A stretch of 63,947 bases of DNA, counting the filler, from Rhabdomonas costata (Eukaryota), in NCBI GenBank assembly GCA_019059605.1. It is 44 parts of 44 records of this genome, joined end to end, with 100 filler letters (N's around TTAATTAATTAA, not from the genome) between each part and the next. Parts side by side here need not be neighbours in the genome. Positions count along the whole stretch, not along the records: positions 18,920 to 20,275 come from JAHMHO010018373.1; positions 20,376 to 21,731 come from JAHMHO010018374.1; positions 21,832 to 23,188 come from JAHMHO010018375.1; positions 23,289 to 24,644 come from JAHMHO010018376.1; positions 24,745 to 26,100 come from JAHMHO010018377.1; positions 26,201 to 27,555 come from JAHMHO010018378.1; positions 27,656 to 29,011 come from JAHMHO010018379.1; positions 29,112 to 30,467 come from JAHMHO010018380.1; 36 more parts are not named here. One strand, written 5' to 3'. Below the pieces are notes generated by a model. That model searched no databases, had not been told where the DNA came from, and saw nothing but the letters and a program-made list of their open reading frames with translations. Made by a program: the position numbers and the translations under genes. Shown here in pieces: positions 1 to 63,947 of the stretch; the first letter of the stretch is position 1; each line of letters begins with the position of its first letter.

Positions 1-155
1 TTGTGGTTTTTCTTGGTTGTGACCTTCCTTTTTGTGTAGTATCTGTCCTTTCGATTCTGTAGCGAGCTTCTGCAGAGGTGGAAGACACTTGGATTACATT
101 ATTCTCAGCACAGCACTACAAAGTAGCAGGGCTGTTGCGGGCAAAATTATCATAC

Positions 156-1226
156 CTCATCGAGCTGCGAGGTGTTGAACCGCAGCAAGACCCTGGAACT
201 CCCTTCCAGAAGACTGGCCGCGGCGTTGCTGAGAAGAGTGGGCTTTGTGTCCGCGAAGGCTACGCTGAAGCTGACTACTCCGGGGCTTGCGGGATACTTC
301 AGGTCTGCCGCGAACTCCGGGAAGTGAGCCACGGTGTAGGTGAAGTCCGCGTACCCCAGGCCCCACCCTGGGCCAGAGCTTTGGAAGGCCAGTCCGTAGG
401 CTTTGCTCTGCACCACGGTGCCAGGCTCGGTGATCGGTGCCAGCACGCGATCCCCTGCCGCTGACCAGGACGTCTGAAATAGGGTGCCTGAGTCCAGAAG
501 TGAGGTCCAGGGTGTCACGAGGGGAAGCGGGATGGGACCAAAGGTCGCAACAGGACCACTGAAGCCCAGAATAAGAGCCTGCTGAAGCGGCAGCTATATG
601 CGACAACCTAACAGCTGTGACACCCAGAGATAGAAGCCGATTCAAACTAAAACACCGAAGCACCTTTCTGTGAGTGCATTATCGTGTGAGATGTCAACCT
701 CCTCACGGCAAAACACCGTTCAGCGGGAGGGGGCCACGGAATGTAAACGCGAAGACTGGCAGGAGACGCCCGCGCTGACGAGCTTCCAATCACCACGCAG
801 CCAAGATGCAGGCTCGACGTGTGTGTCCTTCAGGGTGAACCAGTTCATGATGACAAAGGCGCTATGCCTTTCGGGCCCGGCGGATTAACGAAACACTAGC
901 TTTGCAGGTTTCAGTGACGATCAGCCCTATAAAATAAGCCCACCATTCCGGAAATGATTTGTACACTCACAACAGATTTGGAGACCGAGCGAAGAGCTCG
1001 AGCCGTCCTCACGGAGACAAACAGAGGAGGTTCGTATGCGCTCCATGGACAATTCGGCCCATATGCTTAGCACACCCTGCAGCGGCAGGGTGGCCACGGC
1101 GCAGGTCACGCTTTCGCCGTGTGTAGCGGACACCGGCAAGAAGAACTCCACGGGTTTCCCCACGGCGGACTTCACGGTGAGGTTGGCCGCCACAGCGGGC
1201 GCATTCCCACGCACCACAAAGCGCCC
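156..1226 (-). CDS. Partial cadherin-like / bacterial Ig-like repeat surface protein; exons 1226-1076 and 487-156
   Basis: Phase-1 GT-AG splice gives ...NAPAVAANLTVKSAVGKPVEFFLPVSATHGESVTCAVATLPLQ-G-TLFQTSW...GYADFTYTV...SPGVVSFSVAFADTKPTL, resembling the TLP..GTL / FTYTV pattern of cadherin-like and Big repeats. Confidence 0.6.
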
Positions 1227-1356
1227 CTGCGCGACACAGGCAGAGCCGGAGGAAAGGAGAACGCAGTGCCATCGGCTAAGCATTGAAAACTTTGGTTCAC
1301 GTGCCGTCGAGGGGCACATGTTTGCATCCACAACAAATCAACAAATGTTCAAAACC

Positions 1357-1456
1357 NNNNNNNNNNNNNNNNNNNNNNNNNNNNNNNNNNNNNNNNNNNN
1401 TTAATTAATTAANNNNNNNNNNNNNNNNNNNNNNNNNNNNNNNNNNNNNNNNNNNN
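1357..1456. other. Artificial contig linker N44-TTAATTAATTAA-N44 (first of 43; recurs every ~1455 nt, last at 62493-62592)
   Basis: Identical 100-nt spacer with stops in all six frames, splitting the window into 44 contigs of ~1355 nt. Confidence 0.99.
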
Positions 1457-1786
1457 GGGTTGGTGTTAGGGCCTTCATTGTGGTGATGTATTCTGGTGGT
1501 CAGGGGTTCATGACGTTGGGTTCGGAGTTCTGCCTTTGGGTTTCGAGGTCTCAGGGTTGGGGTTTGCCTTTGTGTCTGCGAGTCGAGGGGTTCATGCTTC
1601 GGGTATCGGGGTTGGGGGTTCAGGATGCCGTTTGGCGGAGGTGGTATTCGGGGTTCATGCGTGTGGTATTCGCTTTCTGGGTTCTGGTGTCGGGGTCAGG
1701 GTTCAGGGGTTCGGGGTTCAGGATGCCGTTTGGCGGAGGTGGTATTCGGGGTCAGGGGTTCGGTCTTCGGGGTTCAGCACTTAGGG
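1457..1786 (+). repeat. Degenerate telomere-like (GGGGTTCA/GGGTTCG) tract containing a 40-bp direct repeat (1615-1654 = 1713-1752), ending in TTAGGG
   Basis: Many GGGTTC(A/G) units; exact repeat GGGGTTCAGGATGCCGTTTGGCGGAGGTGGTATTCGGGGT. Confidence 0.7.
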
Positions 1787-2975
1787 AGCATACGAGCGTA
1801 GCGAGTATGCGACCAGCAAAGAAAAGGCCCCCGGGAGGGTAGGGGGTATCAGGTCCAGGTATCTTGCACCCCTGTCTATCCCTCCTGCACCCCCATCATC
1901 TTCGCATCTTTGACCCTCCTACCCTCAATTTCCCTCTGTCTTTTGAATGCAGGTCCACATTCACCCCAGCACCCATCCCACATCTCCTGCATCATGCCTC
2001 CAGGTACCCAGTTGGTGTCAGGGGGTCCATGGGTGCAGGAAGGACCACCAATGTCTACCATTATCCCGAAGTGATGGAGGTCTCAACCCCTCGGGTCAAT
2101 TTCTGTGTCGGTATTTAAGTTCGTTAGCCGGTAGGATATGTCATTAAAATGAGTTATTGGTCCGAGATGGTTTCTGGCGTTGGGGTTGGGCTTTGGCATT
2201 CAGGTTGGATGGGTCCATGGTTACATGATGCCAGGGAGGTCATCATGTGCGTTCGGTCTCGGGGTTGGTGCGGCTGCGGTGGCAACCAAACAGTCGCTTC
2301 AGCAGATGGGGCCTGGGGGGCTGTGCGGGCTTCGCGGCATGGGGCATGCTGTCAGGAGAGGGGAGCACAGCTCCGGGACGGGTTGAGGCGAGGAGTCCCG
2401 TAGCGAGACGCCTGAGAGGCCAAAACGTGTGCTGCCAGAGAAAAAAGCTGAGGCGGTGGCAAGGAACACGAGCGGATGATGAGTGATGCTGTGGTTCCGT
2501 TCATGCCATCGTGCTTCCGATCCCACTGGAAGGCAGTCATCTGGGCAGCAAAAAGAAGCGCAAGAGATAACGATCAAACCGAAAAGTGCGACATAGAGAG
2601 AAGTATGTACAGAGCACATCAATGAGACGTATTAACATATTAACAGCCGCTCATACCTTTTTTCGGGAGAGTCCGCCAAAGGCGATGGCAGCGGCTCCGC
2701 AACCACCGCGGAGTCCCCAATCACAACAGTGGTGCCAAAGCTGACGTGGCTCTCCTCGGTATGGCCGCTGCGGGACGGTGTGAGGGCGGACGAGGGGGCA
2801 CTCCCCCAAAACNNNNNNNNNNNNNNNNNNNNNNNNNNNNNNNNNNNNNNNNNNNNTTAATTAATTAANNNNNNNNNNNNNNNNNNNNNNNNNNNNNNNN
2901 NNNNNNNNNNNNAGAGTGATACTGCCCTCCCCTCCACCCCGGTCCCCCCCGAACCCTATTCGATTTCTCGGTTAA

Positions 2976-3924
2976 CCTGCGGAGGTTTCATTCGGGAGCC
3001 TCCCCCCTTCGCGGCTCGAATAAGGGTTGTGGGGTTTGAAACGGGCTAGAGCAACACTTTGCAAGAAGCACGGAACCTCTGACACATCAGAAGCCCCAAT
3101 GTCCTCCACAACAGCAGAAGGAAGGGGAGGTGATGGCGGCGGTGAGGGCGGCGGTGATGGTCGATCAGGTACGTCGCCCGCCACGGGGACATGCCCAGGC
3201 AGCACCTTTTCAAAGGTCACGGGGACATATATCGCGCGCACATGGAAAAAATTTCTTGCGCGGACCTGGTTGCGAATAACACCCAAACACAAAAAGAGAG
3301 AGGCGAAGGATCACCATACAATTCCATAGTCCTACCAAAAAAGACCAACTAATGATCCAATGAACCAATTAATGGGTAAGACCCACTGATGATCGAAAAT
3401 GGGAAAATCTGGTTAAAACCGAGCGCAGCGTCATGATGATCCTGAAATACGACAAGGCTGCGCTGTTAGAGCCAGTGAAGAGAAATACATCACATTCAGA
3501 AGGGGAGCAAGAGCTAACGCCAATGCCAACCAGCTTCTGCTCCGGACCTTCGTTGCCGTGGAAAGGAAAAAAGACACAGCGGCAAACCGGGCAACTGCTG
3601 GGCTCATCGGCATTGGCCTCCCACATCGACGGAAGAAGGGGGCTGCGTGGAGGGGCAGTCCAGCCGCCCATTGGGTCCTGAACATGCATAAACGAGAGGA
3701 AAACCTGTTCAGGGAACGGGGGGGGGGTTGGCTACAAATACGCACGCGCCACAGGGCAAAACCCAAAGCCTTACACTTGCGCAGCACCTCACCTGTGGGG
3801 CATCCACAAGGTCCGCAGCGGCCTCCAAAACCAGCGGAGCAGGATCGGCAGGGGGGCATGGTGGCAGTTCTGGTAATGGGGATTTCCGAGGTGAGGAAGG
3901 TGCAGCAGCAGAAACAAGGTCCAT
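2976..3924 (-). CDS. Partial multi-exon Pro-rich low-complexity protein containing an HNPY motif (3031-3020)
   Basis: GC-rich segments bounded by AG/GT, e.g. AAG|GTGCTG...CCGCAG|GTTAAC and CCACAG|GTGAGG; peptide ...PSPPPSPPPSPPLP...ARFKPHNPYSS; outer bounds approximate. Confidence 0.45.
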
Positions 3925-5061
3925 CTCCGGAAGAACCCTCTGAAACCGTTATACACATGGCCATTGAGCACAACGACAGACACACACAGAAATCAGTACT
4001 TGGAGGGTGGTTTTCTGGCTACGCCTGTTCGGCATCGGCCTCCCGTGCCTTCTTTTCACTCGGCTACTTATCTGTTGCACAGTCTTGAGGACCCTTTCGC
4101 AGCATCATTCAAAGCCAAAAACCACCGGGGATGTGATCGCAACACGGGATCGCTATGATCTCGCCATCACCAGCTGGACCCAATCGTAACCACAATGTTC
4201 TAAACAGCACAAGAGGCGAGCACAGCGGTTAATCCGCACGCGGAAGCGCAAACTCGCGACAAAAAACCNNNNNNNNNNNNNNNNNNNNNNNNNNNNNNNN
4301 NNNNNNNNNNNNTTAATTAATTAANNNNNNNNNNNNNNNNNNNNNNNNNNNNNNNNNNNNNNNNNNNNGGTGTGTGGTCAGCACGGGTTGGGTGTGTTGT
4401 TGTTTTTTTGCAATGCGAACGTTTGAGTGCGCCGAATGGGCTCAGCTAATTGTTTTGCTTTCCGATGAGTAGTGTTATTTATCAACAGCGACTGCATTTT
4501 CATGGAAAATGCAACTCTGTACTTCAATTTTTTTTTAATCTCTCTTTCCTCCTTTTTGTGGGGGGGTATTTCCGGTTTCCGACAGTGCTGTCGTTTCCCT
4601 TGGGGTATTCTCTGCAAACTGGGAGCGATGAGGCGTTGATAGCTGGATGGTCGCTTGCTTCTCTTGTGCCTAGAAAATGGTGAGCTGTCAATGGTTATTA
4701 TAACCATTGTCGCTAGTAATTGAAACTGAGTGAACAAGTTTTTCTTCACCCGAAGAGGGTTCTGTGCAATAGGGCTCTCGAAATGAGCTTTTTTCTTGAC
4801 GGTGTACGGTGTTTCGAAAGCTGTACCTCCGCACCGTATTTTGAATGTGCGGGTGAAAGAGGATGCCGTTGAAACAAGGTCAAAGCCATGCTGTGATTTT
4901 AACCACAGAGCACCGGCAAGCCATACATCAGATGAATTCTGTGTGGGGTGTTTGGGAAGGGGCGTGATTGAGGTTTATTTTCTTTTTGCAGCCCCCATCT
5001 ATTCACCGTCATCCCCCACTCCCACTACATACCTCAGCTTTCTCTCCTCACTCCCACAAGA

Positions 5062-5321
5062 ATGGACAGCGGTGACGAGCGGACCCTCCTGCAGCGGTTC
5101 AACAAGCGCCCCCGTAACACGGGGTGGTCGCCGCTGCGGCCCTTCCTGGTGACCTCCACCGTGGGGGTGCCCATCCTGGCCGGGGTGCTGCTGCCTCTGG
5201 CGCTGCAGTACCAGCTGGCGATGCGCCTGACGAAGCCCTTCCGGAAGCCTCAGAGCTTTCCCAGGATAGAGGTTCCCAAGGAGCTGCTCAGTCTCCCCGT
5301 GGTTCCGCCCAACCAGCGCAA
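5062..5321 (+). CDS. First coding exon of a protein with an N-terminal membrane anchor, function unknown
   Basis: ATG, high GC3, hydrophobic PFLVTSTVGVPILAGVLLPLAL, GT donor at 5322. Confidence 0.55.
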
Positions 5322-6159
5322 GTGTTTGTGTGTTTGGGGGGAGGGGTGAACGCGTTAGTAGTTGTGTCTCATTGGTTTGCTCTGTTTGAAGTGCTTGTGT
5401 TTCGGAAAAGAGTTGTCGCGTGCATCTGCCGTTGCAAACAAAACCCGACTTTTGCCTCACATTTGCCAGCATTGTGGTGAAGAGGCGTTGCCCATTCAAG
5501 CCCTCAAGGTATTGATGGTCTTCAAAAAGGGACACAGCAAAGGGATGTTTGTTGTGGCCCGGTTCACAGAAAGTGAGAATTTATCTCTTTGGTTCGATAG
5601 AAGACGTAAAAATAATGACTTTTTTATCCCAGTCTCTGCCGAAAGGGTCGGTTCACTCGCTTCAAACATGGAGCAGACATTTCTTATCGTGTTTACCCCA
5701 ACCCCACCCAACCACACCCAACACNNNNNNNNNNNNNNNNNNNNNNNNNNNNNNNNNNNNNNNNNNNNTTAATTAATTAANNNNNNNNNNNNNNNNNNNN
5801 NNNNNNNNNNNNNNNNNNNNNNNNGGGTGGGGTCCCTTTTTTTCATATTTCTGGCTCTTCAGCAAATGGATAGAGCCAAGATTTGCTCACTCCATTTGCT
5901 GAAGAGCCAGAAATATGAAAAAAAGGGACCCCACTCAGGCAGAGCACCCATTGACGAAAAAGTGTTTCAGAACCATATCCGCGATTTGGATGACATCAGT
6001 GCTTTAAGCACAATGGCGTCTTTCAAACGCTGGGCTGGGAGCATACGCGTTTCGGTTGGGCGCCTCACTACGAAAAGTGTAAGCTGTGATTGTTAATGTT
6101 AATGTGGAGCAACCTCCTGCTCCCTGTGGTGCTCCTCCAAAAAGGGTGACAGTGCGCAC

Positions 6160-6271
6160 AGCAGGAGCAGAGCGGTACGCCCGTCGGCGTCACGGAAGTT
6201 CACCCCAATCTTCCCGGCCTGAAGCGCGGCCAGGGCGCCGTAGAACTCCAGCTGCTGCTGCTTCGGCGTGG
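6160..6271 (-). CDS. Ankyrin-repeat protein exon
   Basis: TTCATTCTCAG acceptor, GTGCGC donor; ...GKIGVNFRDADGRTALLL matches the ankyrin VN.RD.DG.T.L pattern. Confidence 0.6.
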
Positions 6272-8733
6272 CTGAGAATGAAACGGAACCGTAGCAAAAG
6301 ACCCAATCGTCAACACCAGGGAATCACAGGCAGGACAGAGTCCACATCGGAGGAGACAGCCGGCGGGTGGTGGACGTGTTGGATTCAGTGAGGAGGTTGG
6401 GTGGGGAATGTGGGTGACCTTATTTGTTGTATAGTTCTTGTGTATGGACTGGGGACAGAAACCAACTGCGCCTGACGCTCTTCTCTGGTGCTGTCATGAG
6501 CAAGTTTATTTCGACGACGAAGACCCCCTTTGTAGCAATCATACAAAGCAATCATACACTTCAGAAACTGTACAACCAAAGAACCACACAGGACATTAAA
6601 GCACAGCAAGCAGAAGACGCCAGAAGGGGGCCCCAGCGGCAAACTCTGAGATTTGGAGGATAGTGGGTTTCTCTGATCGTGTTTTTTTCGGCCGCCCAAA
6701 AACGAAGGGGGTTAAGGGTCTAACCTGAGACTGAGGAGTGGTTCCTCAGAAACCCCACCATCTCCCGCCGCTCGAGCCGCCGCCTGGTGAGCTTCTCGGG
6801 GCCTTCCGGGGGCATCCCAAACCTGCGCTCCCCGCCCTCCCGCACCTCGCATCGAAGTAGCACATTAGTTAGGCACACAAAAGGAAGGAAGGAAAGAAAT
6901 GAGCAGCACTTCTACTTCTATTTCCATTTGACTTCCATTCTTGCTCTTCAATTATTTTTTTTCAAAAAGAAAAGGAATTGGCAAACGCGCGCATACGATC
7001 AGTGCCCAACAAAGAATCATACGCGCGAAAACACGGGAACTTCTGTGCTATAAACAGACAGCGAACCCTGAATTGGACACCACAACCCAATAAGAAATCG
7101 CAACCCCTTCCCCTCCCCCCCTCACTCCACTCCCACAAAAGGGCTGCGGGCTAGCACACACAAGGCTCGGGCTTCGAGNNNNNNNNNNNNNNNNNNNNNN
7201 NNNNNNNNNNNNNNNNNNNNNNTTAATTAATTAANNNNNNNNNNNNNNNNNNNNNNNNNNNNNNNNNNNNNNNNNNNNTTGTGGTTGGGCTGGATGTGAG
7301 GAGCTCTGTGATAAACTTAAACAGGAGGCAGATTCCCTTACGTAAATTTCTTATAGACAGTTACTTCCACACAGAGTCACAATGTCACACTTTTTATCAC
7401 CAACTAGTCCTAAGTATCATGATAGACCCACCTAATCTTTAGAGCTGCAAAAGAAGCAGATAAAAAGCCTCCTATAGCGTCCGATGTCCAGCATGCGGAG
7501 CACGGATGATACGCACTTACTTTCCATCAACGATACAGAAAAGGTTAATCTAATACACACATAGAAAGCACAATTTTTCTGTTAAACGTTTTTCCCACAA
7601 TCAGAGGAAAACATAGACTAGATAACTGTTACTGAAAATCACTGGTTGTGCAGTGTGTCGCAAACCACATGTTTCATTACAATTTGGTTCCAACTGTGAT
7701 GGTTTTATCTGAGCGCTTGTAATGTCCAGCTTCCAGTTGGAGTTCGTTTCAACAGTATTCCTTATTCATAGAGATATGTGATCTATTTTTAGTATTTGAT
7801 TTTCGCTGTCTCTGCAGTTTCTCTGCGAAGAGAACGGGGGAGCAGGCGCTGTTTATTCCCCCGTGCGTTGCGCGTTGGAGGGGTTTGGGCATGTGATACA
7901 GAGGTTCCATTGGGGGAGTTTATCTCAGTGGATGACTTTTGAGTTCCCATGTTCGGCTCTTCCCCCTCCCCATTTTTTTGCGCACGTTATGCGCACTTTG
8001 TTCATTGCTCACTCTTGTCTGGCGCCACTATGGGCCAGTCATGCCTGTTCTATGCGTAGCTAACGTTGCATTTTGCTTTCTCCTTGCATGGGCTCTTTTT
8101 GTGGGCTCCGAAACATTCACGCGATGCCACTGCCTTTCTTTGAGCACACCAGTTGCGCCGTGAAGCTTTTGACTGGTTTGGAAGGGGGAGGCCAATTGTT
8201 TCTTCGTCCGCTTCAACCCATTGTGTTGTTTTCGGGGCGAAATCGTTGCGGAGTTGATCCTCGAGCAACTTCACATAAACCACACCCATATCAGCAAAAT
8301 GACACGTTCACGGATTCAGGGGGTCAGGGCCTAGCCTCTGTTAAATAGAATGCCGCGTGTTCTAGGGTGTGTGGGGCAAGCAAAGTCTTCCCGTCTCAGT
8401 ATGACCAAAGGAGGTCAATATAGTGCCCTGGCAGGAGGCGTGGGAGCACTTCATATTTTGTTGCTTTTCAGTGCTAAAATATACAAACAACTGAGAAGGG
8501 AGAGCACAGAGCCGACCCGAAACGAGGAAGGATCCACCCCCAGAGGGGCACCTTGTCTGCTTGATGGATCGTTTCGCCCTGCTGTGAACGCGGCATTCTA
8601 TTTAACAGAGGCTAGGCCCTGACCCCCCAAACCNNNNNNNNNNNNNNNNNNNNNNNNNNNNNNNNNNNNNNNNNNNNTTAATTAATTAANNNNNNNNNNN
8701 NNNNNNNNNNNNNNNNNNNNNNNNNNNNNNNNN

Positions 8734-9912
8734 TGTGGGTGTGTTTGTTGCGGGTTGGGTGAAGACCCACCGACATCCTGCAAGCCCCGCGCTTTACGGG
8801 TGAGTGCAGTGGGCGTGCGTGCATTGCGTGTGTATGGCTTCCATGGCGGAGGCTAATGTGGCCCTCATATCACCTGGGGACCGGGTTTTCTGTTTCCCCA
8901 TTTCCCAGTTAGATCTTCTTCTTCTTTGCCCATTGTCTCTTGCCTTTGAGCACGGGTGATTTTCGTTCACATGTTGTGTTATTTCGGGTTGCTTGTGCCG
9001 AGATCTCGCGAGGCTTAGTTGAGGTGTGTGTGTAGTTGAGGTGAACTGCGCCGTATTTTGTGTTCAGGTGCTGGAGCTTGGCCCGACTTCGGGTGTACGA
9101 CGTACACATTAGCGTGCTGAACTCGAAGAAGGTCGTGGGGAACCGTTCGCTGATATATCTGAGCACTGCATCCGAAGGGTAGCGCGTAATCACACCACCT
9201 GCTTTCACAGTTGAAGTCCTGCCGGTGTGCCAACTTTCACAACACCTTTGTTCGCCCGTCGCAGGGTCAAAATGTCATAAAAACAAACAATGACCGTGGG
9301 CAAGTCCGCAATTGCAGTCATAAAACAAACCATTCGTGTCCACTTCCTCGGCAGCACAAGCGTACTGAGCAGTCCCGGTCGAAAGCAAAAGGTCCGAATA
9401 TCTTTGTGTGTCGTATGCGCTCCCAGCCACCGCGCAGCTCTGCAGACCTTCCTTCGTGCCCCGCGGCACCCCCCGGTGAGCGTCTTCCTGCTGTGCTGCA
9501 ACGACGAGCCGGTGTTCCCGCCATGGATGCTGGGTTGCCCTCTGGTGCTGCGGATCTTCGCGGCGCACGTCTCCGTTGCCCAGGCCCACCCCAAGCTGGT
9601 GACCATCCCGTTGGGCCAGAAGAAGGTGGTTGACGGATGCCTCTGCCTTTTTTTCTCAGGCGCTTTTTTTGGTGACCCCCTCCCTTGTTTTTGGGGCTCC
9701 TCCTGATTTCATCACAACTTCAGGAAAAAAGGCGACCGTCAAGTTCCGCGGATTGGTCTGGCTTTTTTGATTCCAGGAGTGGGTGTGGGGGTGCAGGAGT
9801 GGGTGGACGGCCTTCAAAGCGTGCGCAAGAGCGCCGCCTCAGGTAGGCCGCCCAAGGAGCTGATCTTCGCCAAGTTTGCGGTGAAACGTCCTCCACTCCG
9901 AGTGCAGCGCAG
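8734..9912 (+). CDS. Partial exostosin-like (GT47-related) glycosyltransferase; exons 8734-8799, 9427-9625, 9797-9912
   Basis: Phase-compatible GT-AG joins; ...LLCCNDEP...RIFAAHV...HPKLVTIPLG...KELIFAKFAVK...R resembles the W(F)AQN..HPKL.PIPIG..LLY.NF pattern. Confidence 0.5.
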
Positions 9913-12371
9913 GTACTGTAATAATCGTTACAGACAATGCTGCGAAAAACTCAGGCCACTGGCGTTTGCGCTTTATATAAATCTTTAAATCAGCTTTTAG
10001 CTGTATGCTTGTGGGTCCGAACAGACAACGCCCGTGTGGCGCACTGTTTGCTCTCCACGAGCTGCTAATCTAAAATTCGCAATGCAAGNNNNNNNNNNNN
10101 NNNNNNNNNNNNNNNNNNNNNNNNNNNNNNNNTTAATTAATTAANNNNNNNNNNNNNNNNNNNNNNNNNNNNNNNNNNNNNNNNNNNNGTTGTTTTTGCG
10201 ATTCCAGATTTGTGGTGTCCGAATTGTGGTTGTGTCGTAGAACCAACTGCCCTTCAATAGGCCAGTAAGGGAAGGAGGGGAAGACTCACGCAATATCAAT
10301 TCCTATAACTTAGATCTTTTTTACATGAAGTCTTCCACATCCCCAAGTTCTAATGTCTCATGTGGCGAAACGTCCCTCAAGCGCACCCTCAGCCCCGGGC
10401 CTGAAGGCGGCTGTTCGGGTGGGCCCACAAAGAGGGGACCACGACAGCAACAGGGAGGAAACCGCAGCTCCCACACATGCGCACACGGACCAAGCCCCGG
10501 CCACCACTTTCAGCGATAGGACAGCGCTCCTACCTCACGGCATCTCCGCCGAAGACCTGACTCATAGCCATCGAACGCATCGGGGGATGGCTACAGTTTC
10601 AGGCGACGAAGGGCGGCGACTTGCGGCGTTCCTGCAAACGATGCGGGGGTGGGGAGCCAGGCAGAGGGATTTTGCGGGAGACCGGTGACCATGTGTCTCC
10701 CACACAAAGAAAAGCAGAGCAATGAGGCTGAGAAAGGGAAACCAAAGCCACAGAAAGCAAAGTGGCAAAAGAGAAAGGTCACGGCCGGAGGCATGCCATT
10801 GATCCAGAGTGGCTCAGAATTGCGATCTCTCGCAATTCAGTCGTACCCCTTACCCATCCATGTGCAGATACCGAAGTTGCCAACCTCTGCACTCCGGTCC
10901 TGAAGGCGACGGCATCATCCCCGCACCAAAAGAGACGGTTCCGCTAGGTTTTCTCACGTTTCAAGGGGAAACCTACTGTACTTTGAGCCCCAACCCCTCT
11001 CTTCCACTAATACTTCGGACTCCGCGCGCGTTCGTCCACCACTTCCCCTTCCCCTTCACCTTCTCTTTCTGATCGCATTTTCGACCTAACTTTCCCCTGC
11101 AAAGCTGGGTGCCCCTACTTTTCATGGCAATATCGCACTCTAGGGATTTCACAGCCACAATTCGGACACCACAAATCTGGAATCGCAAATTAGCCCATGC
11201 GTCCTGCTTCATGCTCGCAGGAGTTCAACCCAAGCGGAAGCCCCCCCCTTCTAAAAGTTCCTTCGAAACACACAATCTCTCTCACGCGGTACACACGAAT
11301 AAAAAAAGCCAGCAACACTGGGCACTTCTGGAAACGGAGGGGGAATGGGACGAAGGAGGAGGGGTACACGAGTGGGTTGGAATGCGCTAAAAAGCACGAG
11401 AAACAAAATGTGCTAAAAAGCACGAGAAACAAAATGGCACGCAAACACGCAGAGTGCGTCGGCAAAACCCGGTCACTGACAACAGAATCAACAAAAATAA
11501 ACTACAAAAAGGGAGACAAAACAAAACCAACCACACCCACCACANNNNNNNNNNNNNNNNNNNNNNNNNNNNNNNNNNNNNNNNNNNNTTAATTAATTAA
11601 NNNNNNNNNNNNNNNNNNNNNNNNNNNNNNNNNNNNNNNNNNNNCCAACCTTGAAAACCTGAAAAGTATGCAATGAAAAATCTTTTTTCCCTTTTTATTT
11701 TTCATTTTTTTTTCATTTTGCTTAAACTCGGACAGGGCTTTCTTCCTTCTCCATTCAGCCAGTGTGACCGTCCTGCCCTCCTCGTCGTCCATCGACGCCG
11801 TAGTTACTTCTTCCTTCTCTTCCATTTTTCTCCCACCCTTCGCTCCGTCTTTTTCCTTCGGTGAAGTCAATTGAGAGATCCTATCTCTGAACGGAACCCG
11901 GGGAGGCAAAAAAAAAATACGAAGAAGGGGGGAGTGAAAGATTTATTGCAAAAGGTGTGTTTCTGACTTGGGTCACGGAGATGACCCCACAAGTTCACCA
12001 TCTGCCCCACGTGCTCCAGATGTCCATGTGCATTCCCTCGCCTTCCCTCAACACCCGACCACAAGGCGTAAAAAGTCGCAGAAACTGGGGGCACTTTCGT
12101 GTAAACAGCCCTTAACTGAGCTCTGCAAAAAAGTGGGGTTGATGAAGATTAGTTTCATACTTGGTTCTCTTCTGCGCTCTTGTGAGACTCGGCCAGCGTT
12201 TGTTTGCACCTTCCCTAATTTTACCTGTTTACCACCCGGTTTTCCTGTCAATCATCTCCTTATCCATCCTTGTTCCTGAAATCGGTGTGGCCCCTCCAGA
12301 AAAGGCACCCCAGCAAAAGGTGTGTGTGGCCGTTCAAAGCTCCCTGACCCCCTCACCCGACACCAATAAAG

Positions 12372-12451
12372 GTCATATTGTGCTGACCGATTTTGGGCTT
12401 TCCAAGATTCTCAAGGACGACCACACCCAGACCTTCTGCGGCACTCCAGAG
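12372..12451 (+). CDS. AGC-group Ser/Thr protein kinase exon (SGK/S6K/PKB-like activation segment)
   Basis: GHIVLTDFGLSKILKDDHTQTFCGTPE between AG and GTAATC. Confidence 0.92.
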
Positions 12452-13849
12452 GTAATCCACGAGTGAAAGGGTTGTTTTACCCTTGATATTTTGTGTGCTT
12501 CGGTGAACACTGTACGGTTATATGTGCAATGACGGCCCTAAATCTCATATTCAGCATCATTTTGGATGTGAATTTCCTCTTCCGAGATCTTGCGGAGGAA
12601 GGCAGCGGTCCAGAAACGTCGTGTATCTCGTAAAATTCTTTCTGTCCCACCGACGACACCGAGACACAGCTGCCGTGACTGGCCCACGCATAATGTTACA
12701 GAAGGGGTTATGCTACCTTGACCAACCTGTGGCGTGATAACACAACTCACCCCACCCTACCACGGTATGCATGTTTGACATGCATACCACATGGTTTGAG
12801 CTACGTGTGAACAAGAACCTGTCCAGCACACCACACTTTGCATAATTTGAGAAGGTTCGCGCGGGCCATCGACCATCAACTGTCGCCATCTGAATTGCTT
12901 GCTGGGCGCTTCAGCACCCAGTGAGACTTTTTTGAGAGACACGGTGGCTACACCGGTGAGCTCAGGTGCCCTCCATCTTTCGCCTTTTTTCACAACACAA
13001 NNNNNNNNNNNNNNNNNNNNNNNNNNNNNNNNNNNNNNNNNNNNTTAATTAATTAANNNNNNNNNNNNNNNNNNNNNNNNNNNNNNNNNNNNNNNNNNNN
13101 GGTTGGGTGGGAGAAGGTAAAAGAATTTTTGTGTGGTGGAGAGAGATGCCCGAATGTCTGAGTGCACAGCGTGCCAGAGCTGTCGCGCAGTGGCAGCTGT
13201 AAAAATACCGTAGCTAATGTGGCGTGAACAAGTCAGCAGTATAAAGAAGCAATTGACGAACTACAGCGTCTGTGTGACATAAGGTCTCTGTGACATCTCC
13301 AATGGATCAATCCAACAAGAACGAAAGAGTGAAGGAGATGAAACTGAAGAGGAAACAGATATTACGGGTCTACGAGGTGCAATAGCTTCCAGGTCTACGT
13401 GAGAGGCATGACATTGCGTTTGCAATCGAAGGTTCCACAGATCAGGAATCTGCTGGTGATGGGATTCATCATTCCAATACTGCAGGCGGCTGCCAACCAG
13501 AAGACTGCAAACAACGTCCAACAAATCAGTTTCATCGACACCCGCGTGTAGATCTCTTTCTAGAAGACCGGGAAGTGAGAAATCCAACAAACTTCTGATG
13601 TGAGACTCCCACACTGTCTTCTTAATGCCCATTTTGCAGATCGTCGATGAACCACATCGCCGGTGGCGATGTAACTACCTCGAATCCCGAAACTTGTTAT
13701 TTTCCCCAAATTATCTGGCGTGTAGTGATATCGAATTCCAACAATTCTTTGCATCTGGATGAGGAGGAAGTAGACATGACCTGCCCCCCCTGAAGCCGGG
13801 TTGACGCGGGCGTAGTCGTGTGGCCGCTGCTCCCCATTTCCGCCCTGAC

Positions 13850-14261
13850 CAAGTAGCGTTTGACGATTCCATTCAAAAACCTGTCCCCCCCTCCCAGAGA
13901 AGACCACATTCTAACACATACAGATCCCGCCCTTAACTTCGTTCCAAGGAAGACAGATCCATGAAACAACAGCTGTCCTCAAAAAGAAAGCATCGACTCA
14001 CCCGGAATATGTACAAGACACCACCACTTCTCTCGGGCTTCTACCGTTCTTCATCACAAGTGGAGCGGGTGGTAAAAACCTTGATTTGGAGACCACTTCA
14101 GCTAGGTTAGCCTCTCCAAACTTGTCCAGAACCTCCGACTGCATCTCCGGGCTCAGAGTCGCCAGGGAGGCGAGGACATTGGGGTCAAACTCGCCCTGAC
14201 GGAGCAGCCCACTGTCGTACAGGGCGTTCACCTTGGCTTGGGCGTAAACGTCCAGAGTCAT
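13850..14261 (-). CDS. hnRNP Q/R (SYNCRIP)-type acidic N-terminal domain protein; exons 14261-14080 and 13880-13850 (second exon may extend to 13781)
   Basis: MTLDVYAQAKVNALYDSGLL...LDKFGEANLAEVVSKS-R-FLNGIVKRY aligns with hnRNP Q AcD (LQQFKESDLSHVQNKSAFLCGVMKTY); phase-2 splice is in frame. Confidence 0.8.
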
Positions 14262-14594
14262 ACAGCGGAGTGCAACAGAACCGAAACAGACGGGGTAAAA
14301 AAACGAATTGCGGTGATCTGGTGAATCTACAATCGGGGATTCTTAACCCTTCTCTGGTCAGAAACTTTGATAACATCAACCGCATGAATAATGCATCCCC
14401 ACCCACGTGGCTTTCCAAGCAGCATAAAGGAGAGGAAAACTAAAAACACACNNNNNNNNNNNNNNNNNNNNNNNNNNNNNNNNNNNNNNNNNNNNTTAAT
14501 TAATTAANNNNNNNNNNNNNNNNNNNNNNNNNNNNNNNNNNNNNNNNNNNNGGGACGGAGAATGGGGGAAGTGTGGGAGAAAGCGGAGTGGAGG

Positions 14595-14777
14595 CCTGCT
14601 CGGAGAACTCCTGGCGGTACCCCACCAGCACGCGGAGCAGGACCAGCACCAGATCCAGACCTTGGAGACTGAGCTGCAGCCACTCCACCCCGAGGCCCTT
14701 GGCCTGAGCCACGGAGGCTGAAGGCGCCGCAAGCCCCGCGACGAACCGTGGCCGCTGGCTCAGCATCGTCTGCAGGG
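14595..14777 (-). CDS. Internal exon of an unknown alpha-helical protein; probable GC donor
   Basis: CTTCTACAG acceptor; high GC3 LQTMLSQRPRF...LVLVLLRVLVGYRQEFSEQ; coding signal ends at CAG|GCCTCC. Confidence 0.45.
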
Positions 14778-17700
14778 CTGTAGAAGCATCACAAGGATTT
14801 CCCTACCCCATCCACCGCACCACGTCCATATTTATCTATTTCTACAATCCCGGACGAAGCCCGGGTTTCCTCACTCGTTCAATTTGCCCCCCAGCTTTGG
14901 CCGTTTTCCAGGATTGACCAATTTTTACGGTTTTTGGGGAATTTTTACGGTTTTTTTATGATTTTTTTTCACACTTTTTTCAGTGAATTTTACGTTCTTT
15001 TTTTACATTTGGATTTGACAATTTTCCAATGTCAGCAAAGTAAAAACAAGCCTAACAAGCCTGACAAAAAACAAAAGCCCGGAGGTGAGTCACCACTTCA
15101 ATGATGGGCCTATGATGTTACGCATTATTCGAAAAAATCTCCCCTATCTGTTTTGTTTCACAATCTTCTTGGTCATTTCAGGAAACCGGGTGCACCAACT
15201 GCTGACCTGTTGGAAGAAAGCTTCTCAAAAAAACAAGCCTAATAAAACCCAGGGGGAACAAAAATCAAAATGTGATGCAGATAAAAAGCGTTCTACCGCG
15301 TCCGTCAGTTACAGGAAACATGGCCTACCCAGTGTTTCCACCACATTCGTTTAAAAGGACGAGTTCTTGTTTGGTGCATGGGTGAGGGCATGCTGCTGTG
15401 TGGAAGGCCATGGTTCACTGGTGTGTTGCGTTGTTGCTGTTGTCGTTGGGTGTGCTTGAAGTTTCTCGAATCCTTTGAACTGCCGGAATGTGAATGCGAA
15501 CTTGTGCCTGGGTTTTCTCTCCCTGCTCTTCCATGTCTGCCTCCTTCTCCGGTCCTCTTCGTTTTCACCCATCCAAGGTCGTTTGTCTGGTGTTCTCATG
15601 TACATCGCTTTCTGTTAGGCGTGGAGCCCAGACCACCAGCAGTCACCTTTTCACCCTTTTCATTTGTTCCCTTTTGTCACTATTCCAATCACGGCTGCGT
15701 CGGAAAAATGTAGTTTGGAGTTGGGGAGTTTTGTTTTCATTGTGTGTCAGATGTTGTTGAACGCTGGACGCAGTGCTCTATTCTAGGCACAACCACTGCC
15801 TACACTTCGGGAAGCAAAGTAATGAGAGTGCACTGCCGAAAAGATGGCCAAGCAAATAGACAACCAATGTGTGCAACTTCAAAAAAAAATACACTTCACC
15901 CAAAAAANNNNNNNNNNNNNNNNNNNNNNNNNNNNNNNNNNNNNNNNNNNNTTAATTAATTAANNNNNNNNNNNNNNNNNNNNNNNNNNNNNNNNNNNNN
16001 NNNNNNNGGGTTTGGTGAGAGGCCGGACCTGACGTGGCTCTTTGGCTGGATTCATCCCTAGGGAGAGAAGGCAGCTGGGCATGTGGAGCCGAATTGGATT
16101 TGCATTGTGTGTGTGTTTAGCTAATGAGTTTGTGCTGAAAGTTTTTCTTCGAATGGTTTTCGGCGCGTCTGAGAAATTTTTGTGCTGTGCGGACCTGTTT
16201 TGGCGGATCTGCGTTCTCAGTTCCGCCAGCGGAAACCGAAAAATGAAATCTTCCTGCGTTATTACCTCTGCCGCTTTCTGCATCCAATGTTTTGCCTTTC
16301 GGCGGCAAAGGGTGCCTCGGCAGGGCGAAAGTTGACGAAAACGATACACAAACTGACACACTCACAGTACTCACCTTGACCTCCGATTTCTTTGTTTTTT
16401 GGGGTGGTGCTTCCTTTCGACCCTTATTTTTTCGCATTCTCATGAATTGCACGAACCACGCTTGCCCATTGGTGAGCCAGCTGCACCAGTCATTGTTTCC
16501 CTTTGTTTGTGTTTGTGTCTATTTCTTTTGGGAAGCTTTTTGGCTCCACGGCCTGCTTCTCGGTGCCTTTAGCACCGCATGCTTTGCTTTGCGCAGCCCG
16601 CTCATCTCACATCATTTGATTTCTGCTCACCTTCTGTGGGATTTCGAGGTTTGTATTCTCCATGCGATCCAGGTTTTGGCCATCTCTTTTGTGTGTTCTC
16701 CTCTGCTTCATCTCTGTCATGGCTCTGCCATGGCCCGACCTTGCCTGAAGTTTTCACATCAGGGGTAAGTGGGAGGTGCTCCTGGTTGACTTTTTGTTTC
16801 GCGTTATCTTTTTGTGACGGGGGCTTTTTTCCCGTGGCTGTGCAATGGGGTTTTGTCATGAAAGTAATGTAATAGTTGGGTGGTGGGCCCCTTCAAAATG
16901 CCATGCGCATTAAGTCACCACATCGATATTCGCACTTGACATAATGTCTCTGGCGCAGATTCTGATACTTGACCACGTCCATGGCACACACTCGCACTCT
17001 CGCACCCCCGCACAAACGTCCAATTGCGGATGCGGGTGTGAAATGAAAATCCGACGGATGGGGGGAATGTAGGCTTGTTTGATGGCTGCAAACATTAACA
17101 CTGCATTAAAAAAGAATCGCCTTCGAAACTAAAACTTCAAACCAAATTTTCGATAAGACAAGTTCCACAACTCCACTCTTTTCAGAGGTAATGTCCACCA
17201 GCGAAACGCTCGACATAATTGCAGACCCGAAGAAGCCTCTCCGCGAACTCCGCGACGCTGGACGTTGGATCAAAGCCTAATGACAATCAAGACGTAAGCC
17301 CAACCGCAATAGCAAACAAGGTCACAATAGAGACACTCGCTGCAAATCGCGGACAAACCCACANNNNNNNNNNNNNNNNNNNNNNNNNNNNNNNNNNNNN
17401 NNNNNNNTTAATTAATTAANNNNNNNNNNNNNNNNNNNNNNNNNNNNNNNNNNNNNNNNNNNNGGGTTGGGGTTGGGCTCTTCGTGGGTCTATACGGGTA
17501 TTGGCTTCTGGGTGTCAATCCGGGAGATGCTGAAGACGAGCCTGCGGTGGTGGTCCAAAAACAGTGACAATACGAAGCACCAGCTCCGTCAGTGACAGCC
17601 GCATGGTCTATCTAAGAGCCCGACTTAACACTGGGCAGTGCCTATAAATAAGAAAATCACAGCTGATCTATCAGTCGTGCTTGCGTTAATGCTTGGCATG

Positions 17701-18919
17701 TGTGTTGCGAATGTAATGGGTAAGAGAAGTATCGGTGGGCTAATCGCAAGAAGGGCTAGAAAAATACCAAATCGAGTGCAGTGGGTGACTTGAAAGTTGC
17801 GCCAACCTGTCGCTTGTTGTTTCAGACTTGTTTCCCCTGGAAAACCTGCATTCACCACCAACTGACCATATAACTGAACTACTGAGTTGGCGGATGGTGC
17901 GCAACTTGAAGGAGCGGGCCTAGAAGCTGAGAAAGGAAGCGCTACCACAACGATGGAAACCGTGAGAGTGCCAAGAAAAAACGCACAGCGAGCAGAGGCG
18001 CAGAGCGTTTGGCAGCACCGCGGCCGGCTCCACTTCACTCCGTTGCTATGCCAAAGAAAGAAAGCACGGGGCGCATGGGCGCGTCGGCCCGCAATTCCAG
18101 GTTCGACACCAAGCCATCGGTAAACATTGAAGAAATGCGGTGGGAGAAGGGAGCAGACATAACACACGCGCACAGCAACAGAAGCGTGGAGGACGGGAAA
18201 TAATAAGATGCTGGCAGGTCATGGGATCAGCAGATTCTGCTTGAACCCCACCAACCTGAACCCCAGGTGCTAATCACCAGAAAAACATCGATAGAGGACA
18301 GAGGGAGAGTCAGAACAACCTCAGGCAGAGCCACAGCGCACAGAGGCATGGCAGACGTACGTCAAGAGCACTGAAAACATCTTCAAAGAGCATGTTGGGA
18401 CATGCAAACCGCGAGTGCCAAAAGTGGGCAGAAAAAGGCCTCACAACGGATGATGCACAAACCACCCCACGAAAGAACCCCGAAAAAAAAACAACTCCAC
18501 CAGCGTGCAAAGCATGACTTCGACGTGAATCCTTTCAGCAACAATTTCGAACGTTTTCTTCGAGTCAGCTCGGAGTGGACGTGCCCAATCGATTGGGTTC
18601 ACTTCCATCCTTGTTTCCACGATCAAGAGGAAGCGCCGCAGCTCGTGGTGGTCTCTCGACTTTCCAGGACGGGAGGGGGGCTGAGCCCGGCGCGGTGCCT
18701 GCGCTGCTGCAGAACCCAAAGCAGGCGCCGCGCCAGCTCCGCCTCCGCCGGGATGCCCCCCACCGCTGATGCCATCTCGGCCAAGGAACAGATGGCCTCC
18801 TCCACCACCCCAACAAACCNNNNNNNNNNNNNNNNNNNNNNNNNNNNNNNNNNNNNNNNNNNNTTAATTAATTAANNNNNNNNNNNNNNNNNNNNNNNNN
18901 NNNNNNNNNNNNNNNNNNN

Positions 18920-19450
18920 CTGTCCACCGGAGGGGTGGGGAGCCGATGTTTGCCGTCGCCTGCACCCTGTTCACCGCAGAGCGCTTCACCTGGGAGCTCC
19001 AAACGGTAAGCCCGTTCTGTAGCGTGCAGCTGAGAGGCGTGCCAAAGAAAAGGAAAGAGAGTTGGGGGAGGTGTGCCGAGCGGTTGGATGGGATTTCCCC
19101 CCCGTTTTTGCGGAGACAACGGGAGCGTGGATCATCATATTGTATTGTCGTCAAGCACCCGCGCTTCGATTTCGCTGACCTGCACTTCCCGATACTCTTG
19201 GCAGCTTATCTCCTCGTTGCTGTTTCCGGGTACGACCATTTTCATCGTGGAGGTGGAGGCGGCGGCCCCGAATAAGCTGATCGCCAGCTCCAGCGACACC
19301 GACGCCTGGCTAGTGATAGAGAGGATGTCGTACATGTTCGACCACAACACCCCGCGGGGCAGATGGGCCGAGCTGCTGGAGCTGACCAGTGCCACCTCCC
19401 TGACTGGAGTGCCGGGGTACCTGCTCACGGCACAGTCGCTGACGTTGCAG
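18920..19450 (+). CDS. Cache-like extracellular sensor domain of a membrane receptor; exons 18920-19005 and 19205-19450
   Basis: GTAAGC donor and CTCTTGGCAG acceptor in phase 0; ...FTWELQT-LISSLLFPGTTIFIVEVEAAAPNKLIASS...GYLLTAQSL resembles the dCache FIVE..G.LIASS motif. Confidence 0.55.
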
Positions 19451-21856
19451 GTCTTCAGAAATCAGGGTGAAATTCTAACATTCCTTATCAGTGTTTTCTC
19501 GAACCCTTTATCCATCTGCGTACCAAGTTAATGCTTGGGTCGGGGCTGCTTAACTCATACAACGTGACACCCTTTTGAGGAGGACTCAATTCTTTGGTTT
19601 GTACCGAATACACAGCTGGCTTGCACCCGCGATTGTCCCTCCAAACTATTTTCGTATCTACCTCGCCCACGCTGCCTCGGCACGAGAATCATGATAATCT
19701 GTCTCATAGACCTGGAACTGATAGAAGAGGGGTTACATAGTCTTCTTGCGCGTGCACCTGCAGAATGCAGATGGCCAGTGATGCACCATTTTATCTTTGT
19801 GTTGCCATCAAACGGGTCAGGAGGTGATGCACGTTTCCCCTGGGATTTCAATGGAAGGGTTTCCCCAAGATGTCGGAGATCCTAGGTACTAATACACTTA
19901 CGGAATGAGTATCCTCGTGCGTGCGTAGCACTTTTAAACGGTCTGTGTAACAGGGGGGGGGGAGTGGCGGGCGTCGATATGCTACGCCCGTACATACACA
20001 TGCTTTCACCGCTTTCACCTTTTTCTCCCTTTCACCCCAGAAATGCGGTGGAAGGACGAATGGGTATGGACCGGATTCGGTGTTTGGTGGCGCGTTTCTT
20101 GCTGTCTGGAAGAGTATGGTGAACGGAGCTGGTGTGGTGGAGTTGGAGTTTCAGTGTTGGTGGTTCGCAGGAGTTGCCGCAGTTGCTGGAGTTAGAGTTG
20201 GTGGAGAGGTTACATTGTTGGTGTTACGTGGTTTTGGGTTTGCCTGAAGTTCCCCGGGTTTCCAAGTTGCAGAAANNNNNNNNNNNNNNNNNNNNNNNNN
20301 NNNNNNNNNNNNNNNNNNNTTAATTAATTAANNNNNNNNNNNNNNNNNNNNNNNNNNNNNNNNNNNNNNNNNNNNGGGTGTGGGTGTCTGTGTTGCGCAA
20401 ATTACCCCACTTCCGCAACACAGACACCTACACACACTTTTTGGCCAGCGGAAGATACGACAGCATGGCGTGGTCCAGCCAGCTGCTGTGGTTCGCCACC
20501 CACGTAGGCCGGGGGGCCATTGGTCGGACCACCGCTGGGACGAACCGGAGGCCACCCCCGCACCTCCACCTTCCCCCGCACGATGCCCACCAAGCGCATC
20601 ACCTCAATGACTCCACAGCCGAGTACCTTCGAATCGCACGGGCAGATTTCCTCATCTACTTACACGCACAGCGGCCTTTAGATTACGGTCAATTCCCCAT
20701 GCACACCACTTTACGGGCAGAAAGCACTGATTGATGATATGCCACCACATACCCGATATACGGGAGGGAAAGAGAGAAGGGGGATGCCATCCGGTCCGGG
20801 TCACCGTTGGGTTTGGGGAGCATAACGGACCATTTCGCGTACCGTACACTCAATTGATCCCTATCCCATCCTCAGTGCATTTCAGACTTAACATCAGTCA
20901 AGTGAGCAACGGAAAAGAGCTGGAACTGCAATAATGGCTTTCTTGTGAAGCGCAAGAGCAGGGTAGAGTAAAAGTTGAGACAACCGAATCCCAACAACTA
21001 CGGGGAATCAGTCCAGTTCATCGGTTCATCGGTTCATCGGTTAGCTCCAGTGTGCAAGGATTGTGTGCCCAAACTAACGGGGTGCAGGACGGTCAGACTC
21101 CCCGCTCTTCGGTGGGAATGTCTCTTTCAGGTGGACACCCCTTCGATGGATGCGCTTGTATTCTTTCACGAGCTGGGCCGCCCAACCACTGTCGTGCGAG
21201 TTGACCTCCTCACCATGGAGCTTCTGGGGAGGTATGCACAAGAGTGGATGCTGCGTGTTGAGCGCAACGTGATAACAGGTGAGCATTTTCTCAGATATTT
21301 GTGTGGCGTTCCGTGCTAATGTTGAAGCTGCAAGGACAGCAGCTGTATTAGGTGAACTGAATTGGTGAAGCATTTTCGCTGGGGCACATGGGCAAGGGAC
21401 GTTTCCCGTCGGGCGATCTGTGCCGCCCTTTTTCCGGTGGGACAGTGGAAGAAACGCTCATCTTGTTCAAAGACACAAGGTCTTTGTCGGAGGTGCATTC
21501 CCAACCCAATTCTGTTTAAACCCTTGTCTTCTTCCCAACTGTGCATATCTTCTGCAGTATGTTTGAAATTTTGCCCGATCATGTTCTCGCCGAAGTTGTG
21601 AACATGGCCGGAAGTTGTTTTGTTATGCTTTCTGGAGTACTGTGTTTCCAAAGTTGGAAGGAGCCATTCCTCTCTTCTGTGGTGTCGTCTTCATCGCTTA
21701 CCCTGTTTCGGCTTTGGAAACACACAACCACNNNNNNNNNNNNNNNNNNNNNNNNNNNNNNNNNNNNNNNNNNNNTTAATTAATTAANNNNNNNNNNNNN
21801 NNNNNNNNNNNNNNNNNNNNNNNNNNNNNNNGTGGGTTGTGAACGCTCTCTGACAG

Positions 21857-23127
21857 GCTGGTAACCTGAAGAAGCGCGAGCTGGACTTCATGACCAGCCA
21901 CTGCCTGCAGCTTTCCACGCCAATCAACGGGATCCTCGGCTTCACTCAGCTGCTGCGCGAGACTCCTCTGCTGCCCGACCAGCACAACTACCTGGACTCC
22001 ATCCACTCTGCCACAGAGTACCTCGTGAGCATCTCCTCCAACATGCTGGACCACAACAAGGTTTGCGTGTGTGTGTGTGTGCACGCCTCCGGGGGCTCAG
22101 CCGGGCTGCTTCCGTTTAAATGATGTCATTGAGCATCAGCATCATGACTGTCCTGTTGTACAGAAACTGCTGAACCGTCGTTGGTATCTGCGGGTTAATG
22201 ACCCGGTTGCAGCACCAGTGCCAGATTTCATCTGTTTAGCCCCTTCTCCGGCTCTACTGAAAGCAAGCTATCAAATTATCAACGTTTTATGAACCTCTCC
22301 ACCTCACTTTCCCTGCCAGCTGATATCCGATATTTGTAGGCTCTTGTCAGTGCTAGGAGCTTGAAATTAGTTTGCTTTGGCCGAGTTTGTGAGAGGTTGG
22401 TGTGATACTCTGTTACCCTGGAGGCCAATGTGTTCCTCTTCTAAAACTAGATCAAGATGGGCCTGTTTGAGCTGGAGAAGATCCCCTTCAACCTGGACTC
22501 CGTGATCGAGAGCGTGGTTCGAGACGCCGCCGGGGTGGCGATCCACAAGGGGGTGCGTGCCTGGCACCCCGCAACCTCCCGTCTTTCCTGCCTTTCCTTC
22601 TTCCCTTATTTCCCCTATAGCGCAATTGCTCCATTTCTTAAAGAACCTTGGTCACGCTCCACAACCCCTGCACCCGAAGGATGTACTCAGGGGCATCTCA
22701 ATAAGATGACTACTGTGATCTGCACCTTTTCTTTTCGTAATTCACTTCTTTTTGTTCTCAGACCGCCGCATGTAGCTCTTCCTCTCATTCTCCTCGTTCA
22801 ATTCGGTTAAACTTGTGCCCTCTTCCCCCTTCACGTCCGCACCCTGTCCACCCCATCCCATTTTTTCACATCTCTTGTTGCGCAGGGTGGCCTCTTCATG
22901 GACCATTTTCAGCTGAGGTTGTGTATGGAATGAAGACTGCTGTATTTTTTTTTTGCATTGTACTCACACTTCGCTTTAGCTTGCCCCACGCCCCCGTTCT
23001 CAGATTGACATCCACCTGTTCCTGCCCCCGGTTGAGGGCGGGCTGTGCCATGTCATCGGGGACCCCAAGCACATCCGGTTCCTCTTCTTCTCGTACACCT
23101 CCAACGCACTGAAGTTCACGCAGCAGC
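21857..23127 (+). CDS. Sensor histidine kinase-like protein (HisKA + start of HATPase_c) with degenerate H-box; exons 21857-22060, 22451-22552, 23004-~23127
   Basis: DFMTSHCLQLSTPINGILGFTQLL..., NMLDHNK-IKMGLFELEKIPFNL..., VIGDPKHIRFLFFSYTSNALKFT; all joins are phase-0 GT-AG. Confidence 0.9.
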
Positions 23128-23671
23128 ACGGGGGCGTGGGGCAAGCTAAAGCGAAGTGTGAGTACAATGCAAAAAAAAAACACAACAANNNNNNNNNNNN
23201 NNNNNNNNNNNNNNNNNNNNNNNNNNNNNNNNTTAATTAATTAANNNNNNNNNNNNNNNNNNNNNNNNNNNNNNNNNNNNNNNNNNNNGGGTGTTGGGAC
23301 ACCACAGTGCAAACAAGTGCGGCACAAGCGAAGCACGAAGGCCCGGAAGAGAACAGTGCAGTCTCGGACATTGCTAACAAGGAGCCGGCACAGGGCGGAA
23401 GGGACGACCACGACCTTGAAGCAGGACAAAGGGCGCGCAGGCTCGATACGAAACAACCGTTCTACAGGAGGAAACTTAAGTAAGCGTGTAGGTAGGGTTT
23501 CCGCGTATCATTGAGTGACACAAGCACGGGAATGAGGAAGAAAAGCGGTGGGATGAGGGGTCGCGGCGATGATGCTGAATGGTCAAACAACATCTAACAT
23601 CTATTCGGCCACACACTGCTGGCTCCGCTACCAAGAACCACTCTGTCCCCCCTCCTCACTTCCCAACAAAG

Positions 23672-23856
23672 GCTGCGTGGCTGGGCAGTGGTCCCTGCTG
23701 GGGTTCCACTTGCTTGCCGTGTTCATCACGTCGACGTACTCCTTCGTGGTGTCGATGCTGCTGTACAAGGCGGTGAACCTGTTTCTCCCCTTACGAGTCC
23801 CGGAGTGGAAAGAAGAGCTCGGGCTGGACCTCTCCCAGCACGGCGAGACAGTGATC
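23672..23856 (+). CDS. amt: Ammonium transporter (Amt/MEP family), exon with the last TM helix and C-terminal region
   Basis: TYSFVVSMLLYKAVNLFLPLRVPEWKEELGLDLSQHGE matches the Amt LRV..EE..GLD...HGE signature. Confidence 0.9.
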
Positions 23857-25124
23857 GTGTGTCACCGGGCCCCTCTCCGCCCCCCCCCCTACTCTCTCGC
23901 CTTACTCGGGGTGGGCATCTTGGGAAGGGGCACCGCTTTTATGATTAAAGGTTAAACGAACCTGCGAGGGGCCTGCAGTGACAGGCTTTGAATTTATTGC
24001 GGTGGCCGCTTATGTTTGTGGAACAAAACATCAAGGTGCCGCAAAGTTTACTTAAATGATCTTCCATAAAAAAAACTCCCTCCGCTTAACTGTTTTTGCA
24101 ATTTGAAGGCGACTCAACTGCCCACCCCACCCCTGGAAACGGGTTTTGTGGTATAAAAGTTATGAGAGCAGCTAGGATGTCTTGATCCGCGGAGTGCAGT
24201 GGAGCATCCTGGACCTGGACGTTTTCGAGAGCGCTTGTGGATATGTGCATCGCCTCCTTGCTCCATGTGAAAGCATCTCTTGGAATGTCAAGGGTATGGA
24301 AATTTGCTTGGCTTCCTAATCTCTGCCTTCCAGTCTAGTATTGGAATCCGAGAGGATATCTGCATTGCCCTCTCACCCCCGGAAATGTGCCCCTCCAAAA
24401 TACTTGACCCTAACTGTATACCTCGCTTAATTAACTTTTATCCATCCCGGTATCAGCCGGTCCAGCCTCTTCACCAATTCTTTCTTGCAGTTTTTTCGAC
24501 CATTACTGAGCATGGAAGAGCTCTATCGAAGGTGCACTGAGCTAAGTGGGAATCATAGAAATCAGATTTGGCAGCACCCAGAATACCCTGGGACTGGATT
24601 CGCGTGGATAATGCAGAGGATGATGAGCAATGAGAAGCACAAACNNNNNNNNNNNNNNNNNNNNNNNNNNNNNNNNNNNNNNNNNNNNTTAATTAATTAA
24701 NNNNNNNNNNNNNNNNNNNNNNNNNNNNNNNNNNNNNNNNNNNNTGTGGTGTTGGTGGGAGGGATAAAATGCTTCCTTGTTTGCCTGTTTCCGCCACTGA
24801 GAGGCTTCAGCCCCGACGCAGAACTTTATTCCCACTGTGCGTCCCGTCATCGACTCGCCATGCCGCCAAAGCCGGTGCCACAAAAGCCATCAGCACAACA
24901 GAGGTTGCAGGCCCGAGTGGCCTACAGCATCACTTCAATGGCCGATGGGCTTTTAACGAGGGATCGCATCATTTAGTATGGGTGTCAGAGAATCAGCTCC
25001 AGCGGAAGGAACTGATGCCGCAGGTTTCCTCCCGTTTTCGAGGGGAGGGGAGGGTGCCGTGGATGTGCGTGGCTGCCACCTTCCTAGTAATTTTCTTCCC
25101 CACTCCGTTGCCCTCCGTTTGTAG

Positions 25125-25366
25125 GGCTCTTCCCCGTCTTCTCAAACGCCCTCTGAGCGCTTCTCACACAACCCCTACTCCTATGAGGAGCTCACTCCAA
25201 CCACGGAAGCCCGCACCCGGTCCGCCTCCCAGCCCACCTCCGCACTTAACATTCCCACGGCGGGGGTGGTGCCGGGATCCTCGCTGAGGCAGCGCCGCGC
25301 TGCACGGAGCGGAAGCTGCAGCAGCTGCGCCAGCAGTGTGGGTAGCGCGGCCACCCCTCCAGCGAT
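25125..25366 (+). CDS. Ser/Pro-rich exon with an RFSHNPY motif
   Basis: TTTGTAG acceptor, ATG|GTGCGT donor, open frame GSSPSSQTPSERFSHNPYSYEELTP...PPAM. Confidence 0.55.
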
Positions 25367-26709
25367 GGTGCGTGTGCATATCCCCATTTTCCGATTCGAT
25401 TTTCATTCGCTGCCGAATTATTTGACTGGAGATTCGGGAGGTTATGCTTGCTGCTTCCCATCCATAACCGGTATCCGTTCTTGCGTTGTTGTTGTTTTTA
25501 GTTGGGTTGTTGGTGGGATTCGGGATTTTAGCAAGACCCTCCAATCAAATCGCGGTCCCTCGGGAGATTAGGTGGGAGGAAGGTGGACGGCGGAAGGTGC
25601 AGTTACACAGATGGGGAATTTATTGGGCAACGGATTGGGGTCTTTGGTGAAATACCCAAAATAGAAACCCACGTAGAATGAAGTCTGGTCTTTCATGGCC
25701 ACTGTTCGAAGGGGAAGCAGAACGTTTGAAAGTGATGATGATCGTTGCCACATGTTATAACATAGACCACGTGTCCCAGAAGGACTTGCACTGTGCTTGG
25801 AAAGACTGGGAGGCAGCACTCCACATCGGAAGCTGGATCGGATGCAGAACATTCATGAAACTGTGTTTTGGGTGGGCGGTGTATAGAGTTTCCGGGTAGG
25901 TCTGTGTTTCATATTTGTTGCGTTTTTGTTGTGAAGGACTGTTGAGGACAGAAGGTTGACGTTTTGACAGAGTCCTCTTTTCCCTTAGTTTTTGCTGCGG
26001 TGAGAAAGCAAGGGCAAAGAGGACTCTGTCAAAACGTCAACCTTCTGTCCTCAACAGTCCTTCACAACAAAAACGCAACAAATATGAAACACAAACCCCC
26101 NNNNNNNNNNNNNNNNNNNNNNNNNNNNNNNNNNNNNNNNNNNNTTAATTAATTAANNNNNNNNNNNNNNNNNNNNNNNNNNNNNNNNNNNNNNNNNNNN
26201 TTGTGGTTTGCACAGCAGTTCCACCGAAACGCTGTGGCCGGTCCTTGGGGTCAGAATTTTCTGTCCTTTCACCTTCGGCTGGTTGTGGTGCACCTTGGCA
26301 GCTGTTTCACAACCCTTTTGTGCCGCTTCTTGCCCGACTCAGCGGACGGTTTACGGTAGCACCCCACAACGTATTTACACAAGACCAATGCGGTCAGGCA
26401 ACCGGCTTGGCCGCCTGAAACCCACAAACATTTCTGTATCATCTCGTGCGTGATGCTGGTGGTGGTGGTGGTGGGGATCAGGGTCGTGCCGGCGGCTGCA
26501 TATCAATTGTTCTGGAGACGAAACAGCTCGGGAGGGGAACCTATGGAAAAAATCGACATCCCACAATCGCAGTCTCCTTTGAACCAGATTAGCCTTTATT
26601 TAGATTCTACATCGTTTTTCCCAAGTGGCAGATGCTCTTTCCTTTACGGGAGCAAAACCCTCAACCCAACGGTGCTCGCACCACGATCGACAGGAAGCCA
26701 AAAAAACAC

Positions 26710-27315
26710 CGGTATCTCAGGAAGGTCACGGCCTGGTTGTGGGGTCCACCACCAGCGGCCACTTTCCCGCACGAGCCAGCTGCCGTGTGGTATCCTTCCA
26801 CAGCCCATCCACAAGGTCCTCCAGCGCCAAGTTTATTCCCGGGCGAGTGGGCCCAGAAGAGTGGGCTCCAGCACCCCCACCCTGGTCTGCCCCAGACTTA
26901 GCCTCCCGAAGTTCCGTCCGAAGCAGAACCAATGCCTCCCTGTATCAATCGAAAAAATCCAACTGCGGCATGCACACCTCTTCCCTCGGATAGGGGCCAC
27001 TGATTCATCGGTCTGCTGATGGGTATGTCGCTCGGGTTCACCTTACCAGTGACAGCCTGGAAACCCTTCAGGGAACCCTTCTTTATGAGATGGCAAAGGC
27101 AAAGTGCACCAGCCAACAAGCCGATGACATCATGCATGTGTTCTTATTTCTTTTTGTTTGGTAGTTGAGTTTCAACCCACACACACCGACAGTGCGGTGA
27201 GGGTGGGTGTCAGCCTTACCTGGCCTCGTCTGCCTTCTCCTTGGCCTTCTGCAACTCTGCCTCGGCGTCCTTGACGTATTTAAGGGCAGTCTCGGCGAGC
27301 TCCTTGCGGCCATCC
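26710..27315 (-). CDS. IQANK1: IQ motif and ankyrin repeat protein 1 homologue (C-terminal part); exons 27315-27220 and 26939-26710, with a 1-nt frameshift at ~26737
   Basis: ...YVKDAEAELQKAKEKADEA-R-EALVLLRTELRE...DGLWKDTTRQLARAGKWPLVVDPT/NQAVTFLRYR matches IQANK1 KDVG..I...GRWPLVIDP.GQAATFLRY. Confidence 0.75.
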
Positions 27316-27962
27316 CTGGACGTCAAGTAAGAACTTCTGTGACTGTTTGCTAGTCTGAGGTACGTCGAAATTTGCTTCAAGACCCAGGAGTAGCGTGAGT
27401 TTAAAAATGGGTTATGAAATCTGGCGAGGCAAGTTTTTCGGAGTGAAAAGGCACTCCATCAGAGGGAACTGCTAAGTTGTAGGTAGGAAGCAGTATGTAG
27501 TTCATGGTTTCCCGTAGTTAGGTTCCTATTAAGCCGCCAAGGTCTTCCCAACAAANNNNNNNNNNNNNNNNNNNNNNNNNNNNNNNNNNNNNNNNNNNNT
27601 TAATTAATTAANNNNNNNNNNNNNNNNNNNNNNNNNNNNNNNNNNNNNNNNNNNNGTGGTGGGTGTGTTTGGTGGTGTTTTTTGTTACGCTGTGGTTAGG
27701 ACGTCCTTCTGCGTTTCTCAAGGTTGTCTGTTTTTTTTGGAAGTCGTTTACTGAAATGTGTAGCTTGCTCAGGTTTGCGGTTTATGTGTTTTATGCCAGT
27801 TGCAAAGCGCTGCTGGAGGCCAGATCTTGTGTTTTTTGCTAACCGCGTCAAAGGAATAGCAATGGTTAGTAATTTGGAGGTGGGCTGGCGAGTCTGCCAT
27901 CTCTCGTTGGGCATCAACCAAGAGATGGCTTCTTGTTTTTCCTTCTTCCTGTCTCCCTCCAG

Positions 27963-28432
27963 GCCCCGTCCAGTATGAGGGAACCTCGCCTCCTCGCTCA
28001 ACTTTTCATCGCTGTCGTTCCTGGTTCCATTCGTCCGTTGAGTTTTGTCCCCGTCTTTAAAGGATTTAGCTATTTGTGTTCCATCCCTGCTCTTTCTGGA
28101 TTGGGCTGGTATGGTGTCTTTTTCACAACCGTGATCAAGTGGGTCGGTGAAAAGCAAGTTTCCGAGCACGGATGTCTAGAATGCTCACAACGTCCTGGGC
28201 TGTCCGCCTGCTCCTACGCTCATTCACAATGCAGGCGTTGGTTCTCGTTTCACAGTGTGAACGAGTCGTCTCCATCATTGCAACCATCGTGCTGGTACCG
28301 CTAAAGCGGTCATATGGTATGTCAGGCTGTGTGTGCCGTGCGCTTGGCTGTACTTTTCTGCAGTAATCGCCGTTGGGTGGGTTGCCCCATATGCTTTTTG
28401 TTCTATACCCTGCGTTTGTAGCTTGATTTCAG
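27963..28432 (+). CDS. Unknown polytopic membrane protein with very short introns (28024-28062, 28139-28179, 28317-28363)
   Basis: Successive GT-AG pairs restore one stop-free hydrophobic frame; final GTAAGA donor. Confidence 0.45.
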
Positions 28433-29756
28433 GTAAGAGAACAGAGAATGAGGAATTGGAGCCGGCTGCCAGGGCGTCGATTGAAAAGAAGCATTTCGCT
28501 TTGGCCTGGCCACTTGGTACTTGTTCTCTCGATACTCGAGAAACGAGCCAGAGCAGGTGAGGAGCAAACAGGGCAAGTGAAGCGATGCAGTACTCCTTGC
28601 CTCTGAAAAACAAACCGTCCATTTCTTCCTTGCACTCACTTGTAAGCTGCATTATTCCTCCTCCTTCTTGTTTTTCGGCAACAGCAGCTTGACAGCTCAG
28701 CTGCTGCGTTGTGAAGGGTGCGTGTTACCAACTTCTCACGTGCTCTCACTTGTTCTTTGGATGTGCATTTTTGCCTCTCTCCCTCCATCCCTCGGATGCC
28801 GCCTCTCGGTGTGTTTTCCGTTCCTTTTCTTTCATCTTTTTTTGCCTGCCCCCTCCCTTCTTCTGCTCCTGCATTTTTTTTGACTGGGTCCGTTTCTGCT
28901 GTAGCTGCGTTTTTGTAGCACCATGTGCGGTGCCGTGATTCCTTCGTTTGCATTGGAGGTAGGAAATGGATTCTGGTTCTATTTTTGGTTGCGTGGTACC
29001 ACCCCACAACANNNNNNNNNNNNNNNNNNNNNNNNNNNNNNNNNNNNNNNNNNNNTTAATTAATTAANNNNNNNNNNNNNNNNNNNNNNNNNNNNNNNNN
29101 NNNNNNNNNNNCACAGACTACAACAAAATGAGGGGCAAAATGTAACTCTGCCATGTGAATTCCGCCTTTTTCATTGAAACCCTCCATAACCACCACAGGC
29201 ACGACAGGCGCAACGCTTAAAAGGACTGAAATCGACCCTAAAAGCCACTTAGAGATGCACTAACGAAATCTATCTCACGCAAATGTGATGTCAGTCTGAA
29301 GTACTCCTGGCGCCACACCTTGAGCAAGCCTAGGAAACACGACCACCACGACCCCTCAACAGCGGAAAAGTTCAGAAGGAGAGCGGATGAACGGCAAAAT
29401 AACCATTATGAGAAGTAAGAACGGCAGTGCTACAATGAAAACAATGTACACAATACAAAGGACTGAAATCATCTATTCATAGAATTTTTTCGGGGCAACT
29501 TCCCTCGGAAACAAGTGCTACAGCGGGCAAAAGTAACGTGCATTGTGCGCAGAGCTGTCTGAAGTGGTTTGCTAGATGCGACGCAAGTACCCATGCAGAT
29601 CCTATAGATCGTCAGTTCGCATCCCAAAATATTAAGAATTACGCAAATTTCTCAAGCTTCTCTCGCTGCTGATTCTTCTCACGGCGTTCCGGTAAAAAAT
29701 AATATAACGCAAAAGCGGTATAAATGCGGTCTGGGTTACGGTGGTCAGAGGCGCAC

Positions 29757-30226
29757 CATCGAACTCCCGCTTTTTGTGCGAGAGGTAGGGGTCGGGGGTC
29801 CTGGGGTGGTCTGGGCCCCGGCAGGACCGCGGCACCAGGGCGATGTAGTTGGCATAGCCCACGGTGTTCTTGCCCTTCGCGATTTGCTTCAGCCGCTGCT
29901 CCACGCGGTGGCGATCCTCCTCGAGATCTCTTACAATGGAAAAGATCCACAAACATACAAGTACACTGAGAAGGCGAGAAAGAAAGTTTCAGCATTGGTC
30001 CCTCGTCTGCTCTGGGACCTCATCCCAAATGCACTGTCCTATGTCTGTATTATGAGCCTGGGGACTCTTTCTCAAATGCGTTTCGGGAGGGGGGAAATAC
30101 TTCTTTACCCTCTGCCTGCCCCACACACAACCTCCTGTAATACATCAGATACCTCCGCTGCTTGGTGTTAGGCTGATTTGCAGAAGCCCCCGCAGAGGGG
30201 GGCTGGTCAGGCAACCTCCTCTGAAC
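29757..30226 (-). CDS. SLBP: Histone stem-loop binding protein RNA-binding domain; exons 30226-30153 and 29929-29757
   Basis: EEDRHRVEQRLKQIAKGKNTVGYANYIALVPR...HPRTPDP...KREFDG matches the SLBP RRQKQI.YGKNT..Y..Y...VP....HP.TP...RR.WD signature. Confidence 0.88.
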
Positions 30227-32578
30227 CTGCCGAAAAAGATAGAATTGAGGAGATTCAGGAAGCCGCGAAAAGCGCCACTGTCAGCAGTATCCCTCCCACT
30301 TTCAAAAATGCATATGTTGATCACCGCGCCGAGTCCCGAAGCAGAAGTCATAAAAGTCCCAAACACATCAATTATCCGCCCAGAGCGGAAGCTCTCAGAT
30401 GGAAAAACATCTGCAACCCCCTCCCTCCCTCTCTCCCTCCCTTCCAACGAAGCCGCCATTCCACGCGNNNNNNNNNNNNNNNNNNNNNNNNNNNNNNNNN
30501 NNNNNNNNNNNTTAATTAATTAANNNNNNNNNNNNNNNNNNNNNNNNNNNNNNNNNNNNNNNNNNNNCGTTGAGTTATCCACACCTCCGGCTGTCTGTGG
30601 GTTTTTTTTACCCCATTTTGACATTCTGGTGCACCGAATTTGCCACAAGCTTGCGTCCTTGCTACCAGCAAAATGACGCATTTCTTCTTTCTTGCCCAGA
30701 GCGCGACCAGGCTATCAGGATGCACCGTGCCAAGGTACTTGCTCGGAAATCCTTCCTCCTCCCCTCCTTTTCCACTCTCTCGATCCACCAACGAATCGGG
30801 GGAAACCAGTCGTACTCGAATGGTGGGCACCTGAACAATGTCTCCGATCGTTGCATTTGAATAGTATCTCCGATTGAGCGGTTTGTGCTTCAGACAGCGG
30901 AAATTCTCCGCCATCCTCCACCCGTTTATCATGGCTGTATGCGTGGCTGCCAGTCATCGCAGTGTCGTGGTGCACGACTTGCTTTTGGCTGTGTGTGTTG
31001 ACCACCCACATTGTGTGCATCTTCTGCGGTGGGGTCTCGAGAATAAGGTACCTGGAAATCGCCGGGTCTGCATTGGTTTTACAGGTACATGGCACCCTCC
31101 CAATGACTTCCCAGAGGGACTCGCTCAACCCAAGCCCCGCCGTTCTACGCAGCCCACCGCCTAAACCAAACAGAAATCGAAGTGCTAGCACTAGATTCAG
31201 AAGATCTCCCTTCCCACGACAATTTTCACAGGATCCAAAGGAAAAGTGCCGTTGGGTCCCAGATGCAAGCCTAGCTGCACCCCGAAATCGAGAACCGAGT
31301 CCGTAACGTTTCGAACTGAATTCTTTTTGGCGTGTTTTTGTGCCGCTAGGCTTGGGTAGCACATGGCGTCTCTTGGTGCAGACGCAAGGTTGTAAACTCT
31401 CGATTTACGGTGTTGCCTGCTATAGCTTCCCTATGCTGTTGCTCCACCAGCAGAGCTTCCTTGCCAGATTAAGTGCGTCGGGAACGTTTCTTTTGAATGT
31501 CCTGGGCGCTTGTTTGTTTGAGCCCGAATGTCTTGGGCGTTTTCTCTTGATTAGGTGGATCAGGAAGTTTCTGAGCTCCGAAAAGAGATGTCCGCAGCAG
31601 GCGCAAGCACGGCGTAGAGAACTGGCCCCAGATCTGGGAATTGACCTTGACAAGGGTGTTGTGAACACAGCGAAGAACTGCAGCGCTGTATTTGCCTCTA
31701 CGCACAGGCTTCTCAGAGTGAACTTGGCTGTTCTTTCTTTTTGCTTTTCCGGAAATCCTTCCTCCTCCCCTCCTTTTCCACTCTCTCGATCCACCAACGA
31801 ATCGGGGGAAACCAGTCGTACTCGAATGGTGGGCACATGAACAATGTCTCCGATCGTTGCATTTGAATAGTATCTCCGATTGAGCGGTTTGTGCTTCAGA
31901 CAGCGGAAATTCTCAACACCCCCNNNNNNNNNNNNNNNNNNNNNNNNNNNNNNNNNNNNNNNNNNNNTTAATTAATTAANNNNNNNNNNNNNNNNNNNNN
32001 NNNNNNNNNNNNNNNNNNNNNNNGTTGGGGTAGGTCGTCCTCGTGCCGGAGGTAATCATCTGGCCTCCGGTAAGCAAAATGGTGTTGTTCCTGAGTGCGA
32101 GAGAGTGGGTCATTGAGCGTCATGCTACGAGGAAAGAGCAGTGAAGCCTGAAGATAGCCCGAAGCTTCGATATTTTTCGGGACGGGACAATTGTATTGGA
32201 CGGGGGAGGGGGCTTACACGTTCCGTATCGCTAAACGTTTAGCAGTTCTAAACATTTTTGGCTTTTGTGGATTCTTTTTTTTTTTTGGAATTGTCGCTGC
32301 TTTTTAATTTTCTTTAACAAAATTGCGCATCGCTGCTGGGCTTTGGCAGGCACATGGGACAAATTTATTTTGGAGCCAGCGCCGCGGAGGGGGCTGATGG
32401 ATTGGGACGTTCCATGGGGTGGGAGAATGCTCGGTTTAGCACTGCTAAACTTTTAGGTTGTCGTTTTGGCTGCATTTTGGGCAAGCGCCCTCTCCAGTTC
32501 TTTACTACTGTTCCGGGTTAAGGCGCAGTACGCCGAACCACTGAAAAGCCACAGGAGGCATTCAAAGGTCACACACAC

Positions 32579-32697
32579 AGCAGAAACAGTACATGCACAC
32601 CAAACCACAGAAGACCAGTACGACGTCGTGGTCCATTGATAGTTAAGCCAGCTGTATCCATTGGTTTCGTCGTACAGAAGCACCTGGGGAAGGCTCC
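32579..32697 (-). CDS. Isolated aromatic-rich exon of an unknown, probably extracellular, protein
   Basis: TTTTTCTTTCAG acceptor; SLPQVLLYDETNGYSWLNYQWTTTSYWSSV then GT; 3' bound approximate. Confidence 0.35.
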
Positions 32698-33479
32698 CTG
32701 AAAGAAAAAAGCAAAGTAAAAAGCCAACAGCAGAAACACATTCGTGCTGAATCGGCCGTGGTACCACACCCAGCGAGCAAGGGCCAGAAAAAGCAAACTT
32801 CACTGTGGAGTTTTGGTGCACAAAAAGTGTTTTGCTTCAAAAAGACACTGTGCTCGTCGTTGGCAAAACACATTCCCGTGGCTGCTTTTCAGTCTTCTCC
32901 CTCCTCCAACCCTACAACAACGTTTTTTGGAACAACCATTTGTTTTGTAACCTTGTTCTACAAGCAAATTGCAAGCTTGAGTGCTCCCCCACCACATACC
33001 GTAAACCAAGACTATAGTGTAAAACCACAACAAACAATAAATTGACCCAGCGTTTGTCAGGCCGGTCGTTTCCTCCTGAAAGAGAGAACCCCAATAGTGG
33101 ACATTTAGCCCGTATGGCGAGCTTGGCGTCGAGGCAACTCGCTCCTCCTTCCAAAACGAATGGAGTCCATGTTCGAGCAAAGCAAGTCAGGCAAGAGTTT
33201 CATCCCCCCAGCTCCTATATGGCGCATGTCCTGCTGGGAAGGATTCCGATGGCTATGAAAGGCATTCATGAAGAAATCAGAGAACTGCGACGAAGAGCGA
33301 GTCCGTACGTGCTCTTTCAGTTGGAAGCTGGAAAAAACCATATCCAAACGTATGCGGACCCAAGCGTACCAACAAACACNNNNNNNNNNNNNNNNNNNNN
33401 NNNNNNNNNNNNNNNNNNNNNNNTTAATTAATTAANNNNNNNNNNNNNNNNNNNNNNNNNNNNNNNNNNNNNNNNNNNN

Positions 33480-34785
33480 TCGCCAGCACGCCAACGTCCG
33501 CAGACATCCAGCGGATGAAGCTCAGCGTGGCGTTCAGTGCGGCACATCCCGCGGGGGTGCTCCACAAGTCCTTCCGGACGACAAAGGTGGAGAAGCCGAC
33601 GATGGGATAACTTTTCTCCCCGGCAGTGTCAAGGATGTCTAAAAGAGGATATTCCGAAAAGAATTCACATGAAAAAAGCGGAGATGACTGCCGGGCAAAG
33701 CGTCGTGGCGACGGCAGAGAAGAAACACAGGCGAATGGGAAAATCCTTGCGCAGCGCCTTCATCGCGTCAAGCTTCCGGATGTTCAGAACCAACAAAGCG
33801 AACACCAAATCAGAACAATGAACAGGTAAAGCGGCAGCTTCCTTCTCGCTCTGCGGCGCAGACGCACAACAACGCATGTGCTCGACACAACCATATGGAA
33901 AGGGGGGGGGGGTGGAGGAAACAGGAATTGAGGGTCACACCGCTCTGAAAGTGGTTGTCAAAGGTGGCCTGGCCTGCTGCATCCTCCACGGCCTCCAGCG
34001 AAGGCACGACAAAATTGCTACAAGCAGAGAGACCAGAGGGGGAAGCATCGCAGCCCTCTCTATGAGCTAATAAATATACCCCGAACCGTCCCTGCGCTGG
34101 TCCAGCCAAGCGCACGCCGAAAAAAGGAAAGTTGGGTCGCAGAGTCAAGCTGTTAGTAGCTTCTTATGCAGAAATCGTAGAAATATTGAAACAGCATACT
34201 TTCACCGCACAGGATTCCTCGCGCCGATAATCGCATTGAGGTTAGCAGGCGCGAAAGAGAACTATAATCTTGTCTCATGTAATACATCATTCCCGACCAC
34301 AGAAAAACCGACCATCACTTCCACCTTTCAGACAAGTGCACAAGGCATCCAGAAAGGACTCAAAGCTGAATGATGGGATCCACACCCTTTCTTGTTGGGA
34401 ATGGCAATCATCGGCAGGGAGCGTGCCACCGCAGTGGCCCGGGGCACAAAGGCCATGGCGTACGGTGTGGTCTGGCGGCAAAATACAGCGGCAGAAAATG
34501 GCAGCAATTCAAACAGTGGGATTGCAAAGCCAACTCCTTTGCTGCTCTCTTAACACCCTTGACTTTGTGCCCCAATGCGCCCCCCCCAGAAAATCTCTGA
34601 GCCCCAAAAAGAAGCGCGTGGGTCTTTCACGTTTTCAACTGGCCCATTGGAAGTTGGGGGGGGGGTAACCGTTACCACTCCCCTATCCAAACTTCCGTTG
34701 CACCCGATTACTGCATGGAAAACTTCACCAGACACCGCTCTTGATCGCACCTGCACCGCAGTGCACAGCGAGGGCTCAATGGAAC
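33480..34785 (-). CDS. PstS-like periplasmic-binding-protein type 2 domain; exons ~34785-34673, 34471-34386, 34017-33941, 33638-33480
   Basis: Spliced TTPYAMAFVPRATAVARSLPMIAIPNKK-G-NFVVPSLEAVEDAAGQATFDNHFQS-D-ILDTAGEKSYPIVGFSTFVVRKD...LSFIRW matches PstS (TPGAIGYVE..LKNKAGNFV.P...PG..AYPI...FL.W); all phases fit. Confidence 0.82.
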
Positions 34786-34946
34786 TGGGGGTACCCTTCC
34801 TCGCAACACCTACTCCTTGTTTTGAGTGACAAAANNNNNNNNNNNNNNNNNNNNNNNNNNNNNNNNNNNNNNNNNNNNTTAATTAATTAANNNNNNNNNN
34901 NNNNNNNNNNNNNNNNNNNNNNNNNNNNNNNNNNTCGCTATCCTAG

Positions 34947-35209
34947 TGGCGGATATTCGGCAGCAGGCGGAGGTCACCAGTGCCCAGGCCGACCACAGCT
35001 TCCACACTGGGGTCATCGCCTCGGTGTCGATTGCCATGGGGATCCTGTCCTTTGCCGTGCTTAGCGCTGTGGTGTTCAGCCTGGCCATCACCCGCCCCCT
35101 GCAGGCCCTTGCGGCGTATCTGGAGAGGGTGTCTCGGATGGACGTCGCGATGGACATGGGTCTGGACCCGGAGCAGCTCTCCTGGCTGCGGGAGATCCGC
35201 CAGATGCAG
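34947..35209 (+). CDS. Transmembrane helix + HAMP linker exon of a membrane receptor (cyclase- or kinase-type)
   Basis: Hydrophobic helix followed by ITRPLQALAAYLERVSRMD...SWLREIRQMQ; AG/GT bounded. Confidence 0.8.
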
Positions 35210-37107
35210 GTGATGGTGACAAGTAGTTATGTAGTGGACTGGGTCGTCAAGCTTGGAATCATTTGGTCAGGGGTGAGCTTCCCGATGGCATGATGAGCGG
35301 AAAGATGAGACGAGTTCCCAGCTTGGCCTCCCCGATACATCCCTTCAATAGCCATAGCGCTTGGCTTGTTAGGTTACATATTTCTGGAGGTGTTTTTGTC
35401 GCTTACCTGTTGAGGTCGCCCCAATGTGTTCACTTGCTTGGGATACCGGTGATTTATTTCTGTGTGCGGTTTTTCCTCTCCCTGCGTGTTTTTGTTCTTT
35501 TCCCGACAGCAAAGTTTCGGGACCACAGTCAAGAATCTGATCGAGCTGAGAAAGTACGTCTGTTTGCGCGCTCGGGGCAGGGAGGGAGGCACACTCCCAG
35601 CTGCGTAGAACACGCTGGACCATCACTCAAATCATCACAGCGGTCAACTCGAAAGGACGCCAGTCCGTCCACACAAATCAGTGTGGGAGAGGTTTTCTGC
35701 GAGCGAGCGCATAGAATGCATTTTGCTTTTTCCGGAATAATGTGACGTTTCAGCGTTAAGTAAATTTGGGGAGGTAAGCGAGAATTGTGCCGGAAACGAA
35801 AATATACAGAAATGGCCGAGTACGGTTAAAAGAGTCTATTCGAGTGGTCCGTCCCCCCTCCAAGTGGAGCAGGGTGCCCCCGAGGGTGGCCTATTACAAA
35901 CCCAAAAGTCTGGCACGCACAAGGTTGGAAACATCACCACGAGAGGAGACGCCCCCAAACACACAACTGGTATTTCAAATGAGCACCCGAAGGGAAGAGT
36001 GCCGTGTTCCCAAACCACAACAAAACAGCGCACCATTAAACAGCGACGGCGTTTTTTTTTTCGCCCGCTTGAAGCTGGGTGTTGTTTTCAGTGCAGGGCG
36101 CTGGGGGTACCGAAGAGCCTCTTAAATGCTCTGCGATTGCTCAGAGGGGCAGTAGAATGAAGCTGAGGCAAGAAGATCACCGAGAGACAGAGAAAGCTGT
36201 GCGAAGGTTCTCGGTGATCTTCTTGCCTCAGCTTCATTCTACTGCCCCTCTGAGCAATCGCAGAGCATTTAAGAGGCTCTTCGGCACCCNNNNNNNNNNN
36301 NNNNNNNNNNNNNNNNNNNNNNNNNNNNNNNNNTTAATTAATTAANNNNNNNNNNNNNNNNNNNNNNNNNNNNNNNNNNNNNNNNNNNNGTGGGGTGGGG
36401 AAGGAAATCGATGGAACACCTTTCGCCAAGGCTTGGAAAAATGCAACAAGGCGAGGCCAAAAATGTATAAATGCGCCAAAATGCTCAAGCCAAAAATTTT
36501 AGAGTCGAACAAAATGCGGGGTTTGCAAACAGGAGGCCTCTACACCTCTGCATTTTGTTGGGGTTAAGCGGAGTCGGCTTGGTGATGATGATTTGACAGT
36601 GGATTCGCACGTTCCCCTCTTTTCCCACAATACTCGCACATTTACATCTCTCTTTCTATGTGTTCCGGAACCCCACCACCACCACCTTCGAGCTGCACAT
36701 GTAATCTACCGTGGCACTGGGCCCCAGAATGGTGGTACGAATGTTTAATTTTATGTTAAAAATATATCGGGGGCTTTATTTTGCAAAACATCTAAATCTC
36801 TCTAACGCGGTGCAAAGTGCTTGCGGCTGCTGAAGATAGGGGTCCACTGCACTCCACATCACCCCTGGCCGGTCTGCGGTTCGGGTTTTCTGTCCTTTTC
36901 TTTTCATTTTGCATCGACATTGGGGGTCCAAACAGGTTCAAAAGTTTGATTTTTTTCTTCATGGTTAAATCAAGAGTTATGCCGTGTGTCCACACGATCA
37001 GGATCCCTCCTACCAATGAATGTGGCCGTTCTTCGTTCTTGCCCTGCCGTTATCCTTTGGTTCTTTCCTCTCCCCCTGCCCTCCCCCGCTCTTTGTAAAT
37101 TATTTAC

Positions 37108-37526
37108 CTGGCTGTGTCGGAAGATTGTGCAACCTTCTCTCGACGGGTGATGCAAGAATAGATTAGAGGCGAGACAAACGCGAAGTGGGTCATGTAGCCG
37201 GCGTCAGGGACTCCCCCGCAGACCACGGTGATGAAGCTCGCACCAAAGATTGGCATGACGGTGACGATCCGTGTCGGGACCACAACGCTGCAGGTTTTGC
37301 TGTACCAAATGAAGGCGGCAACGACGGGAAAAGTGCCGGCGAGAAAGTTTTTCAAGGCTGCCCAGGGCATACCGCTGGCGACATTGAGAAACGACATTGA
37401 GAAAAGGACCGCCGCCCAAAAGAACGAGCATAATTGCACACGCTTCTGTCGGACGACTTCCTCGCCGTCAGTGTCAAGTACACCGACAATCAGATACCTG
37501 TCAACAATGACTCGCAGTTTTTTCAT
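37108..37526 (-). CDS. First exon of a polytopic membrane protein resembling the multi-TM anchor of bacterial-type class III adenylate cyclases
   Basis: ATG; VGVLDTDGEEVVRQKRV followed by ~4-5 TM segments and CGGVPDAG...FVSPL; GTAAAT donor. Confidence 0.5.
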
Positions 37527-38103
37527 GGCGTAAAGAGACCAAAACTGGGAAAATGAACACGCATTCTGTGTTACACCGCACCAAACAACGCATGATATCA
37601 GCGTTTGGGAAGTCATTCGGATCATTCTCTTTGGATCTCTCTCTCCTCGACACCGAAGTGGCCCAAGCTGAATTCCAAAAAGGAAAAAGCAGATCAAACA
37701 AAGAGTGGGCCGAGCAGCTACACGCTTCCCAAGTTCCTTGGGACNNNNNNNNNNNNNNNNNNNNNNNNNNNNNNNNNNNNNNNNNNNNTTAATTAATTAA
37801 NNNNNNNNNNNNNNNNNNNNNNNNNNNNNNNNNNNNNNNNNNNNTGTTTGGGTGGGTTTTTTGGATTGACGAGATCGGCAACAATTTGTTCCCGCTCTTA
37901 TCCCCTTTTTTCGCCCAAATTGTTGCCGATCTCGTCAATCCAAAAAAACGACCTTAGAAAGGGACCCTGCACCGATTCACTTTTTCTGGAAACAAAATGC
38001 ATGCGAACTTTGCTGAACAGAGCAGAAGAGGCATCACGGGAGAAGCGAAAAAGGCCACACAGAGATGGTAAATCACATTGACGAGGGAAGGGAAAGCAAA
38101 GGA

Positions 38104-38543
38104 CCTCAACTCTGTCAGGATCCGAGGCCTTCGAGGGTGGAGAACGAGGTGGTGACTGAGAAGGCGGCGGCAGGCGCTGTGTGGTGGTGGTGTGCGGTGG
38201 TGGCGCCTGTCAACGTCCCAGTGAAAAATTCAAGGCGTCTCTTCAGGGAAGGACACTCTCTTTCCCAAAGTTCGGAGAACCGACGCAGGAATCAAATGCA
38301 ATCCAAAATGGAACCCACCGTTAATTGAGGTGAAGCAAAAATGCTCCAAATACCCCAAAAAATTTTCATTTTCATTCAAAACAACCAAAATCACGCTGCG
38401 GAAGGCAGCCTTTGCAGACACACACGCACCTCAGTGTGCGCTGGAGGAGCAGGCTTGGGCTCAGGTGGAGCATGCGAAGGGAGCGGAGGGGAGCCCTGTG
38501 GAGGACCGTTGCGGTCCAGTGAGGAAGCGGGAGGCCGGTAGAC
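38104..38543 (-). CDS. Two exons of a Pro-rich low-complexity protein
   Basis: VYRPPASS...PPAHTE|GTGCGT and ACAG|APPPHTTTT...DPDRVE|GT; bounds approximate. Confidence 0.45.
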
Positions 38544-40761
38544 CTCCACACGGGAGGGATGGAGGCAAACACAGCCCATTCAGTATGTCAAAGCCAAAGA
38601 TGTCAAAGCGCAGAAGATAAACATCCGCGAGTGCTGAAAACTGTCGCAAAGCGGGACGGGTAGGGGACGAGAATGCGTGCCCGCAGTTGAAGAGCAAGCA
38701 ACCGACTGCTTTCAACAGCATCGCAACAGCGTGTCATGTGGACGCAACGAATTAAAACGACAACAACAAACGTTGGGTTACAGCAAAAGAGCAAAAAAAA
38801 AGCACGTCATAAGCCGGTCCTTTATTTTGGTCCACCCTCTTCACCAATGCTTGCCATCTTTTCCAGGGTTCTGGAATGGCTCAGAGGGTGTGAAACGTGC
38901 TATTTTGTGAATTTAAAATACCAAGGAACCACCTGAGTTCAGGCTCACTACATGCCAATATTTCACCATTCCCTTGAATATCTGGAAATTTTTACGCAAA
39001 TACATGCCCAGACATGCTAGGGCACGCGATGGGCATGGCATCTCAGGCACCTCCCTGGGAGCAGACACATTATGCCACCTATCATTCCAAGTGTTTTGAT
39101 TGGCGAGCAACGAGGGCTCAGCGGAAATAACTGATCCCACAGATCCCGCAACAACCCACTGCGAAAGAGCTGCCTGTGGCCGCATCCACACAGCCAAAGN
39201 NNNNNNNNNNNNNNNNNNNNNNNNNNNNNNNNNNNNNNNNNNNTTAATTAATTAANNNNNNNNNNNNNNNNNNNNNNNNNNNNNNNNNNNNNNNNNNNNG
39301 GTTTTGGCGTACTTTTCCCGAAGGTTTTTGTTTTTCTGCACATACCCAATTCTTTCACGGTAGAGGAACAAATAACGCAAAAAAGAGAGAGGTGCCCATG
39401 TCGAAAGAAAACCTCTGCTATTAGGTGTTAGAGCACGGTCTCCCTGATCTACTCTGGTTTTTTACCATTTGATTTCCATTTTTGTTCATCACAGTTGTTT
39501 GTTCCAGTTTATTCTCTTTTCAAATAAACACTGGAATGAAACTTTCACCGGTATGGAATCACAGTTCACACTGTAATTTCAACACAGGAAGATCGAAAGA
39601 ATGAGGAGGGACCAACAGGAAAGAAGAGCAAGCCGCCTGATTCCGAGATGTCAGTTGGCGGTTGGGATTTTGGAAGCTGAAAGGTGTAAAATAAATCCAT
39701 GAGGAAATTTACATGTAAAGCATTATAAAACTCTCAGAAGCGTAAAAGCTTTGATGGATATTGATTCTAAAGCCTGATGATTAATTTGAAAAACACGGCA
39801 GGAAATTTCCGCCCAATTTCAGCGGTAGACTTGCATTTTAATAAACCTAAAGACAGTCAGTGGAAAACACACAATACGGCAATGTAACGCAAGGGAACTC
39901 GAACGTCACTGCGCAGCACGAGGGTGAGGATAAGAAAAAGCCTGTCAAAAGAACTGTTTTATGTCAAAGGCAGTGGGTTGTCCAGCCACAATTTGGCCCA
40001 CAAGATGGATGAGGTAAGATTGAGCGAGATCGGCCATAAAATTCGACGGGAGTGGAGGAAAATGGGACTTGTCAAGGGGCACAACAGGAAAGAGGATTTC
40101 GTGGGGAAAAGATGTAAGCGAAATCGATAGAATTTTGGTAGAAACTGTGTGTGTGGAAGGCACGACCTGATCCAAAAGGGGTTTTTGTGTGGCAGACGTT
40201 ACTGCGTAAAAAGGGCGTTTCAAGGGAATGCACAAAGGACTGAGGCATCATTGGGATATGAGATGCAGACTTAGCAGAGCTTGATACTGAGTTCTGTGTT
40301 CTGAGCGGCCACAACATTATGCCGATTCGCCAACTCCTCGGAGGTGGACTTGATTGCATCCGCCTAACAACCTTGCGCTTCACACTTCTTCTTGCGGACT
40401 CCGCCGCTTGCTGGGACTAATTCGTTGGTGGGCGTCTTTTGCCTCACCGCCTCGTTTTGCCAAACTCGGAGGGAAACGTGGGGTAAAATTGGTCCGCCTA
40501 CTGCGCGTTCAATGCTACTCTTTCGCCGAAATGTCCTCGTAACTCCCTTCTCTTTGGATTTCAAATGGAGCGGCGTCACAACCAAAGAATCCCACCACAC
40601 AACGTCTACCACAAACAAACCACAACAGCAACCATTATGTGACACAACCCCACCCNNNNNNNNNNNNNNNNNNNNNNNNNNNNNNNNNNNNNNNNNNNNT
40701 TAATTAATTAANNNNNNNNNNNNNNNNNNNNNNNNNNNNNNNNNNNNNNNNNNNNGTTTTT

Positions 40762-42080
40762 GGGGCCAGGGTGCTGGCCAGCTGGAACACCACAACCCGG
40801 GTGTGCAAATTAGGGTTGTGTTTGCGTGTGGGTGTCGTGAGGCTATGCCCTGCCCCGCCTTTGTCTTTTTCATATCCAGGCCTCTCCTTGTGCAGTCCAG
40901 CGCAGACATCATTATCGCACTCCGTACTCCCCGTGAGGTCTCAACGGTACGAGTCTGACATGGGGCTTTCTCTGTGCGGGAACGTGAGAACCTGTTGCCC
41001 CGCAGTTGATGTGAAACACATTTTTGAACTTTAAGTGACTCGGGCATTGGCCTGGCATGCACAAGAGGGATACCGAGATGGGCAGTCCGCAGCCCACAAC
41101 TGGGTTGTCTAGTTCAGGGTGCATTCTGCACTTCCTGGAATTTCTGGGTGGTTTCAGTGGCATCATTCTTTCGCAACCCCCACGGATTAGGTCGCCTCAC
41201 ACTGCCAGAACGCGTGCAAGGCCGCCCTCCAGATCCTGAACCGCTTCCGCAGCTCTCCTCCGGAGAGTGGGCAAACCTCACGACCCTCCATCCACACCAC
41301 GGACACCGTCCCGGTGGACTCTATTATGGAGCGACCCACGCACTCCCACCTGCTGCACGCCGCGCTGTGCGGGGGGGAAGTGGTGTGTGGAAACATGGGC
41401 AGCGCCACCCTGCAGACGTTTACCGTCTTGGGGCCTGCGGTGGGGGCAGCATTCCGCTTGAATGCCCTCAACAAAGGTTGTTTTCAAAGGAGGAGGGGGG
41501 CTATGAAATGCCTTTGTCTATGGGGCTGATTTGTTGACGTCTACTGTACTTGTAAACGTATTGCATTTGTTGGCTTACAACCACTCCTGCCCTTGTTATG
41601 CTTGCACTTGCGCAGCTCCCAGCAAAGTGTCTTTTCCAATGCCCTGCCTGCCGTGCCCCGCCTTTTCTTCCCCTTTTTGTTGTTATGCCGCTATTCGACG
41701 CATGACGTTGGCCACCGTGCCCCTTCAAGAGCCTGTAATGTTATGAGCTCTCTCCAGCAGTGTGTACGGCGACACGAAAGCACAAGAGCGCAGTGGGATC
41801 TAGAGTAAACACGCTTACAGACGTCCAGTGTCCGGCACAAAAAACCTCATCAAGGCAAGGCAAGCCGGAAGGGAAGAATCGAAACGGATGTACGTGCGGT
41901 ATGAGGTGGAGAAATTGGAGAAGGAGATTCTAGCGGGCTCTTGTACGGATGTTTAAGATAAGCGATGTCCGATGGTTTGTTTCGTTTTTTGCAGTGCTGG
42001 GCACTCGGGCGCTCGCGGACGCGTCTGTGCGGCAGAGCGCGCAGTTCACGTTCCAGTTCCGAGTGGTGGACCGCATCCAG
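40762..42080 (+). CDS. Class III nucleotidyl (adenylate/guanylate) cyclase homology domain, degenerate; exons 40762-40800, 41191-41476, 41995-~42080
   Basis: GARVLASWN..-VASHCQNACKAAL...HAALCGGEVVCGNMGSATLQTFTVLGPAVGAAFRLNALNK-V-LGTRALAD...FRVVDRIQ; phases fit. Confidence 0.88.
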
Positions 42081-44460
42081 GTGGTGATAGGGGAGAATGG
42101 GAAGAGTGGTNNNNNNNNNNNNNNNNNNNNNNNNNNNNNNNNNNNNNNNNNNNNTTAATTAATTAANNNNNNNNNNNNNNNNNNNNNNNNNNNNNNNNNN
42201 NNNNNNNNNNTTTTTGTTGAACAGCCGCAGCCTCGTCTTGCACTTCCTGCCACATTCCCACGCGGAAGATCCTATTCAGGCGCTAGTGAAGTGAGGCGGG
42301 TCCAAACCATTTGTACCGCGGTATGTGCCGCGGGTCAGGAGGTGAGGCACGCTTCCCCTGAGATTCCAACAGATAAATTTGCAGGGGTTAGGGGGTTAGG
42401 AGGGTCCTCTGCGATTGAAATAGATGCTTTGACAGGGGATGTACGCGCTTCCTGCGAGTCCTTCCAGGATGTTTTGGTCGGCTCCGCTCCGCTAGCCGGC
42501 CCAAGATTCTAGGAGTTCATTTCTTGGACATGCATGTGCGGGTTAAGGGGGTCAGGGTCGGCATAAATGAATCTCATAGGGGGGAGGGCATAAATGCACT
42601 TATGCCCCTATTCACTCAGGCTTAGGTAGGTGGAGTCTGTATGCGAACATACAAAGCACCCCAGGAGGCCTACGCATCCAGACTGCATGCAGACGTCATC
42701 TGCCCGGCACCAGGTTTCCAACCGCTAACCCGAAGCCCAACCCTATGAAAGACGCCATCCCTTGACGGCACCGAATGCATATCTGCCAGACATGCCCACA
42801 CGTGACGTATTGCCATGTATTGCCTGCGCTACCTTAGTGAGAGGTGAATAGTGTTACCAAAAAAAAGTCAGGATTTGGACTCGTTGCGGGTTTGGGGGAT
42901 AATTAAAAAAGACTCATTTTTTTTTGCATCCTATCGACATGGCTGCTTATTGCGCGTTCGAAGCACCTCAGCTTTTTATGGGAAATACCCATGTTCTTTA
43001 AGTGAGGGGTAGTAACCTTAGCTGTGATTCTTTCACTTTTGACATAACACAGACCATATGCGTATCCCCCCTCTGCCAACTAAACCTAACCCTTATCCCG
43101 TTTTGTTTTCCCCCAGAATTTTAAAACAAAGTCTCCCGCGCCGACATGTGACCACGGCACAGGAAGGGACTGGGGGTATGCAGATCCTTTTGTTGGGTGG
43201 GATTCTCAAAAAAACGGCGCGAGCACTTTGAAACGGCGGGATTGCAGTGAAGGAATAGTATAACTGACGTTTTGCCCGTCCCCAAAGCACTTCGGATGTC
43301 TCTCACAGCCGTTTTATATCTTCACATCTGTCAACAATACACACACGCATCTTTTCCCTTCGGCTGTGCGCTGCACATTCGTGCCTGTGGTTGCGCATTC
43401 TTTTGTTCTCGGGCAAAAAACGGAAGTTTTCGGAGAAAAATGTTTAACTGTGGATATGGGGAGGAGAGGGAAGAGATTGCTTAGGGAAGGAAATCAGAGA
43501 ACCTCATCAGTGATCGCCATAAGCCTTCCTAGGCCACCGCTATGAGGATCCCATGCCACCAAAACNNNNNNNNNNNNNNNNNNNNNNNNNNNNNNNNNNN
43601 NNNNNNNNNTTAATTAATTAANNNNNNNNNNNNNNNNNNNNNNNNNNNNNNNNNNNNNNNNNNNNTGCGTCTTCGCCAGCAAAAAGTCTGGTGGCGACTG
43701 CTTATACGGCACATACTGTGCTGCAGAAGCTGCAGGGCTTTTTTCCTGGCTAGGTCATTTCCAAAGGGGTTCCGTAGCTTGGCCACCCCGTCCCCCCTGA
43801 CCTCTCAGTCCTGGACTTCCTCTGGGGTCAAGACGCAAGACGCAGGTCTATCGGTACCCTGTGAGTTGCTTGCGGCAGCAAAACAGCCTGGTGGGCTGCG
43901 GAGAAGGCAGTGCCAAGGCGCATACTGCTGCGAGAGGCATTCGCAGCCCTATCGCTAAGGCTATCGCTAAGGCTCAGGCACTGCAGCCGCAACAAGGTCC
44001 GGCACATGGAGAACGTTGTACTTCTCCGGTAACTGACGTTACGCTTGGAAGTGAACATTTTGGCTAGATGCAGCCTACTGTGTGTTTCCCTGTTTTTGTC
44101 TTGTGTTACTGAAGCTTGGTGTTGCTACCATGCCCCAGTTATACAGCAAAACTCCCAGGTGGAAGTGGCACAAAAACACCTTTAGAGACCAACGGAGGAG
44201 TATAACCCATTTTGGGAGCTAACTAATAAACGTCCTAAACTCCCGGACACCCGGTAGCTTCAAGGAGAATAAAAACCCACACAACAAAGCTCAACCCCAC
44301 ATCGGTCTCTCCATCTTGAGTTTTCCACCTCCCATCAACCCGACAAACGCACGTGCAGACTTGCAAGCGGAGCCCAAACCACGACCTGCTTGCAGTAAAT
44401 TTGAGTTTATCCTGCCCATTACATTTTTATCCTTGTTTGAAGGTGTACAAACCGACGCAC

Positions 44461-45006
44461 CGGTGTTGACACCCAGGCGGGCGGCGAGCTGGACAAGCCA
44501 ATGCGACCGATCCGTTGGCGGCGTCTTGCACGATCCAATCCCCGGGCTGAACGCCCGCCGTTCGCAGGAGCCCAAAGGCAGTGGGTGGAGCAATCGAGAG
44601 CAGAGCCGCGACAGGCAGGGGAACCGTGGAGGGGACCTACAGACCCATACATACGCACACACCCGCAGGGCACCCGGAAGACGATGATTGGGCGAGCGAA
44701 GATGTCCGAACGAAGCATTGTCAGAAAAACCTTCCATAAGGCCTGCCCCGATAAGCGTAACTTAGAACACAAGCACTTCAGGGCACCATCCCCTTTTTTC
44801 TTCGAAATTTTCTTAGAAACTGTACCAAAGTGCATTTGCGATTCTAAAAGCGAAGCGAACCACAGATGGTGCAGGAGCTCATCGCCAATTATGGGACCCT
44901 GGCGCTGATGTCCGCCTAATACACACAGCCGAACCCCGCGGCCTTCCTCACTCGCACCTTCCTAAGCGCGACCGCCGGAACGACGACGTACTGCGACAAG
45001 CTGCCC
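44461..45006 (-). CDS. MDR-superfamily 2-enoyl thioester reductase (MECR/ETR1-like); exons ~45006-44958 and 44636-44461, with a frameshift at ~44504
   Basis: GSLSQYVVVPAVALRK-VPSTVPLPVAALLSIAPPTAFGLL...QPGDWIVQDAANGSV/HWLVQLAARLGVNT matches PGDWVIQNAANS.VG..VIQLA...G. Confidence 0.82.
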
Positions 45007-48000
45007 CAACCCCACAACCCNNNNNNNNNNNNNNNNNNNNNNNNNNNNNNNNNNNNNNNNNNNNTTAATTAATTAANNNNNNNNNNNNNNNNNNNNNNNN
45101 NNNNNNNNNNNNNNNNNNNNTTTGTTTGTTCTCTTCGAAACCAATTTTGCACGTTGGAAATCTTTTGATCATGGTCAAGTGCGGCGGGGCGACCGTAACC
45201 ATACCGTTCGGATGAAGGAAAACCAGGTGGGCATACACGTGGTCCGCTGCTTTTGCGCGCCCGGCGTCCCAAAACCAGATGGATATCCGCAAGTGGCGCA
45301 AACGGCCTTAACCGTGCTCCTGCGCCTCTTTTAAGGCCGGGCGCCACTTTGTAAAAGCCGCGTTCCTTTTCGATCGGATTTCCCCCCCGAAATATATTCG
45401 AAACTGGCGGCACATTAAAAATGCAGTCGTGGCATAATCCGTTCCCCGCCATAGAAAAAGTGACGCCTCTATATGGCAATGGGCATGCCTGGGGCCCACC
45501 GTCTGCCTATGGGCACGCCCATTACCAGACCGGACTTTGTGCAATGAACAATGGGTGGGCGCGCGTGTGGTGTCCCATCCGCGGCTCAATTCCCCATTGG
45601 TCCTGTATGGAAGCCACTAGACGTCCTATTCAATCTAAAATATTTATAAAAAGTTTACATTCTTTATTTATTCCCCCTATGTACTGAAAACTGTGCACCC
45701 AAGCAACAAAGCAACAATTTCAAATCGTTTAAACCGAGCGTCGCACTACATTCCAAACAAAGCCCGTTGTTTGAATGTGCTGGAGCGCCTTGTGCACCCG
45801 GAATGGTGAAAAACAACAAGATTGATCTCCCTCGCAGTTCTTTTCGTTAGGTTTGTGTTGGCTAGTTGGTGTGCTTTTGGATTTTATCTACTATCAACCT
45901 GCTGCTTTCCTAATGGGTGCTGTTTTATGTCGCGATTAACACGGCATGACTCCGCGCTGCCTGTAAAATGATCCTGGTGACTAACAAATGGAAGTGGTGT
46001 CCACAAACGTTCTCCTTGTTGTCTTTTTTCATTGGTGCCATCAAGAAACTTACTTATTCCGTCGTGATTTAAATGCCGTTGTCAGCCGCAACATTATGCA
46101 AGGAGCTTTCTGTGACGGATTAGGACCCCAGCGGGTGAACGGCACACCGCCTCAGAGGATTTGGGGGAGGTGACCCGAAGAAAGATTAACAATCAAAATA
46201 CATAATTTGGTTTCATGACGAAATCAAGCCCAGACACTATTTAGAACGCATAAAGCGTAAAAAACCCAAATTTAATTGGTGCTTTGCCCCGTGGTTCTCC
46301 TTCTCTCTGGCTTATTCGGGCCTAATTCGAAGGCAACAAACGGGGTGGACATCAAAAGGGTGCACAGCGCACCACAGAGCACGAATGCAAGCAACAAAGA
46401 ACCGCTTTGACATTAAAATTCCCGCGCCGGTCCCACCATACCCCGGTGGGCCGGAATCATTTGCCCCAAGGGTCTNNNNNNNNNNNNNNNNNNNNNNNNN
46501 NNNNNNNNNNNNNNNNNNNTTAATTAATTAANNNNNNNNNNNNNNNNNNNNNNNNNNNNNNNNNNNNNNNNNNNNGGGTGGTTGTTCTCCGCCGTGGAGC
46601 CTAGAGCGGCATCGGCGGAGAACCCCCCAGACCGGTACCGGAGATGCATCCGTGTTGAACGAATATTAAGGGGAAGGGGCACTTTCATCTTCCAACGCAT
46701 GACTCATTACGTTTGCTTCGCAGTAGGGCCGTTACTGTGCTAGAGTCTTCAGTGGAATCACCAGGTAGGGGTCGGACGGAACAAATACCTAAAACAGAGA
46801 GAAAGTGTGATGGAAACCGACCATCATCAACGCGCAGTGCTCCATTGACAGGAAGTCTGAAATTTCAACCCAAACATCTCTCTCCTTCCAAAAACGGGCG
46901 TTTGCGAGAAGCGACGTTTGCCCCATCATCAGCACCATGGATTAAACTTCCAGAAATCCAATGCAGGAGCAATCGGCTGACGGGCAAACGGTAGCCAACT
47001 TCTCAATACCCGGTGTCCCCCTTACGAGATGCAATTGTTACATCTGGTGGTTGTGTTGCGGTCGTTATTTGCACACTGAAGGTCGGGGGCGATTTGACTA
47101 ATGAAACGTACAATTTTTTCTTCTTGAATATTGCTCGATCTGCCGCGCAACGCATGAACGGAACGCATAAACAACATTCTCTACCATTCCCAGCGCGTTC
47201 CGAACGAGCAGATCTAGAAGACCCACACGATCCGCCAGCGCCAAAATCAATTGTGCTTGGAGATTCTCGGGCTAAAAAACTGCAGGCCTAAACGCACAAA
47301 AGTACCAAACCTCCGGGTAGGAAGAACTTAGCGGCATATGGGACATCGCCGGAACCAAGGTTTAGGCTTCCCGGTTGGGAATGCGACGGAGGACCAACAA
47401 CAGCAACACCTGTCATCCGGACTGTCTACGCTTCCATTTTCCAGGCGGTTAGGATGACTACCTTGAGTTGCCGCACCTCCAGGCTACCTAATTTCAGCCA
47501 AACACCGATGAACTCAAAACCGAGCATTAACACAACTACCGCCTTAGATGCGCCGGGAAACGATAGGATCATAGCGCCCAGGTCCCTGGTTCAAGAAGTC
47601 ATGCGACATTTTGAAAGGAAAGAAGTTGTGATCCCGCGTGCTGTCCCACCGCCCGACCATTGTGTCATGCCCAGACCCCGTCATATAATCTCCATCCCTT
47701 TGCGCCGTTGCCCCTGGTTGAGTATTTTACGTTTGAAGCTCAAATACATAGTCTGGGGGGACCATTCCGATTAGGACCGCAGCTCGTAGGCGGCCGCAGG
47801 TCATTGGAGGAAAATGGGTAAGCGCAAGAGGTTTTCAACACGGAAGGATTTCCAGGGCTACTCAAAAACTTGGATCCAGCTACCAATTTCCCTTGTCCGA
47901 AAACCCCCCAACACCAAACACACCCACCACNNNNNNNNNNNNNNNNNNNNNNNNNNNNNNNNNNNNNNNNNNNNTTAATTAATTAANNNNNNNNNNNNNN

Positions 48001-48268
48001 NNNNNNNNNNNNNNNNNNNNNNNNNNNNNNGGGAGTCAGAGCATCAGAGCAACCAAAGCAGCGCTTCACCGTCTGAAAAGGAACTTTTGCAGGACCCCAC
48101 GCCAAGACCTGAGCTGCTGTGAGCCAGAAACAAAAAGCGCGAGCGGGCCGCTGGTTTGATATCTTCCTTCCAATGGACGAAATTCGTAAACGAGGGAGGT
48201 GGGAGCGTTGCTAGAACTAGGGAGGGTCAAAGCGTGTGCACGGGAGACCAATGAAGAAAAGCAGAAAC

Positions 48269-49336
48269 CTCCAGGATGCAGTTCGGCTCGCAGCAGTGGT
48301 TCATGAAGCGCCCCACACTTCCCCTGTGCTTGCCGTCCACAACGGTGCTGTCCAAGTGCATCAGATAGTTGCTCTGCGGCACACGATAAATCCCACACAA
48401 GCACCGCTATTAGTTATCGAGTTCAATTCCACATTGCGTTATCCCGAAAACCCGCGGCCGTCGTCAAGGAACCATCGGCACATCAACCACTGCCATAAAA
48501 GAAGTTACCATGGCTTTATCCGCCAGCCCAGGGGATGTAAGGGAATCTTTTGGTGTGCTGAACAACGCAAAACACGATTGAAAAAGGTGGTGAAGGAACA
48601 GAAGGGTTTGAGGAAAGAATGGTGGGGAAGGGGGGGCAGGGGAACACAGGCGACCAGTGAACCGAAAAGGTTGACTGACAAGCATGCGAAAGCGCCGTGC
48701 ACCTGAGACTGATGCTGATCCAGAGCCATCACTCGGCCCAGGTAAGCCACCACGAAGTCTCCGGGATAAAAGTCCTTCATAGCCACCAAGCCCCGGCCCC
48801 GGTTGGGGGTCTGGAATACGCCAACTCGGGTTCTGTGGTTTCGGTCCCCCTGCTGTATCGCCCTGTTTTTTGTAGGGAGGTTGTGCTGGTCTGTGTGCGT
48901 GTGCGATGGGCTGCACCTCCTCGCTTTCAGTCAGTCCAACATGCACTTCACCTCAACAGCAATATGGCAGGAGACAAAAAGAGGAAGACTATAACCAAAA
49001 GAGTGCGGGCAAAAATTTGAACTTTGTAGAGCGTATTGTACAAAATGACAAAGAAGTGTGAACCAGATGGAAAGAAAAAGCAGTCACTTGCCTAAAAACT
49101 CAATATCCATCCTCAAACGTACATGACCATCCTCCATCAGCACCACTCCCCCCCCTCCTGACCGCTCCTTTTCACCTGTTGGTACACGCGGGGCGCCGGC
49201 AGATTGAGGCCCGGCACTCGTAGCACGCACTCCGAGCGGCGCACCCGTCGCCGCAGTCACCGCCGGGAGGGCACTGACAGTCCTCGTCGGCCTGCCCGTC
49301 TCGATCCTTGGGCAGCCTCCGCTGCTTGAGGAACTC
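48269..49336 (-). CDS. AWS + SET domain histone-lysine methyltransferase (SET2/ASH1/NSD-like); exons 49336-49176, 48862-48703, 48373-48269
   Basis: CQC...CGDGC..R...EC....C....CTN-R-AIQQG...VFQTPNRGRGLVAMKDFYPGDFVVAYLGRV...VVDGKHRGSVGRFMNHCCEPNC. Confidence 0.92.
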
Positions 49337-51104
49337 CTGGATGCGGGGGGAGGGGGAAACTCGAAGTACGGACGTCACAACAACCNNNNNNNNNNNNNNN
49401 NNNNNNNNNNNNNNNNNNNNNNNNNNNNNTTAATTAATTAANNNNNNNNNNNNNNNNNNNNNNNNNNNNNNNNNNNNNNNNNNNNCAAATTTTCGTTCAG
49501 CCAGTGTGTTAGAAGAAATAAGGAACATGGGGACGACATTTGATGTCTGTAGGTACACCACAGGTCCACTCGTCCGAGAGAAAGAGCAGGCGGAGGTTTT
49601 TTGGTGTATCTTTGGGAGAGCTGTTGGATGCTGGTACTGGTGTATGCGTGCGTGGTGTGTGTGCATGCGTGGTGTGTAAACCCACAGAGAACATGAACTG
49701 AGAAAAAAGGTTGGGAAACTGAATAAATCATTCAGCCTCAAGGGAGGCAAACACCATGAAGAAGGAGCGTCGTCTCTGTCTTCGTCCAAAACACACCGAA
49801 TATCGAATACCGGGGCCCACTGCCCTCGAGATGGCGAGTGCTGGCGGGGCGTCTGTGAATTAGCCCCAGGCTTCCGAAAAGGGTTTACACCATATTCACC
49901 GCACAGAACCGATCTGTGCAGTGGGGGAGAAAAAGAGAGAGGGCCTTTGATTACTCTCTTCCTGGGAGCAGCGCAGTGAAACAGTACTCAGGCTTTTCTC
50001 CAGTTGGAAGGCCCTCCCGTTGGAGAACACGGGAAGCGCTGTGCGAGAAGCAGGGCAGAAGGACTGTGTGAGCAGGAACTAGCGGAAATGCAGAATGCAG
50101 AGGGCAAAGGAGAGGAGCCATTTCAGCAAAAGAAAGGGGGGGAAGAACAAAGATGAGTCGCAAGGGGGTGCCAGATCGAAATCAGGGCGGGACGTATACA
50201 CGCATTCACGTACGTTTTTGCGGGAGGCATGACCGGTGCAACATGTCCAAAATGGGTTGCGGTGAATCTGGCGGAGTGAAGGTGACAGGTTGACAGCATT
50301 CGCTAGGTAAACGTATGGGTGTAGCGGTGGAACGCTTCCACCGTGCACAGTGTCAAACAGAAAGGGCTCGGGTGATGACCACAACGTGAGCGAGTACGTA
50401 CGCGGGGGCGGGGGTTTGGATGCGGTCGTGGTTGCGAAATGGGTTCGGGTTGAGTTCCATGACGTGCATGTGCGCCGTCACAAGCACACATATAGATAGA
50501 CACACAAACTCCAACAACACAATTTGCATTTTGGCCTATGATACTGCATCTCCTTGCTTCTCACCATCCTGTGGGGCAAACTCAGGCCGTGGGCTGCTAT
50601 TGCATGGGTGCGGGGAGGGGTTTGGGTTCAAGAACGTGCGCGTGTGCTCCGTGGGAGCCGCAACTCGAGAGAGTCCGCAGAGAGAAGGGGTGGGGGTGAA
50701 CGCCCACCTGGGACGAAGAGCCGAAAAAAAACCTGTGCAGAAAACCAGAAAGAAAACCACCACCGGAGCAGAATCAGAGAAAAAACACCGACATATTGTT
50801 TCAAACGCAACACAAACAATGCTGTACCGCCACCCAAACCNNNNNNNNNNNNNNNNNNNNNNNNNNNNNNNNNNNNNNNNNNNNTTAATTAATTAANNNN
50901 NNNNNNNNNNNNNNNNNNNNNNNNNNNNNNNNNNNNNNNNTGGGTCCTTCGTTTTGGAAGGAAGCTGGAGTGCAGTTGTTGACCGAAGGGTGAGGGTTGC
51001 AGTGAAGGTTGCAGTGAAAAGTTGAGTTCTGTTTCACAGCCGCTTTTAAAACTTTTGGTTTTGGAACTGCGTGTGGTGTCGTGGGTGGGGGATGGGGATT
51101 TCAG

Positions 51105-51257
51105 GTTACAGACAAGGTGGTGTTCAGCGGGTCTCGGGATGGCTCCGTGAGAATGTGGGAGTGGGACTCTGGCCGTCCGCTGCGAGTGCTGACGGGGCAC
51201 TCTGGGCCCGTGGTGGCAATGACCACCATGGTGGCACCAGCCGTCTTGCAAGGCCAG
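51105..51257 (+). CDS. WD40-repeat protein exon; probable GC donor
   Basis: VFSGSRDGSVRMWEWDSGRPLRVLTGHSGPVVAM; ends CAG|GCATGT followed by pyrimidine-rich intron. Confidence 0.85.
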
Positions 51258-53062
51258 GCATGTCCCCTCTGCAGTTCTTCCTTTCTCTGTCCCTCCTTCC
51301 GTTTCCCTCCCACTTTCCTTCTTTCTGTCTGCATGGTTGTATTGGTGATAGGCTGATAATAGGCAGGCGTTTTTTGAAGCGTGAAAAAACCTGGCCTCCC
51401 GAAAACGTAAATAAATGCAACAAAAATTTCAGAATGAACATGAGGTGTACAGCAGCAGAGAGCTAAAAAAAACCAAGCAACAGGAGACCAAATCACGAGC
51501 GAATGAACAAGATGTAGATGCGATTAAAATCAGGGTTTTTTCATTTTTTTAGGAGCGCCCGAATCCAAAGGAACGTATGTGATGCATGATGTAATTGTCG
51601 TCGAATTCAGCGCTTCGATGGTAAGGTCCAGTGATGCTCCTCCACCATTTCAGTGTGCATTTACAGAAAGAAAGACCCTCGTTAACTGCACTGTCGCGCA
51701 GGCGCGAGATTTTTTCTTAAATTTCATTTGTCTGATATCACTCACTGTGTGCCAGATATTTGACCTGGGCTTGTTACAAGGGTAGTTTTTGCAATTTCTT
51801 GCGCATGAAACATTCGAAAAAACACATGATAGGGTAGTTCTCAGTTTACCGTGTAACGTACTTTATAAAAAAGCTGTAAAACCAAACCTTTGGTCTCGCG
51901 CCAGCTAGCGCGCAGTATGAAACGCGCCTTCGCGCACCTGCCCGCTTTCTTCGCCTATTCCTACACTACTACCTGCGCATCCCCAGTTCACCCCCTTCCA
52001 ACGTCCCTACTTTTTCGTGTGCGTTTCTTTCTCTCATTCTTTGAGGATCTCTGATATGTGGTCTCTGTCTTTCCGCCGCCCACGTCTCTTTGTTCTGATT
52101 ATTGCGTGCGGAAACATATACCATTCTGCGCACCCCACGAGTTTCCTCCGAGTTTTCACCACCAGCGTAGCTGTACAGTTCTTTCTCTTATCGCTGTTCT
52201 GGGGGGTTCTACCTGGTGGGCCTATCTAGCCTTCAGCCGGCCTCTGGAACCTCAGCAATCGTCGGGGGCCTCCAATGGGGGTAGGACCACAAACANNNNN
52301 NNNNNNNNNNNNNNNNNNNNNNNNNNNNNNNNNNNNNNNTTAATTAATTAANNNNNNNNNNNNNNNNNNNNNNNNNNNNNNNNNNNNNNNNNNNNTCCTG
52401 ACGAGGGACAAGGAGAGGGGGGGGTTCACTTTCCCGGAAAGGTCAAAGGTGACGACAAAGAGACTATGACTTAACCGCAAAGGAGAGAAGAGAGAGAAAC
52501 CACGACCAGGTTTTCGCTTCTACGGCGACGGCGATTTTCCAACACAACCTTTTGAAAGGGCGGGAGGTGGACCAGGCCCCCGGGAAAATGCGGGAGGGGA
52601 CGGGATGGGGAGAGTCACAGAGTCGCGGTCAGAGAAGGGATGGTTCCAAGGACGGGTGGGCAATCCAGGAGAAGTCGAAGGGATCCCAATCCGCCAAAAA
52701 ACAACTTGACCTATCCCTTGATTTCGGGCCCCCTTCGGACGAGCACATTCCTTGGGGAAACGAGTGCACCAGTGTGTGTGTGTCTGTGAGAGGGGGAGTT
52801 GAAAAGGCAAGAAAAGGGCTTGGTCATGCCCTCACGGGTACGGCCAGGAAAGCGCGCGCACGACATGGAGACCGCCGCACACATTTACACTCACCACACA
52901 AACAACGCATCTTGACACACAAACCCGAGTTCTGCAAGAAGGAGAAAGCCAACTTGCTAAAGAAAAGGAAAAGCGCACCGAAGAAGCAAAAGAAAATCGA
53001 GCTGCCCACGCCTACTCCATCTTTTTCCGGTCCTTCTTTGGTCTGTTCACGGAATCTTTTGG

Positions 53063-53647
53063 TTAGCCCTTGGGGGAGTGGTACCCCCCACCGCGGAGCC
53101 CCATGAACTGCAGGAAGTACTCCGAGCCCTTCCACTTGGCCCCGCACTGGGTGCATAGAAAGCAGTTCAGGCCCTGTGGTGTTGGAAAAAGACCTGCGAA
53201 GTGAGTGTGCGAAGGAGTGCGATGCGAAAGAGAAAAGAGCACAGACGAGCCCCCGCACATGAGCTCAAAACAGGGACCCCGGAAGTCTGGCGCGGGGAGA
53301 TTGCAATTCTCCCACAAACGCTCATCCATATATTCTCTCAACGGACGCAGGTGGTGTCGTGAGGATGACTTTGGGGAGAGGAACGAGAGGAGAGATACAG
53401 CAACCAACAATGCCAACGGTGAGCGGGCTCGTCCTTTGCCAGCTGCGATTACAGCGTGTACCTTTGGCACAGCTGCCTTCGCAAAGGCAATCACCAGCGA
53501 GCAACATCTGTGAAGGTCTAGGGCCAAGAAGCAAGGCAAGGCAGGAATGGAAAGCCCGAAAACGGGGCGGAAAACAGACGACCTTCTTGGAACGAAGACG
53601 CCTCCACCGGTTGTTATGCGGGCATGGCCAGGCCTCATCCTCCACGG
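53063..53647 (-). CDS. Protein ending in a small CxH..W..R.KKG...CxxC...W putative zinc-binding domain; exons 53647-53583 and 53173-53063
   Basis: Phase-0 splice yields EAWPCPHNNRWRRLRSKK-GLNCFLCTQCGAKWKGSEYF...stop. Confidence 0.7.
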   Translation of the reverse strand, partial: PWRMRPGHARITTGGGVFVPRRSSVFRPVFGLSIPALPCFLALDLHRCCSLVIAFAKAAVPKVHAVIAAGKGRARSPLALLVAVSLLSFLSPKSSSRHHLRPLREYMDERLWENCNLPAPDFRGPCFELMCGGSSVLFSLSHRTPSHTHFAGLFPTPQGLNCFLCTQCGAKWKGSEYFLQFMGLRGGGYHSPKG

Positions 53648-54354
53648 CTGCACTCACTTGCCCAGGCGGCAACCTCAGCTTCGCGGAAAGCGACGGAGGC
53701 GAAGGGTGCGGCGATGGGCGCAGAAAGGGAAGGGGACCCCACCACAACNNNNNNNNNNNNNNNNNNNNNNNNNNNNNNNNNNNNNNNNNNNNTTAATTAA
53801 TTAANNNNNNNNNNNNNNNNNNNNNNNNNNNNNNNNNNNNNNNNNNNNTTTTTTTTGTTTTCATTCTGTCATTTTGAGTGGTGCGGAAAATGACAGAATG
53901 AAAACAAGAAAGAGCATATGCGGTGGCAAGAAACCAGGCCGTAAAGGAGTAAACAGAAAAAGGAGAGTAAAGGAAGGAGGGAAAGGTGAAGGAAGGAAAA
54001 AAACGAAAAGTGGAACGAGCGAGCGAGCGAAGGAACGAGAGCTTAATGCGAAGGGCAATTTGTTGGCGTCTGATTCCTTACCCTCAAGCGGTGGAGTCTT
54101 TTGAAAGTTGAATTCGAAGACGGTGAAGTTTGCTGTGAGAGAGCCGCATCGCTTTCTTTGTATACTTTCTGCTGGGCAAGAGAGACGAAGGATGGGTGGG
54201 CGACAATGACTGAGACTGGCTGGTGGTGAAGTGGCATCTGGAGCAGTTGCCTTCTCTTTTATCTATCGTTCTCCTTCCTATCTGGTCAGACGTTTTATGG
54301 GGGGTGTTTTGTCCATATAGCCCCCCCGCCCTGCTCCTCGCATACAAAGACACG

Positions 54355-54534
54355 ATGTCGGCCGAGGCCCTTGCCGCGGCTGAAGCCATGGACCAGAAGC
54401 AGAGCGCTGGGGAACACACCCGGATTGTGTTTGGCACCCTGGACTCCAAGGCCGGGGAGATCGTCAACCAGCCGGACTCTACGCCCACCATGGCTCAGCT
54501 AGACACCCTGGAGCTCACCAAAGAGAGCCTGGAG
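54355..54534 (+). CDS. First coding exon, possibly the U4/U6 snRNP protein Prp4 (PRPF4) N-terminus
   Basis: ATG, high GC3, GT donor; RIVFGTLD and TLELTKESLE loosely resemble PRPF4 HIYYGSLE and EISEES. Confidence 0.4.
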
Positions 54535-55036
54535 GTGCTCGTATTGCTTTAATCCCTCCTTTTTTTCCCGGCCTGCTACGCAGCGCCCTGTCTTGCACAC
54601 GCGTGTGGCGTTTGATGAGTGGCTATGTCTTTGTGCAAAGCCGTCAGTACAGTCTATTAAACTAAATCTCAACAAGTGGTTCACAGGGGTGAATTGTGCG
54701 TGTGCCGCTGCAGGATGGGCGGTTCTTGTACTTCTTCCCTGCATTCTGTGGTGGGAGTGGAGTGGGCGTGCCAAAAGCCTGTACCACACGCAGACAAGGA
54801 TTTCTCGCCATAGTGGGCGCCGGTTGGGGAAGACACAGAGTTTCTTTCTCGCGTTTTTGTGCATATTTAAGTCTGGGACACGTGGGGCAGGCGGAGGGTT
54901 TTGGCCTGTTGTCTGGTGAGCCGGCACCCCGTGTCTAACAACAGAGCTATAGGACCCTCTGTGCGAGCACCCAAGCTGCGCGTGTCTTACGTTAGGGGCA
55001 GCTTTTCTTTCCATCATCGCTCTCCTTCACGTGTAT

Positions 55037-55037
<1 letters not shown>

Positions 55038-55079
<42 letters not shown>
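55038..55079 (+). repeat. (GT)21 microsatellite
   Basis: Direct reading. Confidence 0.98.
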
Positions 55080-55080
<1 letters not shown>

Positions 55081-55944
55081 GCACAAACGTGCTCAAACAG
55101 ACAGTGCTGTCCCTAAGTCAAAGAAGAAACGTTTCCCCCCAGTGCGTGAACGCGTACGATGCTGCCAGCCAAATTTTGCACAGGTTTGCGACCCAAACAC
55201 CCCAAACACACCCACCACNNNNNNNNNNNNNNNNNNNNNNNNNNNNNNNNNNNNNNNNNNNNTTAATTAATTAANNNNNNNNNNNNNNNNNNNNNNNNNN
55301 NNNNNNNNNNNNNNNNNNGGTGTTTGTGGGACATAAAGTGCAAACAAAAGGGCTCGACAAGCCTATGTTTTCAAAATACATTTCTTTTTGTTCAATGTCA
55401 TCAAAATTCAAATCGAGTGGCTCTACATTCCCTTCGGACATACGTATATGTATTTCATAACCCGAATGTCATTGCAGAACCGACGTTCGCGGTAAATTTT
55501 TAATACAAAGCGACCTGTATTCGAAAAGACACCATGTGGGAAACTTCACACTCCCAGTCTACCCCTGTTGCTCATACAGTCAGGTCAAAAGTCTTCCCGT
55601 CCAACTCAGGTCGAAATAGGAGAGAGAGAGAGAGTGTGTGTGTGTAAGTGAGGTGAAAGGGGTGAACTCTGAATTCAGCTGATTGATCTGATGCTTTACT
55701 GGAGTGACTGGAGTTTCGACCCTGGAGGAGTGGTTGGGTCGTCATCAGCAAGACATCATCTCCGTCTGCCTTGGACGCTCTTCGTCAGGTTCTTTTCGCC
55801 TGTGGACGAACTTTCGTGAGATGTATCTGCAGTTGAGGTGGGGTTATATGTGAGAGGACAAGAGAGAGAGCATTTTCTTGTGAGACGGAGCACAGAACGC
55901 GTTATAGCGCAAGAGAGGCGGTGGTGGCACAGACGGGCGCGCAC

Positions 55945-56137
55945 TGGCATGCATGTGTGGCGCGCTGATGGTGACGCTGTGGCCGATGGATTGTGGAGAG
56001 TCCACGTAGGCGTTGGCCACGCCGCTCTCCGGCAGGTAGTGGGCACGGTCCACCGCGCGCATCGCGCGTTCCACCTCCGGGAACGAGAGCTTCCCGCTGT
56101 GGCGGAGGTAACTCACCAACTGAGCATTGCTGCGCAT
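55945..56137 (-). CDS. PCMT1: Protein-L-isoaspartate O-methyltransferase, first exon
   Basis: MRSNAQLVSYL...VERAMRAVDRAHYLP...AYVDSPQSIGHSVTISAPHMHA; GTGCGC donor. Confidence 0.93.
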
Positions 56138-56773
56138 TGCCTTAACGACCCAAAAGGGCATCCAAAAAGTACTGCAGGAGGGGCAAGAACGTGCAACATC
56201 AACGCCAAGGGCTGAGGAGCTTGACATAGATTGCCCCATAATTGCCCCAATGGATGCTGGGGTATTACAAGAGAATATATGTGAGACAAGAAGGAGGCTT
56301 GGTCAGGGATCCAGAGAATGGTTCCCAGTTCCCAGCATTGCCAAAACCGTGAAAGACAGCTCCGGATAACCGCCGAACACTGCCCTAACTCATGTCAACC
56401 CCAACGCCAATGCAGGGCTTTACTGATGGCTTTTCATAAAAACTCCCGCAGAGAAGACCTAAGAACAGTTAAACCAGCAGCCACGTTCCAAGTGGTCAGT
56501 GGTTTCTCTCAGGCGTGGTGTGTGCGTTCATTCACTCGCACCGCACCTCAGTGGTGTCGCACACAAAAAGGCCAAGTGACAGCGAAACCCCACGAAACAT
56601 TTGTAAGCTGTAGCGTACTCTGAAGCCGCCAACGTCAGTGGCGATCTAATTCACCGTCCTCATCCCCCCCACCNNNNNNNNNNNNNNNNNNNNNNNNNNN
56701 NNNNNNNNNNNNNNNNNTTAATTAATTAANNNNNNNNNNNNNNNNNNNNNNNNNNNNNNNNNNNNNNNNNNNN

Positions 56774-56811
56774 TGTGTGTGTGCGCGCGCGCGCGCACAC
56801 ACACACACACA
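56774..56811. repeat. Self-complementary (TG)n(CG)n(CA)n compound microsatellite
   Basis: TGTGTGTGTGCGCGCGCGCGCGCACACACACACACACA. Confidence 0.95.
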
Positions 56812-57710
56812 GATTCCTTTAGACGCACTGCACCTGTCAGCTGTGCGAAAGAAGCAACATCTAACATCTGCGCCGCGGCAACTCTCGTTCACGTATTTAC
56901 TGCTTTTACACTGGGTGATTCTCTTTCTTTCACTAAAAAAGAGGTGAGCACGTGAAAGCTCACTGGGACTTTCCTTGGACAAAAGAGCACTGCTTGTTGA
57001 TTTCTGGTGTTTTTCTTTTGGTTCTGGGTTGGACCTGAAGATGTGATTTGTCCGCAGTTAATTCTTTGTACACGTATTGCTTGTTGTGGCCAAGAACATT
57101 CTATTAAATAATTTGATGGGAACATCTCCCGAACGTGTGGTGTGGGTGGAGGCTGCTGACATCAATCACTTCATGGTGGACGGTGGTTTGCTGGCTGATT
57201 TCAAACTCTCCATTTAAGCAGCGTTTCGGAACGAGCACATTCGTTAATTAATTGCCTCCTTTTGACTCCAATCACTTGGTCTGCATTGAACTTCGGAACG
57301 AAAGCGCAAGTGTTACCGCCACCATTTGTGGAATGGGCTGTTCTTCCGCTCACCTTCACCATTTCTGCAGGCTTTCCTTTCTGCACTTGACACAAAGTTG
57401 CTGCTTTTTTTTCAAACTTTTTTTTGTTGGAGTGAAACCGGGCTTACTGCTGTGAGTGCAGACACACAATGAGCAAGACCCCTGACGAGTTGTCTTTGAG
57501 TGGATCCCTTGGTGTTAATGTTCAAGTCGTTGTACGATGCAGGTCCCCACTCATTTCCTCGATTTTTCTTCCTTCGAGCTTTGTTGGGTTTTTCCTTTTC
57601 TTTGTTCTTGTGCTTTTGATTTCGGACTAACCTGTAATAATTACTATGATAATGATTCTCCGATAGTTTTGCCACCCTGTTGTGTGCATTATAACATGCG
57701 CACATTTCAG

Positions 57711-58050
57711 GCCACCAACGGAAAAGGAGCAAGCGCTGCCCCTACCCGTCTCCGCGAAATCCCGAACCGAGGTGAGCATCAGTATGAAGTCTGGGCAGCA
57801 GCAAGTACCCTCTGAAAGAATCTTCAAGTTTGACTCGGTATGTGTGCGGTGTGGGGCACAGCCAGGGTGGTGCCGGAGGGAGGCCCCCCCCGAACGCCGG
57901 AAGGGAGCGGGGCTGTCATGTGTGCAAGTGCCCGAGTCGTTATTGTGTTCTCAGGTTTTCGGGCCAACAACTTCCCAGGATGCTCTGTACCGCAGCCTGA
58001 TCCGTCCCATTGTCGGAGAAGTACTTTCCGGCTACAGCTGTACTGTGTTC
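57711..58050 (+). CDS. Kinesin motor domain N-terminus, kinesin-5 (BimC/Eg5)-like; exons 57711-57837 and 57955-58050
   Basis: RPPTEKE...RIFKFDS-VFGPTTSQDALYRSLIRPIVGEVLSGYSCTVF. Confidence 0.85.
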
Positions 58051-59382
58051 GTATGTCTTTTCCTTGCTGCTGTCCTTTCAGCCCTTCAGCGTTTTGCTGC
58101 TAGTTGCTGCTCATGCCAAACCCCACAANNNNNNNNNNNNNNNNNNNNNNNNNNNNNNNNNNNNNNNNNNNNTTAATTAATTAANNNNNNNNNNNNNNNN
58201 NNNNNNNNNNNNNNNNNNNNNNNNNNNNGGTGGGTGTTATCACCCCACACCCATCTGGCTGTGTGACTGTAGGTTTGCGTGGTAGCTTTGTGTTAAATAG
58301 GGATTTTTGTTTCCCTTGGGAGTCGAACCTCTGTGTTGTGTTGTGTCTGCTCTTCCCGTCTCTGCTTTTGACTCTTTGGAAGAACGCTGTGCTGCGTTTC
58401 GGTAGGTTTTTGGGGGTTTTTCCTGTACATGTATTCTGTGTAGACGTCAGTTCTTCACAGCCAGTATTTCCGTGTAGCACACTGTGCCCTGGCTACTTCT
58501 CTAAGAGGCCGTCGGTGGTCCTTGTGCAAGCCCTCCAAAATTGCGTCGCAGAGTACTGGCAGGATTTCTGCCTATGTGTATGTATGTGATGGTACCTGCG
58601 GACCGTACTACCGGTACTTTTAGCGGCTGAGCACGCTATTAGATGTGTGCTTTTGCTGCACCCCCTCCCCTCCCACTCCCACTCTCCTGCAGTTTAGAAT
58701 GTGTGTGGACTTTCCATTCACGCATTTCCCATCTTTGCCCACGGTGGTCTTCTCCTCCCTTGAGGTGCTGGACAAATCTTGGGAACAATCTCTGCGTCAT
58801 GTGTGTCTGTGTGCCCTCCCTGCGCCTTCGTCACATCTGTGGCGGATGCGAGCGGGAAAGACTCAATGCTTCTCTGAGGAAAGTCTTTGTGTTGTACGTT
58901 TTAGCTCTGCTACAGAGCGGGATGGGCGCGTTTCCCGGATAATACTGCTATAATGGCCTCCTCTGAATCCCACTGTGAAACGTATTCAGTAGTGTGTTGA
59001 TAGCAGGAACTATATTACGTCCTTTTCGGAAGAGCAGGGTCGAAAAGGACGAACGTAGGGCGGTATGAGTCGAACTAAAGACGTGTGGTGAAGAGCGAAG
59101 CAAGGCGAATAGCAACAGACAGTTATTGCAGAACGTTGCAGAACCGTTGCAGAACCGGCATCAGCGTCAGCAATAGCGGGAGCAGCAGCGGAAGCGAAAG
59201 TGATGCGGGATTGATGTGTAACTGCGAAAAACAGAGCAGTGGGGTGACGATGCCATGAGCCCCCCCCCAGTTAAAGTACGGGCCTCACTAGATGCGACTT
59301 TGTGGTGCGGTTTGCACTGAGCTGGTGTTTGTACTCAATTTGTCATCGATTTTGCTTTCAGGCTCTTCTTCCTGTGCAGACA

Positions 59383-59583
59383 ATGTACGCGTGCTACGAG
59401 GACTTCTATCCCTCTTATGAATGGACGTACGTGGACCGGATTTATCCCTCACGTTTTGTGCGCCCGCGATACGCCACAGCGTGGACCACTACTCGCCCCC
59501 GGGCGTACTTCTCGTCTTGGCTCCCCTCCGCTCGCATTTTGACCCCGAGAGTGAGCGAAGCCACCACTGCCGCCACCACCACA
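59383..59583 (+). CDS. N-terminus of a Tyr/Arg/Pro/Thr-rich low-complexity protein
   Basis: ATG downstream of pyrimidine-rich AG sites; MYACYEDFYPSYEWTYVDRIYPSRFVRPRY..., open to contig end. Confidence 0.45.
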
Positions 59584-60881
59584 NNNNNNNNNNNNNNNNN
59601 NNNNNNNNNNNNNNNNNNNNNNNNNNNTTAATTAATTAANNNNNNNNNNNNNNNNNNNNNNNNNNNNNNNNNNNNNNNNNNNNTGGGTTTGGGGGGTTTG
59701 TGGGTGCCTGTGTTGTATCAGGGCGAATGAGTCCCCATTAATTGGTGACATGAGCTGCAACGCGAGTCCCCACTACCGGACATATCCCTTGGGAGCAGAC
59801 CTGGTGTGTGTGTCTGATTTGCGGAATCCGTTTGAGTACTGCAGAATGAAGAAATGCAGGTGAACGTTTACCAGATCCGAACCTAACCCCGCTGAAGCAC
59901 ATGATTTGGTGCCCCTTGGCTGCATGGCCCGCATGTTACGTATCATCGCACACGATGTCGCATACAATGTACTTTATCTGCAAACGATGTCGACTGGTTT
60001 ATGTGCGCGCGATTTTGTTTCAAGACACGCACATGGAACGTCATTACCATTACCTCTGACTTTATGTTTGCTTGCTGGCCTGCGGACCCCAGAAGAGGGG
60101 AAGAGGATCACCTGAGCCAGAAAAGGCAGACTAGGAGAACGCAGAAGATCGGAGCTCTTCAATATCGACGCTATGAACCGTTGAGGTTTTCGACGTACCT
60201 ATGGCCAGCAGCGGAGGGTGATCCGCACCCCGAGAACGGGCCAACCAGCGGTAGAAAATTCGAAAGCCCAGGCAAGAAGACCTCCACAACAGAAGCAGCA
60301 ACATTGAAGGCCTCATGCAAGCACAGTGCATATGGTGACCTGCCGGGTTTTTATTTTGGTTCCGTGCATGTGTGTCTGTGCAGGATGCTGTGGTACGCGT
60401 CTTCCCGGCATTCTCTCAGGTGAGCATTGCTCTAGCAATCTCTTTTTTGGAAGGTCAGTCTGGGTTAGAGTTATGTCATGGCTTTCCTTTCCTGACAGCG
60501 TGATAGGACCCACTTTCCACGGGATTGATAGCCCACCATGCTCCATTTCTCTCTAAACTCTGGTTCAAATCCAGGAAGTGACCCGATACCTCTACTCTAC
60601 TTCGGAGCTTTGGGTGAAACGAGGGTGTCATCAACAGCTGCGGTTGGTGTGCTTCAGACCTCCTGCCTACTCGGCTTTTCTCCCTTGTCACCTTGTCAGA
60701 CTGTTACTGCGAGTTTTAGTGGCGAGGTCGGTTGGTCCACAGAGGCCCACGACATTTCTGACACCGTCATTGGTGGAAGAGCAATGATCCACAAATATCC
60801 CGGTGCCAGCTCGACGCCAGTGAGGGTGTCAGTAATATCTCTCCCCGTTCTGGATCTCTCTGTCCGTCTGCCTCCTTTCAG

Positions 60882-61034
60882 GTGGGGCTGGCGGTGTGGG
60901 AGGCCGGACTGGCGCTGGTGGAGCACATTCTGAGCTGCGGGGAGAGCTTCTCGGGGCAGCGCGTGGTGGAGCTGGGCGCCGGGGTGGGCCTGGGCGGGGT
61001 GGTGCTGCGGCGGTGCACCCGTGCCCAGGCCGGG
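60882..61034 (+). CDS. Seven-beta-strand lysine methyltransferase (Methyltransf_16; EEF2KMT/FAM86-like) exon
   Basis: VGLAVWEAGLALVEHIL...FSGQRVVELGAGVGLGG (motif I). Confidence 0.88.
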
Positions 61035-62592
61035 GTANNNNNNNNNNNNNNNNNNNNNNNNNNNNNNNNNNNNNNNNNNNNTTAATTAATTAANNNNNNN
61101 NNNNNNNNNNNNNNNNNNNNNNNNNNNNNNNNNNNNNGGTTGGGGTGGGAACACGAAGCGGAGAGGCAAAAAAGTGTGAGTTTTGCCGATCATCGACGCA
61201 CGGGCACGGGCACTCACTTGCCAGCCCAAATCCTTGCATAGACTCAGGTGGCGATGCAATCCTTGCATGGACGCAGGTGTCTTTTGGGAGTGGAATGACA
61301 TTTTGCCCAGAGCCAGGCGATGCACAGAGGCCAGCAACTTGCTCGGGTTGGGAGCTGTCAGACTTGTATCAGACCTGTTTGTGTTTGGCCTTTAATGAGC
61401 AGTACTAATGACGACACTTGGAGACATTTGGAGGCATTAAAGCGACGTTTAGTGACGTTTGGACCGACCTTAAGACCTTTTTCTTACCGTCTAAAGGTGG
61501 ACAAATTTGCAGTGGTTTTAAAACGACTATATTTTGCAGCGTATTTTATAAGAAGAGGTGAAGAGGTTTGCGAAGGTTGACGGCTAAAGTTGAGCTTTGC
61601 ACGGCTGGCGTTTGGAGTTCCGAGCAGTTAGTGCTGTTGGGTTCTAATTTTCAAGCTCTCTGCGAGTCACCACTTCCTCGACCTTGCCAAAGGGGGGCTG
61701 GGACAGCCTCAACAGAAGGCAAAAACACGACTGGACACAAACCAGAGAGTTCCACATTGTCACCAAGGCAAAATCAGCGCACACAGGAGGGTGAACCTTT
61801 CCAGGAAAAGAACACCCACGGCACTCGCAACAGGTTCCAGCAGGTTCTCATTGTAACCCTCGCCGTTCCACCGCCGCGCAACCGCAGGCTCAGAAAGGGG
61901 GTCCCACAGACAAAAGGAAGCCCTTTCAGCCGTAGCCCGCCTCACTCAAGCGCTGCAGCAGTTTTCCATCGTCGTGAAGCTCCTGGACCTGCTCATAGGT
62001 CCCCACGAAGGTCTCGCCGACAAAGACCAGCGGAAGCAGATCCGTACCCGAAGATTTCGACAGCTGCAAACCGAACGGACCTTTCACAGCCACTACACTG
62101 CGCTGGTTTCACGGGTAGTGAATTAGAAGTGATAACTGCTTGGTTCTCACGGTCAAAAGCGCTCGCTACGCAACCACCGAAACGATAGCGAAGCCCCCCG
62201 CACACACTCAGTATGTGCACCGCCCCCTAACCCGTTCCTCGCCTTCTGCTGAAATTTCGCTCTGCAAATGGCTGTCAGGTGCTTTGGACGGGGACAGCTC
62301 GACCGCGCCACGGCGGCCTTTGGGTGAAACTATAGCTTATCCCAGCCGTTCCGTGAGAAAGGAACGCTGCACGGGGGCGAATAACATCGCCACGCAAAAA
62401 TGGACCCCGGTGGTGGTGTTCAATGCACAAGTTGCAGCAATTACCCAAACCCGAATTCTATTTGTAGGCGTGGAACGGGTTAGGGGGCGGTGNNNNNNNN
62501 NNNNNNNNNNNNNNNNNNNNNNNNNNNNNNNNNNNNTTAATTAATTAANNNNNNNNNNNNNNNNNNNNNNNNNNNNNNNNNNNNNNNNNNNN

Positions 62593-62950
62593 GTAACCCC
62601 ACCTGGTACCCTCTTGAGCCCAAAGGTGGTGGTTATGCCGATACAGTCGCCAGGTGGGGTACGACGTACGGAGGACCCCATGGTGAGAGGGAGACGTGAG
62701 CCGACCAGTAAAGGGGTAACGACCACTACCTACTCCGTGGATGCCTTGGGTACCCCTTGACAATCACTACGTGACATACTACGGGGTGACCTACGCTGCG
62801 CTGCGGCCACCCCTACGTAAGACCACCGGATGAGGGAGCGTAGCGACCCACCATCCTACTATGGAGTGCCCACTGCGTGACCACCCCTACGTACCCTGAT
62901 GATGTGAAGATGATGATACCAGGGTGGGTCAGGAGGGTACCAGGGTGGTT
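62593..62950. mobile_element. Putative non-autonomous element (MITE/Helentron-like) rich in internal inverted repeats
   Basis: IR 62602-62613 / 62933-62944; IR 62596-62606 / 62650-62660; DR 62807-62819 / 62881-62893; GA-GC-GTA-GC-GA hairpin at 62834-62848. Confidence 0.4.
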
Positions 62951-63154
62951 GTTCAGCTCAGTTTCATCGAGGCACTCGTTATCCAATCTTCCTCAAAAGG
63001 ATCTCCGCATATTTTCAACGAACATCTGGCTACTGGACCGATTTGGACCTTTTGCTTGGTGTGGTGGTTCAGAAATGTAACTCTTCCTGGCGTGCACACA
63101 CACACACATCACTCACTCACTCACTCACTCACTCACACATACGCACTCCTGACA

Positions 63155-63338
63155 GACCGCTCGGACGGCTGTTCCTGCGGGGGTCTTTACCCCAACTCCG
63201 GGCATGCCCTTCATCCCGCTCTCTGCGGGAATGAATCCCGCCATGTTCGCGGCAACCTTCACGCCCTCCTCCTCCGCTCCAGCACCTCAGGATTTTCCGC
63301 GGCAGTCAGCCGGCTACCGCAACAAGGGCTCGTACTCG
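63155..63338 (+). CDS. Pro/Ala-rich internal exon following a (CA)n(TCAC)n microsatellite
   Basis: CCTGACAG acceptor; TARTAVPAGVFTPTPGMPF...NKGSYS|GTGTGT. Confidence 0.5.
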
Positions 63339-63947
63339 GTGTGTGTGGCTTGGCTGGACATCATTTTCCAATTGCCCTCTCTTCCAACCTTCCGTTTTTC
63401 CATGGCCCCTTCCGGGTGCAGTCACTCATGAACAGGTGCTGAGGAGTGAGGCTCACTGGTGTTATCTGGATCTAGATGTCTAGATATCTAGATGTAGACC
63501 CTGCGAAAGGCAAATGAGACGGTTGTCATGGAGGCGCACGAATTGGGTGAAGGGCTATATATGGTGATATATTCACCTAAAAAAGTCACCACCGAGCACT
63601 CTAAATCAGAACATAGACATAGAAGGTAAGCAGGGGTGGTGAAAATGCTGGCTTTCACCTGATGGTGTTTATGTTTATTTTCCTACCTCTACCTCTTTCA
63701 TTGACGCGGGTCACAATTTTTTTGCCTCCCCCCGCATTCTCAGGGTCTCAACTTTTCGGTTATGACCATCCTCACCATATCCTACAACGTGTGCCTCGCG
63801 AAGGCCTCAAAATTCTCCATGAGAGTGGCTTCACAAAGAGGGGTTGCGTGAGTTTGGAATACACAAGTCGATCCAAAAAGATGGATCTCTCATTTCTTCC
63901 TTCTAAGTAATTGTTCTGTTTGATTCAGGCTCCTGCCCCCCAACCCC

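Follow-up and report, generated by a model that had tools for sequence, protein, structure and literature searches.

Receptor fragments of Rhabdomonas costata and a conserved clade of cyclase domains with incomplete active sites

Dozens of predicted receptors end in a conserved cyclase domain that, judging by its sequence, lacks half of the catalytic residues. The window analysed here, a stretch of 63,947 nucleotides from Rhabdomonas costata, consists of 44 unlinked contigs of ~1.35 kb with N-spacer-N blocks in between, and six of them carry fragments that are parts of multi-copy or expressed receptor-type genes. Our preferred reading, a tentative one that falls somewhat short of probable, joins two propositions. 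First, the six fragments would have been drawn, without linkage to one another, from a large euglenid repertoire of receptors that couple sensor modules to an output, either a class III cyclase or a histidine kinase. Second, those cyclase domains, numbering in the dozens, that carry the metal-binding acidic residues but not the Asn and Arg would produce cAMP only as a ‘C1-like’ half together with an intact subunit.

Receptor fragments in the window

The contigs of the R. costata genome are collectively designated G000 and individually numbered (G000:C18373 etc.); a run designated X4 was used solely as a source of intron-skipping contigs. The original prediction described six independent receptor-part contigs of nuclear, intron-bearing origin. 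The layout of 44 separate contigs agrees with the former, and canonical splice sites flanking the exons on all six, together with intron-skipping X4 contigs for the kinase and the cyclase, agree with the latter. Contaminant origin is ruled out by the splice sites, a host-like GC content (0.49-0.56) and a match to a euglenid protein. Features are listed in Table 1, in which family match counts in G000 are lower bounds.

Table 1. Receptor-type features in the window
Feature	Contig	Position	Strand	Evidence
Cache-like extracellular sensor, first exon	G000:C18373	18922..19005	+	GT donor at 19006; paralogues L155-L157
Cache-like sensor, second exon	G000:C18373	19205..19450	+	At least 9 matches in G000; paralogue C6635
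HisKA exon, with Leu at the phospho-His position, of a pseudo-histidine kinase with 5-6 TM helices	G000:C18375	21857..22060	+	Pfam 7.4e-11; unbroken in a spliced X4 contig
Second kinase exon (DHp-CA linker)	G000:C18375	22451..22552	+	X4 contig, GT..AG joint; P0001 match
Third kinase exon (N box of HATPase)	G000:C18375	23004..23135	+	X4 contig; P0001 match
Exon of a single-pass receptor, similar to the C-terminal portion of a PstS-type binding domain	G000:C18383	33481..33638	-	At least 14 matches in G000
TM helix and HAMP-like segment	G000:C18384	34937..35209	+	At least 19 matches in G000
Frameshifted, truncated copy of a MASE-like sensor/anchor with several TM helices	G000:C18385	37107..37526	-	At least 12 matches in G000
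Cyclase exon, second metal-Asp site is Ala	G000:C18388	40762..40800	+	GT..AG joints in X4; paralogues C18308 and C27557 keep Asp
Cyclase exon with N-x-x-x-R site, which has Gly for Asn and retains Arg	G000:C18388	41191..41476	+	X4; P0144 relative
Cyclase exon after the catalytic helix	G000:C18388	41995..42080	+	GT..AG joint in X4; translation

A prevalence of ~14% (6/44 contigs) had been taken to imply a very large mix-and-match repertoire. Independent contigs are statistically compatible with this figure (8/100 versus 6/44; Fisher p 0.36), but it is probably high, with receptor parts on 6-8 of 100 contigs elsewhere; L176 and L205, recognized as receptor N-termini by eye, failed pairwise tests and are therefore counted only in the upper figure. 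The independent-contig rate still implies several hundred to about 2,000 receptor genes (estimate 200-1,900), in keeping with a very large repertoire, and among the 150 candidates scored for each family in G000, Pfam matched 144 cyclases and 95 HisKA domains. Receptor expansion itself is already known, and the portions covered of the Euglena study (PMC6366073) include the cyclase expansion that the prediction had invoked. Four low-GC contigs (L005, L006, L048 and L076) look foreign and are still included in the hit counts.

The sensor and membrane modules differ in how firmly they can be assigned. Cache identity of the exons on C18373 is unproven: there is no Pfam match to Cache, Cache profiles gave hhalign E-values of 0.41 and 0.08 and Atlas a score of 0.88, and the fold model of the piece is poor (pLDDT 45). 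What fits the predicted identity is position, as paralogue C6635 runs on into TM, HAMP and a pre-cyclase helix. The PstS identification is likewise weak. TIGR00975 is matched by two of the five family exons scanned (E 2e-4 in paralogue L149, and 0.025) and not by the window exon itself, and comparison with PstS in the PDB gave E 0.51; paralogues extend into a TM helix, and the phosphate-binding residues lie off the window contig. An initial assignment of a trypanosome-type cyclase as this family's output was abandoned, because the linker helix is found ahead of degenerate domains too. The TM and HAMP assignment, by contrast with these two, held up. The exon encodes a TM helix followed by a P-containing HAMP helix pair and matches bacterial dCache cyclases (hhalign prob 94.8, E 5e-8), with Pfam HAMP hits being sub-threshold (E at least 0.11, in just 5 of 14 family members); a related exon on C2322 sits upstream of a degenerate cyclase. 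The multi-TM anchor, as anticipated, belongs to a genuine multi-TM family, which appears MASE7/11-like by its sequence features (Atlas feature scores of 0.94-0.97 for paralogue L165; cluster members MASE11 61%, MASE7 15%; no Pfam MASE match). The window contig, however, is probably a decaying copy: in the DNA alignment it lacks 7 nt and has 1 extra nt, and it stops early.

The predicted histidine kinase is confirmed as such. One X4 contig joins its three exons with the introns skipped, and the full-length protein P0001, 99% identical to the window kinase, exceeds the Pfam cut-off for both HisKA and HATPase_c. The Leu at the phospho-His column of the alignment lies within an unspliced exon. A CAG is present at this H-box, but an intron there is rejected since both the X4 contig and P0001 continue across it without a break; the His-to-Leu change is thus real. 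In many G000 kinases, an intron directly follows the His-Glu of the H-box. P0001 has additionally lost the GxGLG (G2) ATP-lid box, downstream of the N-box exon, while retaining the N box Asn and the G1 DxGxG. Its best matches are BarA/GacS-type kinases, with DivL a weak one. Caulobacter DivL and plant subfamily II ethylene receptors likewise have a HisKA/HATPase fold without the phospho-His; P0001 differs from them in its 5-6 TM anchor, the absence of a receiver domain from its record and the absence of a close paralogue in G000.

The window cyclase is class III-like by profile and fold, as predicted, with profile A3 matching bacterial cyclases at 1e-15 and Pfam giving no match to the exon. 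Its first metal Asp falls off the contig. No full-length protein was found for it, the closest full-length relative being P0144 (E 1e-12). Over 40761-40799, the X4 piece differs from the window at 3 of 39 positions, so it may derive from a paralogue. Both catalytic domains in the window, as originally noted, lack key residues.

A degenerate cyclase clade

The original prediction extended this observation to a pseudoenzyme-rich network, which stands for the cyclases and fails for the kinases. Among G000 kinases, the His is present in 27 of 29 readable H-boxes and the G2 box in 26/26, which rules out a pseudoenzyme-rich family, although Pfam favors canonical copies and the scored set comprised 150 of 197 HisKA and 41 of 158 HATPase candidates. 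The His-less window kinase is an outlier within its family. Among cyclases, Asn and/or Arg is missing from 40 of the 80 distinct N-x-x-x-R motifs read, a search-biased set (150 of 314 candidates scored, ~35 Pfam matches covering the motif left out) from which two intron artefacts were dropped. The window cyclase, having lost the second metal Asp and kept the Arg, is an outlier here as well.

The degenerate motifs share a pattern. Both transition-state residues, Asn and Arg, are absent from 37 of the 40, the Arg position mostly holding Ala, Val or some other non-basic residue, and new conserved motifs stand in place of N-x-x-x-R. The second metal Asp is present in 64 of 66 clade exons and Lys occupies the purine site in 34; the first metal site, countable where the motif was otherwise canonical, could be read in 27 motifs, 20 with Asp and 7 with Glu. 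Median dN/dS values in three degenerate subfamilies are 0.13, 0.11 and 0.41, and the domains are under purifying selection. In a quick tree in which long branches meet, 22 degenerate rows group together (SH-aLRT 93).

Full-length relatives come from Rhabdomonas, Entosiphon and Papus. P0042, P0048, P0144, P0104 and P0007 each carry a single degenerate domain behind TM helices, with no second, complementary cyclase domain in the chain, and share a C-terminal ‘EWMY’ segment with P0127. Sensors ahead of the degenerate domains include Cache-like/HAMP, NIT, CHASE and hemerythrin. Against a PF00211 cut-off of 21.9 bits, P0042 scores 21.0 and P0048 14.6, and P0144, P0104 and P0007 have no PF00211 match. 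The P0144 domain is nonetheless modeled as a class III cyclase fold (CyaC match, TM 0.74, Foldseek 1.6e-10), from an input alignment that held many canonical cyclases.

Between a third and half of the cyclase domains identified lack a complete active site of their own. Their conservation spans euglenids and extends to an early-branching kinetoplastid, and a search at the Pfam cut-off misses them, so published euglenozoan cyclase counts may miss the clade and overstate catalytic capacity. No description of it was found in the portions covered of the non-subscription literature.

Could the clade be debris? Decaying duplicates or assembly artefacts, with the six contigs turning up by chance from a family of ordinary size, would suit the frameshifted anchor, the window cyclase lacking an Asp that close paralogues keep and the lower rate in independent samples, but this very improbable explanation is largely refuted for the clade by the dN/dS values, the spliced X4 contigs, the intact full-length relatives in three genera and the abundance of Pfam-matched cyclase and HisKA candidates.

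A possible half-site mechanism and its alternatives

In class III cyclases each active site is composite: one subunit contributes two Asp, and the other Lys, Asn and Arg. Consequently, a homodimer of degenerate domains would have no complete site and a mixed dimer would have one. The degenerate domains resemble, in residue content, free-standing ‘C1 halves’, and active/inactive heterodimer signaling, as originally proposed, would fit the residue pattern. In such a scheme, ligand would bind a Cache-like, NIT, CHASE, hemerythrin or PstS-like sensor, and the signal would pass via TM/HAMP to a degenerate domain serving as the metal-binding half, while an intact cyclase subunit would provide the Lys/Asn/Arg half and be tuned up or down. 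Many sensors could thus feed fewer catalytic subunits, a simple and testable route of many sensory inputs into cAMP in these flagellates. Several observations count against this model. HAMP receptors are usually homodimers, P0104 has Arg and P0007 has Asn in place of the first Asp, and neither metal Asp is present in two heterolobosean-like rows. Furthermore, the cyclases read did not include a complementary family that has lost Asp and retains Asn/Arg, and the intact ones are mostly of other subtypes, trypanosome-like or ‘DxWG’; hence no cognate partner was found.

In a somewhat unlikely alternative, the degenerate domains act as homodimeric, non-catalytic outputs that bind metal-nucleotide through the acidic residues or dock effector proteins, making no cAMP. 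Bacterial degenerate GGDEF/EAL domains signal without catalysis in an analogous way. Non-catalytic output also fits the residue pattern and purifying selection, and the unseen complementary family, the new motifs, the common C-terminal segment and the loss of both Asp in some relatives all speak for it. The near-invariant second Asp and frequent Lys, however, are what a catalytic half-site would keep, and such an output has no known effector.

Less probable still are active homodimeric cyclases of altered chemistry or substrate, with other residues replacing Asn and Arg. The degenerate domains retain the two metal sites and in many cases the Lys, the modeled fold is intact, and some bacterial class III cyclases, such as Rv1900c, work without the Asn. 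In the degenerate clade, however, the Arg is almost always lost along with the Asn, mostly to non-basic substitutes, and the portions covered of PMC6027212 state that the Arg greatly enhances activity.

A broader version of the half-site reading, which we consider unlikely, would posit that Euglenozoa carry an ancient class of receptors, hundreds in number and invisible to Pfam, each with a single ‘half-cyclase’ domain: exchangeable sensor subunits giving the metal-binding half to a shared catalytic partner, in a combinatorial cAMP code that replaces G-protein-coupled receptor signaling.

Comparison with known systems

The closest sequence and fold matches to the clade are bacterial dCache/CHASE2-HAMP adenylate cyclases (CyaB/CyaC type; PDB 1wc0, 3r5g), which share the TM-sensor-TM-HAMP-cyclase plan and act as homodimers with two sites. 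Unlike the degenerate clade, bacterial matches nearly always keep N-x-x-x-R; 11 of 175 motifs deviate, several of them eukaryotic or misread. The soluble guanylyl cyclase alpha subunit also keeps the metal Asp and depends on its partner. Mammalian adenylyl cyclases divide labor between C1 and C2 domains, the C1 domain keeping the metal-binding Asp as the clade does and the partner supplying the other half-site (PMC6027212, in the portions covered). In contrast to this arrangement of C1 and C2 in one chain, each of the five full-length proteins carries a single domain, and the cyclases read included no family that would serve as a dedicated C2-like partner.

In Euglena gracilis, where the NCIII (class III) cyclase and REC/HATPase families are expanded, the covered portions of the study and its supplement (Ebenezer et al. 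2019, PMC6366073) report domain hits for 147 NCIII, 28 HAMP, 23 HATPase and 135 REC and list a periplasmic binding protein type 2 column. Its TM, HAMP, Cache 1 and NIT domains are joined to one cyclase domain, as TM, HAMP, NIT and putative Cache-like modules are here. Those portions contain no scoring of catalytic residues and no mention of inactive members, and the present data concern another euglenid and a clade below the Pfam cut-off.

Trypanosomatid receptor adenylate cyclases likewise form a large receptor family in Euglenozoa, but differ from the degenerate clade in cyclase subtype and ectodomain. Leishmania rac-B1 negatively regulates rac-A (cited in PMC4413820, as far as covered), a single regulatory paralogue compared with a clade of dozens. 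The degenerate clade would give the regulatory paralogues of trypanosomatids a free-living context. Trypanosome-type cyclase exons are themselves present and intact in G000.

Receptor fragments and their paralogues

The six receptor-part fragments of the original prediction are largely real. They lie among 44 spacer-joined contigs of ~1,355 bases each, which adjoin one another in the length-sorted R. costata assembly (97 Mb, 104,289 contigs). In a scan of 29 window pieces, the HisKA exon is the sole fragment recognized by Pfam, so paralogues were needed to identify the other five. Counting the query itself, the assembly contains nine matches to the Cache-like exon, 14 to the PstS-like exon, 19 to the TM-HAMP exon, 12 to the multi-TM exon, three to the cyclase exon, and four to the kinase exon, three of the last being distant. 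Among paralogous contigs, C6635 carries a Cache-like exon followed by a TM helix, HAMP, and a pre-cyclase helix; C2322 runs from TM-HAMP into a degenerate cyclase; and C1009, C4807, and C416 run from the multi-TM exon into a cyclase-like start. Profile comparison matches the TM-HAMP fragment to bacterial dCache cyclases. The multi-TM family, judged by Atlas features only, resembles bacterial MASE sensors, and its window copy has two compensating indels and an early end. The PstS-like exon precedes a TM helix in its paralogues, and a PstS identity for the fragment at 33480 is weakly suggested. A Cache identity for the fragment at 18920 is putative. As proposed, the fragments are intron-containing or splice-bounded: they show canonical splice sites, and for the kinase and cyclase window contigs, run X4 supplies contigs that lack the introns.

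Size of the receptor repertoire

A ~14% prevalence had been taken to imply a very large repertoire. Comparison samples, picked by number only, comprised 40 more contigs of equal length and 60 contigs of ~5 kb. Receptor parts with test support occur on 1/40 (L208) and 5/60 (L318, L341, L343, L350, and L357), respectively, and by eye on two more contigs (L176 and L205). Overall, 6–8 of 100 contigs carry receptor parts (95% interval 3.5–15% for 8, with incomplete detection of divergent exons), which does not differ significantly from 6/44 in the window. With gene spans of 5–8 kb assumed, extrapolation yields ~630–820 receptor genes (range 200–1,900) and ~580 cyclase domains (120–1,700), counts that allelic duplicates would inflate. 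Repertoire expansion is already known; in E. gracilis, according to the accessible part of PMC6366073, NCIII families carrying TM, HAMP, Cache 1, and NIT domains are expanded, and a REC/HATPase family is present.

Histidine kinases

The predicted richness in pseudoenzymes fails for kinases but holds for cyclases. The assembly contains at least 95 HisKA Pfam matches (150 scored of 197 candidates), 50 of which were fetched as loci, and all 41 HATPase candidates scored are Pfam matches. Across all loci examined, the histidine is kept in 27/29 H-boxes readable within one exon, a count that leaves out seven reads split by introns and one that is not from a kinase, while G1 and G2 are both intact in all 26 readable HATPase loci (of 30). 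Because Pfam favours canonical copies, rare pseudokinases may be undercounted. In two subfamilies (L060–L072 and L016–L027), introns interrupt the H-box behind either His-Glu or Thr-Pro, which can mimic histidine loss in six-frame reads.

At 99% identity, the window kinase exon matches P0001, a full-length protein filed under Rhabdomonas costata, in which five TM helices predicted by hydropathy, perhaps six, precede HisKA and HATPase. P0001 is atypical among kinases of the assembly; with a leucine in the phospho-histidine column and the GxGLG lid deleted, it is a predicted pseudokinase. Domain-profile scans of P0001 returned no family match for its N-terminal TM block, a region reminiscent of the six-TM anchors found in adenylyl cyclases and in CqsS-type kinases. 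Low-GC, intronless kinase/cyclase contigs in the assembly (L005, L006, and L076, GC 0.36–0.43; L048, GC 0.24) are probably not host nuclear DNA.

A degenerate cyclase clade

Cyclases number at least 144 Pfam matches (150 scored of 314 candidates), and those read are mostly intact; searches seeded with divergent cyclase domains returned 19, 71, and 69 matches. With a local HMM combined with a motif search, the N-x-x-x-R site could be read in 96 frames; 82 of these are distinct at <94% nucleotide identity, with 40 intact and 42 not. Two of the latter, L293 and L300, seem to read through an intron, on the evidence of the next exon on L293, leaving 40/80 distinct sites incomplete, or ~35% if ~35 further Pfam matches covering the site are all intact. 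Among three cyclase-bearing contigs of the comparison samples, one is degenerate.

Both Asn and Arg are absent in 37 of the 40 incomplete motifs, and the second Asp is kept in 64/66 exons with the clade signature; the first metal site is Asp or Glu in 27/27 motifs found by a search that demanded canonical residues elsewhere in the motif. Median pairwise dN/dS is 0.13 over 55 pairs, 0.11 over 21, and 0.41 over 28. The window copy is unlike the clade, with the second Asp replaced by Ala, Asn by Gly, and Arg kept.

Five full-length relatives each possess a single cyclase domain without Asn and Arg, and all fall below the Pfam cut-off. P0042 (R. costata) and P0048 (Entosiphon) share a hemerythrin-TM-TM-cyclase plan; P0104 (Entosiphon) has a CHASE sensor, and P0007 (Papus) a TM-ectodomain-TM-HAMP plan. 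P0144 (Entosiphon), the closest full-length relative of the window cyclase exon, has a NIT sensor, and its domain model (pLDDT 93) matches class III cyclases. The other best matches of the cyclase profile come from bacteria and are dCache/CHASE2 cyclases whose motifs are intact. In a quick tree (62 rows, long branches), 22 degenerate rows group together (SH-aLRT 93), and three incomplete rows (L057, L059, and P0113) fall outside; a single origin appears likely. As read from these sequences, the incomplete cyclases mark a conserved, under-detected clade. We found no account of it in the limited literature collection searched; the accessible portion of PMC6366073 does not discuss lost catalytic residues, and that of PMC6944256 does not mention euglenids. 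P0042 (locus L109, contig C3013) and P0048 are candidate oxygen or iron sensors whose cyclase domains lack Asn and Arg.

Possible roles of the clade

In class III cyclases, the metal-binding Asp pair comes from one subunit and the substrate and transition-state residues from the other. A C1/C2 arrangement of this kind is described in PMC6027212. Degenerate domains, keeping the metal-binding set and dropping Asn/Arg, would resemble C1, except that they are free-standing. In a homodimer, neither active site would be complete, while pairing with an intact subunit would give a dimer with one complete site. We tentatively regard such a half-site role as the most likely. A non-catalytic homodimer binding nucleotide or effector is a close rival, if a somewhat doubtful one. 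Altered chemistry is less likely, and decay is quite improbable for the clade. In Leishmania, according to work cited in PMC4413820, rac-B1 regulates rac-A negatively.

Contigs C437, C4010, and C392 encode intact bacterial-type cyclases, candidate partners for a half-site role. Long intron-poor receptor cyclase frames occur at L116/L228 (C437), L041, L243, and L274 (C476).

Other features of the window

The two GC3-rich exons belong to no known family and do not score with Pfam or local receptor profiles. The SLBP, hnRNP-Q, PCMT, lysine methyltransferase, kinesin, and WD40 exons are ordinary eukaryotic ones.

Table. Further features located in the window
Feature	Position	Strand	Evidence
GC3-rich exon	153-593	-	
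GC3-rich exon; TM helix then HAMP-like start	4972-5346	+	By eye
hnRNP-Q acidic domain exon	14001-14342	-	Pfam
Exons of predicted pseudokinase (N-terminal TM block at P0001 residues 55-240)	21857-23135		
Ammonium transporter C-terminal exon	23653-23853	+	Pfam 1.5e-11
SLBP RNA-binding exon	29845-29988	-	Pfam
Internal duplication within one contig	30568-31923		Repeated frames, ORF list
Inverted repeat closing TM-HAMP contig	36088-36289		Repeated frames, ORF list
WD40 exon	51018-51353	+	Pfam
PCMT exon	55847-56302	-	Pfam
Kinesin exon	57667-58128	+	Pfam
Lysine methyltransferase exon	60762-61037	+	Pfam
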